Origin: a virus | Taxonomy: Duplodnaviria > Caudoviricetes | Reading direction: 5' to 3' (one strand) | Length of the DNA: 64,000 nucleotides | IMG/VR virus record: IMGVR_UViG_3300037067_016568 | Coordinates: 1-64,000 of that record | In this document: piece after piece, positions 1 through 64,000 of the stretch | How positions within the stretch are numbered: the first letter of the stretch is position 1 | How the letters are laid out: the number at the start of each line of letters is the position of its first letter | Made by a program: the position numbers and the translations under genes | The notes under the pieces: generated by a model | Seen by the model: the letters and a program-made list of their open reading frames with translations, nothing else | What the model was told of the DNA's origin: nothing | The model's database searches: none

Positions 1-181
1 CTCACACGCACGGAAGATACTTTTTCGTTAGCGGGAGAGCACATTCTTCTTATATTTTCTAATATAATTATTCATTTTAAATAGGGAATTCTTATGGTCT
101 AATACGGAATAGAATTCTTCGATATGATAACTAACTACAGAACATATGGGGAAACTTGATGACTACAGGACTACTGGTATG

Positions 182-208
182 GTATTTTACAAACTAGGTA
201 ATTACAGG
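182..208 (+). repeat. dispersed 27-bp motif ending in CRISPR handle
   Basis: GTATTTTACAAACTAGGTAATTACAGG. Confidence 0.85.
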
Positions 209-507
209 GGATCATATCAGGAGGACACGAGATGGGAAAGACTGAAGACAACGTGATTTGTGCGGCCAATGATGATGCCAAAAAGATTGCTGATCTTGAG
301 GGCGAAACTTTTTTGGACGCCATAAGGCACCACAACAGGATACAGATCGTCCAACACTACGATCGCAAACTTCTACGTGACCTGGCTCATGAAGCTACTT
401 GCTTCGCATCCCTTTGTCGTCACGTTTGTGATTGGAGAAGTGAGCAAGCATTAGGTGGTCATATTGGTGGAACCAAGGAAAAGAAGACCGAAGTATAAAG
501 GCTACAA

Positions 508-552
508 GGGCGTCCTGTTCTTCTTGGATGGGACGCTCGTTTTCTTCTTGTT
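508..552 (+). terminator. putative intrinsic terminator
   Basis: GGGCGTCC...GGACGCTC stem followed by T-rich run after ORF 232..498. Confidence 0.45.
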
Positions 553-1106
553 TTTATTGTAGTCTAGCAACGTCGTACAACTAGAGACCTTTTCGAAAAA
601 CGCTAGAGTCCAACTATTTTCCTCTTAATATTAACGGAAACAAAATGAATAACGCAGTCTGCAACAAACCCTCACCAATGGTCGAAGCGATGAACGGAAT
701 CAGAGAGCGATTGGAAAAGCTCGACGAGGCGATTAACGTACTCTCAGATAAATTATCGCCTGTTAGATGTTCAACCCCGGCGGGGACCAAAGAGAAACCG
801 TCATCGTCGGCACCGTTGATTGGCAAGCTCGTTGAGATTTCTTACCGAATCGAAAGCTGCACGGTTGCCGTTCGGACGCTGACTAACGAGTTGCAGCTGT
901 AGTCCTCTTCAATTCTCTTTGAAGAGCCTGCTCAAGGTCGCATCGCACTTGGAAGCCCCGATGAAGGAACGGGGCTATCCATACCTCATATTTCCTATCC
1001 TCTCTCTTCCAGCCGCGTTCCTTCAACCATAATCTGCTAACTTCTTGAAAAATGCTCATGTCTATTGTAGTCTGGAACATCTGGGTGCTTAACCTCTTCT
1101 CGAAAG

Positions 1107-1328
1107 TTAGCGTTCTTTGGCTCCTAATTTTATCGCTAGTTTTCTTCTTCCCTCCGTTATGTCATAGTGCGGATGCCTAGGGTGGTCTTGAAAGTACGCC
1201 CTTCTTAATCCTAGTCGTAATGCGAACTTGTGTAGCTCTTCTAAAGTGTCTGCTGTGAGATGGCATGTAGAAGGGTATCTCCATTTCGAAGAACGCTCCG
1301 TTTGAAAGAGCTTATCAACGTAGACCAT
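1107..1328 (-). CDS. DUF4031 family protein
   Basis: MVYVD...CHL.ADT.EELH.FA.RLGL.R..FQ....HPHYDIT pattern typical of DUF4031. Confidence 0.75.
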   Translation of the reverse strand: MVYVDKLFQTERSSKWRYPSTCHLTADTLEELHKFALRLGLRRAYFQDHPRHPHYDITEGRRKLAIKLGAKER

Positions 1329-1496
1329 ATGGCCTCTTTTCGGAAATATTAACCGGAATCCTACGTTGTGATGCTCTCTGAAATACGTATTTGAAGAATA
1401 TGAAGATGGATTATAAAGAACTTCTAAAGAAATATATTGCTTGGGTAATCTATAAGGAAGGGACAGATCTATTGCCGCAAGACTTCTTTAGTGCTC

Positions 1497-2294
1497 TCAT
1501 TCTTGCCAACGCTGGACGGTGTTGATCTTCTCAGTACGACAGCTTAAATGTAGGAACTCTTTGACGCCTTCGATGGCATCTTTATCTTCTTTGGCGATGA
1601 CGATAAAGCGGCTTCCCTCGTCGGTCTTGATAAGCCAAAGACCGCTTGCGTAATCGTCTGGGTGTAATTCTGTAACGAAGCTTTTCATCTCTTTATCTTT
1701 GTTCATTATTCCCCTATCCCATTCTATAGTCTGTTCGAACTTTTTATATCCCTGTTCGAAACAAGAGTCGATATAATCCATATGCTTACCCAAAGCTTCC
1801 GCAATCCTGTCTGTCTCTTCGATAAGTCGGCCATCCTGCAGCGCTGCCTCTATGCAGTGATCGCAGACGCCTATGACAAATTTTCTAGTATCAAAACTAC
1901 TGCCATAGTTGCAGATAATCTCCCAGATAAGATTATGCCAGCGCTTATCTGGTCTAAAGCCATCGGGGAGGAATACTAGTTTTTTGCCGCAGACGATGCA
2001 CTTATATTGGGGTAATGCACCATATTCGCTTAATTCGGCAAGAGTCCAATAGTTCCCATGATAATAATAGATCTCCACTTCTCCTGGGAGATCTATACGG
2101 CACTTGCCGAACCATCCCTTATTTCTTCTGGATTTGGGAAAATCTGATTGGATAGGCGGCAGTAGTATTTCTTCAGCCATCGTCTGCCTCGTCGATTTTA
2201 TGTCGCTGCTCTTCCCATTCTCGGCGAATCTTTTCAACCCTCTCATGCCGCTTTTTATCATCATATAAGACATAAAAACCAGCGGCAGTAGCAA
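1497..2294 (-). CDS. hypothetical phage protein with CxxC pairs (start may be downstream, ~2180)
   Basis: 265-aa ORF; CIVC and CDHC motifs. Confidence 0.5.
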   Translation of the reverse strand: MLLPLVFMSYMMIKSGMRGLKRFAENGKSSDIKSTRQTMAEEILLPPIQSDFPKSRRNKGWFGKCRIDLPGEVEIYYYHGNYWTLAELSEYGALPQYKCIVCGKKLVFLPDGFRPDKRWHNLIWEIICNYGSSFDTRKFVIGVCDHCIEAALQDGRLIEETDRIAEALGKHMDYIDSCFEQGYKKFEQTIEWDRGIMNKDKEMKSFVTELHPDDYASGLWLIKTDEGSRFIVIAKEDKDAIEGVKEFLHLSCRTEKINTVQRWQE

Positions 2295-2335
2295 TCAATA
2301 CGCCGAGGAGCGGCCAAAAGCAGGTGTTGAAAAAG

Positions 2336-2788
2336 CTATAAATCATAGACCGTCACACTGATCTCATCTAACTCTCTTCGGATTAATTCTTCCATCTGAT
2401 CCCATGTTGATCCCGCAAGGCCGCATCCTATGCGAGGCATATGAACAGAGGCATTATGTTCGAGAGCGAATTCCTTGACCTTTTGTAGTCCCTCCCTCAC
2501 TGCCCAATGTCTGATAGGGGGTTCCCCTTCGGGGCCCGGTTTAATGTCGTGTTGTCCGATGAGATTGGCTACATGGAGATCGGGCTCGACTTGGACAAAT
2601 TGGACCGTACCGAGTGCCATGCCGTTGCTGTTGGCGAGGTAATGGTATCTGACTGATGGCCATTTATTTGAGACAGCCAAGACAAATCCCCTGCCCCATT
2701 TGCATATATCATTGCAGATGTGGACTAGGACTTTGCAGCCGTCTCCGATAGGTCGAGTTGCATCGCCTTGGACATATTTAATTCCCAT
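2336..2788 (-). CDS. macrodomain (Appr-1-p processing / ADP-ribose hydrolase-like) protein
   Basis: IKYVQGDAT...HICND...WGRGFV...MPRIGCGLAG motifs; likely start MGIKY at 2788 rather than ORF-track 2920. Confidence 0.85.
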   Translation of the reverse strand: MGIKYVQGDATRPIGDGCKVLVHICNDICKWGRGFVLAVSNKWPSVRYHYLANSNGMALGTVQFVQVEPDLHVANLIGQHDIKPGPEGEPPIRHWAVREGLQKVKEFALEHNASVHMPRIGCGLAGSTWDQMEELIRRELDEISVTVYDL

Positions 2789-2972
2789 ATCCCAATTCTC
2801 CTGGCCGATTCTTACGGCCATACCATTCCTCACGCAATGCAGTAGCCCTGTTAAAGGCTTGTAGGCATTCGAGGATGTAAGCGGCCAGGATATGGTCAGG
2901 CGTATTGCTCTGATTTTCAACGGAATGCTTATTGATAAGTTGCTCCAATTCGACTTCGAATGAATTGCCCAT
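2778..2972 (-). CDS. hypothetical phage protein
   Basis: 64 aa, LEQLINKHSVEN.SNTPDHILA pattern; tightly coupled to neighbours. Confidence 0.55.
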   Translation of the reverse strand: MGNSFEVELEQLINKHSVENQSNTPDHILAAYILECLQAFNRATALREEWYGRKNRPGELGYGN

Positions 2973-3383
2973 TTATATCTCCTTATGAGTACATGTGATC
3001 AATGGTACGCTCTTTTCACAATGGAGAGGATCTTGGTGCCACACGCTATGCTTACCGTGTCCCTCTACCTGTGCCACAACCTGTCTGACAACGCATTGCA
3101 TATCCCAAGCAATCTTGTGTTGGGACGGTACTTTATTACTGTTGATGCCCATGGACCCGTTAGTTGGGATATGCAGTCCTGTTTTGATTTCTTTGCAGAG
3201 CTGCCTGACGTGCTCTATTTGATTTACATCATATATGTCATTCATCATGGCGATATTGGCAATCTCTTCTATCTGACCCATACCTATTCTTGCGAATAAG
3301 TCCATAGCGTTGATGAATACCCTGATATGGTCGTCATCGAGTTCTATAGTATATCTGCAGTCCTGTTTCATTTTCATTCCCAC
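2973..3383 (-). CDS. hypothetical protein
   Basis: 136-aa ORF in operon-like run. Confidence 0.55.
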   Translation of the reverse strand: MGMKMKQDCRYTIELDDDHIRVFINAMDLFARIGMGQIEEIANIAMMNDIYDVNQIEHVRQLCKEIKTGLHIPTNGSMGINSNKVPSQHKIAWDMQCVVRQVVAQVEGHGKHSVWHQDPLHCEKSVPLITCTHKEI

Positions 3384-3404
3384 TTAGTAATATTGATGAA
3401 GAAC

Positions 3405-3431
3405 GTATTTTACAAACTAGGTAACTACAGG
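3405..3431 (+). repeat. dispersed 27-bp motif ending in CRISPR handle
   Basis: GTATTTTACAAACTAGGTAACTACAGG. Confidence 0.85.
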
Positions 3432-3590
3432 TTGTTAAATACGTGGAATTATAACAAGCTCATCATATCCTTCCTGAGCCTTTCTCTTACTTTCTCTTTT
3501 CATTCTGTCTGAAGGGCGTAGAACTACGTATGAGTAGAGAAAGGCTAAGAGAAACTAAAGGAAAAGCTCAGAGATGCCAAAGAGAGGTCA

Positions 3591-6500
3591 CTATTCCGGA
3601 ATGGCCCAAACTGCTACTCCACCACTAACCCTCAGAATATAATCACCATCTGTGGTTGGTGCTCCTGGTATTCCTGAAGACACACCTGTTGCACCAGCTG
3701 CTCCCGAAGCACCAGGTGTGCCTGATGCTCCAGCAATTCCAGATGCTCCATCTAGTCCAGCAGGACCAGTTGCACCAGGATCTCCGCCACCAGGCCCCGT
3801 CGCGCCAGACGCTCCGGGAGGGCCAGAAGCTCCACCAGTCTCTCCTTGCGGGCCAGTTGCACCAGTATATCCTATTTCTCCTGTAGCACCGGGATCTCCT
3901 ATGCCAGAGGCACCGTCGATACCAGTGGCTCCTGTTAGACCGATAGCTCCTGTAGCTCCTGTGGCTCCTGTTGGACCTGTTGCTCCGGTAAATCCAACAG
4001 CTCCGGTGGCACCCTGTATTCCTGTAGCTCCAGACGCACCATCTATACCCGATGCACCTTGAATACCTGCACCGGTAGCACCAGTATATCCAGTAGCACC
4101 GGTGGCCCCTGTCTCACCTTGGGGGCCAGAGGCTCCGCCAGTCGGGCCTTGGGGACCGGTAGATCCTGTCGCACCATCTATTCCTGTTGCACCAGGTTCA
4201 CCTGCACCTGTAGCTCCTATTTCACCTTGTGGGCCTGTAGATCCTGTGGCACCAGTATATCCAGTTGCTCCAGCAGATCCATATAAACCCGTTGCACCTG
4301 TTGCTCCAGCTGTTCCTGTAGCACCGGGAGGACCAGAAGCACCTCCAGTAGGACCTTGAGGACCGGTAGCACCAGTTTCTCCTTGTGGTCCAGAAGCTCC
4401 TCCGGTATCACCTTGAGGGCCTGTAGCACCTGAAGCACCATCTTGTCCTGCTGACCCCGTTGCTCCGCTAGCACCTCTAGGACCTGTTGACCCTGTTGCA
4501 CCAGTAGAACCAGTGTAACCAGTAGCCCCTATAGGGCCACCGCTTGGACCGGTTGCCCCTGTAAGACCCGTTGCACCTTCTATACCAGTGGCACCAGAAG
4601 CACCTCGAATACCCGACGCCCCATCTACCCCCTGGGTACCTGTAGCTCCCGTCGCTCCTGGATCTCCCTGTGGGCCTGAAGCTCCTCCAGGATCACCTTG
4701 AGGACCAGTGGCACCACTAGCTCCATCGGGGCCGGTAGCTCCTGTAGCACCATCTGATCCCACATAGCCAGAGGCACCAACAGGACCAGTAGATCCGGTT
4801 GCACCTGTTTCGCCTTGTGGCCCGGAAGCTCCGCCAGGATCTCCTTGAGGACCTGTAGCACCAGTTGCGCCATCCTCGCCTTGTGGTCCTGTGGCTCCGG
4901 GAGGGCCAGAAGCTCCACCAGTCTCTCCCTGTGGTCCAGTCGCACCATCTAAGCCGGTTGCACCGGTAGCCCCATCTGATCCTATATAACCTGAAGCACC
5001 TGGTAATCCTGTAGCTCCAGCTACACCATCTAAGCCGGTTGCACCGGTAGCCCCATCTGATCCTATATAGCCTGAAGCACCAGCTACACCAGTGGCTCCG
5101 CTAGCACCAGATGCTCCGGGAGGGCCAGAAGCTCCACCAGTCTCTCCTTGCGGTCCGGTTGCGCCAGTATACCCGGTTGCACCAGTAGCCCCGTCAGCTC
5201 CTGTTTCTCCTTGCGTTCCCGTTGCTCCACTAGCTCCATCGACGCCGGTAGCTCCTGGATCGCCTACACCTGAGGCACCTTGAACACCGGTTGCTCCTGT
5301 GGCTCCACTGGCCCCGTCCGGCCCTTGAGGGCCAGTAGCACCAGTATCACCTATGCCACTTGCCCCCTGCACGCCGGTTGCACCGCTAGCTCCACTAGCC
5401 CCATCTAAACCTGTGGCACCAGTATCACCTATTCCAGAAGCGCCTTGAACGCCTGTGGCCCCAGAAGCTCCACTGGCTCCATCTATACCAGTTGCACCGG
5501 TAAGACCTATTTCACCTTGTGGGCCGGTAGATCCTTCAGCACCCGTCGCCCCAGAAGCTCCGCTGGCTCCATCAATACCAGTGGCTCCCGAATCACCTAC
5601 CCCTGAAGCACCCTGAACGCCGGTTGCCCCAGATGCACCTGAGGCTCCATCTATACCAGTGGCACCGGTAGGACCTATTTCTCCCTGAGTACCAGTAGCA
5701 CCAGATGCACCTGAGGCTCCATCTATACCAGTGGCACCCGGATCGCCTACACCTGAGGCACCTTGAACACCGGTTGCTCCTGAAGCTCCGCTGGCTCCGT
5801 CTGGACCCTGAAGGCCAGTAGCGCCAGTGTCGCCTATACCACTTGCTCCCTGCACACCGGTTGCACCTGAAGCCCCTGAAGCTCCAAGTTCTCCTTGCGG
5901 ACCAGAAGAACCCTGGATGCCTGTAGCTCCAACATCACCTTGAACACCAGTAGCTCCTGAGGCTCCGCTAGCTCCTCTAACGCCTGTAGCACCAGTTAGT
6001 CCAGTTGCACCAGTATAACCAGTAGCTCCAGTAGTTCCGGTAGAAGATCCGCTTGCTCCTTGTGGCCCTGTAGCTCCAATATCGCCTTGAATACCGGTGG
6101 CTCCTGAAGCTCCAGAGGCACCAGTAGCACCAATCTCTCCCTGTGGGCCTGTAGCTCCTGATGCTCCGGGAGGGCCAGAAGCTCCACCAGTCTCTCCTTG
6201 CGGGCCAGTTGCACCAGTATACCCCGTCGCACCAGTTGATCCAGTAAAACCAGTGGCTCCTGAGGCACCACTAGCTCCGTAGGGACCAATTAGGCCAGTT
6301 GCGCCAGTTAGACCAGTGGCACCTGAAGCTCCGCTGGCTCCGTCGATACCGGTGGCACCCATCTCCCCGGTATCGCCCTTCAGACCAGTTGCACCAGTTT
6401 CACCGGTGGCACCTGGAATCCCTGTGGCTCCACTAGCACCAGACGCTCCGGGAGGGCCAGAAGCTCCACCAGTCTCTCCTTGAGGGCCGGTAGCTCCTTC

Positions 6501-9500
6501 GATACCTGTTGCACCAGTCTCGCCTGTTGCACCAATTTCGCCCTGCGGGCCTGTCGCACCCGAAGCCCCGCTAGCTCCGTCGATACCTGTAGCTCCTGGA
6601 TCTCCAATTCCACTAGCACCTTGAACACCGGTTGCTCCTGAAGCTCCGCTGGCTCCATCTATACCAATGGCACCAGTGGCACCTACCCCTGAGGCACCCT
6701 GGACACCAGTAGCACCGCTAGCACCGCTAGCACCAGAAATACCCTGTAATCCAGTTGCGCCTGTTAGACCAACGCCGCTGGCACCCTGTACTCCAGTCGC
6801 CCCTGAGGCACCAGAAGCTCCATCGGCACCCGTAGCACCTATACCACTAGCCCCTTGAACGCCGGTAGCGCCGGAAGCACCTGAGGCTCCATCTATACCA
6901 GTTGCGCCGGTAAGACCTGTTTCTCCCTGAGCACCGGTAGCTCCATCTATGCCAGTAGCACCAGACGCTCCGGGAGGGCCAGAAGCTCCACCAGTCTCTC
7001 CTTGAGGGCCGGTCGCACCGCTGGCTCCATCAATACCAGTGGCCCCAACTTCTCCCTGCGGGCCTGTTGAACCTGTAGCACCAATTAAACCTGTGACTCC
7101 TGTGGCACCAGTAAGGCCAATAGCACCCGTAGCACCTCTGGTTCCAGATGCTCCCTGCACACCCGTAGCACCCGAAGCACCACTGGCACCAGCTACACCA
7201 GAAGCTCCACCTGTTTCCCCTTGCGGGCCAGTTGCGCCTTGAACGCCTGTAGCACCTGAAGCACCACTTGCACCTGATATTCCTGAAGCTCCACTAGCAC
7301 CAGATGCTCCGGGAGGGCCGGAAGCTCCACCAGTTGGACCTTGCGGACCAGTGGCACCGGTTGCGCCAGGCTCTCCCTGTGGTCCTGATGCACCGATTCC
7401 GCTAGCGCCCTTTACACCAGTAGCACCTGAAGCACCCTTAGCACCCGTGGCTCCAGTAAGACCAGAAGCACCTATATATCCAGATGCTCCGAATATACCT
7501 GTAGACCCAGTAGCACCAGCAGTACCGGTAGCACCAATTGGGCCACCACTAGGGCCGGTCGCACCCGTAGGTCCTAGTGGCCCAGTTGAGCCGGTGGCAC
7601 CAATTGGACCTGTTGAACCTGTTGCACCAGTAGAACCGGTGAGACCAGAGGCACCCTGAGGGCCTGATGCACCGCCCGTTGGACCTGTGGCTCCTGTATA
7701 TCCTGATGCACCGGTGGCACCCCCAATACCTGTTGCTCCAGTTAGGCCAGTGGCTCCAGTATAACCAGTAGCACCTATTGGACCACCACTGGGACCTGTA
7801 GCACCGCTGGCACCAATTGGGCCTGTTGAGCCAGTAGCACCTATTGGACCACCACTTGGGCCAGTTGCTCCAGTTTCACCTTGTGGGCCTGTTGAACCAT
7901 TTATTCCATTGGTACCTGATGCACCCGTCACACCAGATGCTCCAGTTATGCCAGATGCTCCACGTATTCCTGTTGCACCTGTTGCCCCAGACGGGCCAGA
8001 AGCTCCTCCAGGGTCTCCCTGTGGTCCTGTTGCACCGCTAGCACCATCATCTCCTGCAGCTCCTGTGGCACCTCTAGGACCAGTAGCACCAGGAAACCCA
8101 ATACCAGTAGCCCCCGTTGCTCCAGTCGGTCCTCCAGCCGGGCCGGTAGCACCAGCGGGACCGGTCGAGCCAGTTGCTCCTGTAGCCCCGGATATAGCTT
8201 GTGGAGTCCAAGAAAGATGGCCTGCACCATCAGTTCGCAAGATATAGCCAGTAGCACCATCTGAGCTAGGCCATCGAAGATTGTCTATATAGACATATGT
8301 ACCAGTACCACTGACACCTAACCTCAAATTAGATTCTATAGCGTTAACATTTAAATCAGAACCACCAACTGAATGAATAGTATTGACTTGAAGTCCACCA
8401 ACTTCATCATATTGAAAAACGTTATCATCTATGAGGCGGCCATGTGTCCCGACAAATGGAATCCGACCAGTAACCAACATCGTTCCATCATTTAAAACGA
8501 ATCCTTTACGGGCACCGTCAGTAGTAATTGTAAAATAGAGATCATCATAGGTAAATTCTATTGTCCCTGCTTCTGGTGTAGCCAAAACGCTACCAGTTGT
8601 TAATTTAATAGGAGCAGTCCCAGGAGCTGCTTCACCTGCTGCTAAGTGTATCCTCGCGGTAGGATCATAAATGCCGACTCCTAGCTGTCGACAACTAGCT
8701 GTCGCACTATCGTTAGTTCGCGACCCTTCTAAGATGTTATAATAATTAGTAAGGAGGCGCTGCTCATATTCAGGAGTTCCACCATTGTCAATTAATCTGA
8801 CAGTACCAAGCCAACGATGTCCTTTATAATCACCAGACGTAACATATACTGGCGTCCCATTCAATGTTGCAAGGCCGTCTGCGTCTACTTGTATCCAATA
8901 TCCTGCTGCTAAATCATCGGCGAACACGCCAGACGTGTGGCTAATAATGCAAGCGTAGACAATAGAAGCATTTTTAGCCCTGGTGCCGACGCCATATGGA
9001 TGGCTCGTTTCCCAATCCTCATAGCGAATTACCGACAAAGGGTCATAAGCGACAAATTTAATTTCACCAATAGTTGTATACCAACGCTTGACAGAATCTT
9101 CTATAGCCCACACAAGATCTGTAACTTCAAAAACTTCGATTTTATAATAGGAATATGCGATATTATTGCTAAATGTGAAATATTCTGACCATACATTTAC
9201 ATCGCTAGGCGGATCTATATTCTCTTTTTCATCTAAGAGATCCCAGTTGCTACCATCATTAGAAGCCCATATTCTCCACTTTCGCGGCAGTGATGATGGT
9301 ATGTCGCCTTGAACTATTGGATTACCATATACACTGAGTAGTGATCTTGCTTTCCACGCATACTTGTTAATAGCTTGTTTATTACTGTCTCCAAAGTAAT
9401 ATATAATCCAAACTTCATGGGTCCACGGATCACCAGGTTCCCATCCTGCTCCTCGGCCAACTTCAACTGCCCATCCTAGATTAGATGTGTTATGATTAAA

Positions 9501-10145
9501 TGCCTGCCATCCGAAAAACCTATAGACTCCCGTACCATAGGGAAGCTCAGCATGTGAGCTTTCGGTAACGACATTCGGTGTTGGCACATCGAAGTCGGTC
9601 ATAGCGATAGTGCAAGTGTCCGTTCCTGGATTAGACTTGCCATCAGCAGGCGTAAACTTCCACGGTGCGAATTCTAATTCAAAAGAAGTAGCAGTTCTTA
9701 AGAAGCCGAAAACGTCATATATCCTGTCATCTGTCAGAGTAACACCGTTCATATCAGTAGCGGTGTTTAATGCAGATGGAGGTGTATCTACATAGATAAG
9801 ATCCCATAACTCAGAATATTGATTATAAAGGCGTATCTGATTTGATTGAACAAAATGCCAACTTAGTGTAGTGGAATTAAGGACCTTTAAATTGCCGTCG
9901 ACAACGTTGCCACCAGGACCAGTAGCCCCTGTAGCACCAGTTGCCCCTGTGTATCCCGTCGCGCCTGTAGCTCCCGTATAGCCGGTAGCACCCGTAGCAC
10001 CAGAAAGACCAGTGATACCAGATGCACCTGTCAGGCCAGTTGCACCAGCTACACCAGTTGCTCCCGTTAAACCAGTTGCACCAGGAGCACCTGAGGCACC
10101 ACCACTTGCACCGCCCCATATAGGAAGAACGCTGGTTGTAAACAT
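3591..10145 (-). CDS. collagen-like fibre protein with discoidin/F5-8 type C-like domain
   Basis: ~1500 aa of G-X-Y (GAT/GAS/GPQ) triplets; N-terminal [14 protein letters not shown]...Y.YYKI motif; [13 protein letters not shown] tail-fibre-like motif. Confidence 0.85.
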
Positions 10146-10208
10146 TTATGAACCTTCTGTGCCCTATCTTTTACTGTCCTCGCCAAAAATATATTCGGAT
10201 GACAATAT

Positions 10209-10541
10209 TTGGAGATCCAAATGCGTTACTTCGATCAACAGTTAAATTATTTATTGTCTGAAGCCAATTTCAAGACGCCCAAAGCTGAACGATCGCCTTT
10301 GTGGAGGTTAGAACAGGAGTTAAAGAGGATTAATGCAAAATGTTGTATGAATAGCGGAATGGGTGAGCGATATGAATTCTGGCGGCGCAATAGAGATCTC
10401 ATATTAAAAGAAATCTTAAAACATAGGCCACTTAACGATTGGGAGAAAAGGTGTTGCAAGATACATGCACCGGTGAGAGATAGTGGCTTGACTGGTATTA
10501 CAGATCATGCCGATGATAGTATAGGAAGTTATGCAAAATAG
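10209..10541 (+). CDS. hypothetical protein
   Basis: ORF with FDQQLNYLLSEA N-terminus. Confidence 0.45.
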   Translation: MEIQMRYFDQQLNYLLSEANFKTPKAERSPLWRLEQELKRINAKCCMNSGMGERYEFWRRNRDLILKEILKHRPLNDWEKRCCKIHAPVRDSGLTGITDHADDSIGSYAK

Positions 10542-10594
10542 ATAGAATTATAGCCGAAGTATTTTATATTTCTGTTAACCCGATGCGATTTTTA

Positions 10595-10603
10595 TGCTAT
10601 AAT
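10595..10603 (+). promoter_or_regulatory. extended -10 promoter (TGCTATAAT)
   Basis: perfect TGnTATAAT directly upstream of a plus-strand operon. Confidence 0.55.
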
Positions 10604-11082
10604 TGTGTATGGGTAGATATGCAATTCGAGAGCGATTATGGCACAAGCATTGTCATTGGTGTGGAAAACTAACGAGGTTAATAGTCCCCGGAAATCACGA
10701 GAGACTTCCTGATGACATGGCGACAGTAGATCATCTATTTAGCAGACTCGATGAGGATCGCCATAATCTGAAACAAGGAATTGTCAAACAGGGCGAAAAC
10801 GGCCATTCTGTCATCACCCGTCGAGTGTTAGCATGTTATTCTTGCAATCAACGACGCGGTAGGGTAGAATGTAAACTGACGAAGGCACAAAAACACAGAA
10901 CATTTACGAATAATTTGCCTTCTTGGTCTGCTAATCGACATAGACAACTTCACGAATGTGATTATAAAGAACGCCGATATCGGCTTCGCAGACTAAAAGA
11001 AATGGCGGAAAGAAACATCGCTGGATTGATCCGCGTTATGGGCCTGCCTCTACGAGAATCTGCTATCATTGGGAAAGAATAA
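10603..11082 (+). CDS. HNH endonuclease-like protein
   Basis: CHWCG...ATVDHL...VLACYSCNQRRG HNH/Zn motif. Confidence 0.7.
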   Translation: MCMGRYAIRERLWHKHCHWCGKLTRLIVPGNHERLPDDMATVDHLFSRLDEDRHNLKQGIVKQGENGHSVITRRVLACYSCNQRRGRVECKLTKAQKHRTFTNNLPSWSANRHRQLHECDYKERRYRLRRLKEMAERNIAGLIRVMGLPLRESAIIGKE

Positions 11083-12137
11083 TGCATTATCACGAAGCTT
11101 TAAAACATTGTATCTTCCGATATACCTCTGGATCGCACCAATACGGAACGAATCGGCCTGATAGTGACATCGATATGCGTGGCGTATTCATTGCACCGCT
11201 ATATTGTGCATTCGATATCTTTCAAACAAGGTTCGTTGGTGCAGGGACCTTGAAGCAGACATTAATTGCTGCTATTAGCGCGATCGAAGGTGCTGATATG
11301 GCGGCAGCCAAAAATTTAGTCCAGAATGCGCTTATGACAGATAGAGGCGACTTGTCTCTATCTGTTGAAACTGTTTGTGACCCGAAGGCCGATTCAGAAT
11401 TACAAGAATTGCGTAAATTCTTCAAGCTGGCTGCTGATTGTAACCCGAACATCATCGAATTTCTATATGTCGACGACTTGATCGACATCTGCACTGGTGA
11501 ATGGGAACTTATACGGCGGCATCGCGATCTGTTCTTGTCCAAAAGAGCTAGGTGGACATTTGCTGGTTATGCTATACAACAGCTTAAGCGCATCAGAGTT
11601 CATCGTGGCTATCTGATCAATCCGCCGACGCACAAACCGACGCGACGTGAGTTTGGTCTGCCAGAAAACAGCAAAATTTCACGAGAACACCAAAACGCTA
11701 TTTTGTCATTACCTGAGGAGCATATTGCTGACAAATTAAAGGATCAAGTGGCAGACGAGCGGCGATATGCAGAAGCACTGATGCAATGGAACTCCTACCA
11801 ACAGTGGGACAAAAAACGTAATCCTGCTCGAAAAGAACTGGAAAGAAAATATGGCTATGATGTTAAACATAGCATGCATCTAATCAGGTTGTCTAGAATG
11901 GCGGAGGAAATATTAAGAGATCAACAGGTCTTAGTCAGACGACCTGATGCTGAGGAACTCAAGGGCATTCTCCGTGGTGAGTGGAAGTATGAGGATATTG
12001 AAGCCGTTGCCGATGGGCTTGATAATAGACTTGATGCTCTGTATAAGTCGTCGAGTCTCAGAGACGCTCCGGATCGGAAGAAGATATCTGAATTATATAG
12101 GGTGATCTGTGCCGCAAGGTATGGGATTTATGTATAA
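11082..12137 (+). CDS. DNA polymerase beta superfamily nucleotidyltransferase (YcgL / T4 NrdC.11-like)
   Basis: GSHQYGTNRPDSDIDMRGVF, CNPNIIEFL, YDVKHSMHLIRL motifs. Confidence 0.85.
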   Translation: MHYHEALKHCIFRYTSGSHQYGTNRPDSDIDMRGVFIAPLYCAFDIFQTRFVGAGTLKQTLIAAISAIEGADMAAAKNLVQNALMTDRGDLSLSVETVCDPKADSELQELRKFFKLAADCNPNIIEFLYVDDLIDICTGEWELIRRHRDLFLSKRARWTFAGYAIQQLKRIRVHRGYLINPPTHKPTRREFGLPENSKISREHQNAILSLPEEHIADKLKDQVADERRYAEALMQWNSYQQWDKKRNPARKELERKYGYDVKHSMHLIRLSRMAEEILRDQQVLVRRPDAEELKGILRGEWKYEDIEAVADGLDNRLDALYKSSSLRDAPDRKKISELYRVICAARYGIYV

Positions 12138-12160
12138 CCTTTTTACTCCAGGAGGAGCAC

Positions 12161-12532
12161 GTGGCTAAAGCCAAAAGAACGTCCAAAACGATTGGACAAA
12201 CCCATGTTGTGTTCGTTATTGACAGCGAGTTTTGTGCGACACTCGGCGAATTCCTAGTCAAGCGTGGTGACTCGAACAAAGAACTCGTCGATTTCGGTCA
12301 CAAACTCACCAATCTGGTGCCGGTCCAGAATTACCGGATTGACCTCAACCCAGCCAAAATCAAAGCGGCCATCAAAAGGAAGGCCAAGATAGAGGCAAAG
12401 CAGAAAGAAGCCGATCGTGGTCAGCTAGTCAAGGAAGCCAAACGATTACACAAGAAAGGCGAGTCGTATCGAGCAATCGGCAAAACACTCGGCGTCTCTG
12501 CCATCACCGTCTCGCGTTACTGCAACAAGTAA
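12161..12532 (+). CDS. protein with C-terminal HTH
   Basis: GESYRAIGKTLGVSAITVSRY. Confidence 0.65.
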   Translation: MAKAKRTSKTIGQTHVVFVIDSEFCATLGEFLVKRGDSNKELVDFGHKLTNLVPVQNYRIDLNPAKIKAAIKRKAKIEAKQKEADRGQLVKEAKRLHKKGESYRAIGKTLGVSAITVSRYCNK

Positions 12533-12768
12533 TGAACAAGTTTCGCATCTGGTGGACACATCCATCATACGATGAAATGTTCTACGTCCCTGTCTCAGGG
12601 CCATCCGAGGCAAAGAGAATACTCGGCGTACTCGCTGACTATGACAATCATCTAGTCAGCAACGGTCTTATTGGTGATATTAGCAATATAAGCGGGTTAG
12701 AAGAATTTGATGAAGATTCCTGGGTCGAATGGGAGTCTAATGAAAGCTGTGATATATGGGGGCACTGA
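12532..12768 (+). CDS. P22 gp17-like (superinfection-exclusion-related family) protein
   Basis: FRIWW...F.VPV....EA..IL..LADYD......N.SGLE.F....W.EW pattern resembles the gp17 family (from memory). Confidence 0.55.
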   Translation: MNKFRIWWTHPSYDEMFYVPVSGPSEAKRILGVLADYDNHLVSNGLIGDISNISGLEEFDEDSWVEWESNESCDIWGH

Positions 12769-12781
12769 TTTGAGGATTTTG

Positions 12782-12808
12782 CCTGTAATTACCTAGTTTG
12801 TAAAATAC
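12782..12808 (-). repeat. dispersed 27-bp motif ending in CRISPR handle
   Basis: plus CCTGTAATTACCTAGTTTGTAAAATAC. Confidence 0.85.
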
Positions 12809-12848
12809 ATAGATATATTAAATGACAAAATGAAACCCAATAAGTAAT

Positions 12849-13466
12849 ATGGACAAGCCACAACCAAAACGAGTTCGGCTATCGGGTCAAAGCCGTGGCA
12901 AATCGTGCAATGTCACTGTCGATGAACTTCTGCAAGAAGAGATCGACATAATGGAAGCATGGACTCTTGGTACTTGTTGGCTTCGCGTATCTGATGATGG
13001 TAGGTTAGAGCAGAAGGCACGATTTGCTGAATTGCCATCGCCAATTCAAGATCCCAAAATCCCACCTGCGTGGGTTCATAAAACCGATTGGACTAAAGAA
13101 GCTCCTTTCCTATATAACACCGATCCACCTCTTCCGGAAGACGACCCCGATGTAAAACATTGCGATCCCAGTATCACCATTCGCAGTTTATGTGGTTACA
13201 GCAATACGCCATATGAATACGAGGCACGAAAGTTACAGTCATATGGCTTCGAATGTCTTCGATCTCGCCGGGGGACCGATGGCCGATTTTGGGAGCTATG
13301 GTACCTCCCAGGTCAATGGTTTGCAAAAGGAGAGTTGAAAGAAGCTATCGACAAAGTAGAAGGATCGCCAGAAAAAGTAAAAGAAATGGTCAGATTCTTG
13401 TGCAGATATGTCTCTTTCGGCGCACTTGATGTCTGTTATCAGCGAGCCTGCATGGTTATCGATTAA
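12849..13466 (+). CDS. hypothetical protein
   Basis: 205-aa ORF. Confidence 0.55.
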   Translation: MDKPQPKRVRLSGQSRGKSCNVTVDELLQEEIDIMEAWTLGTCWLRVSDDGRLEQKARFAELPSPIQDPKIPPAWVHKTDWTKEAPFLYNTDPPLPEDDPDVKHCDPSITIRSLCGYSNTPYEYEARKLQSYGFECLRSRRGTDGRFWELWYLPGQWFAKGELKEAIDKVEGSPEKVKEMVRFLCRYVSFGALDVCYQRACMVID

Positions 13467-13614
13467 TGGAAAAATTCGCCCCAAGTATTCGAATGTCTGA
13501 TGGCAGAACTGTGCAACCGACGGGATTTGAATGGCTACTCGCATTCGCTATCGCCGGTTGCAAATGGGCCGAAGATGCATTGCCTGATTTTCACGATAGA
13601 TTTTGGCACTTCTA

Positions 13615-14073
13615 TCATTGTAGTTTCCAGGAATGCTTTTCTTCGTTCCATCGGTAGAGTACTTGCTCAGATCCGTCTAAATTAAACCTGATAATACAAG
13701 GATTAACACCACATGGAACAGATTCTAATATTTCATGAAGAGATGGCGTAGGACCGTCATACATCCCAAATGAGCCGGGCTTCTCTTCATAACTGGCTGC
13801 ATATATAACTTCGTTGCGCTTCTCTACAGTAGGTGGGCCATAGATAGAAGGCGTATAGCTCTCTGGTAATTCATTCGGTTCGTCTGTAATCACATCCATG
13901 GGAACTATATAAACCACAGGTTTAAATATTCGGTCAGCAACCGCTTCTCTAAATCTCTCGATCCGCTTTTCAGCGATCTTATAAGTTGCAAATACGACGG
14001 TATTATAGATTCTGCGTGTTCGCTCTAAAGCGAATGTGTCTTTACCTTCAGCTTGTAGCTGGAAGACCCTCAC
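13615..14073 (-). CDS. hypothetical protein
   Basis: 152-aa ORF. Confidence 0.45.
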   Translation of the reverse strand: MRVFQLQAEGKDTFALERTRRIYNTVVFATYKIAEKRIERFREAVADRIFKPVVYIVPMDVITDEPNELPESYTPSIYGPPTVEKRNEVIYAASYEEKPGSFGMYDGPTPSLHEILESVPCGVNPCIIRFNLDGSEQVLYRWNEEKHSWKLQ

Positions 14074-14292
14074 CAGACACCAATACTCTCTCGCCTGTCG
14101 TCAATTTCCTATACGCCGTCTCAAATACTTCTTTGGGCGACCATGATCTGTAGCCATCAGGATAAACGACTAAATAGCCTGGACGTGTTTCACGATTATC
14201 CACATTCTCATTCTCTCCGACTGAAGGAACGTGCATTCGTCCATTGGTTCAGCACTTACAATCTTGCAACCAACATATTGGTCCATGGTCAT
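14048..14292 (-). pseudogene. frameshifted conserved phage protein (Y.G.K.V.AEPM...GYLVVYPDGY.SWSPK family)
   Basis: N-part MDQYVGCKIVSAEPM from 14292/14286 is in a different frame from C-part RPGYLVVYPDGYRSWSPKEVFETAY. Confidence 0.6.
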
Positions 14293-14303
14293 TCGAGTTA
14301 GAC

Positions 14304-14330
14304 GTATTTTATAAACTAGGTAACTACAGG
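14304..14330 (+). repeat. dispersed 27-bp motif ending in CRISPR handle
   Basis: GTATTTTATAAACTAGGTAACTACAGG. Confidence 0.85.
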
Positions 14331-14483
14331 TACTCCTGTTTCTTTAGTCGTTTTTCAGCCCTACGAATCATTGCCTTAGCAGCATTGATTCTCTTAGTGA
14401 AAGCGTTATAAACAGCAGTATGCTGTCGCTGCCTTCCTCTTGTATCCACTAGCCGCTCTATAAGCTTCCTGTTTGCCTCTATT

Positions 14484-15314
14484 TCAGCGCGGGTTTCTTC
14501 GTTGGTCTTGTCCATTTTGCACACAAGAAGTTAGAAAATCTGCAATTAGGCGTTTTTGGTGTGGATGGAATCGCCATCTCACCCCGATATTTTTATACGC
14601 CCATTCAACTAAGCCTGTCCCCAATTCTTCCGACATCGCAGCCCAATCGGCACACATCTCGGCCAAACTCAAATCATCCATTGCAGTCGCATTGACGATT
14701 TTAACATCAGACCCCTTTCTACCAGCATTCATTTTTATATTCGGTGCATGTGACTCAGGATGATGCTTGTTAGTCGTGATATGATGAAAAGTGGCACGAT
14801 CGATAGCATCGCGAATGTCTTCCGGAGTAGAAAACCCATGGACCTTGCAAGTGGGCATCGTTTTACATAGCTCAGCGAAATCGTTGTTGGGGTTGCTCTT
14901 CTGCCATGTCAAATAAACATATGGTATAAATTCGGGGGCTCGATATTTGCTGGCATCGTGATTATATGCGTTAGTTACCAATTCAGCACAGACTATCCCA
15001 AAACGATAATAGATGATTTGTGCATACTTATTCACTAATGCCACATGGCGATTAGTTCTTTGATAGAACAAATCGACCATCTTCGACCACTGATCCTTTG
15101 GTTTTTGCTCTTGCTGCTCTTGATGCTCCTCAGCCTTCAATTCATCTAATTTAATATCAATACGACTTTTTAAATCTCGCAGGTCTCGCGTACTATAATC
15201 AGAGGTAGATGGAACATCAATCATATGCTGGTCCTCTTCTTCCCATAATTGATTGACAGATATATCAGCAACCTTAGCAGTTCGAGTAGCAACGCAATCA
15301 ATTGGTTTCCGCAT
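14484..15314 (-). CDS. HD-like phosphohydrolase (DUF5662-like)
   Basis: RH...V, HDASK, HH...NKHHPE, EMCADWAAMS motifs. Confidence 0.65.
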   Translation of the reverse strand: MRKPIDCVATRTAKVADISVNQLWEEEDQHMIDVPSTSDYSTRDLRDLKSRIDIKLDELKAEEHQEQQEQKPKDQWSKMVDLFYQRTNRHVALVNKYAQIIYYRFGIVCAELVTNAYNHDASKYRAPEFIPYVYLTWQKSNPNNDFAELCKTMPTCKVHGFSTPEDIRDAIDRATFHHITTNKHHPESHAPNIKMNAGRKGSDVKIVNATAMDDLSLAEMCADWAAMSEELGTGLVEWAYKNIGVRWRFHPHQKRLIADFLTSCVQNGQDQRRNPR

Positions 15315-15630
15315 TTTATGGCCTCATTAAAAGGAAACGACAATGAAGGATTAAGTACCTTCCGGATGCAGCCACCGTAGTGTTACGAACTCTGAGACCT
15401 GCAACCATCTCTCAGTTCAACATAGCGTTCCCCGCCTGGGTAAGGATTGTCGTAGTCCTTAAAGCTCAGATTTTGTGGCCCTCGGCAATCCTGCTCTTTC
15501 CTTCGGTGTTTCCCCATCATAACAATCAGCACATAACACAGGATGTCCATGAGGATCTTCAAAGTAAACGCCGCAATGAGAGCAACAAAAACCTGATATT
15601 ATATCATTTGCGACTGTTTGTTCAGCAGAT

Positions 15631-16020
15631 TCACCCATTTTCTTCCTCTGGTAGTTCTTCATCTATCTCGTCAGGCTCGACAGTATGAGCGGCCTCGACT
15701 ATCTTGATGTAACTCATACTGTCGAGCTCTTCCACATTCAAGGGCAAATCAGCCGTTTCAGGAAGAACTTCCTGAATTTTTTGCCAAAAGCAATATCTCG
15801 GCAACCTTGGATTGACCTGTTTGGTGAATGGTATAACTGTCTCAAACACTGTGTAGAATGATGGTATATAAATTGTGGAAGCCATCATCTCATCGTAAAG
15901 TTTAAGTACGTCTATTAAGTGCTCCTGAGGAATATACCATTCTCGTGGTTTTTCTCTGGCTGCAATTTTTTCTCTGGCTGTAATTCTGACTTTTCCTTCC
16001 TGATATATAAGTGGACACAT
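15631..16020 (-). CDS. hypothetical protein
   Basis: 129-aa ORF. Confidence 0.45.
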   Translation of the reverse strand: MCPLIYQEGKVRITAREKIAAREKPREWYIPQEHLIDVLKLYDEMMASTIYIPSFYTVFETVIPFTKQVNPRLPRYCFWQKIQEVLPETADLPLNVEELDSMSYIKIVEAAHTVEPDEIDEELPEEENG

Positions 16021-16077
16021 ATGCCAACCAGGATTAAAGTGGAAATGACAATTAGAAGAACAATAATATCTTGCATT

Positions 16078-16767
16078 TTAATATCCGCTTAGATCTGCTT
16101 TTCCTAGGGCTGGTCCTGTAATTTGTTTCTTTACCTTCGGCGTGTGCTGTCTAACGATTGGATTGGCAATGAGGCTACCAACGAATGCGGTTCCCAAACA
16201 TCGACCAGTGAGAGAAACAATTCTCACTCTCTCTGGATTAGTACCAGTAAGAGCAGCCATTAGTGACTCTTGCGTTAACGTATGAAGATGGTATTCATCA
16301 ACCGGCGTATTGAGCCACTCGAAGATTCGGATTCTTCTGCCAATCTTTTTAGCGTTTTGCAAGACTAGCGTTGGATCTTCTACATGCTGTAGGCAGTTGT
16401 AGATCCATACTTCATCAGCCATCGGCAGATCACCGATTTCTTCACCGCCCTTATTGATGAATTCGATGTTATATGTTTCATAGCGACGAAAAACGGACGG
16501 CGGCCATGGAATTGGATCGACAGCTGTTAATTTGCCTGCATTGTAGCAGCGAAGCAACAATGACCATGGGCCAGATCCGATGTCAATGACTGAAGCGCCG
16601 TCAAGATCGATGTCGCCATACTCGTCCCCATATTCATCGAATATGCCCATCTCTTGGGCATAAGTCGTCTGCTTAACGATCTCACCCAGAGCGTTCATAT
16701 CATAGCAGTTGCCCCAAAATTCAGCTTCTGCTGCTCGACGACGTTGAATATCTGCTTCGTTTGCCAT
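16078..16767 (-). CDS. class I SAM-dependent methyltransferase
   Basis: VIDIGSGP motif I; YNCLQHVEDP. Confidence 0.75.
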   Translation of the reverse strand: MANEADIQRRRAAEAEFWGNCYDMNALGEIVKQTTYAQEMGIFDEYGDEYGDIDLDGASVIDIGSGPWSLLLRCYNAGKLTAVDPIPWPPSVFRRYETYNIEFINKGGEEIGDLPMADEVWIYNCLQHVEDPTLVLQNAKKIGRRIRIFEWLNTPVDEYHLHTLTQESLMAALTGTNPERVRIVSLTGRCLGTAFVGSLIANPIVRQHTPKVKKQITGPALGKADLSGY

Positions 16768-17021
16768 TTTGTAATCCTGTCGTTTATGCCCCTACCTATG
16801 GACCTTCCTAATTTTCGAGCCAATACTGAATGGAGATCGCTCAGCTTTCTCTATCAGATTATCAAAAGCTTGATCTCGTGATTTTTCTGTGGCGTACCAA
16901 TCACAATTCCCATGCCAACATCCAAACCATCTGCTAAAATACTCTATCCCGAAGGGTTTTTTCTTGGGAGCTTTCTTTTGATGGCGTGGAGCGTCGTCAA
17001 TTTCTAAATCAGCATTTCTGC

Positions 17022-17525
17022 TCATTGTGCCTCCAAGAATGCAGTAGTTCCAATCACACGTGCAACTTCATAGTTGTGTGATTTGCAAAAATCCTTTACT
17101 GCTCGAATAACGGCTCTGGCTGCTGTACGTCGAAGTGTTGCTTTCGCAAAATCGTGAACTGCAATTGTACTGCCCGGTTTCATAACCAACAAGCTGACTT
17201 CTAAATCGCGATAGCACGAACAATACGAATGATCGCCGTCCACAATTATTATATCAAAGGTGGGGGCGACCCGCAATAACAACAAGTCATCGACCGTGCC
17301 AGTTAATAATCGCATATTTGGCAGTCGATTCTCGTACCATTTTAACCCAGCCCGCTTCCAGTGTAAAGGGTCTATACTGAAGAAGATAGAATCGGGACGG
17401 GCAGCAGCCCATTGTGCAACAGTAACCCCGTGAAATGTGCCAATTTCTAATACTATACTGTGGGCGGGTATTATCTCTAAGATGGCTTCGATTTCCTCTG
17501 GAAGCATTAATGATTTGTTTTCCAC
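17022..17525 (-). CDS. class I SAM-dependent methyltransferase (Methyltransf_24-like)
   Basis: VLEIGTFHG, FDIIIVDGDHSY, IAVHDF. Confidence 0.8.
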   Translation of the reverse strand: MENKSLMLPEEIEAILEIIPAHSIVLEIGTFHGVTVAQWAAARPDSIFFSIDPLHWKRAGLKWYENRLPNMRLLTGTVDDLLLLRVAPTFDIIIVDGDHSYCSCYRDLEVSLLVMKPGSTIAVHDFAKATLRRTAARAVIRAVKDFCKSHNYEVARVIGTTAFLEAQ

Positions 17526-17809
17526 TGAAATTCCCGTTATTGGTAACGTGTTCCGACGACTGGTCTAGTGTCGTTTGGTACTTTTACAGTTTTACAACAA
17601 TATTGCTTTGGAGATTTTTTACTTCTGCTCGCTTGCATTTTCGCAAAATGTCGTTGTTTAATTTCTTCTGCTTCGACCTTAATTTGTTCTTCGCTTGGTA
17701 TGTATGGGTATTTCATATTGTATCTTTCGGCTGCAAAACCTTTTATATACGTCGGAATAATATATTGTGTGGAGCCGACCTGTAGTGTATAATAGTACTG
17801 GAGAGGCTG

Positions 17810-18568
17810 GTGGTTGAATACCAATTAATAAATACTAGCTGCTTAGACTTGTTTGATACATTTCCTGATCGCCGTTGGGATACAATTTTTGCAGATCCTC
17901 CTGATGGCATCAATCTGAAATATGCAACATATAACGATAAGATTCCTGAAGAAGAATACGTTCGTCTGCTTCAGGAATGGCTGATTCTTTTTGTTTCGCG
18001 GGCTAATACAGTCTGGTTTTCATACAACGCAAAATGGAGCTTTCGCATTGGCACCATAATCGATCATATAACCGAAGCTAACAGTGAGATAGAAGTAAAA
18101 CCGTGTGTGCAAGTATTCACATTCGGTCGGCACAACCAAAAAGATTTAGCTAACGATTTCAGGCCACTGGTCCGTTTGCGATGGAAAAACGCACCGCTGT
18201 ATCCAGATGATATCAGAATTCCATCATGGCGACTAGCGAATGGAGACAAACGTGCTGATCCTCGTGGCAGAGTACCGGGAGACGTGTTTCATTTTCCACG
18301 AGTAACAGGAAATTCAAAACAACGGAGGAGATGGTGCCCTACTCAATTACATGAAGGGTTAATTGAGCGATGCCTCAGGATGACTACGCCAGCAAATGGG
18401 ACAGTTCTCGATCCTTTCGCTGGTACAGGGACGGTATTGCGAGTTTGCAAACAACTTGGATACTCATGCACCTCAACAGAAATTGAAACGTTATATTGCG
18501 ATGAAATAGCGAAGGAGCACGAGTTGAGAGTGAGTTATTTGAATACTACCGATATGCATAGAGCTTGA
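17810..18568 (+). CDS. DNA N4-C/N6-A methyltransferase (beta class)
   Basis: FADPPD catalytic motif IV variant; VLDPFAGTGT motif I at C-terminus. Confidence 0.85.
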   Translation: MVEYQLINTSCLDLFDTFPDRRWDTIFADPPDGINLKYATYNDKIPEEEYVRLLQEWLILFVSRANTVWFSYNAKWSFRIGTIIDHITEANSEIEVKPCVQVFTFGRHNQKDLANDFRPLVRLRWKNAPLYPDDIRIPSWRLANGDKRADPRGRVPGDVFHFPRVTGNSKQRRRWCPTQLHEGLIERCLRMTTPANGTVLDPFAGTGTVLRVCKQLGYSCTSTEIETLYCDEIAKEHELRVSYLNTTDMHRA

Positions 18569-18606
18569 AGAGTACCGTTTGTTCCATGTAACTACAGGAC
18601 TACAAG
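18566..18606 (+). repeat. solo degenerate CRISPR repeat plus 8-nt tail
   Basis: TGAAGAGTACCGTTTGTTCCATGTAACTACAGG vs repeat TGGAGAATAGCGTTCGTTCCCAGGTAACTACAGG (5 mismatches, 1 gap), followed by ACTACAAG. Confidence 0.7.
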
Positions 18607-18609
18607 AAA

Positions 18610-18987
18610 ATGGACCCGTGCCCATATTGTGGTGCGAAAGTCGCTTTGAAAGATTCATCCATAGTCTATGGTAAATCATATGGTAAGATGTGGATATGTT
18701 CCAATTGGCCGAAATGCGATGCCTACGTAGGTTGCCAACGAGGTTCTGATAAACCATTAGGACGATTGGCCAATCCAGAACTCAGATATTGGAAGAAGCA
18801 AGCACACTCCAAATTTGACAAGCTCTGGCATAGTGGCGAAATGAGTCGTGCAGAAGCATATTTGTGGTTGTCTCGTTCGTTAGACACACCGCAAGACGAA
18901 TGCCATATAGGTATGTTCGATATAGACAGATGCAAAGCTGTTTGTGAGGCTGTTCAGAAATATTATCAATCGCGGGGCAATGCATGA
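18610..18987 (+). CDS. DUF3268 family zinc-finger protein
   Basis: CPYCG...W.C.....CDAYVGC....PLGRLA...AH..FD.LW...AY.WL...CHIGMFD. Confidence 0.85.
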   Translation: MDPCPYCGAKVALKDSSIVYGKSYGKMWICSNWPKCDAYVGCQRGSDKPLGRLANPELRYWKKQAHSKFDKLWHSGEMSRAEAYLWLSRSLDTPQDECHIGMFDIDRCKAVCEAVQKYYQSRGNA

Positions 18988-19793
18988 AGTTAGCATGGGC
19001 AAGTGACATACATCTGAATTTCGCTGACGATTCACAACAGAGATGGTTTTTACACAATGCAAAAGAACGCGCCGATGCTTTAGTCATTAGTGGAGATATT
19101 GGTGAGAGCGAAACGTTACATCGAACGCTCAAACGAATCAGCAACATCTTCGAAAAGCCCGTTTATTTTGTGTTGGGGAACCATGATTTCTATAGAGGAT
19201 CTATAGAGCGAACGAAGCGTACGGCGTCTAGATGTGCATATACCACACAAAACATGTTCTACCTGAGTAACAATCCAACCATTGAACTATCACCGACAAC
19301 TGCGATGGTTGGGCACGATGGATGGGCAGATGGTAGATTTGGAAACTTCGATGATTCAGATGTCATTTTAAACGACTTCATATTGATCGAAGAGTTAAGC
19401 TTCTATCAAAATGGTGAGTTAGATAAAGAAGCGATGCGTCCAGTGCTTGAAAAACTTGGTGACGAAGCAGCACGATATATCTCATTAGCTCTCTTCTCAG
19501 CAGCCCACAAATACAAAAAAGTATATGTTGTAACACATGTACCGCCTTTTTGTGAAGCTACATGGCACAACGGGCAGCAATCTGATGACAATTTTCTTCC
19601 ATATTTCTCATGCAAGGCGATGGGCGATGCTATTCTGAAAGTCGCAAATGAATATCCTAAATGCCAAATAGTCGTACTATGTGGCCACACACATAGTTCC
19701 GGTGAAGTAACTATAACTCCAAACTTACAAGTCCTAACGGCACCAGGAAAATATGGGCACCCTGAAATATATCGCACATTCAATGTTCAATAG
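18984..19793 (+). CDS. calcineurin-like metallophosphoesterase
   Basis: SDIH, GDI, GNHD, THVPP, GHTH motifs. Confidence 0.9.
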   Translation: MKLAWASDIHLNFADDSQQRWFLHNAKERADALVISGDIGESETLHRTLKRISNIFEKPVYFVLGNHDFYRGSIERTKRTASRCAYTTQNMFYLSNNPTIELSPTTAMVGHDGWADGRFGNFDDSDVILNDFILIEELSFYQNGELDKEAMRPVLEKLGDEAARYISLALFSAAHKYKKVYVVTHVPPFCEATWHNGQQSDDNFLPYFSCKAMGDAILKVANEYPKCQIVVLCGHTHSSGEVTITPNLQVLTAPGKYGHPEIYRTFNVQ

Positions 19794-19961
19794 TTATGTC
19801 ATTGTTCTCTTCGCAGTCGGCATCTTAGTTTATATGTTCATGGATGCATGGGTTATCATTGCTCTTCTTTTTGTTTGGGCTCATAGCTCATATATGATAT
19901 TTAGAAATCACAGAGTCTATCGCTTTAGAAGAAAGATCAGCGAAGGCCGGCACATGCTGGT

Positions 19962-20642
19962 TTGGTATCTGAACTCAATAAGCGCCTAGCCCAGTATAAT
20001 CGAACCCATTGGTTGACTGTTGAACAGGAACTTGATACAGCAAGATCTGAATTGTCTCGACGCAAGGAAGCAATGACAAGAGAGCAAGTCATCGCTTCTC
20101 TCACAGAGGAAGAAATCGGGCAGTTTCGCCAACGCATCATTGATGATATGACGGCTGACGATTTATGCTCACAATTTCCTGAACACGTCATCCTAGATTG
20201 CCTTTCACAAGAAGCAATAATCGCTCATGCATTTGTCAGAACAATTTCATCAATGAATCGGCATTCAACATTGATGGAAGAAAACCTGACTATGTTGGCT
20301 CGGTTGTTAGCTGAGCTACCACAAGAGAAAATGCGGCGTCAGGTGCAAGAGGCAAAATCTGCACCGGCCCGATTACCACAGGTTGCATTCGTCGGCTTCA
20401 AAACCGAACAAATAGCTATTGTAGCCGACGCTCTGAAAGGACGCATCAGAATCGACGTTGTTGACAAGAATCGCAACAGATTCGATTCACAGGCCGAAAT
20501 CATCATCATATGGACGAAGTTCATATCTCATTCTTTTGAGAAGTCAGTCGTCCAGAATATGAAGCCAGGAGCGCGATTAATACGATTCTCTGGTGGCCTA
20601 GAAAACGCAGCCAAAGAAATCAGCCGAGCACTCAAATCTTAA
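19962..20642 (+). CDS. hypothetical protein
   Basis: 226-aa ORF; C-terminal alpha/beta segment [10 protein letters not shown]. Confidence 0.55.
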
Positions 20643-23600
20643 TCTTCTGCTGTTAGGATGCCGTCAGTAAATGTTAATTGCCTGGTTGGTGAGCCGCCAC
20701 TAGTATCTGAAACGTAGTATACTTTTGTTCCAGCTAATCCAGATGGTACAGGACCTGTAGCCCCAGTTGCACCAGGGGCACCACTTATTCCTGTGGCTCC
20801 GCTAGATCCGTCTATTCCAGTTGCTCCAGTTGCTCCTGTCTCACCCTGTGGGCCGGATGCACCACCAGGATCACCCTGTAAGCCGGTGGCACCGCTCGCT
20901 CCATCTATACCTGTAGCGCCTGTGGCACCGGTTAATCCTGTTTCACCTTGAGGACCTGTTGAGCCAGTGGCACCAGTTTCTCCTTGTGGACCAGAAGCAC
21001 CGCCGGGGTCGCCCTGCAGACCTGTAGCACCTGAAGCGCCATCTACGCCAGTCGCACCGACTTCTCCCTGTGGACCTGTTGAGCCAGTTGCTCCTGTCTC
21101 ACCTTGAGGACCGGAGGCTCCTCCAGGATCGCCCTGTGGACCTGTAGCACCTGAAGCACCTATATCACCAGTGAGACCTGTTTCTCCCTGAGGGCCGGTA
21201 GCTCCTGAAGCTCCGCTAGCTCCATCAATACCAGTTGCACCTATTTCCCCCTGTGGTCCAGAAGCTCCTCCAGGGTCGCCTTGAGGACCAGTCGCTCCGG
21301 AAGCTCCGCTAGCTCCATCAATACCTGTAGCACCTGAAGCTCCGCTAGCTCCATCAACACCTGTAGCACCTGAAGCTCCGCTAGCCCCATATGGGCCCAT
21401 CAAGCCTGTGGCACCTGTTAAACCGATTTCACCCTGTGGACCAGTAGAGCCGGTCGCTCCGATTTCACCTTGAGGACCAGAAGCACCGCCAGGATCGCCC
21501 TGCAGACCTGTAGCACCTGAAGCGCCATCTACGCCAGTAGAGCCGGTCGCTCCGATTTCGCCTTGAGCTCCACTAGCACCATCTATACCGCTCGCTCCCT
21601 GAGCTCCGTCGACACCACTTGCACCGGCATCGCCCGTTAAACCGATTTCACCCTGCGGACCAGTTGCACCAGTTGCTCCCGGCTCTCCTTGCGGGCCAGA
21701 AGCTCCTCCAGGATCACCCTGTGGGCCTGTAGCACCTGAAGCACCCGCATCACCCTGCGGACCAGTAGAACCGGTTGCTCCTGTTGCTCCTGTCTCACCT
21801 TGAGGGCCAGAAGCTCCTCCAGGATCACCCTGTGGGCCGGTTGCTCCTGTTGCTCCTGTCTCACCTTGAGGACCAGAAGCTCCACCTGGATCGCCTTGAA
21901 GACCGGTGGCACCATCTGCACCAGTAGCACCAGAAGCACCTATTTCACCCTGAGAGCCTGTCGCTCCTATTTCTCCTTGTGCTCCTGAGGCACCTGCTTC
22001 TCCAGCTACACCACTAGCTCCCTGAACACCAGTGGCTCCTGAAGCTCCGCTGGCACCATCTATACCAGTTGCGCCTGCTTCTCCTTGAGGGCCAGAAGCA
22101 CCACCAGTAGGGCCTTGTGGACCCGTAGATCCGGTCGCGCCAGTTTCGCCAGTATCACCAGTGTGTCCGGTGGCACCGGAAGCACCTGGGAAACCAGTAT
22201 AACCTTGATTTCCCTGGGGACCGGTAGCACCTGATGCACCGCTAGCACCATCGACACCGGTAGCTCCTGTTAATCCAATGTCGCCCTGAACACCGGTAGC
22301 TCCTGAAGCTCCAGAAGCACCAGTTAGTCCAGCACCAGTTGCCCCAGTAAGACCGGTAAGTCCTGTTGCACCCGATGCACCAGAATATCCTGTATAACCT
22401 TGTGGACCCGTGGCACCAGTATCACCTATACCAGATGCTCCTTGAACGCCTGTAGCACCTGAGGCTCCACTTGCTCCATCAATACCGGTAGCACCAGTAA
22501 GACCTATTTCGCCTTGTGGACCGGTAGCACCTGAGGCTCCACTGGCTCCATCTATACCAGTTGCACCTGTATCGCCTACGCCACTAGCACCCTGGACACC
22601 TGTTGCTCCTGAAGCTCCGCTGGCACCATCTATACCAGTTGCGCCAGTAGGACCAACAAGGCCAGTTGAGCCAGTTGCACCAATCGGGCCTGTTGAACCA
22701 GTTGCACCTGTTGCACCAGTAGGTCCACCATATGGACCTTGAGGACCAGTAGCCCCAACAGGGCCTGTTGAGCCAGTCGCACCAGTTGCACCAGTACCCT
22801 GCGGACCTGTAGATCCGGTGGCTCCTGCATCTCCAGCAACTCCAGTTGATCCAGTTGCTCCAGTACCGGAGGCACCAGCAACACCGGAGGCACCAGCAAC
22901 ACCGGAGGCACCAGCAATTCCAGCAACACCGGTTGAACCAGTAGCACCAGTTGGACCGCCAGAAGGACCAGTAGCACCGATCGGGCCAGTGATGCTGACA
23001 CCAGTTGCACCTGTTGCTCCGGCAAATCCGGTTGCGCCAGTAGAACCCTTAATACCAGATGCTCCTACTGGGCCGGAAGCCCCACCAGTTCGACCTTGTA
23101 TACCTGTGGCACCTGTTAAACCAGTTGCCCCAGCTACGCCGGTCGCTCCGTCACGACCAATACCAGTCGCACCAGTAGCACCAACAAGACCTGTTGAACC
23201 GCCTACGCCAGTTGAACCTGTCGAACCAGCAGGGCCAGAGGCACCACCAGTGGGGCCGGTCGCTCCGGGTTGACCAGCAGGACCAGAAGCACCGTCGGGA
23301 CCGACACCAGAAGCACCAATAGGACCTTCAGGACCAGTCGAACCAGTTGCCCCAGTTGGACCGCCGCCAGGGCCAGTAGCACCAGCGGCCCCTTCAGCGC
23401 CAGTAGAACCAGTTGCCCCAAGACCACTAGCACCCTGCGGGCCGGTCGAGCCAGTTGCTCCTATCGGACCTCCAGCAGGACCAGTCGCTCCGGTGAGTCC
23501 AATACCTGTAGCACCTGTCGCGCCAGTCGGGCCACCAGAAGGGCCAGTAGCGCCAGGAATGCCAGTAGCACCTGTCGCTCCGATGCCAGTAGCACCTGTT

Positions 23601-26600
23601 GCACCAGGCAAGCTGATACCAGTTGAACCAGTCGCACCCACTGGGCCAGACGCACCGCCGGTAGGGCCAGTTGCTCCTATCGGACCGGTCGAGCCAGTTG
23701 CTCCAGCCCCCGTTGCGCCAATAGGACCAATCGGGCCTAATGATCCTTGCGGCCCCGTCGAACCAGTTGCTCCAGTTGGGCCTCCGCTTGGGCCAGTTGC
23801 TCCAGCTGCACCTGTCGCTCCAGAAGCACCAACAATACCAGTCGAAGACCAAGACAAATTCCGATAACCGTCTGTGACCAATGCCTGACCGGCTGAGCCG
23901 TCTATATTTGGGAATCGCATGTTGCTAATGACAACATTCTTCCCGGTACCCCATGCTGAAAGTTGTAAGTCTTCTCCAGACACTGAATGAATGACCGATA
24001 CTTGCAAACCACCTATATCATCATATTGCAGCCCAGCACTGTCAATTAAGCGGCCATGAGTACCAGCAAAGGGTATTCTGTTTGGTGTAAGTCGCGTTCC
24101 GTCATTCAGGACGAAACCTTTGCGAGCACTATCAGTTGTAATTGTAAAGTATAAATCATCTTGTATGAATTCAACTGTGCCTGCTTCTGGTACTGCTAGA
24201 ACGTCACCAGATTCTATTTTCATTGGTGCATTGCCTGGCGCAGCTTTACCAGCTTGAATGTGTAACCTTGCAGTTGGATTGTGTATGCCAATACCTATTT
24301 GCTGACCGGTGACAACAACTGTTTCATCCGCTCTCATTCGCTCTAGTGGATGATAAAAGTTGGTCAAGCGAGTTGCGTTATACTCTGGAACACCAGCATT
24401 GCTGTCAAGAGTGACAGTCCCCAACCAACGATATCCCTTATAATTGCCACTGGCAGCAAAGACTGGAACGCCATCTAGAGTAGCAAGGCCGTCTGAATCA
24501 ACTTGCACCCAATATCCAGCTGCCAAATCATCGGCGAACACGCCAGATGCGTGGCTAACAACGCAAGCATAAGTGTATGAATAAAGAACTCTTTGGCCGA
24601 TTGAATATGATGTCGCAGTGGCCCAATCTTCAATACGACTTTCAGAGACAGGAGTGTATTCAATATACTTTAATTCACCAATAGTAGCAAACCATAGTTG
24701 ATCTGCACCATCTATCTCTTGCATCGGGTAGGTGCATGCAGTCACATCAATGCGATAGAATCGATATTCTATCGCATTGTCGAAAGTGAAGTAATCAGAC
24801 CAAATATCGACACCAGTTGGCGGGTCGACGTCGGTTCTCGTATCCAAGATCGACCAGTTGACATTATCGTTCGAGCCAGAAAATGTCCATGTTCTCGGCA
24901 GTGATGGATAGTAAAGCTTAGCCTTAAACGCATACTTGTTAATGGCCTTCTTCACATATGGGCCAAAGTCGTATGTGATCCACATAGGCGTTTGGAAAGG
25001 ATCGCCCGGCGTATAACCGGTGCCACCAATTTGAACACCCCACCCAGGATTTCCGGGTGTATCTTCTTGATTAAAAGCATACCAGCCATATAAATATGTG
25101 CCGCCAACCTGAACACCGGTTGAGCTGGTAATGACCATGTTTGGTGCGGGATCGACAAATGATGTCATTACCGCTGTACATGTAGTCGTTCCAGTGTTAT
25201 AGATGCCATCAGACGGTACAAACTTCCACGGTGCAAAATGGATGTCAAAAGATGTAGTGCTTATAAATGATGCGAAGACGTCATACGTTCTGTTAGCAAT
25301 TAATGGATTTGCACCCATATCATTGACGATATTCGAAACTGATGGTGCAGTAATGACATTAACCACGTCCCAGGTGCTGTTGGCGTCATCATATAGCCTA
25401 ATCAGGCTTGACTCTACAAAATTCCAGCTTAAAATAGTAGTACTAGTTACTTTGAGATTACCACCAACTATATCGCTGTCGCTGGCATCTCCACCATTAT
25501 CAACCCATGATAAATTGCCATAACCGTCTGTTTGCAGAACTTGGGTTGGCAGGCCGTTGTCTCTTGGAAGATCGAGGACGCCTAATATAATATTACCAAT
25601 CGTGCCTGCTACGATTGAAATATCGCCTGTATCTTTCTTCCTTTCAACGATGTTGTAGAAGTTGCCTATCAATGAGTTATTGAAGTTAGGTGTGCCTGCT
25701 ACATCATACAATGACAGTATGCCAAGCCATCTGTATCCTTTAAAGTCTCCAGAATTGGCATAAACAGGAACGCCATCGAAGACTCCTAACCCACACGCTT
25801 CGACCAAAAACCACAAACCACTTGCTAAATCGGTAGCAAAATCGCCTGAAGTATGAGCAGAAAGACATGCATAGACGCTATCATGAATAACTCTATCGCC
25901 AACATTATAGGCTGTACCGGTTTCCCAATAACTGGCTCTCGAATTAGCTGGAACGCCACGTACGAGCTTAATCTCGTTTAGCTCAACATACATCGCACCA
26001 TAGCCAGCATCAGCAGGGCAATCAGTGATGAGCTTATAATAGCGATAAGCTGAGCCGTTGGAGAACGTATAATAAGCGCTCCATGTTTGATCGCCTGGAC
26101 CGCTTATACCAGTTCTCGAATCTAGTAGAACGTAATCGACACCGTTCTTTGAACCGTAGAGGCTGAATTGGGTCGGAAACGCCCCATTATCATTTGCTCG
26201 TAAAGCATACTTATTGACAATGGTTGGGACATTGAAGTCGTATTGTATCCAAGCCGAGGCAGCTAATGGGATAGGTGTAGATGACCAATAACGAGCAACA
26301 TTGTCACTAAACGCATTCCAAACCTCATATAATTCGCTGCTTGCACTGCTAATCTGTGGTGCTGGCGTAACATCAGAGGTCATTGTCGTGGTGCATGTTG
26401 TAGTTCCCGGATTATCAGCACCATCAATAGACATGACTTTCCAGGGGGCAAAGTCAATATCAAATGCAGTTAGCGTGCCGTTGTAGACAGCAAACACGTC
26501 GTAAACCAAATCAGATTCTAATGCATTGCCGCCAAGATCGTTGGAGAGATTAGAGGCGACAGGTTCAGTTGTTATGTCGAGCAACTCCCAAGCAAGCACA

Positions 26601-27682
26601 TCAGTATTATAAAGACGAATGTGATTTGAGGAGTAAAAGTTCCAGTTTAAAACATCGCCAGTGTCGGCTTCTAATCGGCCACCGACAGTATCGCTACTCT
26701 CACCACCCGGCACAATCATGCTGTTGACATAACGAACTGTCGCTACGTCGTCTGCTACTGATGGAGTTGGTGTATGGTTGTTGAGGAATTCGTTATCTGT
26801 TCCGAGATCAACCGCTGGAATTCGGAACGTATTGTGATTAACGATATTGCTGTTTGAACCAGAATCTAAAGTGAATGACGACCCGACAGCACGCTCTACT
26901 AATGCGTTATTTTCGATAGTATTAGAGCTTGAGCTCACGAGCTTCACAGCGTCTAAATTGTCATCTATCTTGTTGTAATGTAGAATGTTGCTATCTGAAT
27001 TCTGAACGTAAAAGCCGATGGTGTTTGACTTCGATGTGCTCTCAGTGATTGAATTGTTGTTAGAATAAACGATAGAAAAGCCAGTGTTAACGTTGGAATC
27101 ACTGATATTCTCTTCACCGTGGTTTCCGGTGGAGTTGAAGACACCAATGCCATCGGCATTGTTTATGGTTGTATTGTTCGAAACCGTATTATCGTTCGAG
27201 GAATTCTTAAGTACAATGCCATATTCGCGGTTGCCGTCGCAAGTGTTATTCGTTATGACGTTATTACCGCTTCCAGTTAGCTCAATGCCATTCTTATTTC
27301 CTGTGCATACACACAAATCAATAGTAAAGACATCTTCTGGAGATGAATTGTCAAGAAGAATACCGGCTTGATTATCTGTAGACGCTGTTACCGTGAAGAG
27401 TTTAAACATACCGGACACAGCAGTAATCCGGACAGTCGGCGCAGACGTCCCGTCTCCTCGGATAATTGTTGTACGTGGGTCGTCAGTATAGATATTGAGG
27501 ATTTTATTAATTGTCAGATTTTCGGCATACGTCCCCGGTCTGACATAAATGACATCTTTTTCAGCGGCGGCGTCAATAGCCGCCTGAATAGTAGTATATT
27601 CATCATAGTCAGTAGAACCGACGCTGATGGTGTAATCAGCAGTTGCTTTAGTGACTATTCTGTCGGTATTTCTTAACGTCAT
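20639..27682 (-). CDS. collagen-like fibre protein with N-terminal parallel beta-helix (pectin-lyase/NosD-like) and two discoidin-like domains
   Basis: [11 protein letters not shown]...PGTY.EN beta-helix start; N-rich repeats; two GS.NG..W/Y..LD motifs; ~1000 aa G-X-Y. Confidence 0.85.
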
Positions 27683-27686
27683 GCCA

Positions 27687-27968
27687 TTACTCTCCCTCAG
27701 CCGTTATGTGAACGACAACATCATTCGTTTCACATTCTTTGAAAATGATGTCACTCAGATCCAGAATTGCCTTATAGACTTTTATGATGACCGAAGTGGC
27801 CGTTAAACTAATAATCTTGTGCGAAAGAGGATAAATATTATCTTCAAGGCCACCAGCATTTAGTTGGATTCCAACGCAAACCACAGGCGGCTGGCTAAAC
27901 GGAAGATCGAAAGTCCATTCTATGCCACCTGCGACATAGTTGATCTTGGTATCAAATAATGTATTCAT
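27687..27968 (-). CDS. small beta-domain protein, paralog of an internal domain of the 43225..47442 protein
   Basis: near-colinear match GGIEWTF...[29 protein letters not shown] vs GGVEWMF...DNIYTLSAKIISVSATAVVIKVYKAVLDL. Confidence 0.7.
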
Positions 27969-28050
27969 AGGAAACTCGCCTTTTTATTTTTGCGGATTTG
28001 AAACCAAGTCATCATTATTTAACTTTTCATGGCATCTAATGTAGATACTC

Positions 28051-28338
28051 TTGAAGATGAGTAAGAAAATGGGACCCAATGTTCGAAAGCTTATCTGCCA
28101 TCACATGTCTACAGTGATGGTGCCGCCAAATGGCGGTATAGCAGATGCTCTCGAAGCCCTTACAACTCCCGGCAGGCTTACAGAGGTAGCTAAAGAATCT
28201 ACTGAATGGGTCCGACAAGCACTAGAAGCTGTGAAGTCTGCGCCAAATAATCCATTCAGCAGCGATGAAGAAATTGCTGGAGAGATTCTTAAAAGAGTAG
28301 AGGAGAAATTGCGGCAAAGGAGAATTTCTAGTAAATAG
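28051..28338 (+). CDS. hypothetical protein
   Basis: 95-aa ORF. Confidence 0.45.
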   Translation: MKMSKKMGPNVRKLICHHMSTVMVPPNGGIADALEALTTPGRLTEVAKESTEWVRQALEAVKSAPNNPFSSDEEIAGEILKRVEEKLRQRRISSK

Positions 28339-28364
28339 AATCAAACTTACATCGGAGGATACTC

Positions 28365-28616
28365 ATGGCAACACCAATTCACGTTGCACGTATTGCATTA
28401 CTTCCAGTCAATCCACTAGGTGCTGTTCTGGATAAGAATACGGCTACCATAGCTCAGATGACTCAAGCATCAACAGAAGAGAGAGTACTAGTTGATGCAG
28501 ATATTCCAAACACAGGTGGCAATCCTACGCCAACTGATTATCTGAAACTAGAAGCCGCCGATGATTACATTTTGCGGCATATCGATCAGACCTATATCAT
28601 TACGTACGGTCAATAA
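28365..28616 (+). CDS. hypothetical (possibly structural) protein
   Basis: GGAGG RBS upstream, terminator downstream. Confidence 0.6.
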   Translation: MATPIHVARIALLPVNPLGAVLDKNTATIAQMTQASTEERVLVDADIPNTGGNPTPTDYLKLEAADDYILRHIDQTYIITYGQ

Positions 28617-28622
28617 AATACG

Positions 28623-28654
28623 ACAACGGCGTGCTAGCAATAGCACGCCGTTGT
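28623..28654. terminator. perfect hairpin between convergent genes
   Basis: ACAACGGCGTGCTA-GCAA-TAGCACGCCGTTGT. Confidence 0.7.
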
Positions 28655-28681
28655 GCATCTCAACCCTTGTTAGGACACCCT

Positions 28682-29161
28682 TTACTTGGGCAGAGGTGAC
28701 GGACAAATTGGCGGCTGTGCCGGAGCACAAGCTGCTGGTGTGCAAGCTGCAGGAGCGCAGGCTTCAGGAGCACACTCTCTAATCCTACGGTGACGACGCC
28801 GTTCGACTTCGCGTTTTACGACGACGACCTCACGAGTTCTAACAATCCGGCGCTTCGCCTTTTCGCAAGTAACAGGCTCACAAGCTGCCGGTGTGCAAGC
28901 TGCCGGTGTGCAAGCTGCAGGAGCACAAGCGTTGCAAGCTCTCTCAGCGGCTCTCGATGCTCGGCGATCCTTGCGGACTTCTCTGTCGCCTGGGATCAGC
29001 TTGACCGCACCAGCCAAAATGTGACGAACTGGCCGAATTGCGCGGACTTTGTGAACCTCAACGGCAGTGCAAGCGGCGGGAGCGCAAGCTTCCGGCGCAC
29101 ATGCAGCCGGGGTGCACGGCGCACCCAGCATAGCTGCGGATAACAAAAGTGAACTCAACAT
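28682..29161 (-). CDS. secreted Cys-rich CAPAAC-repeat protein
   Basis: signal-like MLSSLLLSAAMLGAP (start 29161, GGAGG upstream); C(A/T)PAA pentapeptide repeats. Confidence 0.6.
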   Translation of the reverse strand: MLSSLLLSAAMLGAPCTPAACAPEACAPAACTAVEVHKVRAIRPVRHILAGAVKLIPGDREVRKDRRASRAAERACNACAPAACTPAACTPAACEPVTCEKAKRRIVRTREVVVVKREVERRRHRRIRECAPEACAPAACTPAACAPAQPPICPSPLPK

Positions 29162-29297
29162 GTCAGAGATCCTCCAACCATAGTTTACATCCGGCCTACA
29201 AAGCCGAAAACCGTTATTAAAATACAGAGGCAATTCCTCTACAATACATTATATCTTTGCAAGAGGATTTGAGAAACTTGGTTAGTATTTATCATAT

Positions 29298-29777
29298 ATG
29301 AGCCTTGAAGTCAGCAACACCTTTGGACGGCCAGTCAAATTAGTACGTGATAAAATACGTCGGTCATTACATGATACCTACGAGGGGATAGCCCATGTCT
29401 TTGCACATTACCCCGCTATGGTTTGCATTGGCCGAGTAAAGGAAAATGGTAAGTGGACTATTAGTATAGAGGAATTATCTGACGACGATATTGAAGGCAA
29501 TCCACTTGTGCCAATATATTATGTTGAATTTGAAGACGAAGACATAGAAGAAGCTATTACTCTGTTTTTAGAGTTGGTAAAATCACGGAGAAAAGATTTC
29601 GAGAAGTATATGTATAAGAAGCTGGGGAAATCTATAATTCTTTCCCCATTACCGCGAATAATTCCTCCAGATGTTGATGCTCAAACATATTTATATGAGA
29701 CATTTCGAGATAGCGTTAAACGAAGCCTTAGTCGCAAAAGACGAGTTAGACGAACTAGATCCACAAGAAGTCCCTGA
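29298..29777 (+). CDS. hypothetical protein
   Basis: 159-aa ORF. Confidence 0.45.
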   Translation: MSLEVSNTFGRPVKLVRDKIRRSLHDTYEGIAHVFAHYPAMVCIGRVKENGKWTISIEELSDDDIEGNPLVPIYYVEFEDEDIEEAITLFLELVKSRRKDFEKYMYKKLGKSIILSPLPRIIPPDVDAQTYLYETFRDSVKRSLSRKRRVRRTRSTRSP

Positions 29778-30438
29778 TCAAGCCGAAGCCGCTGCCGAGA
29801 AGGCTGAGACTCAAGGGATCGATGATGTCAGTGAGTTGGGAAAAGCCGAGATAGAACAACAATACTTTCCCGACGATGCTCAATAAAAACTGTGAGTTCA
29901 AAGCTACAATAGAACAGGAGATTTCGAAATGCGAACACCAGTATATGTGATAGGCAACAACTCTCATCAGCCGGTCAGCGTCAACTATCAAGCTGGTGCA
30001 GAAGCTGCCGTTGGCGACGTGCCTCAAACTGCCCATGGCTTGCTGACGATTGTACCTGGAAAAAAGGTAACAATCGAGCAGTCACGAGTGAATTTTGGTC
30101 AGCTTCATACTTTGGCCTCCAACAATTTGCTTACAATGACAGAGGGCTACCTATGAGCCTCAGCACCATCACAATAACGCGGCAGTGCCCTGTAATAGAT
30201 TACTTTGTCGTTCTTCCGAACAACATCGAATCGAAGGCTACTGCCGTGCCAGTCGCTGGCTTTATAGCGGCCACAGGCGGCATTGTGAATAGGCTGTCTC
30301 AGGCAAGTAATCAAGGCAGACACGGCTATCGATTCGGTGCCCAAGAATGGGTTGAATTATCAGAAGCCATTGGCGGTTCAAACGCAGCGTTGGAAGCCGG
30401 TAAGACGCTCTATGGCACCAACGTACGAACCGACAAAC

Positions 30439-31110
30439 CTAAGCCGTGGGAGAGTTAAATCTTGCCACGAATGCTGCATAATCATCAGCAGTGTCGATGC
30501 CATATGTAGGCTCATCGGCGATTCCTACCAAAATCTTATGGCCTGTGTAAAGTGCTCGCAGTTGTTCGAGACTCTCCATTATTTCTATTTGACATTGAGG
30601 ATACCGAACAAGCTCTAATAAAAAATCTCGCCGATAAGCATAAATGCCAACGTGCCGATAAAAAGAAGATTTTAAAAGTTCTGGACCGTCCAGCAAGGTG
30701 GGGTAAGGAATAGGATTTCTGCTGAAATATAAAGCTCGATTGTTGTGATCTAAAACAACTTTCACGCAGGCCGGATTGGTAAGTTGTGATAGACTGCAAA
30801 TTGGAGAAGCGATAGTGCTCATCACGTCCGATGGATTCTCTATGAGTAGCTTAACTGCCAAATCGATTAATGAGCCTTTTATTTCAGGTTCATCAGCTTG
30901 CACATTGATGATGATATCAACATCAGCGTGATCTCCGATTTGGCTTGTGGCCATCGCCACTCTTTCCGTCCCGTTCTCTGCCGGGCCGGTCATTACAACA
31001 TTACCACCGAATGATTCTACTTCTTTGCGAATCTCGTCGACAGTAGTAGCAACATATATGCCTTCTGAATAGACGGACTGCATAGCAGATTCATAAGTAT
31101 GTTGTATCGA
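30439..31110 (-). pseudogene. kdsB: CMP-KDO synthetase, 5'-truncated
   Basis: NGTERV, INVQADEP, VKVV....ALYFSR.PIP, HVGIYAY, E.LEQLRAL, GIDT..D; homology extends to IQHTYESA then an in-frame stop, so the N-terminal PAR..S.R...K nucleotide-binding motif is absent. Confidence 0.8.
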
Positions 31111-31125
31111 TGATCAGATAGCGAC

Positions 31126-31428
31126 TCACCACTTTTCTCCACTCAACTTCTGAACTTCCTTATCCTGTTTGACTATAGCATTCCTCAGCTGCCTTGCTAC
31201 AAATGCTTGGTCCTCAGCATCATCCATAGCAGCTATCAGCCAACCAGACTTATACTCTTTACTTCTCTCGATCTCCGGTCGAAGTCGGTTGGAGTTGAAG
31301 AAAGCTACGTAACCAGACTTCCACTCACTAGACTCTGTTGCATACTTAGCAGGAATGCAATCAAAGTGGTTTGAGCATCCGGCTAAAATCACAACAACCA
31401 TCAAACAAACGCCTCGCTTTGTTAACAT
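31126..31428 (-). CDS. putative lipoprotein
   Basis: basic N-terminus, hydrophobic stretch, LAGC lipobox. Confidence 0.6.
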   Translation of the reverse strand: MLTKRGVCLMVVVILAGCSNHFDCIPAKYATESSEWKSGYVAFFNSNRLRPEIERSKEYKSGWLIAAMDDAEDQAFVARQLRNAIVKQDKEVQKLSGEKW

Positions 31429-31640
31429 CTTACACCTCCACCTTTATTACCCAACAATACCATTATATTATATACCAGGTTGGAACACAAGATGAGTTTA
31501 TTGGTAGTTTCGACAGTTACACTAATCCGGCGTCAGCCAAGATGCATAACACGGATTTGCCAGTATTGCGCAAGAGAAGCTTACCCGGCAATCGAGACGA
31601 ACTTAAACGAGCAGGAATAATAATTCTCCCTGCCTGTAAT

Positions 31641-32255
31641 CCTGTAGCTGCTTGGAAACGAACGCTATTCTCCATTTCGCGGCGATCAGCTTGCCCGACG
31701 TCCCGCCCTGTAGTTACCTGGGAACGAACGCTATTCTCCATTTTGATATTTCAAATAATTCCAGCGATTCTACCTGTAGTTACCTGGGAACGAACGCTAT
31801 TCTCCATTAGTCGAGCAACTCTTGGACGAGCCGTTGGTCCTGTAGTTACCTGGGAACGAACGCTATTCTCCGTTTTATTCCAAGGCTGCTGATTGTCAAT
31901 GGTCCTGTAGTTACCTGGGAACGAACGCTATTCTCCATTTCGGTCTTCTACGGCATGCCTGTAGTTACCTGGGAACGAACGCTATTCTCCATTCCAATAG
32001 GCGGCGCGACCGGCGATGCCAACCCTGTAGTTACCTGGGAACGAACGCTATTCTCCATTCTATTCCGACCACTCCAGATGCAAGTTCTCCTGTAGTTACC
32101 TGGGAACGAACGCTATTCTCCATTGATGCCGACCATTCGCTTTCGCAAGAGAACCTGTAGTTACCTGGGAACGAACGCTATTCTCCATTGCCGCTCATCA
32201 GGGATGATGTTTTTGGGTACCTGTAGTTACCTGGGAACGAACGCTATTCTCCATT
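31641..32255 (-). CRISPR. CRISPR array 1: 10 repeats (36 bp), 9 spacers (18-30 bp)
   Basis: plus-strand repeat CCTGTAGTTACCTGGGAACGAACGCTATTCTCCATT at 31641 (degenerate), 31707, 31773, 31839, 31904, 31958, 32024, 32089, 32154, 32220. Confidence 0.95.
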
Positions 32256-32261
32256 ACGCTA

Positions 32262-32807
32262 TTAGGTGGTTCCCGGCACCTTATCTTTCTGCACAGCCTC
32301 GGTAGCGATGGCGTATTGCAGCTTAACATAACTCGAAGCTAATATCAGAAGCGTGTTGAGGTTAACGGTGATTTTCTCCTTGGGGCACTCTAAGTGCACC
32401 AGTATCTCATCATTAACCTTTCGGCCTTTTATCTCAACCGCCCCAATTTCATTATTCAAAACCTTGCCGTTGATCCAAGCGGTGACACCATGACCGCTTG
32501 GATCAGCCCAATCGTCCGACAGGCCAGCAGCCGCCATGAAAGCCAAAAGGCTTTTGCCCTCTGGCGATCGTGCCAAACTAGAAGACATTCCAGAGGTCTT
32601 TGGAAGCCTTATTGTTATATCTCGCTCCACAGGCGTTTCGTCGTCTTCGAATTTGACAACCCACACTTCTGACGGCGGATTCGATGTATGACAAAGACGA
32701 ACTAACGACACAAGTTGTGCCTTGCCTTCGAGTTCTAGATGTTCACTGGGAGTCTGTTGCTTCTTGTAGACGGAGCACCAATCTCCACGCCTCAAAACTG
32801 ATTTCAC
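32262..32807 (-). CDS. hypothetical protein inside CRISPR locus
   Basis: 181-aa ORF ending within the array 1 leader. Confidence 0.55.
   Translation of the reverse strand: MKSVLRRGDWCSVYKKQQTPSEHLELEGKAQLVSLVRLCHTSNPPSEVWVVKFEDDETPVERDITIRLPKTSGMSSSLARSPEGKSLLAFMAAAGLSDDWADPSGHGVTAWINGKVLNNEIGAVEIKGRKVNDEILVHLECPKEKITVNLNTLLILASSYVKLQYAIATEAVQKDKVPGTT
32264..32281 (-). promoter_or_regulatory. conserved leader hairpin of array 1
   Basis: AGGTG-CCGGGAAC-CACCT on minus strand; identical to the one beside array 2. Confidence 0.65.
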
Positions 32808-32894
32808 TTTACTAGTCCCCCCTGTAGTCCTGTCCCTGAATCTCGCAATTAAATCTCTGCGCTGTGATACCTTTTTATAGCTCGACGGATGTGG

Positions 32895-33440
32895 TTAATT
32901 AGCTTCGAGTTCGGCAATCCGTGTTTGAAGTTCGGCAATCCGTGTTTGAAGTTCGGCAATTCGTGCTCGAAGCGCCTCATTCTCCGCTTCCAGGGTCTTA
33001 ATACGCGCCAAAAGCTGGTCCTGGACCGCCTGCATTGACGCCTTGATTTTGCGAGCTTCCTTATATGGATCAGCTGGCTTGGCCCGGCGACGACTACGTG
33101 GGGCGTCGGATTTCGTTTTGGCGAGCATGCCGTTATACATGTCGCGAAGCTTACCATTCTTCCATTGATATTCTTCCGGATAGTGCTTGAGCATCATCCG
33201 TAATTCGGAGAAGGTCAAGCAAAGGTCGATGACATACTCATCCAAGATGGCCAAGAGTTTGTTGTTGTCCAAGATCTCATTGTCGGCCCGAAAATCTGGA
33301 TCTTCATAGACGCTGTTCAGCAGAGTTGTCCGCCGATAGGCGTTGTGGCCGCTTGACTGCTGTAGCTTCCGGACTTGCTGTAAGAGCTTCTTGTACTGCT
33401 TTTCGCAGCGTGGCTGGGTTGGTGTGGTCGACCTCATCAA
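32895..33440 (-). CDS. hypothetical protein with C-terminal coiled coil
   Basis: GGAGA RBS; heptad IAELQTR repeats encoded by a 21-bp tandem repeat at 32909-32960. Confidence 0.6.
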   Translation of the reverse strand: MMRSTTPTQPRCEKQYKKLLQQVRKLQQSSGHNAYRRTTLLNSVYEDPDFRADNEILDNNKLLAILDEYVIDLCLTFSELRMMLKHYPEEYQWKNGKLRDMYNGMLAKTKSDAPRSRRRAKPADPYKEARKIKASMQAVQDQLLARIKTLEAENEALRARIAELQTRIAELQTRIAELEAN

Positions 33441-33568
33441 TAGTTCTCCTTAGTCTTTTATGAAAAGCTGATAGTTGCGCACATTGACGACAACAAAATT
33501 TCTTGTTGCCGTTCAATGGCGTCTTACATATTGGACATTCCCCCTGTCCTGTAGTCCTGGCCTGTAGT

Positions 33569-33806
33569 CCTGTAGTTACCTGGGAACGAACGCTATTCTC
33601 CATTTTCGGCATCGGTGATCTCCCTGTAGTCCTGTAGTTACCTGGGAACGAACGCTATTCTCCATTTGCGGTTCTGTTCAGCGAGGAGGCTGTGGCCCTG
33701 TAGTCCTGTAGTTACCTGGGAACGAACGCTATTCTCTATTGCGACGTGCCATTACCGAATGCGATCTATGCCTGTAGTTACCTGGGAACAAACGTAATCC
33801 CACATT
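33569..33806 (-). CRISPR. CRISPR array 2: 4 repeats, 3 spacers
   Basis: repeats at 33569, 33631, 33705, 33771 (last one divergent in its distal half); extra CCTGTAGT octamers before three of the repeats. Confidence 0.9.
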
Positions 33807-33811
33807 TCGCT

Positions 33812-33835
33812 TTTAGGTGGTTCCCGGCACCTAAA
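33812..33835 (-). promoter_or_regulatory. conserved leader hairpin of array 2
   Basis: plus strand TTTAGGTG-GTTCCCGG-CACCTAAA. Confidence 0.65.
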
Positions 33836-33844
33836 TATGTCCCC

Positions 33845-34147
33845 TTAGTCCGGCAGCCTGAAAATATTAACCCATCTTCCATAGATTTTTGTTTTGCGCT
33901 TCACCAATTCGCCCGGCGTTCTGGCTAACGCCGCCATCACGCGATCTGATGTTTTCGTACATTCGTGCGGCCATCCTAGACGTTCAGCTATTAGATGTAA
34001 CAGCCCCTCATCACCAAACATGACAGCTGGGTTGTCTGTTTCTCTCAACACTTCAACGGCAGCATCGCATACTCGCATTATAGCTATGTATTCTGTAGTC
34101 GTATCCCAAATGGCGGTGTCAATTGATGAAAAAGAATATAAATGCAA
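33845..34147 (-). CDS. hypothetical protein inside CRISPR locus
   Basis: small ORF; helix-helix-helix-hairpin pattern might be winged helix (weak). Confidence 0.4.
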   Translation of the reverse strand: MHLYSFSSIDTAIWDTTTEYIAIMRVCDAAVEVLRETDNPAVMFGDEGLLHLIAERLGWPHECTKTSDRVMAALARTPGELVKRKTKIYGRWVNIFRLPD

Positions 34148-34171
34148 AATATTTCTGCTGCAAATGTCAAG

Positions 34172-34384
34172 CTAAATAATACAAGTGATAGAAACGTCGA
34201 ATGCGATTGATATAGTCAAGCAGATCCAAAAAGCCAGCATGCTACAAGCAATTGGCGTAAGGGGACATAACGTTTCAGCTAGTGCAAATGGCTTTATCTG
34301 GAATAGCACATACCAAATATTGCCGATAATCGGAGCAACAAATGGCGGAATAAGCAACCAGATTAATTTGTCTATCTTGCTCAT
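34172..34384 (-). CDS. small membrane protein
   Basis: two hydrophobic segments. Confidence 0.45.
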   Translation of the reverse strand: MSKIDKLIWLLIPPFVAPIIGNIWYVLFQIKPFALAETLCPLTPIACSMLAFWICLTISIAFDVSITCII

Positions 34385-34457
34385 CTATATCACTATTATA
34401 CATCACTAAGAAGAAGCTGTCAAGCTCCCATCTGGCTACCCCGCATTCCGCCATGGA

Positions 34458-35600
34458 TTATCTGTTGATTGTTACGTCGATATCGATCTTATTACATGCC
34501 CGTTGGATCAACGATTGCATTTGTCGCCAATCCCATCGAGTCGTTTCAGTGTTGCCAATGCGTCCTGCATATTCTAAATAGTAATCCGCAGGAGGAGCAA
34601 AGATAACAAGATGACCGATGCCATTTGTTGCCAGTAATCTTGTCACATCATTGGCAAGGTGGGTGCTCCAGGTTTTGATGAAATCACGCCACCGCCGCTC
34701 ATATTTCGCCTTGTCTGCAGCCGAAATATATTTCCTGGTCTTCTTACTCTCTTGAATATCCAAGGTATTTCGCGTGTGTTCAACATCCTCGCCGCGACGA
34801 AGGCGGAATATGGTTTTACCATTGAATCGGAAGGAGAATGGGCGACGTTGCGCCGCTAACAGAAATGCCGTCTTATTCTTGTCAAGCGGTACTTTCACCT
34901 TGGGAATAGAATGGCAAGGATAAGCAATTAATCTACCGTCGCGTTCCTTCAAGTCGAGTCCCTTTAAATCCCATTCACCCGCTGCAATTTTCCACAGCAT
35001 ATCGCGGACAGAATGTAGCCTATAGCTTTTGGTCTTAATGATGAATGTCATCAAACCATAGCCGTCGACGTTGACCTCAAGCTTCCAATCTTCATTCTTG
35101 CTCTGCGGAACGATGATTCGGCAGTCACGTTTATGAAACGGAATGCTACTTCGTTGAGACGACTGTAGGAGACCTCCTCGGCCCAAAAGGACTGTTATCC
35201 AGCGAGGATAAGCCGACTTATACCCATGTTTCTGCAGTATTCTCAACGCTTTCTCGGTTGCTAGCTTACAGTGCTTGTTCATCGAGGGATATGTAGCAGA
35301 CATGATTTCGTCAAGCTGCTGAGCCATTTCGGTACTGCATGGATCGACAGGGCACCGCGTACGGGGGCCAACGCGAGTCTCAGGCTCGTAAAGCCAGCGG
35401 CGATCTTGTTCTGCCCATTCACGAACGAGAAGATGATTGCCAGCTTCAAAATGAATTCGCAACCATGCTGACATAAAATCGTTGACGATTCTCTGAATAT
35501 CAGAAGCAAGAGTGCCGATGTACTTTTTGTGTGACTTATAGTCATCGTCACCGCCAAGTAAACTGATTCGCTTGTTCTTAACAACTCGAAAGTCGGCCAT
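34458..35600 (-). CDS. Cas12f/TnpB-like protein B, nuclease-dead and C-terminally truncated
   Basis: paralog of 35735..37096 (NDF.S.W...H.EAG, CPV.P.S..MA, RW...L.G.G, VP.S.N..WKL, LWKI..GE, WDW..MQ); RuvC-I site reads TAFLLAA, RuvC-II reads HLVIFAP. Confidence 0.75.
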   Translation of the reverse strand: MADFRVVKNKRISLLGGDDDYKSHKKYIGTLASDIQRIVNDFMSAWLRIHFEAGNHLLVREWAEQDRRWLYEPETRVGPRTRCPVDPCSTEMAQQLDEIMSATYPSMNKHCKLATEKALRILQKHGYKSAYPRWITVLLGRGGLLQSSQRSSIPFHKRDCRIIVPQSKNEDWKLEVNVDGYGLMTFIIKTKSYRLHSVRDMLWKIAAGEWDLKGLDLKERDGRLIAYPCHSIPKVKVPLDKNKTAFLLAAQRRPFSFRFNGKTIFRLRRGEDVEHTRNTLDIQESKKTRKYISAADKAKYERRWRDFIKTWSTHLANDVTRLLATNGIGHLVIFAPPADYYLEYAGRIGNTETTRWDWRQMQSLIQRACNKIDIDVTINR

Positions 35601-35613
35601 ATCGTCCTCTGTA

Positions 35614-35698
35614 GGTTAAAAAAGGTAACTCTGGCGAGAGCTAACACGGTACGGAATGCCCGCAGCTATTCTCGCCTTCGAGACGTACAGGACGCCTC
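35614..35698 (-). ncRNA. putative tracrRNA, copy 1
   Basis: two hairpins, split anti-repeat (CCUGU loop + AGUUACCU), U6 tail; TGCTATAAG extended -10 about 20 nt upstream (35717-35725). Confidence 0.75.
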
Positions 35699-35734
35699 AA
35701 TTAGTGATTCTGCAAACTTATAGCACAAAAACAA

Positions 35735-37096
35735 TTATCGATTAACTTCTTTTTTACGGGGCTTACCTCCTTGCCTAGCGATTACTTTCATCCCGGCTGC
35801 TGCTCCAACCGCTTCCAACTGCTGCTGCATGTGGTACCAATCCCAGGCCGTCGATTCATTACGGCCAATTTTTCCGACATTAGAGAGATAACGAGTATCT
35901 CGCCATTTACCGGTTGGCTGATATGTTACCAGTTGACCAACGCCCGCTTTAACACAGCGACCTATAACCTCTGCGGCCCAAGTGTTGTTGAAGGTTTTGG
36001 TCTGATTACGCCAATTGCGTTCCGACTTTCGCCGCCAGTTATGGACTTTACGACCATGGTTTTTACGCGCACTAGATGCATATTTGTACGATTCGCTTTT
36101 ACCGAACCGTTGAAGCGTCAAAGAACGACGAGCATGTTTAATGTGCCTGCAGCTTCGCAGTTTCATATGTGTCTTACCATCAATGCGAAGCATCACGCCA
36201 TGATATCGACCACCTGATACGACAGCCGTTTTCTTGCTATCAGAGGGGGCAACCACACCGGGCATCAAATAGCAGATATCCGCATACCACTTGCCGGTGT
36301 TTTCACACTTAATGATCTGCGAAGTGCCGAAAATGTATTCGCCAGACGTAATTTTCCACAACACCTTGCGAATAGGTGCTAAATGACGCCCGCCAGTCCG
36401 AAGTTTGAAAACCATGGGGCGTAGAGTTCTTTGGCCATCTACTTTTTCGTAACGAACAATCAACTTCCAAGGGTCATTATTACTTTTAGGGACGACGAAG
36501 TTGCTGTTAGCGGTGTAGAATGGAACCGGTTGTGGTCTGGAAAATTGTGAATATTCTCCATATCCACATAGGATCATAAACCAGCGCTTATATTTAGACT
36601 TCGTGGCCGGTGTGGAGAGGAGCGTACTACTAAGCCGCCTAGAAACAATACCAATCGGTTTAGTCCCTAAATTGCAGTGTTGAGTAGTCAGGCGTTTATA
36701 GATCTCATTCGCCATCTTGTTAGAATATGGCTGAACGGGGCATTTTGCACGTGGAGGGATTTTCACGTCGAAAGAGGGGAGTAACTCCTTCTTTCCTTTT
36801 CGCTTCTGAGCTTTCTGAGCCTTGTCCAATTCGCCGTATTTCTGTGCCCATTCCTTATCTTCTTGTATCCATTTACGAAGAGCAGTGGGAGAGCCAGCTT
36901 CAAGATGCAAGCTAAACCACTGACTATGAAAATCATTTGCGATTTGCTGCATTTGAAGCGATATCTTGGCGAGACGTTCTTTTTCCTCTGCAAAGCCGTC
37001 GTCAATACCACATAGCTGGACGCGAATAATCTTCGTAAGTCCTTCTGGCTTCTTTTTACGTGGTTTCTTTTCTGCCGGTTTCTTCAATTTACTCAC
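35735..37096 (-). CDS. Cas12f-like protein A, nuclease-dead and C-terminally truncated
   Basis: KITSGEY.FGTSQII.....KWY..I.Y, KYASSARKNHGRK, WDWYHMQQQL...AAGMKVI align by eye with AsCas12f1-type RILSGEY..SASQII.....KWYLNISY, KYAGGARGGHGRD, WTYYDLQQKI...EEAGIKVI; GIDLG is replaced by VVSGG, MEDL by TYQP; no Zn finger or RuvC-III. Confidence 0.8.
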   Translation of the reverse strand: MSKLKKPAEKKPRKKKPEGLTKIIRVQLCGIDDGFAEEKERLAKISLQMQQIANDFHSQWFSLHLEAGSPTALRKWIQEDKEWAQKYGELDKAQKAQKRKGKKELLPSFDVKIPPRAKCPVQPYSNKMANEIYKRLTTQHCNLGTKPIGIVSRRLSSTLLSTPATKSKYKRWFMILCGYGEYSQFSRPQPVPFYTANSNFVVPKSNNDPWKLIVRYEKVDGQRTLRPMVFKLRTGGRHLAPIRKVLWKITSGEYIFGTSQIIKCENTGKWYADICYLMPGVVAPSDSKKTAVVSGGRYHGVMLRIDGKTHMKLRSCRHIKHARRSLTLQRFGKSESYKYASSARKNHGRKVHNWRRKSERNWRNQTKTFNNTWAAEVIGRCVKAGVGQLVTYQPTGKWRDTRYLSNVGKIGRNESTAWDWYHMQQQLEAVGAAAGMKVIARQGGKPRKKEVNR

Positions 37097-37143
37097 TATA
37101 GTCTCCTACACAAAATAAGCGGCTTTATTCAGGGGCCTGTAGT

Positions 37144-37552
37144 CCTGTAGTCACCTGGGAACGAACGCTATTCAACATTCACATCGGGCTTGTAGTCAAG
37201 CCTGTAGTTACCTGGGAACGAACGCTATTCAACATTATTGAGACAACTTAATCAATGATGTCCTGTAGTCACCTGGGAACGAACGCTATTCAACATTTAA
37301 AACTGTCCCGTCCCGTTTTGATATAGCCTGTAGTCACCTGGGAACGAACGCTATTCAACATTTCAGAAGCTGTGAAAGCTTCATCTTGGCACGCCTGTAG
37401 TTACCTGGGAACGAACGCTATTCAACATTCCTCGGCGATTTCGTCGGCTGTAATTGGCACCTGTAGTCACCTGGGAACGAACGCTATTCAACATTTCCCT
37501 TCGTCGTGATAATCAGCCTGTAGTCACCTGGGAACGAACGCTATTCAACATT
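37144..37552 (-). CRISPR. CRISPR array 3: 7 repeats (variant CCTGTAGT(C/T)ACCTGGGAACGAACGCTATTCAACATT), 6 spacers (21-31 bp)
   Basis: repeats at 37144, 37201, 37262, 37327, 37394, 37460, 37517. Confidence 0.95.
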
Positions 37553-37564
37553 ACGCTAACGGGT

Positions 37565-37648
37565 GGTTAAAAAAGTAACTCTGGCGAGAGCTAACACGGT
37601 ACGGAATGCCCGCAGCTATTCTCGCCTTCGAGACGTACAGGACGCCTC
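37565..37648 (-). ncRNA. putative tracrRNA, copy 2
   Basis: identical to 35614..35698 apart from a 1-nt deletion near the U-tract; ends 12 nt upstream of the first repeat of array 3. Confidence 0.75.
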
Positions 37649-37735
37649 TATTTGGTGATCATAGTTTATCTGGACTGTTTTAGCATCACATTAATAGGTA
37701 GTTAACTTCGATTAATCTCTTGTGAAGCCTGTAGT

Positions 37736-37914
37736 CCTGTAGTTACCTGGGAACGAACGCTATTCTCCATTTCGTCTCCATTTACATTTTGAACGAACGC
37801 TATTCTCCATTGACGCTAAGGGCCACGTTATCGGAGCACCTGTAGTTACCTGGGAACGAACGCTATTCTCCATTCGGCTGTTATGAAAAGATATTGCAGA
37901 TCCTCCTGTAGTTA
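37736..37914 (-). CRISPR. CRISPR array 4: 2 full and 2 partial repeats, 3 spacers
   Basis: full repeats at 37736 and 37839; partial 37791-37811; handle-only CCTGTAGTTA at 37905-37914. Confidence 0.85.
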
Positions 37915-37995
37915 TTCACGAAGAAGTGTCATCTCGGATTTCTTTGATTTTTATTCATATGTGCTCTGATATAATCCTTTAGCACGCTGGTAGTT

Positions 37996-38054
37996 TTTTA
38001 TAGCACGACGCTGGTATTAATTAATTAAATAGCCATATTTGTCGTGCTATAAAA
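37996..38054. promoter_or_regulatory. 14-bp inverted repeat, probably divergent extended -10 promoters
   Basis: TTTTATAGCACGAC (37996-38009) / GTCGTGCTATAAAA (38041-38054) around an AT-rich core, between the CRISPR locus and a plus-strand operon. Confidence 0.6.
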
Positions 38055-38070
38055 GGGTAGAGGTTTAAAA

Positions 38071-38781
38071 ATGAAGCTAAGCAAACGGTACATCTACCCA
38101 CCACGTCCAAAAGACGCAATCCCTTTTAGTCAGATTGGGATGTATAATCAATACGGGTGGAAAGCCCAAACGAAATTCAACGATAAACGCACCGAAATCG
38201 CAATCGATGCAAACACTGTCGAGATATTTAACCGCCACAAAGGACAACACAAGACATTCGTGTTGTCCGATTCTCTGCGAGATGAGATCATCGTTGTTTG
38301 TCGTGACATTTTCGGATTGGATGTATCACAATGGTCATACCTCGATGGGGGGTTGCTTGATGGAAAGAGCAAGCACATCGAAGGGATGGTCGTCATCTGG
38401 GACATCCTAGTCCGTGAGGGCGATTGGCTCGTCGGCAGCACTTATCAAGAGCGATATGAATGGCTACTAACCAAAGCGGAGGCCGCTGGCGGCGAACCGT
38501 TCATCGTCATCATAAATGGTCAAGAGTTTGACTTCGGCATCAGACTCAGCGAACACATTTTTATGCCGCGATTCTGGGAAGACTTCGAATCTTGCTGGCA
38601 ATTTACGCAAGAAGTCAACAAAGCTGCCGGATGGAGCATGGAGAATGGTGGTGAGCCCGTATTAGAAGGGATTGTTATGAAAGATCCTCAGGGAGTCTTA
38701 AAACCTGATAACGGGAAAGAAAAGAATAATACTGAATGGTCTGCTAGAAGCCGAGTTAGAACTGGCCGTCATCATTTCTGA
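38071..38781 (+). CDS. ATP-dependent ligase-like nucleotidyltransferase domain protein
   Basis: QTKFND (motif I K), YLDGGL, IWDIL, EGIVMK motifs. Confidence 0.65.
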   Translation: MKLSKRYIYPPRPKDAIPFSQIGMYNQYGWKAQTKFNDKRTEIAIDANTVEIFNRHKGQHKTFVLSDSLRDEIIVVCRDIFGLDVSQWSYLDGGLLDGKSKHIEGMVVIWDILVREGDWLVGSTYQERYEWLLTKAEAAGGEPFIVIINGQEFDFGIRLSEHIFMPRFWEDFESCWQFTQEVNKAAGWSMENGGEPVLEGIVMKDPQGVLKPDNGKEKNNTEWSARSRVRTGRHHF

Positions 38782-39479
38782 GAGGTATGATGTGACACAT
38801 AAAGAGATAAAGGTCGGGCAAGAGTATGATTTCATCGATCAGCCTGTGAGAATCGTCGAAATTCTCTACTTCACAGACAACGGAAAGAAGAATGCTGAAA
38901 CGGCTATAGCGGCTACCCGATTTGGCGGCACAGTAGAAGTGCCGATTGCAGCCCTGCAGAGACGGCAGTAAGCAGAAATCTGAGAACTTTCGCTCTTTTA
39001 GATTTGGATCTTATTAATGCCACAACCGACACTTGAAATAACGCCATTGGGAGCAGCCCTGGTTGAAGCCATGCCAGATCGAAAGAAGATGGCTCACGTC
39101 CGTAAGCTGTTCAAACAAAAGAAATGCCCAGATTCTGAATTGTTTTCGGTCGAAGAAGTAGAGCATTGGTATTTCGATCGCGGTCAGAAAATAAAGGGCA
39201 TTGAACGTAGAGGAAGCATCAATGGATAATGAAACACGCGAAACGCATGAAAGCTTCGGTATGATCGGCTTTTTCCGGGGAGCTCGTGGAGGATCGGGCA
39301 CCAATCTCTTTGGATCATCTATTCGGCATCCTCATACAATTACATGTCGTATCAAGCGGGCGATGAAAGAAAGGCGCTTAAATCGAGATACGTGCAACGC
39401 ACCAATGAACTAGGTATTAAATGTCTCCAAGGCGGCGAATCACTGGCTCCGCCACCGGCCATAGAAGTCGAGGGCTAAT

Positions 39480-40010
39480 ATGCGAATAATCTATCAGAAT
39501 AGCTACGAGAAATCGCATGCTGACGTTTTTGAGGCTAGGATTGCCGAGATCAACTTCGGGGGATATGACGCAGCAGATTTTGATGAATGGACCTCAACCG
39601 TTCTCAAAATGTTCAAACCCAGATCGCGTACAGCAAAACAAATCGCGGTGGAGATGGGTGATCTGTGCATCAAAGAATCACCCACGCATCCAGCGCCTCC
39701 CAGCCGGATTTTTAGGGTCCGCAATCCGGCTGGGTTATTTTGGTATGTTGATATCATTCCTGTGACAAAACAGTTCCTTTTTATTCTAGATAAAGAGCAC
39801 ACGGAAGCTATCTCACCAGATGAAGGTATAGCACGTCTTATCCACAAACAGACAGGTCATAAGACTAGGAGCGTCGTATCAGGCGATTTGTCGACTGTGA
39901 CAGTGGAAACAGGACATGGCACTTTCACTACCGTCGATACTCGCACACAAGAAGATCGTAAAAAAGAAGGCAACGAAACGCTAAAACGTTGGACTAATGA
40001 TACTAAATAA
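39480..40010 (+). CDS. hypothetical protein
   Basis: 176-aa ORF. Confidence 0.45.
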   Translation: MRIIYQNSYEKSHADVFEARIAEINFGGYDAADFDEWTSTVLKMFKPRSRTAKQIAVEMGDLCIKESPTHPAPPSRIFRVRNPAGLFWYVDIIPVTKQFLFILDKEHTEAISPDEGIARLIHKQTGHKTRSVVSGDLSTVTVETGHGTFTTVDTRTQEDRKKEGNETLKRWTNDTK

Positions 40011-40491
40011 CCAACGCCTTCAAGGGTGCAAATCCGAGCATGAAGCATTACTACAGGAACATATAGAGCGCATGGTGCAGCTACAACGCAGCATCATCGA
40101 TGGCAAAGTAAAGTTCTGTGGGATTGAAGAACTCATATTAGCGCTTGGTCAGTTTGATACCGTTCAAGCGCTCCCGGCAGGCATATCTCGTGGCAGAATG
40201 AAACGATGTTTTCAAAACGCTTATCATCTAATGTTAGAGGGCTACGTTTACGTTGAAGGCATCGCAATGACTGCTACATGTCTTTTCCCCACTTTTCATG
40301 CTTGGTGCGTTGACGAAAATGGTGGCGTTATCGATCCCACTTGGCCTGATGGTGTAGCTTATCTTGGCGTTCATCTTCGACGAGAATTTGTATTAGAGCG
40401 AGTAATGAAAAAGGGCAGATATGGCGTGTTTGGCAATATAGAAGCACGCGACTTATACGAATATGGTTTACCTAAGGGTGTATTGACATGA
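39997..40491 (+). CDS. hypothetical protein, transglutaminase/papain-like Cys-His-Asp pattern
   Basis: CFQNA...YVEG...HAWC.....VIDPTW. Confidence 0.5.
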   Translation: MILNNQRLQGCKSEHEALLQEHIERMVQLQRSIIDGKVKFCGIEELILALGQFDTVQALPAGISRGRMKRCFQNAYHLMLEGYVYVEGIAMTATCLFPTFHAWCVDENGGVIDPTWPDGVAYLGVHLRREFVLERVMKKGRYGVFGNIEARDLYEYGLPKGVLT

Positions 40492-41597
40492 AGACTCTCA
40501 TCGTTGTTGGTGATTTCAATGATCAGGGTGGTCACGAATCTAAGTTTGGCAAAGAATTCGCTGCCGAATATATAAATCAAGGAAGCATCAATGACGGCAT
40601 TAAAAGCTATGAATGCACTGTGCACAATGGCGGCTGTTTTAGTGATTTGGAAGCCATAGACTTCCGTGAATATAATACAATCGTTTGGTTTGCAAACGTT
40701 CCAAATGATAAACCAAAATTGGTAAGGAGTATAAAGGAGACCAATCCCAAGTGCATGCTCGTCACTTCCAAACGCAATGACCTCGGCAAATACAGTTTAA
40801 CTCAACTGCTAGGCAGAGCATTGCAGACCAAAAGCAACTTGTTCGTCGAATTCAAACTGGACTCTACATTCGGAAGTCTCAACATAACAACAATTGTAGC
40901 AACAGTGTACGATCCGCTCGGTAACTGTTTTGTCAAATTGGTATGGCATATCCCAACACTCGTTTCAACTCTACTTCGCAGACTACGCGAGTTGCGCAGC
41001 TTCACCAGAGTCGGCAGCCATCAACTGGGTGAGGCCATTCCATTCCCAACGGATGAATGTGGTGCAGAATTCTTTAATCCGGTACGCCGCTATGCCGATA
41101 CATTTCACACTCTCATAGATGCGCCTACTGAGCGATTCCTCGGCAACGTTTCATTCCGATGTACCCACGGTTTCCCATCATTTCGCAGCAAAGCAGCTAT
41201 TTTCGTTTCCAAAAGAAACATCGACAAACGTGGTATCGATGAGCATGGTTTTGTGGCGGTAAGAGAGACGCCACAAGGTGTCGGTTATTATGGCCTTAAC
41301 AAACCATCTGTAGATACGCCGATTCAACTGGCGCTTTATGCAACGTATCGTCGGATCAATTTTATGTTGCATAGCCATACTTACGTGAAAAATGCCCCCT
41401 TCACCGGAAAGATCATTCCATGCGGTGCAATAGAAGAAGTTGATGAAATTCGGTCGCTCATTCCTTCTGCCGAATGTAATTGGTTCTTCATCAATTTGCT
41501 TGGTCATGGGAGTATTTGTGCAGTCGAAGACCCTGCTATGTGGGCTAATATCCCATATATTGCACGTCCGATGCCGGAACTGTATAATAGGAAATGA
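40488..41597 (+). CDS. protein with class II aldolase/adducin-like C-terminal domain
   Basis: GNVSFR, KPSVDTPIQ, MLHSHTY, LLGHG. Confidence 0.55.
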   Translation: MKTLIVVGDFNDQGGHESKFGKEFAAEYINQGSINDGIKSYECTVHNGGCFSDLEAIDFREYNTIVWFANVPNDKPKLVRSIKETNPKCMLVTSKRNDLGKYSLTQLLGRALQTKSNLFVEFKLDSTFGSLNITTIVATVYDPLGNCFVKLVWHIPTLVSTLLRRLRELRSFTRVGSHQLGEAIPFPTDECGAEFFNPVRRYADTFHTLIDAPTERFLGNVSFRCTHGFPSFRSKAAIFVSKRNIDKRGIDEHGFVAVRETPQGVGYYGLNKPSVDTPIQLALYATYRRINFMLHSHTYVKNAPFTGKIIPCGAIEEVDEIRSLIPSAECNWFFINLLGHGSICAVEDPAMWANIPYIARPMPELYNRK

Positions 41598-42373
41598 TAT
41601 GATTATCGATTGGTCATTATGCCAGTGCTGCGGCAAGCAAGCTAAACAGCGACGGATACCTACTCGCAAATACGCGGGCGGCGTGTTACTTCCTGACTTG
41701 TGTGACAAATGCTACAACGAGATCACCGCACAATTCCCAGATGGCGATATGGCCTATGCAGAAGTCAAACGACGAGAAGAGGAATTTAAGAAGAACTTTG
41801 TAATAACTGGCTTTGGGCTCTCATCCACGAATATGCCAAGCGAAAGGCATCTGCCGAAATGATGGTGGAAGTCCAAAAGATGGACAATGCCTTAGAACAA
41901 TTCATCAACGATCCCAGTATGCCAAAAGAAGTACAGCGATTTGCGAGAGCAATGACGGACCCAGGATGCAATGAGTGTTGGGTTTCAAGCAAAATCAGCT
42001 GTAATCATCCAGAGTGCAATCTAAAAATCAAAGAATGGTTTGATGCAAGAGAAGCACTGATAACTTTCGGTCTTCAGCTAGACCGCACCGTCTTATCTTC
42101 CGTACGTTAGAGACGTATTTGAAGGATCGAGATAATAATGATTCACGTAGTCGGTAAGGCGGGGTCAGAAGTGATGATAAGCTATAACACAACGAAAGCC
42201 ACAGTACATGCGGCTACTAACAATGAAGAGATGATGAAATTCATCGTCAATAATAGGCCAATTGTAGTCTATCAATTCTGGATCGACACCGGCAAAGACG
42301 GTGCGCCCGACATGTATAAAATGTTATATAGTAAAGCCATTCCTGCACCTGAAAATTTCCTTCCCTCAGACGT

Positions 42374-43144
42374 CTAGTGTTTTTCACCCGACTTTTCTGT
42401 GTCAGAATAATTCTTTTCATGCTCCTTGACTTCCTTGTCGATTAGTGCTAATAGGTAGTCTTTCAGAGCCGCCCAACATTCTTTTTCATTGGGTTCTTCT
42501 TCTGTCTTACTATTTGAATCGGGCGAGCCCCATGTATCTCCATGCTTAATTAAATGGCGATTCCCTTGATCACGATCAGGAATAAAACAGAAATATGGGT
42601 TTGTATGATAAGTATGACCAAAAGCATATCCATCCCATAGTTGACACCGAAAATAGATTGATGGTTGCTCCCAGTCCCCACCTCCTTTTCTCATCTGACA
42701 ATGGAAAACGCACTTTTCAGGCAGAGATAAACGCTGCGGAAGTGATATAACTCGATCAGATATATCGTCATCGTTTTCTAAGTTAAAGCGAACACCAAAT
42801 TCCTCTGTGGCTTCTTGAAACTTGTCTTGCCACATCGGCTTCGCAATAGCATCATACCCAAAGAATTCGTCTTCTTCAGTGAGCAATGTCTCAATAGTCT
42901 GATCAAGCTCGTCTAGTTTGGTAGGAACCCAACCATATTCGGACTCTGTGAATAAATAATTGCTATTGTTGGCTAGCATCTCCTCGAATATGTCTTCAGT
43001 AATGACTATCCGGTATGAGGCGCAATATCTATGAAATTCCTCGAATCGGATCATCCCAACTGATGCAACATAATTATTCAATAGCTGCTGCGGTTGCAAA
43101 CAAATCTCTTCGCATATTGTGCTAGATACATTTAAGATACTCAT
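42374..43144 (-). CDS. hypothetical protein
   Basis: 256-aa ORF with GGAGG RBS. Confidence 0.55.
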   Translation of the reverse strand: MSILNVSSTICEEICLQPQQLLNNYVASVGMIRFEEFHRYCASYRIVITEDIFEEMLANNSNYLFTESEYGWVPTKLDELDQTIETLLTEEDEFFGYDAIAKPMWQDKFQEATEEFGVRFNLENDDDISDRVISLPQRLSLPEKCVFHCQMRKGGGDWEQPSIYFRCQLWDGYAFGHTYHTNPYFCFIPDRDQGNRHLIKHGDTWGSPDSNSKTEEEPNEKECWAALKDYLLALIDKEVKEHEKNYSDTEKSGEKH

Positions 43145-43224
43145 TCGAGCCTCCTGGACCTCGTTATATGTTTGCCTATGAAAGATAATTAGTAGGTAGA
43201 TACGTTAAAGAAAGACTAGAAACT

Positions 43225-46200
43225 ATGCAGACAAACCCACACATTCCTGTCTTCTTGTTATTGCCAGTCAATAACAATCGCACCGCCTACCGCCCTTTTA
43301 ACCTCCCGATGGTTCTGATGGAAACAGATCGTCGGGACTTATCTGGTGCATCTATACCAAATTCTGGTGTTATTGTTCAGAACTGCGATTGTGGCGGCGA
43401 TGTCGAATGTGAGTGCATGGGCGTAAAGACGACTACTTGTAATGAATATTGTAATGGGGCAGCTATAAGAATCATCATTGAAGACGTCCCACATAAAGCA
43501 CTTGTAGCAGGGCAAATTCCAATTGGGTTAATGTCGCCAGACAGCGAGATATACGCTAAAAACGTCTCTATGTCTGAGATGATAGACCGAATGATACACC
43601 CAGAGCTCCAGACCTTTTTTAGAGTAACTGGGATTGACAGCGACGGAAAGCAGATATTAACGCAGATTGAATATACAGAAGCAGTCGGCGGCGATCTGAT
43701 GCAATACACGACTGCATCAGGCTCGGTTGGCAACCTGACATATTATCCTACGGCTAATTATTATGATCTTAGTGATATAGCTATTGAAACTGAACACTTG
43801 CCGCCTGATTGGTATAATTTGACATACCAAGCAGAATATTATGCCAGAGTAGAGAGTAAATCGACACCGGGGCAATTAAACTGCATAGATCCAACAAGGA
43901 AAGCGACGTCGATATATAGATTTAGATTAAATCATCCCGGTCAAGTCATGCAGGAAACAGTAAATCTCACTCCTGCACCATACATGACTAATGACCAAAA
44001 GAGCGTCGACACAACGATAGAATTTTATCGTCCTTTTACAGATGCTCTGCAAGATATTTTCGATGAGCAATACCTTCTAGGTAGCGTGAACTGGGTAGAT
44101 TTCATTACGCCGCAATTCGTCCCGTACCTCTCGTTCTTGCTTGGATTGGATTTACCTTATTTCCCGCAGAGCTTATATAGCTTGCGAAAGACGATGCTGC
44201 GTAATGTTGTGCGACTACAGCAGTTAAAGGGCTCACGTAATGCTATCTATGACTTATTTGAATTGTTCGGATATATCATTTACATCAATAAGCTCTATTG
44301 GTCTAGCGACGGCAAGCGACTGATTCGACCTGGAGAAAAACTACCGCCAGCTTATGCTGATCAAGAAATACAAATAGAAAAAGTATGTCAAATTGAACCG
44401 GTTCTCGCTGGATATAATAAGAGTGGATTCGGTGAGTTAACTGTCCCACTGTTGTATCGGCCAACTTACACAGAAGAACTGCAAGGTATCGTCAATGTTG
44501 TCGAGGGCGGCGATGTCATCATTAATGCATATCTGATACGAAAGAATGCATATGGTAGTGGCACAGTTTCTACAACTAAAACAACTGAACTTGTCGGTAC
44601 GAATACGACATTCCTTACCGATTTCTCCATCGGTGACACAATTACCGTGTCCGGAGAAACAGCGAGAGTAGTCGCCACTATTACTGACGATACTCATCTG
44701 ACAGTAACAACTGCATTTCAAAACACTACGACAGATATATCTTATACATATATTAGCAAGACTTATAAAAAGTTAGAAGAAATTTCTATCGCTAGTCAAG
44801 AATGTGAAATGCCAATTATTCCAACTGATGGTTTAGATAGTTGGTCACAAGTTGTAATCGATAAATCGGCTAGCTATGCTAATCCCGATGAAGATGTTTC
44901 AACTGGCGATCAACCACCATTCATTCATACGGGTGTCAGGATTGATAGAAAGGCCAACTTATTATATCTCACTTTTAATGGTGCAATCCAATTTGATGAT
45001 AAATATGGCTTACAAGGTGTAAATGCTCCAAACAGCGAAATGCTGCTCTATGCTTTTGCTATCTATAGTCACGAAGAACTTGCCGTCCCTGACCAAATCA
45101 AGAATTATTACAGCAACCGATTCGATATACAATTATTAACAAAGGACGGCGAGCAAATCGGGGGCGACGTTTTAGAATTCTTAATTGATTATTTATTTAA
45201 GATTAAAGCATTTCACTCACTGCTTCATACTCTCATCTATCATGCTAACCTCAATGAGACCTATCAAGTCACTCCTTTCTGTGTTGGAGGAGATCTTGAG
45301 CAACGATATGACATAGACGCCGGTAAATTACAAGTGCCTCCTGCTATTCTTCCACAGGTGCCTGTTGGAGAATGCTCGGTTGATCCAAGCGATTTAGGCT
45401 ATAAACCAGAAGATATAGCATTACGTGAAAAGATATTGACCAATCTGCCCGAAGAGTTCCAAGCATGGGTTGATGTAGATTGGTATATGAAAATCAAACC
45501 GGCAATAGGAGCTACGGGGCCAATTTATATCGAACGTGATGTAACACAAATTGGTGATGAACGATTAGCCCCTACGCCTGCGAAAGACAACACAGATTGC
45601 AAATTCACATACCGAGGGCAAGATAGGCTCGTTCCAGCTGATACAGAAGAGATAGATGATGTCGTATATGATCCAACGCCCTTCGCAAACGATCAGAGCG
45701 TTGCAAGCCAATCGAATATGCATCTGTCTCCTATAACAAATGGTGTTCATGGCGTTTTCTATCCAACCGGAGCTGAAGCTACCACAAACAGCGATAAAGC
45801 AGAGTATGGGCCTTATGAGATAGAATTATCTATTAATCCTAATACATTCTGTGAATTGGATGGAATATCAGACTATTGTTATAAAGGCCGTGTTGAAGAT
45901 GAAATATTGCATAAGATGACCTTGGTGAGCACTGAGCAATATCAAGCATCACTATGTCAATTGAGCTTCGGTCATGGCATCTATTACGCTTTTCCAGCTA
46001 CGTCTGAGCTGACCAATTCAATCCAGGGGGCAGCATTAAAACAATCGTACAACGCGAATCTGCCGCCTGATAATAATAGTTTCTTGGGCCGTTTGCTTAG
46101 AGCATTCGACACCGTTCAGGGCGAAAACATCCATTACACAGATCGGCCATATCTCACAGAAAGCGTATCAGGCGAACAAAATCTGTTAGCTCTGCAACGA

Positions 46201-47442
46201 CCAGGTTTAAATATCCAACTGCCGCTAATGCACTTTCCGGGGACACGATTTGCCACCATTAATAAGTTAGAATCAGATTTTACACATCCCAAGTGGGCCG
46301 CTAAACCATGGGATGACAAATATAGCACAAGTTGCGGGCCTTATAATCAATCTTGTAAAAAACCAACATATCTCGACGCCAGATTAGTAGAGGGCACAGA
46401 TGGAGACACTCATTTGGTGTTCGATGATGTTCCTTTTACAATTGCTGCCAACGGCCTGCATCCAGACATACCAAGTTTTGGATCTCATCTGATTGATACA
46501 CAAAGCATATTCCACTCCGATGATGTAGTGCACGCTATCTATAGCACGCAGCCAATTGGAAATCCGGCTATATCATTAGAAAATATGTATCCTCCATCAC
46601 GAACATACACAACAGGCAAGGCTGATTATACGGTAGGTGGCGTCGAATGGATGTTCGGATATGTTTTTGATAGCATTCCGACAATCACTATTGGCCTAGA
46701 ATTGAAAAACTTAGCAGACAATATTTATACATTGTCTGCTAAAATCATAAGCGTTTCTGCGACTGCTGTGGTCATTAAAGTCTATAAAGCAGTCTTAGAT
46801 CTACCCGCTGATATCGTTTTTAGTGAATGCGCAGCTGGCGATGTTGTAGTCCACATTATGGCATCAGTGGCCGACACCATTATTAATACTACTGATTCGC
46901 CATTGTTCTCAACAGCTGCGTTATGCCACGACACTGTGCCATACTATATTGATTATATAGACGGCTATCCTGCGTCTTTTGGATATCAGACATATGAAGA
47001 TGATGACTTTGATCGCGACGGGACCAGAACAGAATTATTTAATGAATTGGATATTGATAGGTCCGTCCCGACAGGGACAGAAGTATTATTCTATTTCATA
47101 AGTGGAATACAATATCAAAAGGGATATCGCGTAGATTGCAACTGCGCAGCCTTGACTTGCGATGGCGGTACATCACCAACAGTAGAAATAAATGTCTTAC
47201 AATGCTCTATCGACAATTATAGGACAGACGCTCTGCCTTTTGAATTTTCTGATGGCATTGTCCGATATGGTTATGATTATAACCCCGATCAGGTGATAAC
47301 TGATATAACCCTAGATGCGCAAGAAGAAATTGGAGTCCATGATTTGGCTTTTGACGGTCAAATCATATGGGACGACGAGCGACAAGAATATCGTCAAATA
47401 AACATGCTCGAACTCTGTACTGGATTCCCAACTTGCATATAA
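43225..47442 (+). CDS. large virion structural protein, baseplate/tail protein I-like
   Basis: FVPYLSFLLG...LR.VVRL..LKGSRNAI..LF.LFG motif of P2 gpI-like baseplate proteins. Confidence 0.65.
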   Translation: MQTNPHIPVFLLLPVNNNRTAYRPFNLPMVLMETDRRDLSGASIPNSGVIVQNCDCGGDVECECMGVKTTTCNEYCNGAAIRIIIEDVPHKALVAGQIPIGLMSPDSEIYAKNVSMSEMIDRMIHPELQTFFRVTGIDSDGKQILTQIEYTEAVGGDLMQYTTASGSVGNLTYYPTANYYDLSDIAIETEHLPPDWYNLTYQAEYYARVESKSTPGQLNCIDPTRKATSIYRFRLNHPGQVMQETVNLTPAPYMTNDQKSVDTTIEFYRPFTDALQDIFDEQYLLGSVNWVDFITPQFVPYLSFLLGLDLPYFPQSLYSLRKTMLRNVVRLQQLKGSRNAIYDLFELFGYIIYINKLYWSSDGKRLIRPGEKLPPAYADQEIQIEKVCQIEPVLAGYNKSGFGELTVPLLYRPTYTEELQGIVNVVEGGDVIINAYLIRKNAYGSGTVSTTKTTELVGTNTTFLTDFSIGDTITVSGETARVVATITDDTHLTVTTAFQNTTTDISYTYISKTYKKLEEISIASQECEMPIIPTDGLDSWSQVVIDKSASYANPDEDVSTGDQPPFIHTGVRIDRKANLLYLTFNGAIQFDDKYGLQGVNAPNSEMLLYAFAIYSHEELAVPDQIKNYYSNRFDIQLLTKDGEQIGGDVLEFLIDYLFKIKAFHSLLHTLIYHANLNETYQVTPFCVGGDLEQRYDIDAGKLQVPPAILPQVPVGECSVDPSDLGYKPEDIALREKILTNLPEEFQAWVDVDWYMKIKPAIGATGPIYIERDVTQIGDERLAPTPAKDNTDCKFTYRGQDRLVPADTEEIDDVVYDPTPFANDQSVASQSNMHLSPITNGVHGVFYPTGAEATTNSDKAEYGPYEIELSINPNTFCELDGISDYCYKGRVEDEILHKMTLVSTEQYQASLCQLSFGHGIYYAFPATSELTNSIQGAALKQSYNANLPPDNNSFLGRLLRAFDTVQGENIHYTDRPYLTESVSGEQNLLALQRPGLNIQLPLMHFPGTRFATINKLESDFTHPKWAAKPWDDKYSTSCGPYNQSCKKPTYLDARLVEGTDGDTHLVFDDVPFTIAANGLHPDIPSFGSHLIDTQSIFHSDDVVHAIYSTQPIGNPAISLENMYPPSRTYTTGKADYTVGGVEWMFGYVFDSIPTITIGLELKNLADNIYTLSAKIISVSATAVVIKVYKAVLDLPADIVFSECAAGDVVVHIMASVADTIINTTDSPLFSTAALCHDTVPYYIDYIDGYPASFGYQTYEDDDFDRDGTRTELFNELDIDRSVPTGTEVLFYFISGIQYQKGYRVDCNCAALTCDGGTSPTVEINVLQCSIDNYRTDALPFEFSDGIVRYGYDYNPDQVITDITLDAQEEIGVHDLAFDGQIIWDDERQEYRQINMLELCTGFPTCI

Positions 47443-47487
47443 TCAGGAATCCAGTACAGGCAAATTTACAGTATTGGAGGACATCAA

Positions 47488-47964
47488 ATGGCAGCTGCAA
47501 ATAGCGTAGTCGGTTTTCTTTCCGGTCTGGTTTCTTACACCAACGGCGATGTTGGCAGTTTCCACTGTCAAATTGAATCACCAGATCTCATCAGCACCCT
47601 TGTGTGGAGTGTTGATGAAGATGACAGCAAAATTGTCACCGGCGAGATGTACAATGTAGATTGGTACTACCCACTTGCCAATCTTATTGCCGGAATCGGG
47701 CTGTCAGACGATTTCTCCTGGACATCTGGTGTCCCCGCGAATCCTCGCACAATCAGTGATTTGGTCATCCACTTGAATATGATCTTCACGTTGGATGATG
47801 GCACGCAGCAACCGGTCTCGGCCACATACGAAAGAGGCACCAGGACTTATCATACTCCTGGTATGCCTCTGTCAACACTGCCGAGCAACATTGACACCTT
47901 GCTCACCGCACTCACTGCGATGATAGACAAGGCTGTCACAGCTTGCTCCTTCGAACCCACCTAA
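47488..47964 (+). CDS. hypothetical (likely structural) protein
   Basis: GGAGG RBS, 158 aa. Confidence 0.55.
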   Translation: MAAANSVVGFLSGLVSYTNGDVGSFHCQIESPDLISTLVWSVDEDDSKIVTGEMYNVDWYYPLANLIAGIGLSDDFSWTSGVPANPRTISDLVIHLNMIFTLDDGTQQPVSATYERGTRTYHTPGMPLSTLPSNIDTLLTALTAMIDKAVTACSFEPT

Positions 47965-48353
47965 ACGCGGACTCGAATAACATTAACGTCGTGGCAGCCG
48001 TCCTTCAACACGATTTGGCCATCTTGCACTTCGCAAATCGATCGGACGAATTCTAAAGCTTCGCCTTCGAAGTCGAGATCGGTGTTCATCTTGCCGTTTC
48101 GAAGTGGAACGACGAAATGTGGATGACCAGGATGCAATGTCTGCAGCAGAGATGCAGTCACATCACGTACCTCTGCTGGTGGTAAGTTGCCAACTTCCAC
48201 ATACATAACTGTCCGAATTGGTGTGCTCATATCATCTTTCTCAGTTGATCGAGCGAAAGCTTCAGGCGATATTTGGGGTATGTCGGTCTTGGGTACTGTA
48301 TCCTTAACTGCTGGCGGCACTGCCTGACATCCCTTGCATCTGCATTTGTCCAT
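47961..48353 (-). CDS. hypothetical protein
   Basis: GGAG RBS; YVEVGNLPPAEV motif. Confidence 0.55.
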   Translation of the reverse strand: MDKCRCKGCQAVPPAVKDTVPKTDIPQISPEAFARSTEKDDMSTPIRTVMYVEVGNLPPAEVRDVTASLLQTLHPGHPHFVVPLRNGKMNTDLDFEGEALEFVRSICEVQDGQIVLKDGCHDVNVIRVRV

Positions 48354-48781
48354 TGTCGTTCTCCATTATTTTCAAAAGTTACCACTTACAATAAAATACG
48401 TATTTCAATACTGACAACCAACAGAGCAAACCATAGGAGGTGTGCCATTAAATCCGCATCGCAATTCCCTGTAAATCTAATAATTCCCGTCACCACAACA
48501 GAAGAAGAACAAATAGTTGAAAAAATTCTGTCCGATGCTCTACCCAATTACGATTTCTTGTCCAAAATCTATTATGAAAACCCGGACGAGACTCAACGGG
48601 CACGTCTCTTGATAAATGGAGAAGAAGTCAAAAGAGGAACCGTTGAACAAATGAAAGAAGCTTTCACTTTACAATCGAGCATCAACTCTAAAGCTAATAT
48701 TATCGTTCAAGAGTGGCAAAAACAGCCTTTATCAAATAAATCAGCCGGATTCGTGACTGTTCAGTCTAGAATAGTCAAGGT

Positions 48782-48808
48782 ATATTTTACAAACTAGGTA
48801 ACTACAGG
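48782..48808 (+). repeat. dispersed 27-bp motif ending in CRISPR handle
   Basis: ATATTTTACAAACTAGGTAACTACAGG. Confidence 0.85.
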
Positions 48809-51562
48809 CTAAGTAATGATGAATGTCGAGCCTGCGTGTGCATAGGTAGGAGCACTACCGTTCCAGATGTAACCAGCAATGTAATATGTTCCCGGTGGTA
48901 CTCCAGTAGTATCCCACTCCCAGGAAGATGATCCATTTACTGCGGGAATCTCACCAACAGAAATCCATTGTGGTGTGCCACCCCAAGCAGGATCTGTAGT
49001 GTAGCATAAGTTGACTATGTATCCGGACTGACATCCAGAAGCATTCCAACTAACTGTGACAGGTGTACCAGTGGAATAGCTACCTGATAATGGAGCCGTC
49101 AAATTCCATGCGATAGGCGGCAGCGGATTGCCCACTACTTGTGAATGCCATACGCCTAAGATGCCACCTGATGGTGCAATTCCTTGATATCCATACCACG
49201 CACATGTCCATTTTCCATCACCAGATCTACGTGTAATGGCTGGGCTAAGCTGATCAAGAATGCCTCGATGCTCTAAGTTAGGATTATTGACCACATATTC
49301 ATTTGTAGTCGCAGTACCAGCAGCGTTGTACTGCCTAGCAATGATTCCATAATCGGAAGTTATTGGATCGTCAGGATTGTTATAACTCTGCCATACAACC
49401 GCAAAATTGCCATTTGCATCACATGCAACATCAGGTCTCCATTGCCAGTTGGTTTCGTGTTGATTTACTAAGAAATCATTCCCTTGGGCAACACCACTAG
49501 AATCGTAGCGACGTGCATAAATACCATATCCACTGGCATCCGTAAATCTCTGCCATGCTGCCACAAACGATCCATTACCAGCTACCGATACTCTGGGTTC
49601 TACACTCTCTGACAACGTATTTTGGCTTGTATTGACTTTAAATTCACTGCCTATCTTATTGCCAAAGGCGTCTAATCGCTGCGCCCACGCAGCATAATAA
49701 CCGTCCTGTGCACTGTTCCATATTACTACTGAGTTACCATTATCACCAACGTCAACATCACCATTTTGTTTCCACGAAGTATTGCTTGTGCAGATTCTGA
49801 AGTTAGATGCACCAACTTTAGTACCAGCAGCATTAAATCGCTGGCCATAAACGAAGCCATAAGATAAATGGACATCTTCATTGTATTCTGACCATATGAC
49901 AATAAAGCTCTTATCAGTAGAGCGCATTCCGATCGATGGTGTTATATAATAAGCATCTTTCAAAGCATTGACGCGGAACTGATCGCCGAGCGGAACACCA
50001 GCAGCACTAAACATCCGCGCTTGAATACCACTACTGTAATCTAAGTCGCCGCCACGCCATGCGATAACAAAGGTGCCATCCGGAGCCATAGCCACCGTTG
50101 GATCAAAACTCGTAGGATCGCCATATGACGGCACCACAAACTGGGCAGTCGTCGGGCTCCCATCAGCAGCAAAACACTGCGCCATTACTGTCGGATTAGT
50201 TGCTGATTCAGATGGATATCTAGCCCATGTAATTACAAACCGACCATCTGCTGCGTCGGCAACTCTTGGATATCGATCATATTGCGATGTTGGTTCAGGG
50301 GACGCTGATGGTGACGATGATGGTGACGGTGATATGCTTAACGATGGAGATAGCGAAGGCTGGACGCTCGTTGATGGTGATATGCTCGGTGAAGGCGACA
50401 ATGATGTAGAAGGCGACAATGATGTAGAAGGCGACAATGATAAACTGGGTGACGGCGATAGGCTTATAGAAGCTGACGGGCTTAATGATGTCGAAGGTGA
50501 TGTACTTGGAGATGGCGTCGGGGACAAGCTTATAGAAGCGGACGGGCTTAATGATGTCGAAGGTGATTGGCTGATAGATGGCGATGTTGATGGCGACAAT
50601 AGAGATGGCGAAGGTGAAATTGACAACCAAGAAGATACTGACGGCGACGGAGACTGCGAAATCGATGGTGAAGGCGATATGCTCTGCGAGGGCGATAATG
50701 ACGTCGATGGTGAAGGTGACAAACTAGTTGATGGTGAATGACTTGCAGACGGCGACAAGCTTGCTGACGGTGATAATGATGGTGATAATGATGGCGATAT
50801 ACTGCTTGAAGGCGACAAGCTAGCTGACGGCGACAGACTCATTGACGGTGATGGCGATAGTGATGGCGATAGGCACGGTGGCGGCGATAACAATACTAGC
50901 GTATCTGGCCCCCAAACATCAACAAACCAAAAAGATTCTTTGCCACAAACAGGGGCTATAGTCCCATCTTCTAGCACCCATTGAAAAGCCAGCGTATCGT
51001 CATCGGGAGTTGTAAAACGCGGACCATATGCAACAGGCATCTGGGCTACACCAGACACAGCGTTGTCCATATGATACTTGAAAGGATCGTTAGGGCCTAT
51101 ACCACAATTAAAACTCGTTTGAAAATAACAAATTGATTGGGAGCTATCTTCTGCAACTATATATCCTACATATCCTAGCGCGCTTGGCTCGATAATTTGT
51201 CGCTCTATTGTGCATATACCTCTTCTGAAGACGTTCTTAGTATCATTGTCGACATGTCCGTAATCAATATTTTGATCGACTTCTATGACAGAAATAATCG
51301 TGACTGGCAGCCTGCTAAATCGAAGTAAAATTACCTGTTCAGCCTCAGTAGAATTCTGAGCCTGTACTCGGACAGTACCACAAGTATCATTAACACAAAA
51401 TCTGACATCGTAGGTGCGCTTTTCACCCCATACGTTAGGTGCTTTTGTGATAGTTGTATAATCTATTACGCTTATACCATCAACCTCAATAGTCTCCCAT
51501 TGAGTCCAATATAACATACCATAATCGTCCCTGAAAAATATCGATCCTTTATCTGGCGTCAT
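48809..51562 (-). CDS. virion/surface protein with Ser-Pro linker and repeat domain
   Basis: ~190-aa SPS low-complexity linker (~50296-50890) followed by repeated P.VA...G.FV..W....I.A.RF...G...G..F.VN units. Confidence 0.7.
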   Translation of the reverse strand: MTPDKGSIFFRDDYGMLYWTQWETIEVDGISVIDYTTITKAPNVWGEKRTYDVRFCVNDTCGTVRVQAQNSTEAEQVILLRFSRLPVTIISVIEVDQNIDYGHVDNDTKNVFRRGICTIERQIIEPSALGYVGYIVAEDSSQSICYFQTSFNCGIGPNDPFKYHMDNAVSGVAQMPVAYGPRFTTPDDDTLAFQWVLEDGTIAPVCGKESFWFVDVWGPDTLVLLSPPPCLSPSLSPSPSMSLSPSASLSPSSSISPSLSPSLSPSASLSPSASHSPSTSLSPSPSTSLSPSQSISPSPSISQSPSPSVSSWLSISPSPSLLSPSTSPSISQSPSTSLSPSASISLSPTPSPSTSPSTSLSPSASISLSPSPSLSLSPSTSLSPSTSLSPSPSISPSTSVQPSLSPSLSISPSPSSSPSASPEPTSQYDRYPRVADAADGRFVITWARYPSESATNPTVMAQCFAADGSPTTAQFVVPSYGDPTSFDPTVAMAPDGTFVIAWRGGDLDYSSGIQARMFSAAGVPLGDQFRVNALKDAYYITPSIGMRSTDKSFIVIWSEYNEDVHLSYGFVYGQRFNAAGTKVGASNFRICTSNTSWKQNGDVDVGDNGNSVVIWNSAQDGYYAAWAQRLDAFGNKIGSEFKVNTSQNTLSESVEPRVSVAGNGSFVAAWQRFTDASGYGIYARRYDSSGVAQGNDFLVNQHETNWQWRPDVACDANGNFAVVWQSYNNPDDPITSDYGIIARQYNAAGTATTNEYVVNNPNLEHRGILDQLSPAITRRSGDGKWTCAWYGYQGIAPSGGILGVWHSQVVGNPLPPIAWNLTAPLSGSYSTGTPVTVSWNASGCQSGYIVNLCYTTDPAWGGTPQWISVGEIPAVNGSSSWEWDTTGVPPGTYYIAGYIWNGSAPTYAHAGSTFIIT

Positions 51563-51944
51563 AGTCTCACTCGTTCGATTTCATTTAAAGGACCTCATCG
51601 GATGATATGATTATAAAGTATTTTTGGATTATGGGCCGATAATCTTAACTCTTGGATCAAAATCCTTTAACTGAAGAATTCCGTTCAATCGCTTTCCCTC
51701 TTCTATAGCATTTATGAATTTATCAAATGCTATTCCGATAACTTCAGAAAAAGGAAGATCTATCGACACATCAGTAGAAGTGGTTACACCATTAGCAACC
51801 CCTTTTTCTACCGAATCCGGCCCTCCACCAGTTACATGGTCGTGGTAATCAGCCATTAATCTCAATGCGTCAGAAATGCCTCCGTCGAAATCATCTGGCA
51901 ATCTGAAGAATGTCATGTACAATACTAGAGTTTTCATAAAATAA

Positions 51945-53036
51945 CTACCATAAGAAGAGGTAATTAGAATCTCGAAGTATAAGGGCCTCTTTATGATTGT
52001 CATACAATTTCAAAACATTAGTTGGGTGGTATTTGTCTATTAATCTTTGTCTCTCGCCTCTTGGAGCATAACACAACATTCGACGTGCTCGACTTAAGAT
52101 GTTTTCTTCAGGCATCGCAAACCCATTGAAATTGTTATCAGAGATAAGCAATTCAAGATTTTGGTCTTCTAACCAGCCGAATTCTGCTCTGGTAAAACTG
52201 GCAAATCCCAAATCAAGCGCACGTTGAAATCTATCATTTCTGACAGTGTAATATGGTAAATCAAGCATTGCACAGGCTAGTGCTTTAGAACCATAACCAG
52301 GATCTAAATCGCCAATAGGACCAGATATACCGAGAGCCTTAAATATAGCACAATATACTAGTGGATTTATAATTCTGCGGCGACTAAACCACCTAGCAAC
52401 TTTACGAACATTAGACGAATTGATACGAACAGTCTTTTTATAGCAGATGCATTGTAATGCTCTCCACAGATACTTACCTCTTTCATTAGCACCTGGGTTG
52501 AAGAAATGTTCCAATATTCTGAAGTGCGATAACCTCCGTCGCATAGGGAAGCACGTTATTGCGCCATTAACTACATATGGATCTATATCGGCAGACTGCA
52601 ACTGCTCCCAGTCTTCATCTAGGATGCGATCCGGGTAACAATCAGGAAGAGGTTTCGTGTTCAATATTTCGCGAAGCAACCGGTGCATCGCCATGCGGCG
52701 CTCTACTAACGTAGAGTCGTTGAACTGGGTACGATTGATACACCAGTGATAAGTGGGCGAGGTATCAAGCGGGTCGTCATGAAATTCTCTGAAGATTGGA
52801 ACTTCATGTCTTATAGCAGCAGATGCAGGACGAACAACGAAGCAATTATCACCACGTTGCTTATCGCGTCTTGTTAATCTGAAGTAATAGCGATCTCTTA
52901 TACCAGTTTTATAGACTGCATGAACCGATAGTCGCTCAATGAATGCATTCGCAATTATATCAGTCTGCTCCAACTGTGACGCAAGCAATTTCACCCACAG
53001 CGGAACTATTCTCGGTTTGGCGAATTTTCGGTGCAT
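51945..53036 (-). CDS. methyltransferase-like protein (degenerate)
   Basis: IGDLDPGYGSKALAC resembles the D...GWG.R motif I of phage DNA methylases. Confidence 0.4.
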   Translation of the reverse strand: MHRKFAKPRIVPLWVKLLASQLEQTDIIANAFIERLSVHAVYKTGIRDRYYFRLTRRDKQRGDNCFVVRPASAAIRHEVPIFREFHDDPLDTSPTYHWCINRTQFNDSTLVERRMAMHRLLREILNTKPLPDCYPDRILDEDWEQLQSADIDPYVVNGAITCFPMRRRLSHFRILEHFFNPGANERGKYLWRALQCICYKKTVRINSSNVRKVARWFSRRRIINPLVYCAIFKALGISGPIGDLDPGYGSKALACAMLDLPYYTVRNDRFQRALDLGFASFTRAEFGWLEDQNLELLISDNNFNGFAMPEENILSRARRMLCYAPRGERQRLIDKYHPTNVLKLYDNHKEALILRDSNYLFLW

Positions 53037-53580
53037 TTCTGGTTTTAACCTGAATCTTAAAGGTATTCAACCAGCTTGATATTGTATCTGGTGAAACTCC
53101 AGCGGCCTTTGCACATCCAAGTAAGTGTAAATCCATTTCTACATAATGCCTATAGAGCCATTCATAGTTGCAGCAGGAATGAGTCAATGGCGGTGCTTGT
53201 CTTGTTCTCGGTATATTGTATTTACGAATACGTTTCTTAACGGTCTTAACGCTTAAATGAGTTATCTTAGCTAATACTCTCGCACCATATAACTTGTAGT
53301 AATGTCTCCACCATTCAGCACAATCCCAACCGGGTTCTAACTCTACAATTGGCAGGATACGAATACCAGATTTAGGCTTGTTACGCTGGCGTGTGCGAAC
53401 AATATCATCGCCTGTTCGCGTTTTCAACATTCTGATATATCTAGAACTTAACGACAAAACTTGCGCTAGATCATTTGTGCTGAAGAATTTATAGCGCAGG
53501 AAGAAGTTGCTTAATTGTTTCGGATCTCGTTTATCAAGCAACTTAAATTCGTCACGGATTACCTGGCAATGATCCTGCAT
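52960..53580 (-). CDS. multi-HTH protein
   Basis: three HTH-like segments (STNDLAQVLSLS, ARVLAKITHLS, CAKAAGVSPDTI). Confidence 0.55.
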   Translation of the reverse strand: MQDHCQVIRDEFKLLDKRDPKQLSNFFLRYKFFSTNDLAQVLSLSSRYIRMLKTRTGDDIVRTRQRNKPKSGIRILPIVELEPGWDCAEWWRHYYKLYGARVLAKITHLSVKTVKKRIRKYNIPRTRQAPPLTHSCCNYEWLYRHYVEMDLHLLGCAKAAGVSPDTISSWLNTFKIQVKTRNAPKIRQTENSSAVGEIACVTVGAD

Positions 53581-53582
53581 AG

Positions 53583-53801
53583 CTAACTGAAAAGGGCCGT
53601 CTCAAGCTTCTGCTCGAAAGATTCCTTCTTCACGTGCTTCGGCAGACCTTTAGTCTTAGTCTTGGCAAATTTGTCAAGATTCTTCCCGCTCATCTTAGCC
53701 ATTTCGGCGCTTGGAGTGCCCGGCTTCGCCTTTCTTTCGCCTTTTTGAATGGCTTTGGCGATACCTGCGGCTTGCTGTTGGGCTTTGCTGACTGATGGCA
53801 T
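53583..53801 (-). CDS. DUF3008 family protein
   Basis: MPSVSKAQQQAAGIA...M....L..FA.TK.KGLP.H. Confidence 0.75.
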   Translation of the reverse strand: MPSVSKAQQQAAGIAKAIQKGERKAKPGTPSAEMAKMSGKNLDKFAKTKTKGLPKHVKKESFEQKLETALFS

Positions 53802-53820
53802 ATCGAGCTCCTATGTTATT

Positions 53821-54339
53821 CTATATTTGCGTAGGACTAAATACCATGTAATAAGAATCATGCCCCTCGCAATAATGATTGCGAGCTACGCTCTCAGCAA
53901 TAAATCCATTATCTTTATGGCTTAAGAATAATTGAGCAGACAAATTATATTCACTGACATGACACTCAATATATCCCTTTCCTTCCAAATGAAGCTTTAT
54001 CTTTAGCATATTGATAATTAGAGTTGCTATTTTTCGACGACGATAATCTTTATCAACTGCTATATTGCATAATTCTATGTGATCGTCATAATATCTAATA
54101 ATTGCATAAGCCGCTACAAAACCATTATGTTCTACAACATAGCATACTGAATTATCTTCACACAGTTCAGAGTAAAAATCCTCCTTTAACCATGGGTATT
54201 CGAAACTATTGTGTTCTATTGTGGCTATTTGTTTAAAATCGCGAGGAGTTATAAAGCGGATGTTGGCAGGAATTGAGTGAGTAAGATTTTGATATAATAG
54301 ACAATCCCTTTTAGGACTCCGTTTTATCTCTTTCCCCAT
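53821..54339 (-). CDS. RimI-like GNAT acetyltransferase
   Basis: IE..SF.YPW, ELCNIAV...YRRR.IA, V.E.NL.AQLF, HDSYYM; probable start at 54339. Confidence 0.75.
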   Translation of the reverse strand: MGKEIKRSPKRDCLLYQNLTHSIPANIRFITPRDFKQIATIEHNSFEYPWLKEDFYSELCEDNSVCYVVEHNGFVAAYAIIRYYDDHIELCNIAVDKDYRRRKIATLIINMLKIKLHLEGKGYIECHVSEYNLSAQLFLSHKDNGFIAESVARNHYCEGHDSYYMVFSPTQI

Positions 54340-54449
54340 GAGATTCCTCCATGATTGAAAAAGTCGCCGCAAGATTCGCGACGGATATAAACGTATCAGA
54401 CAGCGCATATTAGAACACAGCTTATCCTCTTTTGTCAAGATCGAGTTTA

Positions 54450-56075
54450 TCAAGTTCGTCTGATGATGTAACACAATTTTTCACCGCCATATTTCTTATA
54501 ATATCCCTTCGCCTCTGCAAATTCCCGCTCAGTCATGCTCAAGCTCTTGGCTTTACCATATAAAGTCCGTTTGTGCATAACATAGCCTTGTTTATCGACA
54601 TACCAATAGTCTGCAGGAACGATGTGATGTAACTGAAAGTTGGCGGCTTTGTAAATCGTACCTTGATGCCCAACTGTTGTATCTGCGTAAGCTATAACTA
54701 GTTTACAATCAATTTGTTTAAGGGCTCTTTTAATAAACCAACTGGCGAGATTCTTTTTATGATAGGACGGATGAATACACAATCTAGATAGTTCGCGAAT
54801 TTCTCCATCACACAAACCAAACTGTGATGCTGTGTTCTGTCGTAGGGGTGGACTAAAGACAACGCAAGCTATTAATTGATTATCGAGATAAACACCAAAC
54901 GCTTTACCACCTCGATTTTTCCCAAGGTAATGATAAAGATCTAAAAATTCTCTCACCTCAGCGAAGCTTATTTCTTTGATGTATAATTTACTAAATTCAA
55001 ATTGTTTGGTTTCGATATTCAACCCTAGTTTCAACTTCAATCTATCTAATACTCGATCCTTACAATAGAATTCATGTTCCCAGATATACATTATTTCATA
55101 TTCTGGGAAGTATCGATTAATATATGTGAATTTAGACTGGTCATTTCGTTCAGCTTTGGAGAGCGAATGCCAATAATCTCCTTGACATTCAATCAACAAT
55201 TTCTTATTACCATTGATATGTGGAACAACACAATCAAAAACGTAATATCCAATTCTCGTTTCTTCTCCTTCCTTGAAATATTCTATATGCAGATCATCCA
55301 GGAATGCATATAACATTTTTTGAATAGATGAGATCTGGCACTTTTGAGAAGCACGAGCTGCAGCTATTTTCTCACGATATTTCGAATTTAGCCAATTAGC
55401 TTTGGATGCTATCGCCAATTTTTCATTGTAATGTAATGTGGTATAAGTTTTGTTTTTATATTCTGGTGATGTTTGAATTATAGCTATTTGTTCTTCATTA
55501 ATCTTTGGTGCCTTGATTTTGGCTATTTTCTTCGTACCTCTCAATTTATTTGATTTTTTTGCTGGTGTTTGTTGTCTTACTGATATTTGTTGCTTGCGCC
55601 GTTCAGAGATCAATCTTGATTGGATAGCCCTGAACTCCTTGTTATTCCATTTTGCGACAGATGCAGCCAAAGCCTTAGTGATATGCTTTTTACTGGCTTC
55701 TGCTTGAAATATAGCAGATCTATCTTTATCAAAAATTATACCATTCTCTCTACCCGCTTTAGAAACCAAATGAAAAGATATTCCAAGATCTGATGCAATT
55801 TGAACTCTTGAAATCTTATTAGCATTCGCTTTAATATATGCCACTTGTTCTGGCGTAGCTGGCTTCGACTTATAATTTCTTATAGTGTCTCGATGTTCTT
55901 TGGTTGGAGAATATTTGATCGGCGCAATCCCTAATTTTCTAGCACGCACACCAATAGCTCTAGCGCAGATGCTTGGTAAGCATTTCTCACTAAATTCCTT
56001 TATAGTAAGAAATGGCAGATAGGTAATTATTAAATGGTCATATTTTGACCAGTCTACAGGTTTTCCAGATGGCAT
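54450..56075 (-). CDS. fusion: basic DNA-binding repeats + Vsr/DUF559-like endonuclease + Mom-like acetyltransferase
   Basis: IECQGDYWH...D..K...IWEHE; then HYL, ELSRLC, AYADTTVGHQGTIYKAANF. Confidence 0.75.
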   Translation of the reverse strand: MPSGKPVDWSKYDHLIITYLPFLTIKEFSEKCLPSICARAIGVRARKLGIAPIKYSPTKEHRDTIRNYKSKPATPEQVAYIKANANKISRVQIASDLGISFHLVSKAGRENGIIFDKDRSAIFQAEASKKHITKALAASVAKWNNKEFRAIQSRLISERRKQQISVRQQTPAKKSNKLRGTKKIAKIKAPKINEEQIAIIQTSPEYKNKTYTTLHYNEKLAIASKANWLNSKYREKIAAARASQKCQISSIQKMLYAFLDDLHIEYFKEGEETRIGYYVFDCVVPHINGNKKLLIECQGDYWHSLSKAERNDQSKFTYINRYFPEYEIMYIWEHEFYCKDRVLDRLKLKLGLNIETKQFEFSKLYIKEISFAEVREFLDLYHYLGKNRGGKAFGVYLDNQLIACVVFSPPLRQNTASQFGLCDGEIRELSRLCIHPSYHKKNLASWFIKRALKQIDCKLVIAYADTTVGHQGTIYKAANFQLHHIVPADYWYVDKQGYVMHKRTLYGKAKSLSMTEREFAEAKGYYKKYGGEKLCYIIRRT

Positions 56076-56100
56076 AAAGGCTCCTTGCCTTTATATACCA

Positions 56101-57147
56101 TTAATTCAAAATTATAGACCATCGTACGACTATTGTGAAATCAGCACTCTTCTTGAATGGCGTCTTCAAAATGCGATGGGAGAACAACCGCAGTGAGTCC
56201 TTAAATATCCCAATCGGGCCGACGATGCTATCGCCGTTTGCATCAACTGGCGTGCGATCTAAACCTATATCACTACCGCCAACTAACTTGGACGTCACTA
56301 AGTAATGATCATTGATTTGAGGCAAATCGCCGTTAGCCGTATCACCTGCACCAACGATCTTGATTTGATCACCAACGCTGACGACATCGACGTAGGCGAT
56401 GTCTGCCGGGTCAATTGAGATCGTTGCCGTACCGGTGGCGTTTGCGGATATTGCAGTGCCATCAGACTTCCCTTCTAAGAAGATGGTTTTCGGATCGCAC
56501 TCACATTGCCCGACATCGCCGAGCTCTTTGCCCCCCGCAAGTGCGACTTCAGTAATGGTAAAGTAGTCAGTATCGGTCATACCAAAACCATTGTATTCGT
56601 CTTTTGTTAAAGTTGTCTCGAATACAACGATATTGTTCATAGCACGCACATCATCCTGCATTAGCGGCGTGCCTGCTGGTTGATAAGTTGGATTAAAAAA
56701 GATGGATTCTACTCTCTTTAGGGGCCTTCCAGGTTCTGAAATAGGTATTGCATTGATTAAACCCCCTTCATATTCAGCACCGACGCCTAACGTGATAGGA
56801 ATTGTCAATCCTGTTATTGGATCAGTGGTGTAATAGCGAGGGTCAGTGGTATCTAATGCAGCACCAGTAGCAGGATCAAAGGAAGCACCAAAAAGAACAT
56901 ATTTTGGGAAATAGTCTGCAACATTAAGCCCGCTAGATACCCAGTCCCCAGCGCCACTACTAGCGTTGGGGTCCCAAATTTTGCTATATGGCAAGCAATG
57001 TGCCAATATTTCCTTAGCACCAATTTTGATGATGTTATGTTGCCTGGTGTGCTCTAGAACACGACCATGAACGTCTTTAATAATGACTTCGATTATGCCA
57101 TCGCACGGATGTCGAAGGTTCTCATGTAGGTTAAGGGTGCGGTCCAT
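56101..57147 (-). CDS. putative baseplate/structural protein
   Basis: HNII..GAKEIL...ITEVAL...LFSHR......K.ADFTIVVRW.I pattern. Confidence 0.55.
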   Translation of the reverse strand: MDRTLNLHENLRHPCDGIIEVIIKDVHGRVLEHTRQHNIIKIGAKEILAHCLPYSKIWDPNASSGAGDWVSSGLNVADYFPKYVLFGASFDPATGAALDTTDPRYYTTDPITGLTIPITLGVGAEYEGGLINAIPISEPGRPLKRVESIFFNPTYQPAGTPLMQDDVRAMNNIVVFETTLTKDEYNGFGMTDTDYFTITEVALAGGKELGDVGQCECDPKTIFLEGKSDGTAISANATGTATISIDPADIAYVDVVSVGDQIKIVGAGDTANGDLPQINDHYLVTSKLVGGSDIGLDRTPVDANGDSIVGPIGIFKDSLRLFSHRILKTPFKKSADFTIVVRWSIILN

Positions 57148-57155
57148 TTATCCCC

Positions 57156-57785
57156 TCATTGGTTGAAGTCTTTGAATGTCCAATTCGACATTGCCTGGCA
57201 AATTCGTTTCAATATTTCCAAACTAAGTAGCTCTTCGAAAATCCAAATAATTGGTTTTCTAACAATCACCCACAATAAATTCCAGGGCCAAACAACTCCC
57301 CATGTCGTAAGTCGGGCTTTATTATCATGATATTGTGGAGGCACCAGTTTACCATCGCTATTCAGCCTCATACCATTACCATGTCCGACAGTAGCAACAA
57401 TAGTCTGCCAATCTTTGAATCCATTAAAATCAGGAGTAATGGCGGTACTTACAGCCGCACTATGCGACTTCAAAAAATCCTCTTTTGCCCGCGATAATCG
57501 TTTTCGCAATCCGCGCAAATACATCGGCCAACGCAAAAACATGGAATAAACACAACCAACAACAAAATACCCAACAATATAGAGAACAGTCAGCCACGGA
57601 TGTTCCAGAACTGACTGCCCCGCATTTGTAAAAAGCATTAAAAATGCAATCGATACAGCCAACACAACACTCGATGCAGTCGGGTTGGGATCATCAATGG
57701 CTGATAAAGCAATGAAGATAATACTAGCTATAGCTAATAAGGACAAGAAAACAAATCCATCGACTGCTAATAGTACGTAAATCAT
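57156..57785 (-). CDS. membrane protein
   Basis: 3-4 hydrophobic helices, WP motifs. Confidence 0.6.
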   Translation of the reverse strand: MIYVLLAVDGFVFLSLLAIASIIFIALSAIDDPNPTASSVVLAVSIAFLMLFTNAGQSVLEHPWLTVLYIVGYFVVGCVYSMFLRWPMYLRGLRKRLSRAKEDFLKSHSAAVSTAITPDFNGFKDWQTIVATVGHGNGMRLNSDGKLVPPQYHDNKARLTTWGVVWPWNLLWVIVRKPIIWIFEELLSLEILKRICQAMSNWTFKDFNQ

Positions 57786-57794
57786 AGTTCTATC

Positions 57795-58436
57795 CTAAAT
57801 TACAACATCTGGGATTGAGAAATTCGCTGGTAATATATTCTCTATGACGACAGTGAACCTATCTCCTTCGACAAGTTCTATACCGTTGACTAGCTTTATC
57901 GTCGCAGCAGTATAATACTCGCAGTTACGTGGGTCTGTCAGTAGGCCGTTAATATACACAAACGGCCTTGTCTTTATAAGGTCTATTTCCCCCTGGAGCG
58001 TAACTGGTACGGAAATCTCGGTTGCGGTTGCTGATACGACATGCCCACCAAATGTTATGTGAGGAGCAGCACCAGACAATTTATTGTTTGTAGAAGTATA
58101 CCATGCACTGAGAGTTATTGGTATAGTTGCTACTGTCTCTAATTCTATTGAACTAGCTAAACTCATCCACGAGCCAGTGACCTCTTCTAGGCTGCTACGC
58201 CAAACCTTTAAGGTCAAAGTGTTCAAATCGAACCATATAGTTCCATCGCGATATTGTGTCGGCTCTTCATATGATGATTGATTGGCTAATAAACTCATAT
58301 ACCAAATCAACATCCAATCCCATCGCGGCTGTGCATCTGGATAAGGGAATTTCTCATGATCCTGACCAGATAAACCAACATCATCAGCAAAATCGATGAG
58401 TGGAGCTGGAAATCTAAGCCTATTGTCTGGTAGCAT
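57795..58436 (-). CDS. putative structural protein
   Basis: 213 aa; GTIWFD, VYING motifs. Confidence 0.5.
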   Translation of the reverse strand: MLPDNRLRFPAPLIDFADDVGLSGQDHEKFPYPDAQPRWDWMLIWYMSLLANQSSYEEPTQYRDGTIWFDLNTLTLKVWRSSLEEVTGSWMSLASSIELETVATIPITLSAWYTSTNNKLSGAAPHITFGGHVVSATATEISVPVTLQGEIDLIKTRPFVYINGLLTDPRNCEYYTAATIKLVNGIELVEGDRFTVVIENILPANFSIPDVVI

Positions 58437-58447
58437 CCTTATCTCCG

Positions 58448-59341
58448 CTATTTTGCGTCAGCAATCTGCTGGTTAGGGATGAATTTGCTAGTAATTTGGT
58501 CGACCAAGCCGCTGATCTCTTTTTGATGGTCGCCCAACTCTTTTGCTCTCTGCTTGGCAGCTTCGCGCTCCAATTCTTTAGCGTTGGGGGATTTCCCTAA
58601 AGCAACAGACCATAGAGACTCCATTGTCTGTTCAAATACTTTCTTATCAGAAAGTGTCATGGGCTCTACTCGCCATTTCTCGTCGCCGCTCTTTCCCTTA
58701 AAGACCACTACATGAGAGCCCGGTCCAGCGACATGCCATGTCACCCCAGCTTTCTTGAGAGCATCCTTTAGAGTTATACCAGATCGCGTTTTGGCGGAGA
58801 GGGCCTTCTCAAGCATTTCGACACCAATTTTCGGCTGCGCGGCTCCATCGGGAACTGCGATGCCGTCTAGTGCCTCATCAATACTTCTTTCCAGCATGGC
58901 CTGCCTGTCTTCGAAAAATCTGTCTTTCGCCCGTGGTGGTTCATCTTCATCAGGCTCCCACGCCTTCTTTCGATTTTCTTTTTTAGTCTCTTCATCGTCT
59001 TCCTCTTTACCGTCATTCTTCTTGCTGATAGGCTTATCAAGAGCCTCATTGAGATTATGATAGAACTCACCAAATTTATTGTTGGCCATACTGATAATGG
59101 AAGCTATATCGGCTTTGGGGTCAGATGAGATAACAACTATAGTTCCACTGGGAATCGCCTTTGTCTCCGCGACAACACCACCTACTGAGGCTATGTTTTT
59201 TAATCCTCGTGTTATGCCAGCCAACGGTTCATTAGCCAGTAATACCTTCAAGTTGTCTTCATTGACTAGTAATTCTAACTCAATATTAGAAGCAAAACAT
59301 GCTTCGTTGAGATATCTATGAGCAACATAAAGCTTATTCAC
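58448..59341 (-). CDS. hypothetical protein
   Basis: 297-aa ORF. Confidence 0.55.
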   Translation of the reverse strand: MNKLYVAHRYLNEACFASNIELELLVNEDNLKVLLANEPLAGITRGLKNIASVGGVVAETKAIPSGTIVVISSDPKADIASIISMANNKFGEFYHNLNEALDKPISKKNDGKEEDDEETKKENRKKAWEPDEDEPPRAKDRFFEDRQAMLERSIDEALDGIAVPDGAAQPKIGVEMLEKALSAKTRSGITLKDALKKAGVTWHVAGPGSHVVVFKGKSGDEKWRVEPMTLSDKKVFEQTMESLWSVALGKSPNAKELEREAAKQRAKELGDHQKEISGLVDQITSKFIPNQQIADAK

Positions 59342-59505
59342 AGCCGACTCCTTGACAGCATTAAAGGCACGATACTTAACCTCTTGAGTATCTTTGACAA
59401 TCTAAATACCAAAAATCTAAATCCGTGAACATCATTTCATCATTTCTGTAAAAGGCTGTATCGTAGATAATCAAAGATAGGATATTTAACACGCGGAGAG
59501 AACCT

Positions 59506-61230
59506 ATGCCGACCATCAACCCAAGTTTAGTTCCCACAGTCGCACCTGGGAATCTATTCCAAGCACTGACTGTCGATACAACGCTAAATGTCCGTTGGAT
59601 TACTCCAACAGATCCAGTCTATTATGAGGCAATGAATCGCCCAATGGCGGACATTACTCTCCGGCAACTTATCTTGGCCAAGACACTCGATTCTCTGAGC
59701 ATCAGCATCGGCCACGAAGCAATATTCCCATTCCTAATTCAAGCATATGCCATTGATGCGACCAGTAGTGCACAGCTGCCAAATGGATGGATATGGGACC
59801 TGCACATGTCCACCCCATCAAAATGGCAGGATGTTAGGTTGGCGAAAATCAAGAGGGAAAGTGGAACAAATCCAGGCTCCACTGGCACTTATACTGGCAC
59901 TCTGCGCCTTATCTTTACTGCGACTCAAATTGATTCTACAACAGAAACTGCAATATTCTATGCAGATTATGTGATGGATAGCTCTTTGACATACCAAAGA
60001 GCACGGCTGACCGTATGCACACCTGCTGAAGAACCAGTCGTGATAGATCCAAGCGAAAGCGAGACGATCAAAGGATTCATCACGTTCAGAACATTGCCCC
60101 AAGACGACGCTATAGTCCAGGCATTCTACAACCTGGTCGCACCATCTAGCGTCCTGCCGACAGTATATCAAATCCAAAACTCATCGCCAACAGACTTAAA
60201 CACATATTCAAGTTCTGCTGTTAGTCATGGAACGGGTATGCTGGTCGATAGCTGCAACAACGCCATCCCCAACATTGAGAGCGATGCGTCGTCTTGGTTA
60301 AATGCCTTCAATTATCCTTTTGGTGCAGATGCATCTCGCACATCCAGTGGCACATTTGTCGTCACTATTCCGTCTGGTATGTTTAGAGAATTCAATATTG
60401 TGGCACCTGCTGGAGATGAGCCAACGGGAGATACGAGCGGCACTTACTTTCCGGTGTGGATTAGTAGAATCCAGCCAGTAGGAACAACAAACAACCAGTT
60501 ACGATTCTTCTTTGCGACACACAACGTCACCAGATTAAGTCCATCTCCCGATCCTGTTGAATTCGCAAGGCTTGATCTCCAACGCACGATGGTAGCCGGA
60601 GATATCGTCGCCATTGAGCCGATCAGCGATTTGCTACTGCATGTTGGAACAGATGACGAACTATATTATCAAGATTTTGGGCGAGGACATGTAGTCTTAA
60701 GTTCCGAATGGGGGCCAACTACTACAATTATCGATGATTTCTTTGATGCTTTCAACATCTTGATAGAAGGGCAGAGTGCTGCATTCTTGCAGAGCACCAC
60801 AAGACTCAGTTCATTTGGCATCAGTCGCGTCCCGCGTTTTACTCCAACTGATGGCCAGTGTAGAGCGATGGCCGGAACGACTTCAACTCTTGCATCACCG
60901 ATACCGCCATCTGAAACAAACCGTTTCGTCTCTGAACAAGACCAGGGGCTCGGTGATACCATCGATCTTGAAGCACAAACAGGCATCGTGCCAGTAGATG
61001 GAATCAGCAGATACGGCAATACTGGCGGGCTTGTTCGACGAACAGTTAATCTTTGTATAGACTACACTAAACTACCAGAGGATACCGACACAGCGGCAAA
61101 TGCATTCTATGAAGAGAACGTTCTGCCACGTCTGACAATCTTGTTAGGCCGAAGCCCAATCTGGGGTGATGAATGGTACAACGGCACTACATTTCTTCGG
61201 TTTAACGGCGACACGTGGCAATCTATTTAG
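59506..61230 (+). CDS. putative structural protein
   Basis: 574 aa, acidic and S/T-rich, GGAGA RBS. Confidence 0.55.
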   Translation: MPTINPSLVPTVAPGNLFQALTVDTTLNVRWITPTDPVYYEAMNRPMADITLRQLILAKTLDSLSISIGHEAIFPFLIQAYAIDATSSAQLPNGWIWDLHMSTPSKWQDVRLAKIKRESGTNPGSTGTYTGTLRLIFTATQIDSTTETAIFYADYVMDSSLTYQRARLTVCTPAEEPVVIDPSESETIKGFITFRTLPQDDAIVQAFYNLVAPSSVLPTVYQIQNSSPTDLNTYSSSAVSHGTGMLVDSCNNAIPNIESDASSWLNAFNYPFGADASRTSSGTFVVTIPSGMFREFNIVAPAGDEPTGDTSGTYFPVWISRIQPVGTTNNQLRFFFATHNVTRLSPSPDPVEFARLDLQRTMVAGDIVAIEPISDLLLHVGTDDELYYQDFGRGHVVLSSEWGPTTTIIDDFFDAFNILIEGQSAAFLQSTTRLSSFGISRVPRFTPTDGQCRAMAGTTSTLASPIPPSETNRFVSEQDQGLGDTIDLEAQTGIVPVDGISRYGNTGGLVRRTVNLCIDYTKLPEDTDTAANAFYEENVLPRLTILLGRSPIWGDEWYNGTTFLRFNGDTWQSI

Positions 61231-61281
61231 TAAGTAACAGTGTACGATAACTCAAATTTATCGTAAAGTCACACTGTTGCC

Positions 61282-61812
61282 ATGATTGATTTAACTGGTT
61301 TGTTTTTGGTCGAGCATCTATATAATGGCCGAATGCTACATTCGTGTCATCTTCATAATAATACCACCGATGAAGGGAAAAATAGATTCCTGAATATCGG
61401 TTTTCATAGGACGCCACAAATAGCAAATTGGTGGATTGGACTTATTGCATATAGTGGTTTTTCTTCGCTATCTGACACGGATACATATCCAGGTATAAAC
61501 GGAAGCAATGCTTGGGATGAATTCACTGATTATACTGATACAAATAATGGTGGAAGTTCCATTACAAGGCCATTGTGGATAACAAATGCTGCGTCAGGAC
61601 AATCAATCACAAATACGACGAAAGCAATATTTCATGCAACCGTAGACAACACAATCAAAGGCTTATTTGTAGTTGGTGGATCACCAAATGCACAAAACAA
61701 AGGAGACAATCTGCCTAGTAACAGCGTCTTATGGGCTACTGCTTTATTCAATACAGACTATCCAGTGTTTAATGGAAGCGTTCTTAGAGTATCATATGCA
61801 GTCAACACATAA
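61282..61812 (+). CDS. putative structural protein
   Basis: 176 aa; N..T.EG....L, L.V.Y C-terminus. Confidence 0.5.
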   Translation: MIDLTGLFLVEHLYNGRMLHSCHLHNNTTDEGKNRFLNIGFHRTPQIANWWIGLIAYSGFSSLSDTDTYPGINGSNAWDEFTDYTDTNNGGSSITRPLWITNAASGQSITNTTKAIFHATVDNTIKGLFVVGGSPNAQNKGDNLPSNSVLWATALFNTDYPVFNGSVLRVSYAVNT

Positions 61813-61821
61813 GGAATAATT

Positions 61822-62832
61822 ATGGCTTTACTTTGGATAGATGGATTTGAAGGATATGGCATAAGTGGAACACCATCTGGATTAAGTTCTAGATGGCCGG
61901 GTGCTGGTACAAGCAATCTATCAATTCAACCAGGGCGTGAGAAGGGATATTGTATTAAAGAAACTGCGTCGGTTTATAATATCACAACACCCGCTATCAC
62001 AACAAATCCGACAATTGTTGTTGGATGTGCATTACGATTTGATAGCTTAAACTATGTAAGCTCTATAAAACTATATGAGGGTAGTCTTGGAATCAATATT
62101 ACAATAGATCCATCTGCTTCGACTATTACTACCAAATTAAGCACGACTACAATCGATACATCACCCACACCGAACGAACTCGTCTCAGGTCAATGGTATT
62201 ATGTAGAACTCAAAGTATTTTGTGATTCGACAAATGGAACTGTAGAGGTAAGGATAGACGAAGAAACAGTAGTATCGTTATCAAATACGAACACACAAAT
62301 AGGTTCAAATCCGTACAATGATGTAGTTAGATTCACTATTCAATATGCATCATTGGATGATGTTTATATCTGCGATGGTTCAGGTTCGAGAATAAATGAT
62401 TTTCTGGGAGCGTGTAGAGTGCTTCCTATTTTCCCATCTGATGACACAACAACACTTGATTGGACACCGTATCCGTCCGGATCACACTATATTCGCATAG
62501 ACGAGAATCCACGATCCACCACAGATTACGTTTATAGTAGTACTTCTACCCAAACTGATTTATACAAATATCCACAAATGTTTACAGATGGTGATGGTTA
62601 TACCATATACGGAATACAGGTTGCCACAGTGGCGCAGCTAAATTCTGGAGCGGCTACAGATCTTCAGTCACCGATTGTTTATAATGGTATAACTGATTTA
62701 GGAAATAGCACTACACTTACATCTACCACATACATAGAAACCTTGCATGTAAGTGAAATAGATCCAGACGCAGGATTGCCGTGGACGATTGACAAACTTG
62801 CTGCAGCACAAATTGGAGTGAGGATAGCATAA
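61822..62832 (+). CDS. ConA/lectin-like virion protein, tandem paralog 1
   Basis: MALLWIDGF start; WYYVE.KV, G.VEVRID, DD.YICDG.G. Confidence 0.6.
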   Translation: MALLWIDGFEGYGISGTPSGLSSRWPGAGTSNLSIQPGREKGYCIKETASVYNITTPAITTNPTIVVGCALRFDSLNYVSSIKLYEGSLGINITIDPSASTITTKLSTTTIDTSPTPNELVSGQWYYVELKVFCDSTNGTVEVRIDEETVVSLSNTNTQIGSNPYNDVVRFTIQYASLDDVYICDGSGSRINDFLGACRVLPIFPSDDTTTLDWTPYPSGSHYIRIDENPRSTTDYVYSSTSTQTDLYKYPQMFTDGDGYTIYGIQVATVAQLNSGAATDLQSPIVYNGITDLGNSTTLTSTTYIETLHVSEIDPDAGLPWTIDKLAAAQIGVRIA

Positions 62833-63839
62833 TGGCTTTACTTTGGATAGACGGATTTGACGGCTATGGAATCGGCACCGGCATCATTGGTCCTGGATAT
62901 AGATATGCTTCTGCTTCCACGTCCAATGATTCTATCGAAGCAGGCTATATGACAGCATATAGCCTTAGACAGTCATCTAGCAGTTTCGCATTCAGAACGC
63001 CCAATTTGACGCAAGATCCAACATTAATAGCCGGTTGTGCGTTTTATGTGACAACCTCAGCTTCGTCTAGATGGATTAACTTTTACGACAATGGCACACT
63101 TGGCATAGGAGTAGAATTTTATACTGTAGACCCTCCGCTTGTAAGAGTACGATTGGGCAGTACTATAATCAATGACACTAACCTTGACTTCACTATTGTG
63201 GCCAATACGTGGTACTATTATGAGGTAAAAGTATTCTGTCATCCCACCAGTGGTTCAGTTGAAGTACGAATAGATGGCAACACAGTTGTATCTCTAACTG
63301 GCATCAATACCAAAGCCGGAACAGATAGCTTTCATAATAATGTGCTGATCTCGCTGCAATATTGTAATATAGATAATTATTACATCTGTGACGGCTCTGG
63401 CGATACTTTAAACAATTTTCTAGGGCCATGCAGAGTAATCGGCCTTTTCCCAAATGAAGATTCAACTCCATTGGATTGGGCACCATCAACTGGAACATCT
63501 CACTACACACTCATAGATGAGCAGTATATAACCTCTTCAGATTATCTATTATCTAGCACGCAAGGAGCAGTGGATTACTATAAATATCCACAAATAGTCG
63601 GCGATGCTACGGTTTTAGGATTTCAAATATCCACTACATGTTGTAATTCATCTGGAACTTCGGTGGTTTTGCAGGCTCCAGTTGAATACAATGGACAAAC
63701 TGAACTGGGGCCACGTACACAAGTCATAGGAACAGCCTATACAGACATAAGGCACATATGTGTAACTGATCCTGACACTGGAGAGCCATGGACGATTGAC
63801 AAACTAGCAAACATGAAAGTCGGTATTAGGATAATATAA
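62832..63839 (+). CDS. ConA/lectin-like virion protein, tandem paralog 2
   Basis: colinear paralog of 61822..62832. Confidence 0.6.
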   Translation: MALLWIDGFDGYGIGTGIIGPGYRYASASTSNDSIEAGYMTAYSLRQSSSSFAFRTPNLTQDPTLIAGCAFYVTTSASSRWINFYDNGTLGIGVEFYTVDPPLVRVRLGSTIINDTNLDFTIVANTWYYYEVKVFCHPTSGSVEVRIDGNTVVSLTGINTKAGTDSFHNNVLISLQYCNIDNYYICDGSGDTLNNFLGPCRVIGLFPNEDSTPLDWAPSTGTSHYTLIDEQYITSSDYLLSSTQGAVDYYKYPQIVGDATVLGFQISTTCCNSSGTSVVLQAPVEYNGQTELGPRTQVIGTAYTDIRHICVTDPDTGEPWTIDKLANMKVGIRII

Positions 63840-64000
63840 TGGCGTTGCTTTTTATAGATGGATTCGAATGCTATGGTACGTCTTCTAATATATCGTCAGA
63901 TATAATTCTAAGATATCCCGGTACTTCGACTATCAATATGTATGTTGCTGAAGGCCGAACAGGAGGATATTGTGCAAGACAAAGTGTTGGAAAGACTTTG
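63839..64000 (+). CDS. tandem paralog 3 (runs off the window)
   Basis: MALLFIDGFECYG start overlapping previous stop. Confidence 0.55.
   Translation, partial: MALLFIDGFECYGTSSNISSDIILRYPGTSTINMYVAEGRTGGYCARQSVGKTL

Follow-up and report, generated by a model that had tools for sequence, protein, structure and literature searches.

A 27-bp intergenic motif ending in part of a CRISPR repeat recurs in a huge phage and in unrelated phages, and may be a mobile promoter cassette

Why should part of a CRISPR repeat recur, one copy at a time, between the genes of a huge phage? The question is raised by a 27-bp motif in the window, which is the whole stretch of 64,000 nucleotides analysed here and belongs to a 185-kb viral record. 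The original prediction offered two answers: transcripts crossing the motif could become array-independent guides with the flanking phage DNA as spacer, or the motif could be a promoter read the other way. Exactly five copies were found in the window, at the five sites claimed, and the full-genome scan found no further copy in the remaining 120 kb of the record, nor a degenerate family at up to seven mismatches.

The motif consists of an AT-rich half and a 13-nt copy of the crRNA handle, the first base of which is motif position 15. The first copy (182..208, +) has its handle strand 23 nt 5′ of an SD and ATG (ORF 232-498), and its opposite side runs off the contig end. The copies at 3405..3431 (+) and 12782..12808 (−) are antisense to both neighbours. 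The reverse complement of the former lies 21 nt before ORF 2973-3383 (−) and 159 nt past the stop of a 2184-aa ORF, and the latter follows the stop codon of ORF 12532-12768 (+) by 13 nt and precedes an ATG at 12849 by 40 nt. The fourth copy (14304..14330, +) differs by a T in its AT half, and 11 nt separate its reverse complement from an ATG at 14292 (−); the motif plus 13 further nt are common to it and two other contigs (L012/L013). The fifth copy (48782..48808, +), for which the first base reported earlier was corrected from G to A, is placed between the stops of the convergent ORF 48495-48797 (+) and a 917-aa ORF (−). A location that is always intergenic or at gene ends was borne out by the ORF maps except for one copy on another contig (L009a), which lies inside a doubtful ORF; these maps were made by a greedy ORF picker with a simple codon score and have no trained gene finder behind them. 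Three neighbouring ORFs have their stop codon inside the motif, namely the ORF ending at 14324, ORF 48495-48797 and the terminase of the phage L007.

Compared with the 36-base repeat of the phage's own arrays, the last 13 bases are identical in the motif, and there is no identity to the first 23. As had been claimed, these 13 nt form the 3′ end of the repeat and are its part complementary to a tracr-like RNA; an identity of 13 nt with both boundaries matching those of the tracr-complementary stretch goes far beyond chance. When one mismatch was allowed, the 13-mer had 28 matches against 0.05 expected from shuffles, of which 22 were in arrays, five in the 27-mer and one (18586) in a solo degenerate repeat (18570..18598, +) with its handle 12 nt 5′ of a zinc-ribbon ORF (18610-18987). 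The set of 27-mers is not itself a CRISPR array, a candidate that was ruled out by single copies 1.5-34 kb apart with a partial repeat each. The copies are solitary and intergenic and have no neighbouring repeat, as is asked of solitary repeat units.

Repeats ending in the same 13 nt occur in minus-strand arrays at 31.6-32.3k, 33.6-33.8k, 37.1-37.9k and 123.7-124.0k. Array 1 (31641..32255) holds 10 repeats, the 3′ end of which is the handle, and array 2 (33569..33806) holds four, three of which have an extra ACTACAGG behind them. The range 37144..37912 contains array 3 together with a mini-array, and their first spacer (37875-37904) matches a small phage (L006/L007) at 29 of 30 positions. A tracr-like RNA is encoded on the minus strand at 37566..37652 (ends approximate), with complementarity to the handle in a CCUGU loop and a AGAGUUAC tail and with a U-run thereafter; a second copy is at 35614..35702 (−, ends approximate). 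The element is conserved in 2, 3 and 4 copies across three genomes, and its tail changes from U to C where the repeat of the relatives changes from A to G, which is one compensatory change. As a predicted RNA element it would provide the tracrRNA with anti-repeat expected of type V-F. A genuine promoter of this phage family, found 5′ of the element, belongs to the TGn-TAYAAT type and conserves no more than about 12 bases.

The array-adjoining proteins P0001 (453 aa; 35735..37096, −) and its paralog P0002 (380 aa; 34458..35600, −) are Cas12f-like. Foldseek matched the effector model (mean pLDDT 67) to AsCas12f with an E-value of 1e-16, and the profile of the effector family matched Cas12f1 chains with an E-value of 2e-13. 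P0001 is without the Asp of RuvC-I and the Glu of RuvC-II, and the chain terminates ahead of the zinc finger and RuvC-III. In the alignment, Asp is replaced by A or G, and Glu by Q in P0001-type proteins and by A in P0002; the whole P0001/P0002 family stops short of the zinc finger. Since the RuvC triad and the C-terminal zinc finger are missing, the two proteins represent a nuclease-dead Cas12f derivative.

At least nine more independent copies of the 27-mer were found on metagenome and viral contigs that otherwise share nothing with this phage. Their carriers include unrelated phages from the same samples, and one is the small terminase-portal-capsid phage that the window spacer matches. Only 27-81 nt around the motif are common to these contigs. 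Conservation ends at the last G of the handle in 14 independent copies, as had been noted for the repeat/spacer boundary, and in one of these copies an extra ACTACAGG follows. On the AT-rich side, subsets of copies have a further 6-54 nt in common, and extra shared bases always on this side are what would be expected for a promoter and its leader. The variable positions show transitions only and comprise one C/T position within the handle and three positions in the AT half; the single handle variant is compatible with wobble pairing, as claimed. All 14 copies carry the A variant of the handle, the commonest in the window's arrays. No sign of a Cas12f system was seen in some of the phages that carry the 27-mer.

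The presence of the motif varies between close variants. On one contig (L016) it takes the place of the sequence 5′ of a conserved gene that lacks the motif in the window's genome, and adjoins a homing-endonuclease-like gene missing from that genome. The copy at 48782 is a clean insertion of 24-27 bp, the orthologous site in the relative G002 being empty. A MITE or insertion sequence was rejected for the 27-mer, which has no terminal inverted repeats and is flanked by a direct repeat (10 bp, L007b) at only 1 of 14 copies; no transposase or recombinase was found associated with it. The 27-mer is missing from G002 and from a second relative, G001, although both have the Cas12f system. G002 has its own solitary handles, joined to other 5′ halves, and at least four of these units consist of a hairpin segment and a handle; in two of them the ACAGG or AUAGG of the handle is matched by a covarying CCUGU or CCUAU further 5′. 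In G001 the tracr is fused directly to a truncated handle and a spacer. The solitary handles of the relatives (the one copy in G001 and three of four checked in G002) show the G variant, like the repeats of those genomes.

Wherever the motif has co-directional genes on both sides, which is the case at 10 sites, its handle strand runs antisense to them (two-sided binomial about 0.002), and at an eleventh site, L017b, the non-handle strand also faces the start of a co-directional gene. The motif lies 5′ of a gene start in matching orientation in 11 of 14 copies; two of the others are ambiguous in this respect, and the third is 48782 with its convergent neighbours. The distance from the reverse complement to the next start is 11-110 nt, and seven sites fall within 11-40 nt. 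A hairpin comes first in L007b and L012, followed by the motif, an SD and an ATG. In L017b the motif is found 20 nt before a small gene in a divergent gap, and this gene needs a promoter of its own since it is inverted relative to its arrangement in the window. The genes downstream of the motif encode a helicase, a portal, a head protease and unknown proteins, a mixture at odds with a temporal promoter class.

The reading we prefer, with a probability of roughly 40%, is that the 27-mer is a small, horizontally mobile intergenic cassette of two joined modules, built on a symmetric −10 box. Its main role would be at the level of DNA, where it would serve the gene beside its AT-rich end as a promoter. 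The −10 box, which is nearly symmetric, lies in the AT half and reads TATTTT along the handle strand and TAAAAT along the opposite one, so that the A(−11) of either strand is paired with the T(−7) of its partner (motif positions 2-8). Bacterial bidirectional promoters show the same reciprocal −11A/−7T and start sites 18 bp apart (PMC10268837). On the non-handle strand the mRNA would start about 5 nt beyond the motif, so that most sites would have leaders of roughly 6-35 nt. The divergent start, on the handle strand, is predicted at motif position 14/15, that is, at the first base of the handle or one before, so the cassette would emit an antisense RNA beginning with a ready-made handle and continuing into the 3′ end of the upstream gene. 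If made, such an RNA could base-pair with the tracr-like RNA and be taken up by the dead Cas12f-like protein, and it might serve as a guide in the huge phage and as a decoy in small phages targeted by the system. That the motif is active as a promoter, whichever way it is read, is inferred, as are the two start sites and the loading of RNA into the protein. Any such promoter must be read by the host polymerase, since these genomes yielded neither a phage RNA polymerase nor a sigma factor.

The promoter alternative of the original prediction fits most sites, but not 48782, and it leaves the identity with the handle unexplained. A promoter would have nothing to drive at 48782, nor at the solitary handles of G002 at 9.9k and 137.4k, as the genes on either side converge at all three loci. 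A −35 box and a TG or extended −10 are missing, in contrast to the TGn-TAYAAT promoter of the tracr-like RNA, the flanks at the −35 position are not conserved, and a consensus scan of the gene-facing strand gave a score for the copy at 12782 only. Degenerate copies would be numerous for an ordinary class of host promoter, and there are none here. Promoter function alone also leaves unexplained the conserved 7 nt between box and handle, and the near-invariant handle in phages without a visible Cas12f system.

Other explanations give the weight to the RNA or to neither strand. A selected function as solo crRNA-like RNA, in which the handle strand is transcribed from the AT-half box or by read-through and the flank is the spacer, would provide guides for dead Cas12f in the huge phage and Racr-type decoys filling the enemy effector in targeted phages; on the sequence we regard it as unlikely, yet as the strongest of the competitors. 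It draws support from a 13-nt identity that is bounded at the limits of tracr pairing with a wobble-compatible sole variant, from the Cas12f-like proteins beside the arrays, and from the motif in a phage targeted by a window spacer. The hairpin-and-handle units of G002 and the tracr fusion of G001 point the same way, and so does a −10-like hexamer 5-7 nt before the handle in the 27-mer, at 36709 in G001 and at 197819 and 9931 in G002; viral solitary repeat units have been reported immediately 3′ of predicted promoters (PMC10651486). The handle strand is co-directional with an adjacent gene at 48782, where it lies in the 3′ end of that gene, and at 182, so that read-through could cross the handle, and in L007b the handle is followed after 14 nt by an intrinsic terminator. 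This is, however, the only handle-strand terminator at 16 sites, and for a small-RNA gene there is no obvious reason for the antisense bias at all 10 co-directional sites. The proposal that the flanking DNA acts as guide was not supported, as the 'guides' match nothing except their own locus (16-nt seed, up to three mismatches; short-word BLAST), and the 5′ flank of the single known protospacer differs from the handle end. Recognition of motif-less alleles in related phages fared no better: the only empty allele found, that of G002 at site 48782, is about 60% identical to the would-be guide. The likeness to TnpB omegaRNA was dropped because neither a scaffold or tracr-like sequence nor a tnpB-like ORF lies beside the 27-mers; an omegaRNA would have a scaffold of at least about 100 nt that overlaps the 3′ end of such a gene, and its guide at the border of the transposon. 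Finally, only 13 of 36 repeat bases are present, and the relatives possess the system without the 27-mer.

The orientation of the handle is explained in a different way if sense read-through mRNAs are what matters. Since it is the non-handle strand that runs with the neighbouring genes, such mRNAs would carry a contiguous 13-nt handle complement that would mimic the tracr anti-repeat, acting as a crRNA sponge (counter-defence in targeted phages, a buffer in the huge phage) or as processing sites. The orientation bias, the convergent-gene cases, the exact identity boundaries and the motif in the targeted phage would all be accounted for, and the complement is 0-6 nt from the stop of a co-directional gene at 48782, G002:9931 and G002:273654. 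We consider this improbable, and the least favoured of the explanations, because the equally conserved AT half is left without a role, the hairpin 5′ of the motif in L007b and L012 would make read-through low, no co-directional gene lies upstream at 182, and a 13-bp duplex competes weakly for the tracr; to our knowledge such transcripts have no precedent. Slightly better, but still quite unlikely, is mobile DNA of a selfish or neutral kind, either a scar of recombination or integration or a mini-element, that would spread between co-infecting phages, have acquired its 13 nt by recombination with an array and act neither as RNA nor as promoter. The clean insertion at 48782, the direct repeat around the L007b copy, the differences between close variants, the homing-endonuclease-like gene in L016, and identical copies on unrelated contigs with no degenerate ones all suit it. 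The orientation bias indicates selection on function instead, every copy is intact with transitions only, and the single flanking duplication and the lack of terminal inverted repeats, transposase and recombinase also count against it.

The mobile promoter cassette has relatives of several kinds. Arbiol et al. 2010 reportedly described promoter-stem-loop cassettes of T4-type phages, which border variable genes and bring about shuffling from phage to phage. Like these, the 27-mer is a short, conserved intergenic module that bears a promoter, here a putative one; it differs in having no conserved stem-loop, in being shared by unrelated phages and in including CRISPR-repeat sequence. With bidirectional sigma-70-type promoters (Warman et al. 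2021 via PMC10268837; PMC12825309) it shares the reciprocal −11A/−7T and a pair of predicted starts, one facing the gene and the divergent one giving antisense non-coding RNA. All 27 bp rather than the box only are conserved in the motif, however, which has no −35 or TG, is identical in unrelated phages and has the crRNA handle at its predicted divergent start.

The guides of dead Cas12f with sigma-E, and of TldR (PMC13472631), resemble the present system in a Cas12f-like effector without catalytic residues and in guide units outside regular arrays, and are proposed to have emerged from array repeats. Here, a sigma factor gene was not found and a separate tracr-like RNA is present, none having been found there, and the 27-mer has no scaffold of its own; its own flank was the only genomic target found. 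CreA/CreR, crlRNAs, scaRNA and the long tracrRNA likewise involve a partial or degenerate repeat outside an array that could steer an effector to a regulatory site. These RNAs have a partly matching PAM-adjacent target elsewhere, which for CreR, crlRNA and scaRNA is typically a promoter, whereas the 27-mer flanks have no second match in the genome.

A further comparison is with solitary repeat units and Racrs (PMC10651486). The 27-mer contains only the tracr-pairing last 13 of 36 repeat bases without the hairpin, and would fall short in the published finder of solitary repeat units, which requires a full-repeat score. The matching system is that of another phage and not of a bacterium, and its owner also carries five copies; the strand in repeat sense consistently runs antisense to the adjacent genes. 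What the two have in common is that lone copies of repeat sequence are placed in intergenic phage DNA away from cas genes, with a promoter-like box immediately 5′, and that one carrier of the 27-mer is targeted by the matching CRISPR system.

All five sites of the 27-bp motif named in the original prediction, at 182(+), 3405(+), 12782(-), 14304(+) and 48782(+), were confirmed in the window. Each copy joins an AT-rich half to a 13-nt handle identical to the 3′-end of the 36-nt CRISPR repeat, and the strand that reads as the crRNA handle is here called the handle strand. The virus record is 184,768 bp long with a completeness of 51% as estimated by CheckV, and the window constitutes its first 64 kb. 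A scan of the full record, proposed together with the prediction, revealed one more array at 123.7-124.0k and no further 27-mer in the remaining 120 kb. By allowing a single mismatch in the 13-mer, 28 matches were observed against 0.05 expected; the minus-strand CRISPR arrays, the five copies of the 27-mer and a degenerate solo repeat at 18586 account for all of them. Degenerate copies of the 27-mer were not detected even with 7 mismatches allowed. The Rfam matches were two tRNAs only, both at other loci, and no spacer directed at the AT half was present in four genomes. Examined as candidate CRISPR arrays, the 27-mer copies did not form full-length, regularly spaced repeats.

The spacers ranged from 18 to 38 nt in length, and an extra copy of the last 8 bases of the repeat and handle opened several of them (window 31641-37912; record 123672-124054). 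At 18570-18987 (+) and 33304-33612 (-) of the window and at about 1040-1180 of the stretch L008, a terminal or solo repeat is directly followed by a small zinc-ribbon ORF (CPxC ... CxxC); in the one at 33.5k the sole in-frame ATG falls within the repeat. No cas1, cas2 or cas4 was found among the ORFs scanned with Pfam, and the arrays may grow by recombination instead of by Cas1-Cas2. Two paralogous proteins, P0001 (453 aa) and P0002 (380 aa), are encoded in tandem between the arrays (34458-37096, minus strand), and neither was matched by Pfam. No more than eight relatives of their family were present in the databases, each on a large contig resembling those of huge phages, and a tblastn search of P0001 against 50,697 GenBank phage records, covering cultured relatives, gave no match. 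An AlphaFold model built from a 10-sequence alignment, of mean pLDDT 67, matched Cas12f structures in Foldseek (E = 1e-16), and the family profile matched Cas12f1 chains by sequence (E = 2e-13). In the family alignment the RuvC-I Asp column is occupied by A or G, the RuvC-II Glu column by Q in P0001-type proteins and by A in P0002, and the family stops short of the zinc finger and the third Asp. Since the catalytic columns are substituted and the C-terminal end is missing, P0001 and P0002 are truncated, nuclease-dead derivatives of Cas12f.

A conserved tracr-like element of approximately 85 nt with a U-run was present in 2 copies in the genome of the window and in 3 and 4 copies, respectively, in the relatives G001 and G002. 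Its CCUGU loop and its tail are both complementary to the 13-mer. The tail UUAC pairs with the repeat GUAA (GUGA in array 3, with a G-U wobble), and the tail reads UCAC where the repeats of the relatives read GUGA, which is one compensatory change favouring pairing. This complementarity and the compensatory change bear out the original prediction that the 13 nt constitute the tracr-pairing part of the repeat.

The genes around the motif were placed on simple greedy ORF maps. Ten copies sit between two co-directional genes, and in 10 of 10 the handle strand is antisense (two-sided binomial, approximately 0.002). An eleventh, the second copy on the metagenome stretch L017, occupies a divergent gap; the small gene starting 20 nt beyond it has the reverse of its orientation in the window. 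Read on the non-handle strand, which faces the gene on the AT side, these eleven copies are found -7 to 159 nt from the upstream stop codon, with one outlier at 519 nt, and 11-110 nt, mostly 11-40 nt, from the next start codon. In L012 and in the second copy of L007 a hairpin is followed by the motif and then by a Shine-Dalgarno (SD) sequence and ATG, and in L016 the motif substitutes for the sequence upstream of a gene that is conserved in the genome of the window. Bases common beyond the motif are confined to the AT side, with 13 nt between 14304 and L012, 18 nt between L010 and L015, and 54 nt including a hairpin between the second copy of L009 and L015. A terminator on the handle strand was found only at the second L007 copy, where that strand runs for 14 nt and then into a bidirectional intrinsic terminator.

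Two copies in the window depart from this arrangement. At 182 the handle strand lies 23 nt before the SD and ATG of ORF 232-498, the other side being off the contig end, and the copy at 48782 is flanked by convergent genes. At the latter site, ORF 48495-48797 on the plus strand is coding according to its score, and its orthologue in G002 is 102 aa long. The two stop codons overlap in G002; the copy at 48782 is therefore a discrete insertion of 24-27 bp in the window. The comparison of filled and empty sites suggested earlier thus gave one pair, filled in the window and empty in G002, and the G002 orthologues around 3405, 12782 and 14304 are in rearranged contexts. Next to the last of these, a conserved phage gene at 14048-14292 (-) appears to be spread over two frames (ORFs of 40 and 62 aa), through a frameshift or an assembly error. 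Very large ORFs of 2184 aa (3591-10145), 2347 aa (20639-27682) and 917 aa (48809-51562), all on the minus strand, contain G+C-rich repeats, collagen-like Gly-X-Y in the first two and a Ser/Pro-rich run in the third, that bring GC locally to 59%; L007 has Gly-X-Y repeats of a similar kind.

Among the readings of the 27-mer, that of an ordinary promoter is the best supported, and the motif is most likely a promoter cassette with a symmetric -10 box, to which we assign a probability of roughly 0.4. Within the AT half, TATTTT is read from the handle strand and TAAAAT from the opposite one, and their offset brings the -11A of each hexamer opposite the -7T of its partner. At motif position 3 a natural A-to-G variant occurs in the second copy of L009 and in L015. 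The same offset has been reported for bacterial bidirectional promoters, in which the two starts are 18 bp apart and the divergent product is frequently non-coding and antisense (PMC10268837). By this geometry, the start directed towards the downstream gene is predicted approximately 5 nt past the AT end. The divergent one is expected at motif position 14/15, where position 15 is the first base of the handle; in the window this corresponds to 195/196, 3418/3419, 12794/12795 on the minus strand, 14317/14318 and 48795/48796. A promoter is favoured because it covers the orientation bias, the short distances to the start codons and the extension of common sequence on the AT side, and it also accounts for the divergent-gap copy of L017, the copy at 182 and the exact placement of the handle. 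The estimate is held at this level since no -35 or TG element was found at the 27-mer, the promoter visible upstream of the tracr-like RNA differs from the 27-mer box and degenerate copies are lacking; it is further weakened by the mixed kinds of genes downstream and by the convergent copy at 48782, which has no gene to drive. A promoter for a phage-specific polymerase was rejected, as searches of the record, G001 and the complete G002 for a T7-like RNA polymerase and for sigma-70 region 2 gave neither; the T7-family search was silent in control genomes too and is therefore a weak negative. Neither was a general phage promoter consensus recovered: AAATAC and AGATAC were approximately fivefold enriched upstream of genes, with no extended consensus.

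In exact-pattern scans the motif was located on two IMG/VR contigs and on nine metagenome stretches, which together derive from three samples. Two of the nine stretches were near-identical to the window, and removal of duplicates left 14 independent copies: five in the window, two each in L007 and L009, one each in L010, L012, L015 and L016, and one further, the second copy, in L017. The sequence that these contigs have in common with the window or with each other is confined to 27-81 nt around the motif. An 81-nt module, consisting of the motif and a 54-nt hairpin-forming leader, is 96% identical between L009 (2270-2350) and L015 (6756-6836), contigs otherwise unrelated, and the leader occurs without the motif in L012 (1852-1893). 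In L016, an endonuclease plus Mom-like or homing-endonuclease gene at 6451-7845 (-) and the motif copy next to it belong to a segment that is missing at the syntenic place in the window's genome (129.1-133.7k of the record). A host repeat or host promoter was discarded as the source, the 23-mer being absent from 185,579 species genomes. The 20-mer without the last 7 bases gave two matches in Bacteroidota MAGs, which is the chance level, one of them in a plain chromosomal gltBD region; a Bacteroidota host is disfavoured because SD-like hexamers are enriched upstream of the phage's genes.

L006 and L007 represent a small terminase-portal-capsid phage from the same samples as the window. L007 encodes a terminase, portal, protease and capsid module, and no relative of its capsid protein is encoded by the complete G002 (364 kb). 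The window spacer at 37875-37904 (-), the first of a mini-array, matches L006 339-368 and L007 1165-1194 in 29 of 30 positions. Its crRNA would be antisense to the mRNA, 22 nt before the ORF stop and just upstream of the next gene, and the protospacer lacks a T-rich 5′ flank. Neither local BLAST with the full set of spacers nor two collection scans revealed another protospacer. As L007 carries both the motif and the protospacer, the motif is common to the huge phage and an unrelated phage targeted by its CRISPR system.

G001 (122 kb) and G002 contain arrays, the tracr-like RNA and the effector, and are devoid of the 27-mer. G001 has a single diverged variant at 36709, with the handle strand 38 nt before SD and ATG. 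In G002 there are at least four solitary units, at 9924, 107110, 137404 and 273647 (L028, L035, L030 and L029), specific to this genome and consisting of a hairpin-forming segment of approximately 30 nt (GGATCC hairpin) and then the handle; in two of them the five terminal bases of the handle covary with an upstream pentamer. Three of the four units directly adjoin the end of an opposite-strand gene, at its stop codon. G002 also has a bare handle at 197819, 8 nt before a start codon, and for its handle at 273654 the orthologous intergenic gap in the window's genome is empty. In G001 (L018 11440-11600) the tail of the tracr-like element runs directly into a truncated handle and a spacer, a fusion that looks like a natural single-guide RNA. 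Since G001 and G002 carry forms of their own, solitary handles are recurrent and fast-turning-over in this phage family, and the 27-mer is one version of them.

That the handle-strand RNA itself is the selected product, as a guide or a decoy, is doubtful. It would explain the boundaries of identity, the G002 units and the presence of the motif in a targeted phage, and it fits viral solitary repeat units located just downstream of predicted promoters (PMC10651486), but leaves unexplained the antisense orientation in 10 of 10 copies and the lack of terminators. The suggestion that such guides recognise motif-less alleles gained no support: the sole empty allele was only approximately 60% identical over the guide, a weak test given the distance of the relative. 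No second target of any flank was found in the genome, and a 14-nt match of the 48782 flank within the P0002 gene was dismissed as chance level. Joined with the symmetric box, the 27-mer could be a minimal, self-promoted solo crRNA gene serving as guide in the huge phage and as decoy in targeted phages, which we consider unlikely. The -10 box would then set the start of transcription on the first base of the 13-nt handle, and the unit would be traded among phages with a common host. The dead Cas12f of the huge phage would be programmed without an array, its guides directed at the 3′-ends of genes of the phage itself or of rivals, and targeted small phages would flood the enemy effector with useless guides, an RNA anti-CRISPR against the CRISPR system of another phage.

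An anti-handle borne on sense transcripts would explain the orientation and the convergent cases but leaves the AT half without a role, and is judged improbable. Slightly better is the case for a selfish or neutral mobile scar, an explanation that is still quite unlikely; it fits the insertion, the turnover and the one 10-bp duplication at the flanks, and fails to explain the orientation bias. That duplication, a perfect direct repeat around the second L007 copy (7745-7795), was the only one found at any motif copy.

The structure of the 27-mer is real and unusual. Should the handle strand be expressed and loaded, three things would be seen for the first time: a nuclease-dead, tracr-dependent type V system supplied with processing-free, array-independent guides, decoy use of the same unit in a conflict between phages rather than between phage and host, and co-option of a promoter's divergent start for a guide RNA. 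If the 27-mer is a promoter cassette only, it still clearly exemplifies the movement of a 27-bp regulatory module among phages that are not related, illustrated by one filled site and its empty counterpart, and the copied crRNA handle still demands explanation in any full account. Its closest known counterparts are viral solitary repeat units and Racrs, bidirectional promoters, crRNA-like regulators and the guide RNAs that accompany dead Cas12f with sigma-E (PMC13472631). From each of these kinds the 27-mer differs in that it copies just the tracr-pairing 13 nt and fuses them to a symmetric -10 box, in that the identical unit occurs in unrelated phages, and in that the matching CRISPR system is owned by a phage.

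Follow-up and report, generated by a model that had tools for sequence, protein, structure and literature searches.

A phage-borne CRISPR cassette with two nuclease-deficient Cas12f-like paralogues, probably directing DNA binding without cutting

This study concerned a cassette of CRISPR arrays and Cas12f-like genes in a 64,000-nt stretch of jumbo phage DNA, the whole of which is called the window. On balance, the cassette probably descends from a type V-F (Cas12f) system whose nuclease was lost long ago, and serves in guide-directed DNA binding and silencing without cutting, likely through a heterodimer of its two proteins (A and B) and against targets outside the phage. A more far-reaching reading, which we hold only tentatively, is that this may be the first natural heterodimeric effector of Cas12f type, in which a duplication in a jumbo phage split the protomer roles (A for the target and heteroduplex, B for binding the scaffold). 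The complex would belong to a large, essentially virus-only family of dead, dual-RNA-guided DNA binders, with spacer turnover that proceeds without Cas1-Cas2 and a repeat that occurs in no sequenced host.

The cassette is self-contained, about 6 kb long, and spans positions 31641-37914 of the window on the minus strand. It comprises four arrays, all built on one 36-nt repeat (AATGGAGAATAGCGTTCGTTCCCAGGTAACTACAGG in minus-strand sense), two copies of a tracrRNA and two tandem paralogous genes. The layout given in the original prediction (four arrays of one repeat family, two tracr-like RNAs, tandem paralogues of 453 and 380 aa) was found again in every part. The features, including a fifth array elsewhere in the genome, are:

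31641..32255, minus strand: CRISPR array 1, 10 repeats of 36 nt and 9 spacers (18-30 nt)
32256..32281, minus strand: conserved hairpin element (AGGTGCCGGGAACCACCT...) at the leader end of array 1
32895..33440, minus strand: candidate accessory ORF, 181 aa, with a coiled coil or leucine zipper after a basic stretch
33569..33806, minus strand: CRISPR array 2, 4 repeats, the leader-side one degenerate
34458..35600, minus strand: gene B, 380 aa, Cas12f-like paralogue of A
35613..35704, minus strand: tracrRNA copy 1, within gene B's 5' UTR
35735..37096, minus strand: gene A, 453 aa, GTG start, Cas12f-like, with a Lys-rich N terminus
37144..37552, minus strand: CRISPR array 3, 7 repeats with the 5' variant AATGTTGAAT, between tracrRNA copy 2 and gene A
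37563..37654, minus strand: tracrRNA copy 2, immediately upstream of array 3
37736..37914, minus strand: CRISPR array 4, 2 full repeats and 1 half repeat (37736-37874), then a truncated remnant to 37914
genome position 123672-124054, outside the window: fifth array

Array 2 and the fifth array have the leader-side hairpin of array 1 upstream of them as well, and two repeats of array 2 carry an 8-nt duplication of ACTACAGG. Spacers are 18-31 nt long across the arrays. The 5' part of the repeat is variable, the variants GGAGAAT and GTTGAAT both recurring in G000 and L005, and over roughly the last 20 nt conservation is 90% or more in every array (a count anchored on the last 15 nt).

The source phage has a genome of roughly 360 kb, and the record searched, of 185 kb, is that of a phage, as the description of the system as phage-borne had it. 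No Cas1, Cas2 or Cas4 was detected above the Pfam cut-off in this record or in a complete relative of 364 kb (G002, CheckV 100%), which extends the earlier remark that cas1/2/4 are missing from the window. The TNB zinc ribbon (PF07282) was likewise not detected above the Pfam cut-off in the record or in three phage genomes (G000, G001, G002), one weak match below the cut-off occurring in G001. The same three genomes gave no match to the Sigma70_r2 domain, and no Pfam or PHROG match to tnsB, tnsC or tniQ (Cas12k / CAST) was present among the neighbouring ORFs.

That A and B are homologues of Cas12f, adjoining the active enzymes, is supported by profiles for both and by a fold search for A. These comparisons place them with Cas12f over the WED, REC and RuvC core, in agreement with their initial identification as Cas12f paralogues. 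The two proteins share 30% identity (E 2e-61; profile-profile hhalign probability 100%, E 8e-98), and B lacks a Y..A.SA.KGHGR segment that is near-invariant in the family. Protein A matched AsCas12f (E 4e-9) and the PADLOC models Cas12u3 (2e-13) and Cas12f (2e-11), the A+B profile matched SpCas12f1 (4e-12) and AsCas12f (5e-11), and the B profile matched SpCas12f1 at 3e-4. An AlphaFold model of A (pLDDT 72.6) had AsCas12f as its top PDB match (E 4e-18), other Cas12f structures and dCas12f coming next, with 9n9c ranked 11th; modelling B by itself gave a poor result (pLDDT 54).

All three acidic positions of the Cas12f RuvC triad (Asp, Glu, Asp) are missing in A and B. In HMMER alignments with AsCas12f and SpCas12f1, the RuvC-I Asp of GIDLG falls on S294 of A (VVSGG) and a Leu of B (FLLAA), and the RuvC-II Glu on Q393 of A (TYQP) and an Ala of B (IFAP). 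The proteins end 33 (A) and 22 (B) residues past the WDW motif, and neither extends to a zinc ribbon or RuvC-III. These motifs, and the early C-terminal end, had been read correctly in the original prediction.

The two proteins belong to a wider family of truncated Cas12f-like proteins with at least 366 sequence clusters. The catalytic Asp/Glu residues are missing from all 163 aligned members, 122 of which have Gln at the RuvC-II position. A motif characteristic of the family does not occur in 185,579 species genomes, and outside this phage clade five loci of the family were recovered, each of viral appearance. Within this already dead family A and B form sister clades, so the loss of the nuclease was inherited by both; they arose by duplication later than that loss. 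The pair was found in every related phage locus recovered: the tandem is present in G000, G001, G002, L005 and L003 (which overlaps G001), and homologues of A and of B come from contigs of matching length (167790, 68068 and 41105 nt), which suggests three further candidate A+B loci. Reading frames are intact at every locus, and dN/dS values of 0.076-0.092 (A) and 0.081-0.089 (B), about 0.08-0.09 with synonymous sites saturated, indicate strong purifying selection in both genes. Since the cutting site has been lost yet the proteins are strongly conserved, RNA-guided DNA binding and silencing, not cutting, is the most likely function. The shared loss had earlier been taken to argue for selection and against decay. 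The purifying selection (dN/dS <0.1) upholds that conclusion, but the loss itself, being inherited, is not independent evidence for it.

The tracrRNA is about 90 nt long, and each gene has its own copy upstream. Copy 1 consists of hairpin 1 (loop CCUGU), hairpin 2, a tail (AGUUACCU) and a U-tract, after which come the RBS and ATG of gene B. Two contacts join it to the repeat: AGGUAACU of the repeat forms an 8-bp duplex with the tail AGUUACCU, and ACAGG of the repeat makes a 5-bp loop contact with the hairpin loop CCUGU. Repeat and anti-repeat covary through three states (UAAC/GUUA, UGAC/GUCA and CAAG/CUUG), and the loop contact covaries too (ACAGG/CCUGU versus GCAGG/CUGC). The duplex energy of the tracrRNA with the whole repeat was no better than with shuffled repeats, so the case for pairing rests on the specific 8 + 5 nt contacts and their covariation. 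Within the tracrRNA, compensatory changes were found at 7 base pairs, against 1.2 in shuffles (none of 500 reached 7), and a covariance model detected it at three distant loci outside the set used to build the model, each time upstream of the gene (E 5e-25, 5e-15 and 3e-11). Its core hardly varies among loci with about 53% protein identity, and copies within a single phage are nearly identical; G001 carries one fused copy, tracr and arrays being otherwise separate. Compensatory changes inside the RNA, and between it and the repeat, thus support the tracr-like RNAs first proposed as a real tracrRNA.

From four related loci, 69 spacers were extracted, of which 65 are distinct (four of L003 duplicate those of G001), and these 65 have nothing in common with each other. 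A search for spacer targets, proposed along with the original prediction, returned no protospacer: the 65 spacers had no match in the three phage genomes, there was none in phage and plasmid collections, and three spacer seeds found nothing in IMG/VR. As no spacer matches the phage's own genome, regulation of its own genes is unlikely. The repeat core does not occur in the 185,579 species genomes, which raises the puzzle of how arrays gain spacers without adaptation genes and without a host sharing the repeat.

From the combined data we infer RNA binding, DNA binding, silencing, a heterodimer and the kind of target, in the following scheme. The short arrays would be transcribed from the minus strand, each crRNA would retain the conserved 3' portion of its repeat for a handle, and this handle would pair with the tracrRNA through the 8-bp duplex and the loop contact. 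The dual RNA would then be bound by both Cas12f-like proteins, most likely as an A:B heterodimer in place of the asymmetric homodimer of ordinary Cas12f, B being specialised as the second protomer. The complex would locate complementary DNA that is not the phage's own but belongs to the host or to rival mobile elements, and by binding it uncut would block transcription or replication.

A prediction of the A:B complex, comprising the proteins only, gave an ipSAE of 0.68 compared with 0.28 for the best control; the mark applied is reached by 58 of 80 solved complexes and by 2 of 110 mismatched pairs. Model runs agreed in at least 60% of contacts, with a partner pLDDT of at least 72. The modelled interface is a symmetric REC-REC contact that includes L176, G178, G180 and Q184, which are invariant in both paralogues. 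The model does not discriminate A:B from A:A or B:B, and its score may merely reflect the solved Cas12f homodimers, so it supports a heterodimer but does not prove it.

A and B might instead be parallel effectors, each a homodimer on the shared tracrRNA, serving different arrays, target classes or infection stages. The recurring 5' variants of the repeat, the separate tracr copy upstream of each gene and the fact that single-copy relatives evidently function alone would fit such an arrangement. We nevertheless think it rather unlikely, as the repeat differences sit in the poorly conserved 5' part and spare the conserved last ~20 nt, the tracr copies of one phage are nearly identical, B lacks the motif that is near-invariant in the stand-alone members of the family, and the A:B model passes its controls. 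It is improbable, too, that the dead complex is an RNA-guided recruiter bringing a transcription component, the 181-aa coiled-coil protein or a host nuclease to the target. There is a model for this in the published dCas12f, which recruits sigmaE and RNA polymerase for activation (PMC13472631), and the 181-aa ORF keeps its place between arrays and travels with the cassette in G000, G001 and G002. Against it, none of the three phage genomes encodes a sigma70_r2 domain, family and fold comparisons of the 181-aa ORF gave nothing informative and it was not found beside single-copy relatives, and the lack of spacer matches to the phage genome makes own-gene regulation unlikely.

The cassette is very unlikely to be an anti-CRISPR decoy, with dead proteins and tracrRNA sequestering crRNAs that belong to a host type V-F system. 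A phage-encoded dead Cas9 proposed to act as such is a precedent cited in PMC11656645, but the phages studied here retain arrays of their own, in which the spacers have turned over completely between relatives, the tracrRNA covaries with the phage's own repeats, and the repeat core is absent from the species genomes searched. That the cassette is what remains of a Cas12f system once active and now decaying without a function is scarcely credible. The catalytic residues and C terminus are indeed gone, and half repeats and short spacers make the arrays irregular. Such decay is contradicted, however, by the dN/dS values and saturated synonymous sites of both genes, the intact frames, the size of the family and the prevalence of its RuvC-II Gln, and the almost invariant tracrRNA. 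Guide-directed binding by an A:B complex is the reading we retain. If confirmed, it would imply wide phage use of CRISPRi-like silencing through an effector of about 400 aa. A true heterodimer would be a natural experiment in turning an obligate homodimer into a heterodimer, helping to understand and engineer the two protomer roles of Cas12f. Since the parts are small and fully defined (two genes, one tracrRNA, a 36-nt repeat), the system could also become a tool, as a compact programmable DNA binder.

Of the known systems, Cas12f (AsCas12f, SpCas12f1, Un1Cas12f1) gives the best sequence and fold matches. It shares the small size, a dual RNA in which the tracr contacts the 3' end of the repeat via a short duplex and a loop contact, and a REC-REC dimer, here predicted. 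Unlike Cas12f, the phage system is without the RuvC Asp/Glu/Asp and the TNB zinc ribbon, has two paralogous putative subunits rather than one, and is phage-encoded. Cas12m (type V-M) is also a compact type V effector that binds DNA and blocks transcription, and is found on mobile elements, but it belongs to a different Cas12 branch, with a fold-search E of about 1e-7, well below the Cas12f matches. It acts as a monomer, has a RuvC site that is modified and serves in crRNA processing, and is not known to use a tracrRNA.

TldR, another dead RuvC protein of the TnpB/Cas12 superfamily and an RNA-guided repressor that is in some cases carried by phages, derives directly from TnpB and has one fixed omega-like guide beside its gene (PMC10705468), whereas the phage system has multi-spacer arrays with turnover and a separate tracr. 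A viral type-V-like clade C from landfill viromes, with a 474-aa representative without RuvC motifs (PMC12607003), is alike in being virus-encoded, about 470 aa long, near CRISPR arrays, type V-related and devoid of detectable RuvC motifs; it is set beside the phage family by description only, and the tracr, gene pair and function are not described there.

The dCas12f of Bacteroidota (PMC13472631, PDB 9n9c) is likewise derived from Cas12f, with a C-terminal truncation that removes part of RuvC, retains the Cas12f fold, has a dimeric architecture such as is predicted here, and presumably binds without cutting. It is chromosomal, whereas the phage family is viral, uses a single chimeric guide RNA rather than tracr and arrays, and has in its operon an rpoE (sigmaE) gene with a C-terminal extension, the phage system having no sigmaE gene. 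The A/B family profile did not match 9n9c (Fta dCas12f) even at E 10, though it reached active Cas12f, and only the folds matched, so the phage family appears to be a separate dead lineage. C-terminally truncated dCas12f of bacteria, including a CRISPR-linked cluster (PMC13472631), and inactivated Cas12f branches that have lost RuvC-III (PMC10691335) were already described. The novelty first claimed was overstated to that extent. Given the published bacterial forms, what is new here is a truncated dead Cas12f that is phage-borne, dual-RNA and probably two-subunit.

The arrangement on which the original prediction was built, with its arrays, two tracr RNAs, tandem genes A and B and changed RuvC motifs, is real. 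On the minus strand, from 37914 downward, the order is as follows.

37736-37914, minus: array 4
37563-37654, minus: tracr copy 2
37144-37552, minus: array 3
35735-37096, minus: gene A (453 aa)
35613-35704, minus: tracr copy 1
34458-35600, minus: gene B (380 aa), then two small ORFs
33569-33806, minus: array 2
32895-33440, minus: 181-aa ORF, then a backbone ORF
31641-32255, minus: array 1

A and B are paralogues (30% identity, E 2e-61), and their profiles align over the full length (probability 100%, E 8e-98). A was similar to AsCas12f chains (E 4e-9) and to the PADLOC models Cas12u3 (E 2e-13) and Cas12f (E 2e-11), while the B profile by itself matched SpCas12f1 (E 3e-4) and a joint A+B profile matched SpCas12f1, AsCas12f and OsCas12f. 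Neither protein matched Pfam or NCBIfam, and B as a single sequence had no match among PDB sequences or PADLOC models. The best fold match of an AlphaFold model of A (pLDDT 72.6) was AsCas12f (E 4e-18), followed by OsCas12f, dCas12f 9n9c, CnCas12f1 and Un1Cas12f1, with TnpB, Cas12k and Cas12m far below the Cas12f structures; the model of B was too low in quality for such a search. A fold search of BFVD returned TnpB-like viral proteins only. In HMMER alignments, the position of the RuvC-I Asp (GIDLG/VDLG) is occupied by S294 in A and by Leu in B, and that of the RuvC-II Glu by Q393 in A and by Ala in B. The chains end 33 (A) and 22 (B) residues beyond the WDW motif, a point past which AsCas12f extends into a zinc ribbon and RuvC-III. 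Profiles, the fold search of A and the motif alignments thus bear out the view that these are Cas12f homologues without a nuclease site. A separate gene supplying the zinc ribbon or RuvC-III was also considered and rejected, as no conserved ORF follows B and the search for a TNB domain elsewhere in the genomes gave no match over the Pfam cut-off; in the related locus L005, an array begins 6 nt past the end of B.

The shared loss in two intact paralogues had been taken to argue for selection of a non-cutting function, an argument that is weakened by the family history. An exhaustive profile search recovered 366 representative clusters at E <=1e-3 (184 at E <=1e-30), nearly all of 400-490 aa and ending soon past the WDW motif. 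None of 163 aligned members has Asp at the RuvC-I column, and at the RuvC-II column Gln is found in 122/163 and Glu in only 6/163. The tree places the clades of A and B as sister groups inside this truncated family, beside the family protein P0017, which means that the ancestor was already dead, that the loss was inherited from it, and that the duplication came later. Selection on A and B is shown directly by their low dN/dS values, 0.076-0.092 for A and 0.081-0.089 for B, in comparisons among the related phage genomes G001 and G002 and locus L005, where dS ranged from 0.9 to >1.8. The cassette is functional and not a product of decay.

The tracr RNA, of about 90 nt, is conserved far above the level of the proteins. 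Its fold consists of two hairpins, then a single-stranded tail and a U-tract, and compensatory changes were found at 7 pairs, compared with 1.2 in shuffles (0/500 shuffles reached 7). Rfam gave no match within 31000-38500. A covariance model made from the close loci located the tracr just upstream of the gene in the distant loci L043, L008 and L007, which had no part in building the model. The tail is complementary to the 8 repeat nt directly 5' of the last 5 nt, and the two segments co-vary among loci in three states.

Window: repeat AGGUAACU, tracr AGUUACCU
G001, G002 and L005: repeat AGGUGACU, tracr AGUCACCU
L044 (distant locus): repeat AGGCAAGU, tracr ACUUGCCU

The CCUGU loop of hairpin 1 is the complement of the final 5 repeat nt, ACAGG, and in L007 both sides of this contact have changed together (loop CUGC, repeat GCAGG). 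A geometry of short duplex plus loop is known from published structures of Cas12f guide RNAs, and the tracr-repeat pairing here, a short duplex and a loop contact, is like them. The duplex energy of the tracr with the whole repeat was no better than that of shuffles. The U-tract of copy 1 abuts the ribosome-binding site of B and its start codon; copy 2 is followed first by array 3 and then by gene A. At one site in G001 (L034:16695-16786, the same as L003:1947-2036), the tracr tail continues directly as GACTACAGG and guide-like sequence, and from its sequence this looks like a natural tracr-crRNA fusion, that is, a single guide.

The repeat is 36 nt long; most spacers measure 29-30 nt and some 18-27 nt. 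Over 92 repeats, counted by anchoring on the last 15 nt, the last ~20 nt are at least 90% conserved and the first 16 nt are variable. A second copy of the last 8 repeat nt, ACTACAGG, follows the terminal repeat in each of arrays 2, 3 and 4, as well as two internal repeats in array 2, and the spacers that follow such a duplication are of normal length once the 8 nt are subtracted.

33561-33568: ACTACAGG duplication, end of array 2
33623-33630: ACTACAGG duplication, within array 2
33697-33704: ACTACAGG duplication, within array 2
37136-37143: ACTACAGG duplication, end of array 3
37728-37735: ACTACAGG duplication, end of array 4

Speculatively, the half repeats, the 18-21-nt spacers and the recurrent duplication might all reflect recombination or slippage. 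An orphan fifth array with the same repeat lies outside the window at 123672-124054 of the whole record (G000), about 86 kb from the cassette. Three short spacers of G001 (L034 14670-14689, 15033-15052 and 15089-15109) are nearly identical, each of 20-21 nt and differing by one base or an offset, which suggests that one variable site was targeted repeatedly.

Extraction gave 69 spacers, four of which, from L003, duplicate those of the overlapping G001. The 65 distinct spacers of G000, G001, G002 and L005 include none shared among loci, which means that spacer turnover has been complete against a background of fixed repeats and tracr. These 65 had no match in three phage genomes, including the complete G002, and those of the window matched neither the 185 kb of their own phage nor G001, G002 or L005. 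Control of the phage's own genes was rejected on the zero self-matches in the complete G002 genome; judged by sequence, the spacer targets are outside these phages. The search for targets that the original prediction had proposed returned chance-level matches only: among INPHARED phages there was no convincing match, the sole one being a chance-like match of the array 3 region to Lactococcus phage WRP3 (E 0.6); the sole match among PLSDB plasmids, 37 nt and GC-rich, to a Streptomyces plasmid, was judged to be chance because it extends into the repeat; and searches of IMG/VR with three spacer seeds and one degenerate spacer gave no target. No Cas1, Cas2 or Cas4 was found in the 185-kb record or in complete G002.

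The window covers the opening 64 kb of an IMG/VR virus record of 184,768 bp (CheckV completeness 51%), and its phage origin fits PHROG matches to phage families (nucleotidyltransferase, Mom-like/HNH protein, phrog_2448). G002, closely related to it, is complete at 363,885 bp, indicating that these are jumbo phages of ~360 kb. The backbone genes found on either side of the cassette in G000 and G001 adjoin each other in G002, at 126478-128566, and there the cassette, together with the 181-aa ORF, is found at 199348-204700, a different genomic site, with a left flank syntenic with G000 106.7-119.2 kb, within a few kb of the orphan array. The cassette is therefore a module that moves as a unit. 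In three phages, the 181-aa ORF that travels with it is conserved in its place between arrays. In its product a heptad coiled coil, for which a 21-nt tandem repeat (32908-32972) codes, comes after a basic stretch; an Atlas search with the ORF gave no informative match.

A promoter and terminator scan gave signal no better than chance. A perfect consensus sigma-70 promoter (TTGACA, 17 nt, TATAAT) lies at 34395-34423 (minus), directly downstream of gene B, and faces a 70-aa hydrophobic ORF at 34172-34384. Adjoining array 1 is a cytidylyltransferase (PF02348, E 8.5e-32; 30439-31083, minus), of which no homologue was found in G001, G002 or L005. Elsewhere in the window, two giant minus-strand ORFs, 3591-10145 (2184 aa) and 20639-27682 (2347 aa), are rich in 9/18/27-nt periodic repeats and have the appearance of collagen-like Gly-X-Y proteins, probably fibres, and a 541-aa protein (54450-56075, minus) has PHROG matches to Mom-like DNA-modification and HNH/homing-endonuclease proteins.

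Family loci outside this phage clade also resemble phage genomes, with many small ORFs lacking assignment together with DnaB, helicases, PD-(D/E)XK proteins, resolvases and integrases. They carry one gene only, with short arrays on its flanks.

L007: two mini-arrays
L043: array of 13 repeats, repeat 3' end GGGTGACTACAGG
L044: array of 3-4 repeats

Neither the characteristic family motif nor the repeat core was found in 185,579 species-representative genomes. A first protein scan of IMG/VR gave no match, and a metagenome scan yielded two short loci only.

The A+B tandem is present in every close locus with recovered DNA (G000, G001, G002, L005, and L003, which overlaps G001), and three further contigs carrying both (167790, 68068 and 41105 nt) are implied by the equal lengths of the contigs on which homologues of A and of B occur. 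B is without the Lys-rich N terminus of A and without a 12-residue segment containing Y..A.SA.KGHGR, a motif near-invariant in the remaining family. A predicted A:B complex reached an ipSAE of 0.68 (best control 0.28), a mark attained by 58/80 solved complexes and 2/110 mismatched pairs, with contact agreement between runs of at least 60% and partner pLDDT of at least 72. The predicted interface is symmetric (A 47-70 and 164-186, B 33-60 and 139-148) and takes in residues invariant in both paralogues. The main alternative is that A and B form two parallel homodimers: the score does not discriminate A:B from A:A or B:B, and the A:B result may mirror likeness to Cas12f homodimers, because such homodimers are solved. 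On the predicted structure a heterodimer of A and B is slightly favoured.

Truncated dead Cas12f proteins have been published, as a dCas12f-sigmaE activator, a dimeric protein that uses a single guide, and as a CRISPR-linked dCas12f cluster in Bacteroidota, a predicted repressor of efflux promoters (PMC13472631). Branches of Cas12f missing both activity and RuvC-III are described in a 2023 survey (PMC10691335), and a type-V-like viral clade lacking RuvC motifs was noted in a landfill virome paper (PMC12607003). Sequence search from the present family does not reach the solved dCas12f (9n9c), and the literature search found no paper describing a viral, two-subunit dead Cas12f system with tracr and arrays. 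Truncated dead Cas12f as such is known; what is new is that, unlike published dCas12f, the system described here is viral, keeps its tracr RNA and arrays and probably has two subunits, and that, unlike dCas12f-sigmaE, it has no sigma factor.

What the first reader, a model, noticed from the sequence alone, without database searches (positions are those of the whole stretch)
34458..37096. Possible heterodimeric Cas12f: two diverged subunits in tandem
Known: Cas12f acts as an asymmetric homodimer on one guide. Seen: paralog A keeps the basic YASSARKNHGRK segment and a Lys-rich N-terminal insertion, while paralog B has deleted both. Inference: the duplicates may have specialised into the two non-equivalent protomer positions. 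Alternatively each uses its own tracr copy and repeat variant (array 3 versus arrays 1, 2, 4).
Basis: inference. Interest (0 to 1): 0.75.

Follow-up and report, generated by a model that had tools for sequence, protein, structure and literature searches.

The report
Paired dead mini-Cas12f genes in phage
A huge phage carries two adjacent, long-diverged copies of a cutting-dead miniature Cas12f next to CRISPR arrays. One copy has lost a nucleic-acid-gripping loop that every other relative keeps, which fits the untested idea that the two proteins now pair up as unequal halves of one RNA-guided DNA binder.

Summary
Two tandem minus-strand genes, A (35735-37096, 453 aa) and B (34458-35600, 380 aa), are paralogs (30% identity, E 2e-61). 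Both are Cas12f homologs by profile (AsCas12f E 1e-37) and by fold. Both are nuclease-dead: the RuvC-I Asp is Ser in A and Leu in B, the RuvC-II Glu is Tyr in A and Phe in B, and the zinc-finger/RuvC-III tail is missing. They belong to a large family of dead Cas12f-like proteins (at least 185 clusters) that a protein-atlas look-up suggests is mostly viral.

The A-then-B pair, with a tracr-like RNA directly upstream of B, recurs in all five loci with DNA. Both genes are under strong purifying selection (dN/dS 0.06-0.10). The tree shows one duplication, and single-copy relatives sit outside it.

B's missing basic segment is a true loss. Only the B clade among 161 family rows has it deleted. It aligns to the AsCas12f RuvC hairpin tip, including R280, which contacts guide RNA and target strand only in protomer 1. 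A's Lys-rich parts are gains, not losses in B.

The rival idea of a private tracr and repeat type for each paralog is poorly supported.

The heterodimer is plausible (about 0.5) but unproven. No multimer model or interaction data were obtainable.

The same scan noted this stretch before, on this genome only.

The parts
35735..37096 (-). Paralog A: nuclease-dead, C-terminally truncated Cas12f-like protein (453 aa). It keeps the RuvC helical-hairpin tip (residues 335-350) and carries a Lys-rich N-terminal tail.
   Evidence: ORF. PDB profile hits to Cas12f. AF2 model pLDDT 75.7 with Foldseek best hit AsCas12f 8j12_A, E 1e-17. S294 at the RuvC-I Asp column and Y392 at the RuvC-II Glu column.
34458..35600 (-). 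Paralog B: nuclease-dead, truncated Cas12f-like protein (380 aa). It lacks the hairpin tip and the Lys-rich tail and is less basic than A.
   Evidence: ORF. BLASTP to A. AF2 model pLDDT 91.8, pTM 0.72. Foldseek hits to AsCas12f and dCas12f. Hairpin-tip deletion found only in the B clade. Net charge +23 against +57 for A.
35619..35707 (-). tracr-like RNA copy 1, in the A-B intergenic region, ending about 18 nt before B's start codon.
   Evidence: Alignment. nhmmer E 2e-30. Folds into two hairpins plus a single-stranded A-G-U-U-A-C-C and a U-tract, z -3.1.
37569..37656 (-). tracr-like RNA copy 2, upstream of array 3 and gene A. Nearly identical to copy 1.
37144..37552 (-). CRISPR array 3: seven repeats, with the variant 5' repeat end A-A-T-G-T-T. 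It lies directly upstream of gene A.
37736..37868 (-). CRISPR mini-array 4: two full repeats plus a repeat fragment.
33569..33800 (-). CRISPR mini-array 2: three repeats plus a degenerate one.
31641..32255 (-). CRISPR array 1: nine full repeats plus a degenerate terminal one. Spacers are 18-30 nt.
32895..33612 (-). Conserved accessory module: a zinc-ribbon ORF (33304-33612) overlapping a 181-aa coiled-coil protein (32895-33440). It is found downstream of the dCas12f gene(s) in every related locus.
   Evidence: tblastn hits in L001, L002, L003, L004 and the distant L016. Pfam shows only coiled-coil noise.

Best explanation
A and B descend from one tandem duplication of a 'tracr + dead-Cas12f' module in a lineage of huge phages. 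The ancestral protein, like every structurally studied Cas12f and dCas12f, most likely worked as an asymmetric homodimer on one tracrRNA:crRNA guide.

After the duplication the two non-equivalent positions were split between the genes. A became more basic and keeps the RuvC helical-hairpin tip. I propose it takes the position of protomer 1, which grips the guide scaffold, the PAM and the guide-target duplex. B lost the hairpin tip and is less basic, but it keeps the invariant dimer-helix residues. I propose it takes protomer 2, which holds the partner through REC-REC contacts and touches the scaffold.

The A-B-RNA complex would bind DNA matching the spacers without cutting it. The likely role is to block or redirect transcription of a target that was not identified, possibly together with the conserved zinc-ribbon/coiled-coil accessory protein.

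Shown here: paralogy, Cas12f homology and fold, loss of the catalytic residues and of the zinc-finger/RuvC-III tail, conserved pairing and gene order, strong purifying selection on both genes, the unique loss in B, and a shared tracr.

Inferred: the heterodimer itself, which paralog sits where, and DNA binding without cleavage.
For: Paralogy: 30% identity, E 2e-61.

Cas12f homology: profile against AsCas12f E 1e-37, covering residues 77-361 plus the N-terminus. Foldseek best hits are AsCas12f and dCas12f for both models.

Dead active site: none of the 150 best family representatives has Asp at the RuvC-I column. The proteins end where the AsCas12f zinc finger begins.

Conserved pair: A then B in the window, L001, L002, L005 and L006. 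Matching contig lengths for three more pairs.

One duplication: A clade 100, B clade 100, A+B 97, with single-copy L003/L004 outside. The alternative 'A + singles' is rejected, AU p 0.02.

Both genes are constrained: dN/dS 0.06-0.10. B is as conserved as A everywhere except the hairpin-tip window, where identity is 0.48 against 0.75.

The loss is unique. Among 161 family rows only the six B-clade proteins have the segment deleted. The K-G-H-G core is nearly invariant in a 50-sequence family alignment.

Function of the homologous segment in AsCas12f: the RuvC alpha1-alpha2 hairpin of protomer A sits in the sgRNA stem 2 groove, and R280 contacts the target strand. The whole C-terminal half of protomer B is disordered (bioRxiv 10.1101/2023.07.03.547593).

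The dimer helix is kept in both. The family-invariant Trp (W60 in A, W46 in B) aligns with AsCas12f W43, a dimer-interface residue. N54, W60 and H64 are at least 98% conserved across the family.

The same tracr serves both genes, with near-identical copies.

Charge asymmetry: A +42 to +60, B +15 to +36.

Nuclease-dead Cas12f is already known to work as an asymmetric dimer (PMC12259091).
Against: There is no direct evidence of an A-B contact.

The duplicated unit is a complete module (tracr plus gene). That is also what two independent effectors would look like.

B's RuvC-like half is not relaxed. It is more conserved than A's in the WED-C/RuvC-I windows, although the protomer-2 C-terminal half of AsCas12f is idle. 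B's C-terminal half must therefore do something the simple 'second protomer' picture does not explain.

Both paralogs keep the dimer-helix invariants, so A-A and B-B dimers remain possible.

No fused A-B protein was found among longer proteins (weak evidence).

The assignment of A to position 1 rests on one mapped segment and on charge.
Confidence: 0.5

Rival explanations
1. Two independent effectors. A and B each form homodimers that load the same tracrRNA:crRNA pool but differ in output, for example PAM preference, timing in infection, or partner protein (one may block transcription while the other recruits the accessory protein).
For: Each gene has its own tracr copy directly upstream, as single-copy relatives do. 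Both keep the dimer-helix invariants. B has its own strongly conserved clade-specific motifs and a fully constrained RuvC-like half. Duplicated dCas12f loci that act separately exist in Flagellimonas (PMC13472631).
Against: B lacks a segment that 155 of 161 family rows and the active Cas12f nucleases keep, and whose AsCas12f counterpart contacts guide RNA and target strand in protomer 1. A B-B dimer would have no protomer able to make that contact. A and B were never found apart in the clade. Repeats and tracr do not split into two classes.
Confidence: 0.3
2. B is an auxiliary or regulatory subunit rather than half of the effector. It could be a tracrRNA/crRNA-binding chaperone, a processing scaffold, or a damper that titrates guides or A monomers.
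For: B lost the target-strand-contacting tip but keeps the RNA-facing fold and the dimer helix. B is translated from just after the tracr terminator.
Against: Strict 1:1 synteny and equal constraint fit a stoichiometric partner just as well. No precedent for such a role was found in the Cas12f literature searched.
Confidence: 0.13
3. B is a decaying duplicate without function.
For: It is shorter, has lost a conserved motif, and sits on a longer stem branch (0.61 against 0.40).
Against: dN/dS is 0.06-0.10. Mean within-clade identity is 0.68, higher than A's 0.65. The frame is intact in all loci. The model is high-confidence, pLDDT 91.8.
Confidence: 0.02

Closest known systems
AsCas12f1 / type V-F Cas12f nucleases (PDB 7wju, 8dzj, 8j12; Un1Cas12f1 7c7l, 7l48)
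   Same: Same fold and domain order (WED-REC-WED-RuvC). The best profile hit (E 1e-37) and best Foldseek hit are to these. Also shared: the RuvC hairpin-tip motif in A, the dimer-helix Trp, CRISPR arrays, and a tracrRNA whose 3' end pairs with the 3' end of the repeat.
   Different: The catalytic Asp and Glu are replaced. The zinc-finger/TNB domain and RuvC-III are missing. There are two diverged genes instead of one. The host is a huge phage. No Cas1 was found in the 184-kb record.
dCas12f of Bacteroidota (dCas12f-sigmaE RNA-guided transcription; PMC13472631, PMC12259091; PDB 9n9c, 9n9m)
   Same: A naturally nuclease-dead, C-terminally truncated Cas12f that acts as an asymmetric dimer and binds DNA without cutting.
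   Different: Those proteins are homodimers of one gene. They use a single chimeric guide without tracrRNA, are mostly not CRISPR-linked, and are encoded with an ECF sigma factor. Here there are CRISPR arrays plus a tracr, no sigma factor among the neighbours, a different accessory protein, and a mostly viral family. PDB profile E-values favour AsCas12f (1e-37) over dCas12f (1e-15).
CRISPR-associated dCas12f cluster noted by Hoffmann et al. (PMC13472631, Extended Data Fig. 1a,b)
   Same: Dead Cas12f homologs next to CRISPR arrays, with a proposed repressor role.
   Different: That cluster is described from bacterial genomes (a Chitinophagaceae example targets an efflux promoter). No paired genes are mentioned. 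Whether it overlaps the present viral family could not be checked, because no sequences are given in the text read.
TldR (TnpB-like nuclease-dead repressors; bioRxiv 10.1101/2023.11.30.569447)
   Same: An independent case of RuvC inactivation plus C-terminal truncation turning an RNA-guided nuclease into a DNA binder.
   Different: TldRs derive from TnpB, use omega-RNA-like guides and have no CRISPR arrays. No paired subunits are reported for them.

Membership tests
Cas12f (type V-F effector nuclease) | TnpB/Cas12f fold with WED, REC and RuvC domains | tested here: met
   Profile against AsCas12f E 1e-37. Foldseek E 1e-17 for A and 8e-15 for B.
Cas12f (type V-F effector nuclease) | Intact RuvC catalytic triad (Asp, Glu, Asp) | tested here: not met
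   The column of AsCas12f D225 holds Ser in A and Leu in B. The column of E324 holds Tyr in A and Phe in B. The RuvC-III region is absent.
Cas12f (type V-F effector nuclease) | C-terminal zinc-finger / target-nucleic-acid-binding domain | tested here: not met
   The alignment ends at AsCas12f residue 361 of 422. A has 12 further residues and B has about 5, with no Cys pairs. There is no Pfam PF07282 hit.
Cas12f (type V-F effector nuclease) | CRISPR array plus tracrRNA with an anti-repeat | tested here: met
   21 repeats in four arrays. A conserved 85-nt RNA has a 3' A-G-U-y-A-C-C that co-varies with the repeat's G-G-U-r-A-C-U across loci.
Cas12f (type V-F effector nuclease) | Two protomers on one guide RNA | not testable with these tools
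   Only single-chain prediction was available. The dimer-helix Trp is conserved.
dCas12f-sigmaE system | RuvC inactivation with C-terminal truncation | tested here: met
dCas12f-sigmaE system | Operonic ECF sigma factor (rpoE) with a C-terminal extension | tested here: not met
   Pfam scan of eight neighbouring ORFs (30439-38781) found no sigma-70 family domain.
dCas12f-sigmaE system | Single chimeric guide RNA, no tracrRNA, usually no CRISPR array | tested here: not met
   Arrays and a separate tracr-like RNA are present.
TldR | TnpB-derived, with an omega-RNA guide encoded at the gene's 3' end and no CRISPR array | tested here: not met
   The closest structures are Cas12f rather than TnpB. 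CRISPR arrays are present.

The most novel reading that the evidence does not exclude
A and B form an obligate heterodimer. That would be the first natural class 2 type V effector whose two non-equivalent protomer positions are encoded by separate, specialised genes. It would be a step from a single-protein effector towards a multi-subunit one, in a phage-borne, nuclease-dead CRISPR system.
Probability: 0.45. Interest if true: 0.8.

Novelty: new variant of a known kind. Interest (0 to 1): 0.62.

Why it matters
Every Cas12f-type effector in the structural papers read here is described as an asymmetric dimer of a single gene product. One sequence must therefore serve two different jobs.

A natural pair that has split those jobs would show which parts of the protein each position really needs. 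It would be a clean example of a homodimer evolving into a heterodimer by complementary change. It would also give engineers a way to modify or fuse cargo to only one protomer of a miniature editor or regulator.

The pair also marks out a large family of dead Cas12f-like proteins with CRISPR arrays and a conserved accessory protein. A protein-atlas look-up suggests it is mostly viral. I found no description of this family in the papers I searched. Its targets and purpose in phage biology are unknown.

Tried and rejected
- Pfam, NCBIfam and PHROGs scans of A and B gave no hits.
- An Rfam scan of 31-39 kb gave nothing.
Contexts came from the search for related loci instead.
- Broad family alignments were too diverse for the search for related loci.
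- A genome-contig scan with the B alignment found no relative.
- A search for fused A-B proteins among longer proteins found none.
- Spacer targets: none in the phage's own 184-kb record, none in GenBank phages for arrays 1, 3 and 4 (one chance-level Lactococcus hit, E 0.07), and none in IMG/VR for two spacers.
- Positions 59 and 65 of the dimer helix differ consistently between the A and B clades. They are variable across the family, so I draw no inference from them.
- Mapping of the AsCas12f PAM-contact residues onto A and B was abandoned, because the alignment in that part of REC is unreliable.
- The slightly better TM-score of the B model to AsCas12f chain B (0.52 against 0.45-0.48) is too small to interpret.
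- Literature searches found no natural Cas12f heterodimer.
Full report
**What is there**

The window's minus strand carries two adjacent ORFs at exactly the coordinates given. A lies at 35735-37096 (453 aa). B lies at 34458-35600 (380 aa). They are paralogs with 30% identity over 410 columns, E 2e-61.

Four CRISPR arrays surround them. They hold 21 copies of a 30-nt repeat core, where none are expected by chance. Read on the minus strand, the repeat is 36 nt and ends in G-G-U-A-A-C-U-A-C-A-G-G. Spacers are irregular, 18-31 nt.

The record is an IMG/VR virus contig of 184,768 nt, estimated about 51% complete. It holds only these two family members and no Cas1.

**What the proteins are**

Pfam, NCBIfam and PHROGs give nothing. 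A profile of A, B and their orthologs hits solved Cas12f structures at E 1e-13. A profile of 50 wider family members hits AsCas12f at E 1e-37, over residues 77-361 plus the N-terminal strand and helix.

AlphaFold2 models were made for A (pLDDT 75.7) and B (pLDDT 91.8, pTM 0.72). Both find AsCas12f, other Cas12f structures and the Bacteroidota dCas12f as best Foldseek matches.

The alignments put Ser (A) and Leu (B) at the column of AsCas12f D225. They put Tyr (A) and Phe (B) at the column of E324. Both proteins stop a few residues after the strand that precedes the AsCas12f zinc finger, so the zinc-finger/TNB domain and RuvC-III are absent. These are Cas12f homologs, but nuclease-dead and truncated.

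An exhaustive profile search finds 400 cluster representatives at E below 1e-3, and 185 below 1e-30. Most are 400-480 aa. Not one of the best 150 has Asp at the RuvC-I column. An atlas look-up lists the nearest clusters as mostly viral.

This is therefore a large family of dead Cas12f-like proteins, apparently mostly viral. It is separate from the sigma-factor-linked dCas12f of Bacteroidota (PMC13472631).

**The pair is old, conserved and always together**

Orthologs fall into two clean groups. The A group has the N-terminal K-K-P-R-K-K-K-P tail and the S-Y-K-Y-A-S-S-A-R-K-x-H-G-R-K segment. The B group has neither.

In all five loci for which DNA was obtained (window, L001, L002, L005, L006), A is followed by B on the same strand. 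Three further A/B protein pairs come from contigs of identical length: 167,790, 68,068 and 41,105 nt.

A maximum-likelihood tree gives the A clade 100, the B clade 100 and A+B together 97. Single-copy genes from L003 and L004 are the next branch out. Forcing those single copies to group with A is rejected, AU p 0.02. A more distant locus, L016, also has one copy.

So there was one duplication, and the single-copy relatives predate it. They do not count against the heterodimer idea.

Both genes are under strong purifying selection, with dN/dS 0.06-0.10 for pairs whose dS is not saturated. B is on average as conserved as A, 0.68 against 0.65 mean pairwise identity.

**What differs between A and B, and in which direction**

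The basic segment is a loss in B. The single-copy outgroups have it. The 50-sequence family consensus has it, with a nearly invariant K-G-H-G core. Among 161 family rows, only the six B-clade proteins have it deleted, with 4-9 residues in place of 16-17.

The N-terminal Lys tail is absent from outgroups, so it is a gain of the A clade. The long internal Lys insert is confined to the window's A and its closest relative.

A is consistently more basic than B. Net charge is +42 to +60 for A and +15 to +36 for B. The single-copy proteins lie between, at +36 to +55.

**What the lost segment does in a solved relative**

The segment aligns residue for residue with AsCas12f Y270-R283. The AsCas12f structure paper reports three relevant points (bioRxiv 10.1101/2023.07.03.547593):
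- The RuvC alpha1-alpha2 helical hairpin of protomer A inserts into the groove of sgRNA stem 2.
- R280, in the G-H-G-R turn, contacts the target-strand backbone.
- The whole C-terminal half of protomer B is disordered.

The models agree. B has a tight alpha1-alpha2 hairpin (helices 270-288 and 294-325). A has an extra, low-confidence stretch between its helices.

B has thus lost a contact that only protomer 1 makes. This is the main positive argument for division of labour.

**The dimer surface is kept by both**

The family-invariant Trp (W60 in A, W46 in B) aligns with AsCas12f W43, where the W43A mutation abolishes spontaneous dimerisation. N54, W60 and H64 are at least 98% conserved in the family and are present in both paralogs.

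By established knowledge of duplicated homomers, paralogs that keep the ancestral interface cross-dimerise by default. That makes an A-B dimer the expected starting state. It does not exclude A-A or B-B dimers.

An RNA of about 85 nt is almost invariant across loci whose proteins are only about 50% identical. It has two hairpins, then a single-stranded A-G-U-U-A-C-C and a U-tract (folding z -3.1).

Its 3' A-G-U-y-A-C-C changes together with the repeat's G-G-U-r-A-C-U between the window and the other phages. This supports tracr:repeat pairing.

A copy sits directly upstream of every family gene examined, including the single-copy ones. The duplicated unit was therefore tracr plus gene. The window's two copies differ at one position near the U-tract.

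Repeat variants differ mainly in the 5' part of the repeat, outside the paired 13-nt end. They do not form two classes in L002. The idea that each paralog has a private tracr and repeat type is therefore poorly supported.

**Weighing the readings**

The heterodimer reading explains four things: the strict co-occurrence, the unique loss in B of a protomer-1-only contact, the shared tracr, and the charge asymmetry.

Against it:
- There is no interaction evidence.
- The duplicated unit is a complete module, which suits two independent effectors as well.
- B's RuvC-like half is not relaxed. It is more conserved than A's in the 270-319 windows.
- No fused A-B protein was found.

I put the heterodimer at about 0.5, two independent homodimeric effectors at about 0.3, and an auxiliary or regulatory B at about 0.13. 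A decaying B is essentially excluded.

**Function of the system**

With no catalytic residues, the complex should bind DNA without cutting it, as dCas12f, Cas12m and TldR do. No protospacer was found in the phage's own record, in GenBank phages, or (for two spacers) in IMG/VR. The target is unknown.

A zinc-ribbon ORF overlapping a 181-aa coiled-coil protein lies downstream of the gene(s) in every locus, even the distant L016. It is a candidate partner.

**Comparison with what is known**

Nuclease-dead, truncated Cas12f homologs acting as asymmetric homodimers are published (PMC13472631, PMC12259091). That work also mentions a CRISPR-linked dCas12f cluster in bacteria. I found no report of a natural two-gene Cas12f-type effector.

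I therefore class this as a new variant of a known kind. Other notes from this scan cover the same stretch of the same genome. None were found on other DNA.

**Limits**

The tree used the quick search.

Noticed in passing
window 32895-33612 (minus); L001 13689-14280; L002 13167-13908; L003 2212-2827; L004 10639-11302; L016 6439-7018: A zinc-ribbon ORF overlaps the start of a 181-aa coiled-coil protein by about 137 nt in another frame. The same arrangement follows the dCas12f gene(s) in every related locus, including a member at 26% identity. It may be a programmed frameshift or a dual-coding stretch, and it is a candidate partner of the effector.
   Followed up: partly
L001 11478-11567 (same in L005 1947-2036): A third, slightly diverged tracr copy in the A-B spacer region runs straight into the repeat's 3' end (G-A-C-T-A-C-A-G-G) and a spacer-like sequence, without a U-tract. 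It looks like a natural single-guide RNA.
   Followed up: no
own genome about 123,687-124,054 (outside the window): A fifth array with the same repeat lies about 86 kb away from the effector genes.
   Followed up: no
window 33539-33704, 37114-37143, 37706-37735: The octamer A-C-T-A-C-A-G-G (the repeat's 3' end) is repeated at the start of every array-2 spacer and after the last repeat of arrays 3 and 4. Spacer lengths are irregular, 18-31 nt.
   Followed up: no
window 3500-10100 and 20900-23400: Long runs of 9/18/27/36-nt periodic repeats on the minus strand encode Gly-X-Y collagen-like proteins. They are probably fibre or tail proteins of the phage.
   Followed up: no
protein P0008 (A ortholog, 466 aa): It carries a 32-residue Cys-rich insertion just after the dead RuvC-I strand that no other ortholog has.
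   Followed up: no
window 30439-31083 (minus): A cytidylyltransferase (PF02348, E 8.5e-32) is encoded next to array 1. This is a sugar-nucleotide enzyme in a phage genome.
   Followed up: no

Follow-up and report, generated by a model that had tools for sequence, protein, structure and literature searches.

In Cas12f1, Cas12b, Cas12g, and Cas12l, the tracrRNA joins the CRISPR repeat through a long repeat/anti-repeat stem and a second, short stem of 5–7 bp that lies in a pseudoknot, and in Cas12k and Cas12e two parts of the anti-repeat sandwich the repeat in a 3-bp triple helix (PMC11246509). Nuclease-dead members of this protein group have also been described. The sigma-E-linked dCas12f proteins (Hoffmann et al., Nature 2026, PMC13472631; structures 9n9c and 9n9m), which in Bacteroidetes occur in linkage with rpoE and HTH genes, use single chimeric guides with no tracrRNA-like species, and the same study notes a dCas12f cluster that is linked to CRISPR, has putative guides lying upstream of arrays, and may or may not overlap the phage family described here. 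TldR is likewise nuclease-dead (bioRxiv 10.1101/2023.11.30.569447).

We analyzed a stretch of 64,000 nt (the window) that belongs to a 184,768-bp IMG/VR virus contig with an estimated completeness of about one half. CRISPR arrays, the genes of two dCas12f-like paralogs, and two copies of a small element lie there on the minus strand in the order array 4, copy 2, array 3, P0002, copy 1, P0001, array 2, array 1 (Table 1). The element is very likely a tracrRNA gene of about 80 nt, with a short 5' leader, belonging to a nuclease-dead Cas12f-type system of the phage; its expression, processing, and protein binding are inferred. We favor this reading because, in ten related loci, changes in the repeat are matched by changes in each of the element's two pairing segments; compensatory changes in both hairpins and the Cas12f fold of the adjoining proteins lend further support. 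The gene sits in the CRISPR-cas locus but outside the arrays.

Table 1. Features of the phage locus and its surroundings, in window coordinates.
Feature	Position	Strand	Remarks
2347-aa protein	20639-27682	minus	beta-helix, carbohydrate-binding, and collagen-repeat domains
CRISPR array 1	31641..32255	minus	10 repeats by family D1, 9 by strict pattern; distal repeat degenerate
Zinc-ribbon ORF and coiled-coil protein	33612-32895	minus	102 aa and 181 aa, overlapping
CRISPR array 2	33569..33806	minus	4 repeats
dCas12f-like paralog B (P0001)	34458..35600	minus	380 aa
tracrRNA copy 1	35618..35698	minus	covariance model 100.7 bits, E 2e-25; between the two dCas12f genes
Copy 1 U-run	35623-35618	minus	
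Copy 1 long anti-repeat	35630-35623	minus	AGUUACCU
Copy 1 hairpin 2	35676-35633	minus	GGCGAGA...UCUCGCC, 44 nt
Nine-nucleotide word in hairpin 2, 5' arm	35672-35664		GAGAAUAGC
Copy 1 hairpin 1	35698-35680	minus	GAGGCGU 35698-35692, loop 35691-35687, ACGUCUC 35686-35680
Copy 1 short anti-repeat	35691-35687	minus	CCUGU, the hairpin-1 loop
Promoter-like motif	35718..35726	minus	GTGCTATAA, extended -10 type, 20 nt upstream of copy 1; inference only
dCas12f-like paralog A (P0002)	35735..37096	minus	453 aa
CRISPR array 3	37144..37552	minus	7 repeats with a variant 5' half, five with handle AGGUGACU-ACAGG
tracrRNA copy 2	37569..37648	minus	covariance model 99.6 bits
Copy 2 tail	37580-37573	minus	AGUUACUU
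Copy 2 loop	37641-37637	minus	CCUGU
CRISPR array 4	37736..37914	minus	2 full repeats and one internal fragment; upstream of copy 2
Lone 10-nt handle in array 4	37914-37905		
Handle stutter sites	37143-37136, 37735-37728, 33704-33697, 33630-33623, 33568-33561		ACUACAGG

Read on the minus strand, the repeat is 36 nt long and ends in AGGUAACU-ACAGG, and the element holds the complement of this end in two separate places. The segment CCUGU is the exact reverse complement of ACAGG, and AGUUACCU is that of AGGUAACU; ACAGG and AGGUAACU together make up the repeat's last 13 nt. The variants within the locus preserve the pairing, with the array-3 handle AGGUGACU and the copy-2 tail AGUUACUU still forming 8 pairs through G-U, 6 of them Watson-Crick. 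When the 81-nt element was shuffled 300,000 times, the 8-mer arose 348 times and both segments arose together 61 times, a frequency of about 2e-4. In copy 1, hairpins 1 and 2 are separated by GAA, and hairpin 2 is separated from the tail by AG. Copies 1 and 2 are identical at 82 of 84 positions (98%, repeat family D6), and copy 2 is followed on the minus strand by a 16-nt leader and then the first repeat of array 3. The minus-strand fold of the element reaches -32.0 kcal/mol (z -3.0), as compared to -21.9 kcal/mol for the plus strand (z +0.4), which is no better than shuffled sequence. An initial annotation, made without database searches, had described a duplicated element with these two hairpins at this place, a loop and tail reconstituting the complement of the repeat's 3' end, variants that remain wobble-paired, and G-U pairs that work on the minus strand only. 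The sequence, the place, the exact 13-nt complementarity, and the wobble pairing all held, and the difference in fold between the strands fits the choice of strand.

A 5-nt loop paired over its full length would be strained unless the closing U-A pair opened, and this innermost pair of the 7-bp hairpin 1 probably does open when the loop pairs, because the corresponding loop in relatives is 6–9 nt on a stem of 5–6 bp. No curated Rfam model matched window positions 30000-40000 at E <= 1, and a covariance model of the element found just the two copies in the whole 184,768-bp record. Two further features were considered and rejected: the handle-like AACCUACAGAGG directly after copy 1 is without a counterpart in relatives and overlaps the ribosome-binding site, and we take it to be chance; a pairing between the 5' flank and the tail (GACUC with GAGUC) is present in relatives and absent in the window. 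As a separate observation, GAGAAUAGC in the 5' arm of hairpin 2 recurs in the 5' half of every repeat of arrays 1, 2, and 4. Hairpin 2 retains it in nearly all lineages (GCGAACAGC in L012), and the repeats of relatives do not, a sharing that could be a trace of the tracrRNA's origin from a repeat or could be chance.

The element is found in every related locus with readable DNA. These comprise a 122-kb viral contig with three copies, a complete 364-kb viral contig with four, the viral contig L134, a contig binned with a Thermoguttaceae genome (L141), the short metagenome contigs L002, L011, L131, L132, L144, and L145, and also L012. Its core is nearly invariant while the neighboring proteins fall to 33–38% identity. 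Protein-pattern scans of viral and genome collections recovered nothing beyond the two viral contigs already known.

Both pairing segments track the cognate repeat in all ten lineages that have an array on the same contig. In 10/10 lineages the hairpin-1 loop contains, at the same position, five bases that are Watson-Crick complementary to the final 5 nt of the lineage's own repeat, with CCUGU facing ACAGG in eight lineages, CCUGC facing GCAGG in L012, and CCUAC facing GUAGG in L132. The tail complements 8–14 nt just upstream of those five and does so with seven different sequences (AGUUACCU with AGGUAACU, AGUCACCU with AGGUGACU, ACUUGCCU with AGGCAAGU, GUCGUCUCUC with GAGAGACGAC, GUCACGUCUCAG with UUGAGACGUGGC, CUACCCUUUU with GGAAGGGUAG, and a bulged GCC(A)CCCC with GGGGGGC). 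It begins 2–4 nt past hairpin 2 (7 nt in L141, counting its bulged start), and 0–1 nt separates the bases it pairs with from the last five of the repeat (one A in L141, allowing for the bulge). A 5-bp loop duplex and an 8–14 bp tail duplex thus recur at fixed positions, as expected of a short and a long anti-repeat, with the three-dimensional pseudoknot remaining inferred; the 'long' duplex of the window is itself just 8 bp. For the divergent classes (L134, L132, L145, and L012), the best match of each element is its own repeat. We scored this specificity by counts of contiguous pairs and discarded a duplex-energy matrix, which was blurred by pairing between U-runs and A-runs. Comparison of L011 with the window shows how narrowly the constraint falls on the repeat, with the two repeats having only the 13-nt handle in common and the other 23 nt being unrelated.

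L012 allowed a prediction to be made from the repeat alone. From a repeat ending in GGGUAGC-GCAGG we predicted the loop and the tail, and the covariance model then located an element at 2220-2313 (79.7 bits, E 6e-19) with loop UCCUGCG and tail CUACCCUUUU, in a place where it had lain under a mis-called gene start. An earlier candidate tracrRNA on this contig, inside a zinc-ribbon ORF at 1909-1978, was rejected once the model had located this copy. The called start of the L012 protein P0020 (464 aa) overlaps the element at 2208-2313; its real start is probably the ATG at 2317, and database entries for the family may well carry false N-termini for the same reason.

The hairpins themselves covary. 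RNAalifold, run independently, gave the same 19 pairs as the structure we had drawn by hand, and across 13 sequences 99.2% of the cells in the internal helices are paired, with seven compensatory pairs. Hairpin 1 contributes four of these and hairpin 2 three, one from its outer stem and two from its inner stem. When partners were slid by 1–3 columns as a control, only 32–45% of cells were paired, with at most one compensatory pair. A covariance model of homologous loci, which the initial annotation had suggested as a check, was built from 13 element copies; it matched only within CRISPR loci and recovered the L012 copy. In three large viral records it found the known copies alone, all within the CRISPR locus, and in 825 kb of unrelated control loci no score was better than E 0.25. 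A simpler 15-nt pattern for hairpin 1 matched more than 118 unrelated viral contigs and was set aside as noise, with those contigs reused as negative controls for the model. The sequences behind these figures are related, so that shuffle counts are not probabilities and overstate significance, and the model's E-values are rough; the element is also nearly invariant in most lineages, so the hairpin covariation derives from few events.

The flanking proteins place the element beside a Cas12f-type effector. The paralogs P0001 and P0002 are 30% identical (E 2e-61) and gave no match in Pfam or NCBIfam, and P0002 matches AsCas12f chains by phmmer (E 4e-9). A profile of 14 family members searched against the PDB recovered Cas12f1 structures (E 1.7e-12). 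AlphaFold modeled P0002 poorly when given 8 sequences (pLDDT 53), and we used instead a model of P0001 built from 80 sequences (pLDDT 93.7), for which the top 16 Foldseek hits were all Cas12f, led by AsCas12f (E 5e-15) and followed by CnCas12f1 and the published dCas12f 9n9c. The window's proteins accordingly have the Cas12f/TnpB fold, with its WED, REC, and RuvC core, and they have lost the catalytic residues. The RuvC-I Asp column holds S, A, or G, the RuvC-II Glu column holds Q or A in the window's two proteins, and the chain stops before RuvC-III, so that the Asp-Glu-Asp triad is missing. The AsCas12f alignment ends at residue 361 of 422, about 60 short and before the C-terminal zinc finger/target-nucleic-acid-binding domain. 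The same C-terminal end is seen in 14/14 family members and in nearly all of 150 listed representatives, out of a family of 380 cluster representatives (E <= 1e-3) that are nearly all 400–480 aa long.

Modeling P0001 and P0002 as a heterodimer gave a score of 0.65, compared to 0.00 for the best control, at a mark that was reached by 58 of 80 solved complexes and by 2 of 110 mismatched pairs. The runs had at least 71% of their contacts in common, and partner pLDDT was at least 72. Homodimers were not modeled, and relatives with a single dead Cas12f gene also exist. The predicted heterodimer may mirror solved Cas12f homodimers, and it is possible, on the strength of the model, that the two paralogs are non-equivalent protomers of a Cas12f-type dimer. 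In single-gene relatives we also observed that the first array repeat begins either at the final codons of the dead Cas12f gene or within them (L011:2313-2348, L012:3603-3638, L134:6367-6332).

The initial annotation had further read the element as a split anti-repeat tracrRNA with 'Cas12f/Cas12k geometry' and as a directly designable sgRNA scaffold. Covariation in 10/10 lineages, hairpin compensation, and the Cas12f fold support the first of these, with expression inferred. The comparison with Cas12f held, and that with Cas12k was imprecise, since Cas12k uses a triple helix (PMC11246509). The last claim held in part: such a scaffold would serve for DNA binding and not for cutting, because the effectors are nuclease-dead and truncated.

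Transcription of the element and the ends of its RNA are inferred. The motif upstream of copy 1 (Table 1) is one of three such sites in the window, all beside the locus, a count that is not significant alone; motifs resembling GTGCTAYAA precede several element copies in relatives. A simple scan of the minus strand found no sigma-70 promoter and no intrinsic terminator at either copy, and the U-run begins 9 nt past hairpin 2, so that termination there would be non-canonical. In L132 and L145, a strong stem and U-run that we read by eye as an intrinsic terminator follow the tail, which fits a discrete small RNA and thereby supports action in trans. Some copies in the 364-kb relative lie directly after a stop codon without a promoter-like motif and would need excision from a longer transcript, and it is possible that the RNA is also released from longer transcripts.

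In the mechanism we propose, the element would be transcribed from the minus strand and fold into a 6-bp hairpin displaying (N)CCUGU(N) in its loop and a conserved, bipartite hairpin of 44 nt. The 3' tail AGUUACCU would pair with AGGUAACU of the repeat transcript to form the long duplex (8 bp), and the loop would pair with the adjoining ACAGG, next to the spacer, to form the short duplex (5 bp) as a pseudoknot. The crRNA part of the resulting guide would require only its 13-nt 5' handle. Two Cas12f-like proteins, possibly as a heterodimer, would hold the RNA pair and bind DNA without cutting it. The action in trans, the loading into protein, and the binding of DNA without cleavage are all inferred. 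Copies that lie just upstream of a cas gene or array probably double as the 5' leader of that unit, which is again an inference.

A fifth array lies about 86 kb away on the minus strand of the same record and outside the window (G000:C1:123690-124060, L157), with the same repeat, the same type of leader (GGGAACCACCUGACAGCGA), no tracr copy nearby, and an extra ACUACAGG after several of its repeats. This word is the last 8 nt of the handle, and it is duplicated right after several repeats in the window too, including the last repeat of arrays 2, 3, and 4. Relatives show the same stutter (L001:165-172, and L132:6655-6676, where the 11-nt GUGGCUGUAGG occurs twice), and it may conceivably neutralize an extra crRNA from the terminal repeat. 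No adaptation genes were found in the window. Spacers gave only chance matches of at most 15 nt to the phage's own genome, a phage GenBank collection queried with the locus and with array 1 gave no match, and exact-protein look-ups of P0004, P0005, and P0008 returned nothing.

Other genes in and around the locus were noted as well. A zinc-ribbon ORF (CPIC...CCRQC, ending ...RLRRTIDE) overlaps the start of a coiled-coil protein, and in the window the pair comes after an array, as it also does in five to six further lineages (tblastn E 1e-9 to 1e-39); it is present in L005, L013, L134, L145, L012, and L131. The two form a conserved accessory pair, and a partnership with the dead Cas12f proteins is possible. 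No sigma or HTH family was detected in the 17 ORFs scanned around the locus; in L132, the dead Cas12f gene is preceded on its own strand, at a distance of 2.9 kb, by an ECF-type sigma factor gene (1513-2097; Sigma70_r2, r4_2). The Gly-X-Y coding repeats of the 2347-aa protein contain dozens of words resembling ...GGUGCUACAGG on the same strand as the crRNA handle, which is probably a coincidence.

Relatives also carry variant forms of the element. In the 122-kb relative, one copy (L001:1957-2070, equal to L013:5488-5600) has a tail, AGAGUCACC, that runs into UGACUACAGG, so that the element continues into the last 10 nt of a repeat and a 29-nt spacer before a normal repeat follows. The junction can fold into a 4-bp stem with the loop ACCU. 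This copy looks like a natural tracr-crRNA fusion and hence a single guide, a likely reading that rests on inference from sequence alone. Distant relatives have one or two additional hairpins 5' of hairpin 1 (L145:190-262, L132:4830-4860), and the window's version is likely a minimal form by comparison.

The alternative that survives best, although we consider it unlikely, is that the element is a single-guide scaffold acting in cis, co-transcribed with a downstream handle and spacer and needing no pairing in trans, like TnpB omega RNA or the chimeric guides of sigma-E-linked dCas12f. In its favor are the fused copy just described, the position of window copy 2 and of two copies in L005 only 16–35 nt upstream of the first repeat of an array, and the fact that published dCas12f proteins use single guides, with no tracrRNA having been detected for them (PMC13472631). 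However, copies upstream of protein genes lead into a ribosome-binding site and start codon, with neither handle nor guide; each array contains many repeats with the 13-nt handle, all of which only a partner in trans could serve; and arrays 1, 2, and the fifth are without an adjoining copy and so need a trans-acting partner. The terminator-like stems after the tail in L132 and L145 also count against it.

A cis-regulatory leader (attenuator, terminator, or operator) of the cas genes and arrays, in which complementarity to the repeat is regulatory only, is very unlikely. Directly downstream of the element there is indeed always a dCas12f gene or an array, and the element does end in a U-run. 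Yet this explanation accounts neither for a loop and tail that track the repeat's last 13 nt over seven sequence classes, nor for the handle being the repeat's only conserved part, nor for the match to the dual anti-repeat geometry of Cas12f1 (PMC11246509), and a leader role can in any case co-exist with that of a tracrRNA. Harder still to sustain is the idea of a decoy through which the phage, by imitating the tracrRNA or guide of a host Cas12f, would hijack or block the host's CRISPR system. The record is viral, and phage guide mimics against Cas9 have been reported (bioRxiv 10.64898/2026.06.01.729453), but this phage brings cognate arrays and Cas12f-like genes of its own, it is with these arrays that the element co-varies, and gene, tracr, and array are linked in every lineage. 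Chance resemblance, or a decayed and functionless repeat fragment, is all but excluded: the 9-mer GAGAATAGC does occur in both the window's repeat and hairpin 2, but relatives with this same hairpin 2 lack the word in their repeats, and the shuffle estimate, the covariation, and the near-invariant core all speak against it.

The tracrRNA reading thus remains the one we prefer, and it would set the guide-RNA architecture, an 80-nt tracrRNA with a 13-nt handle, for an otherwise uncharacterized family of 380 representatives, with pairing rules already mapped by natural covariation. If true, the RNA and proteins of 380–450 aa would be among the smallest programmable DNA-binding platforms for repression or effector fusion, and the natural tracr-handle fusion with its 4-nt loop offers a template for drawing a single guide. 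That large phages retain a nuclease-free, multi-array CRISPR system suggests RNA-guided control of genes during infection. A bolder reading joins these elements into one claim: a self-contained, nuclease-free phage CRISPR system with an obligate dead-Cas12f heterodimer, an 80-nt tracrRNA, and 13-nt-handle crRNAs, which would silence host or rival-phage transcription or, with the zinc-ribbon and coiled-coil partners, redirect it; whose tracr would have multiplied to provide a separate copy with every subunit gene and every array; and in which the relative's fused copy would capture the step from dual RNA to the single guide of other dCas12f proteins. Taken as a whole, we lean slightly against this joint claim.

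The pairing scheme is already known from Cas12f1 and Cas12b, as the comparison shows. What is new is a very small, multi-copy tracrRNA that would serve a phage-borne pair of dead Cas12f proteins, with the binding inferred. The arrangement resembles that of the V-F1 Cas12f1 systems (AsCas12f, Un1Cas12f1, SpCas12f1) and of the parallel Cas12b tracrRNA in having a dual anti-repeat with the long part on the 3' side and the short part on the 5' side, and it further resembles Cas12f1 in placing the guide 3' of the repeat and in its homologous proteins, a single RNA being served by a dimer in the case of Cas12f1. The tracrRNAs published for Cas12f1 exceed 100 nt by a wide margin, and their long stems are longer. 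The phage core, in contrast, is about 80 nt and uses only 13 nt of the repeat (8 and 5 bp), and the phage loci differ from Cas12f1 in carrying two to four tracr copies, in encoding truncated effectors without the RuvC residues, and in residing in large phages. Like Cas12k, the system belongs to the tracrRNA-dependent type V group and has a naturally inactive RuvC; unlike Cas12k and Cas12e, which are much larger proteins, it would form a short pseudoknot duplex and no triple helix.

With the dCas12f proteins of Hoffmann et al. the phage family shares the Cas12f fold together with a C-terminal truncation in which part of the RuvC site is lost. It differs from them in having full arrays, a separate tracrRNA, two paralogs, and a viral genome, and in lacking a sigma gene among the ORFs scanned, and by sequence profile it is nearer to active Cas12f1 than to their clade. 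TnpB omega RNA and the TldR guide offer the remaining parallel, a small scaffold with the guide at its 3' end, which serves a protein of this superfamily about 400 aa long; those, however, are single RNAs encoded at a transposon end without arrays, whereas the phage scaffold and guide are separate and would be joined by pairing, save for the one natural fusion in a relative. In evolutionary terms, the phage system would be intermediate, with tracrRNA-dependent Cas12f1 on one side and, on the other, the dCas12f activators with single guides that were described in 2026.
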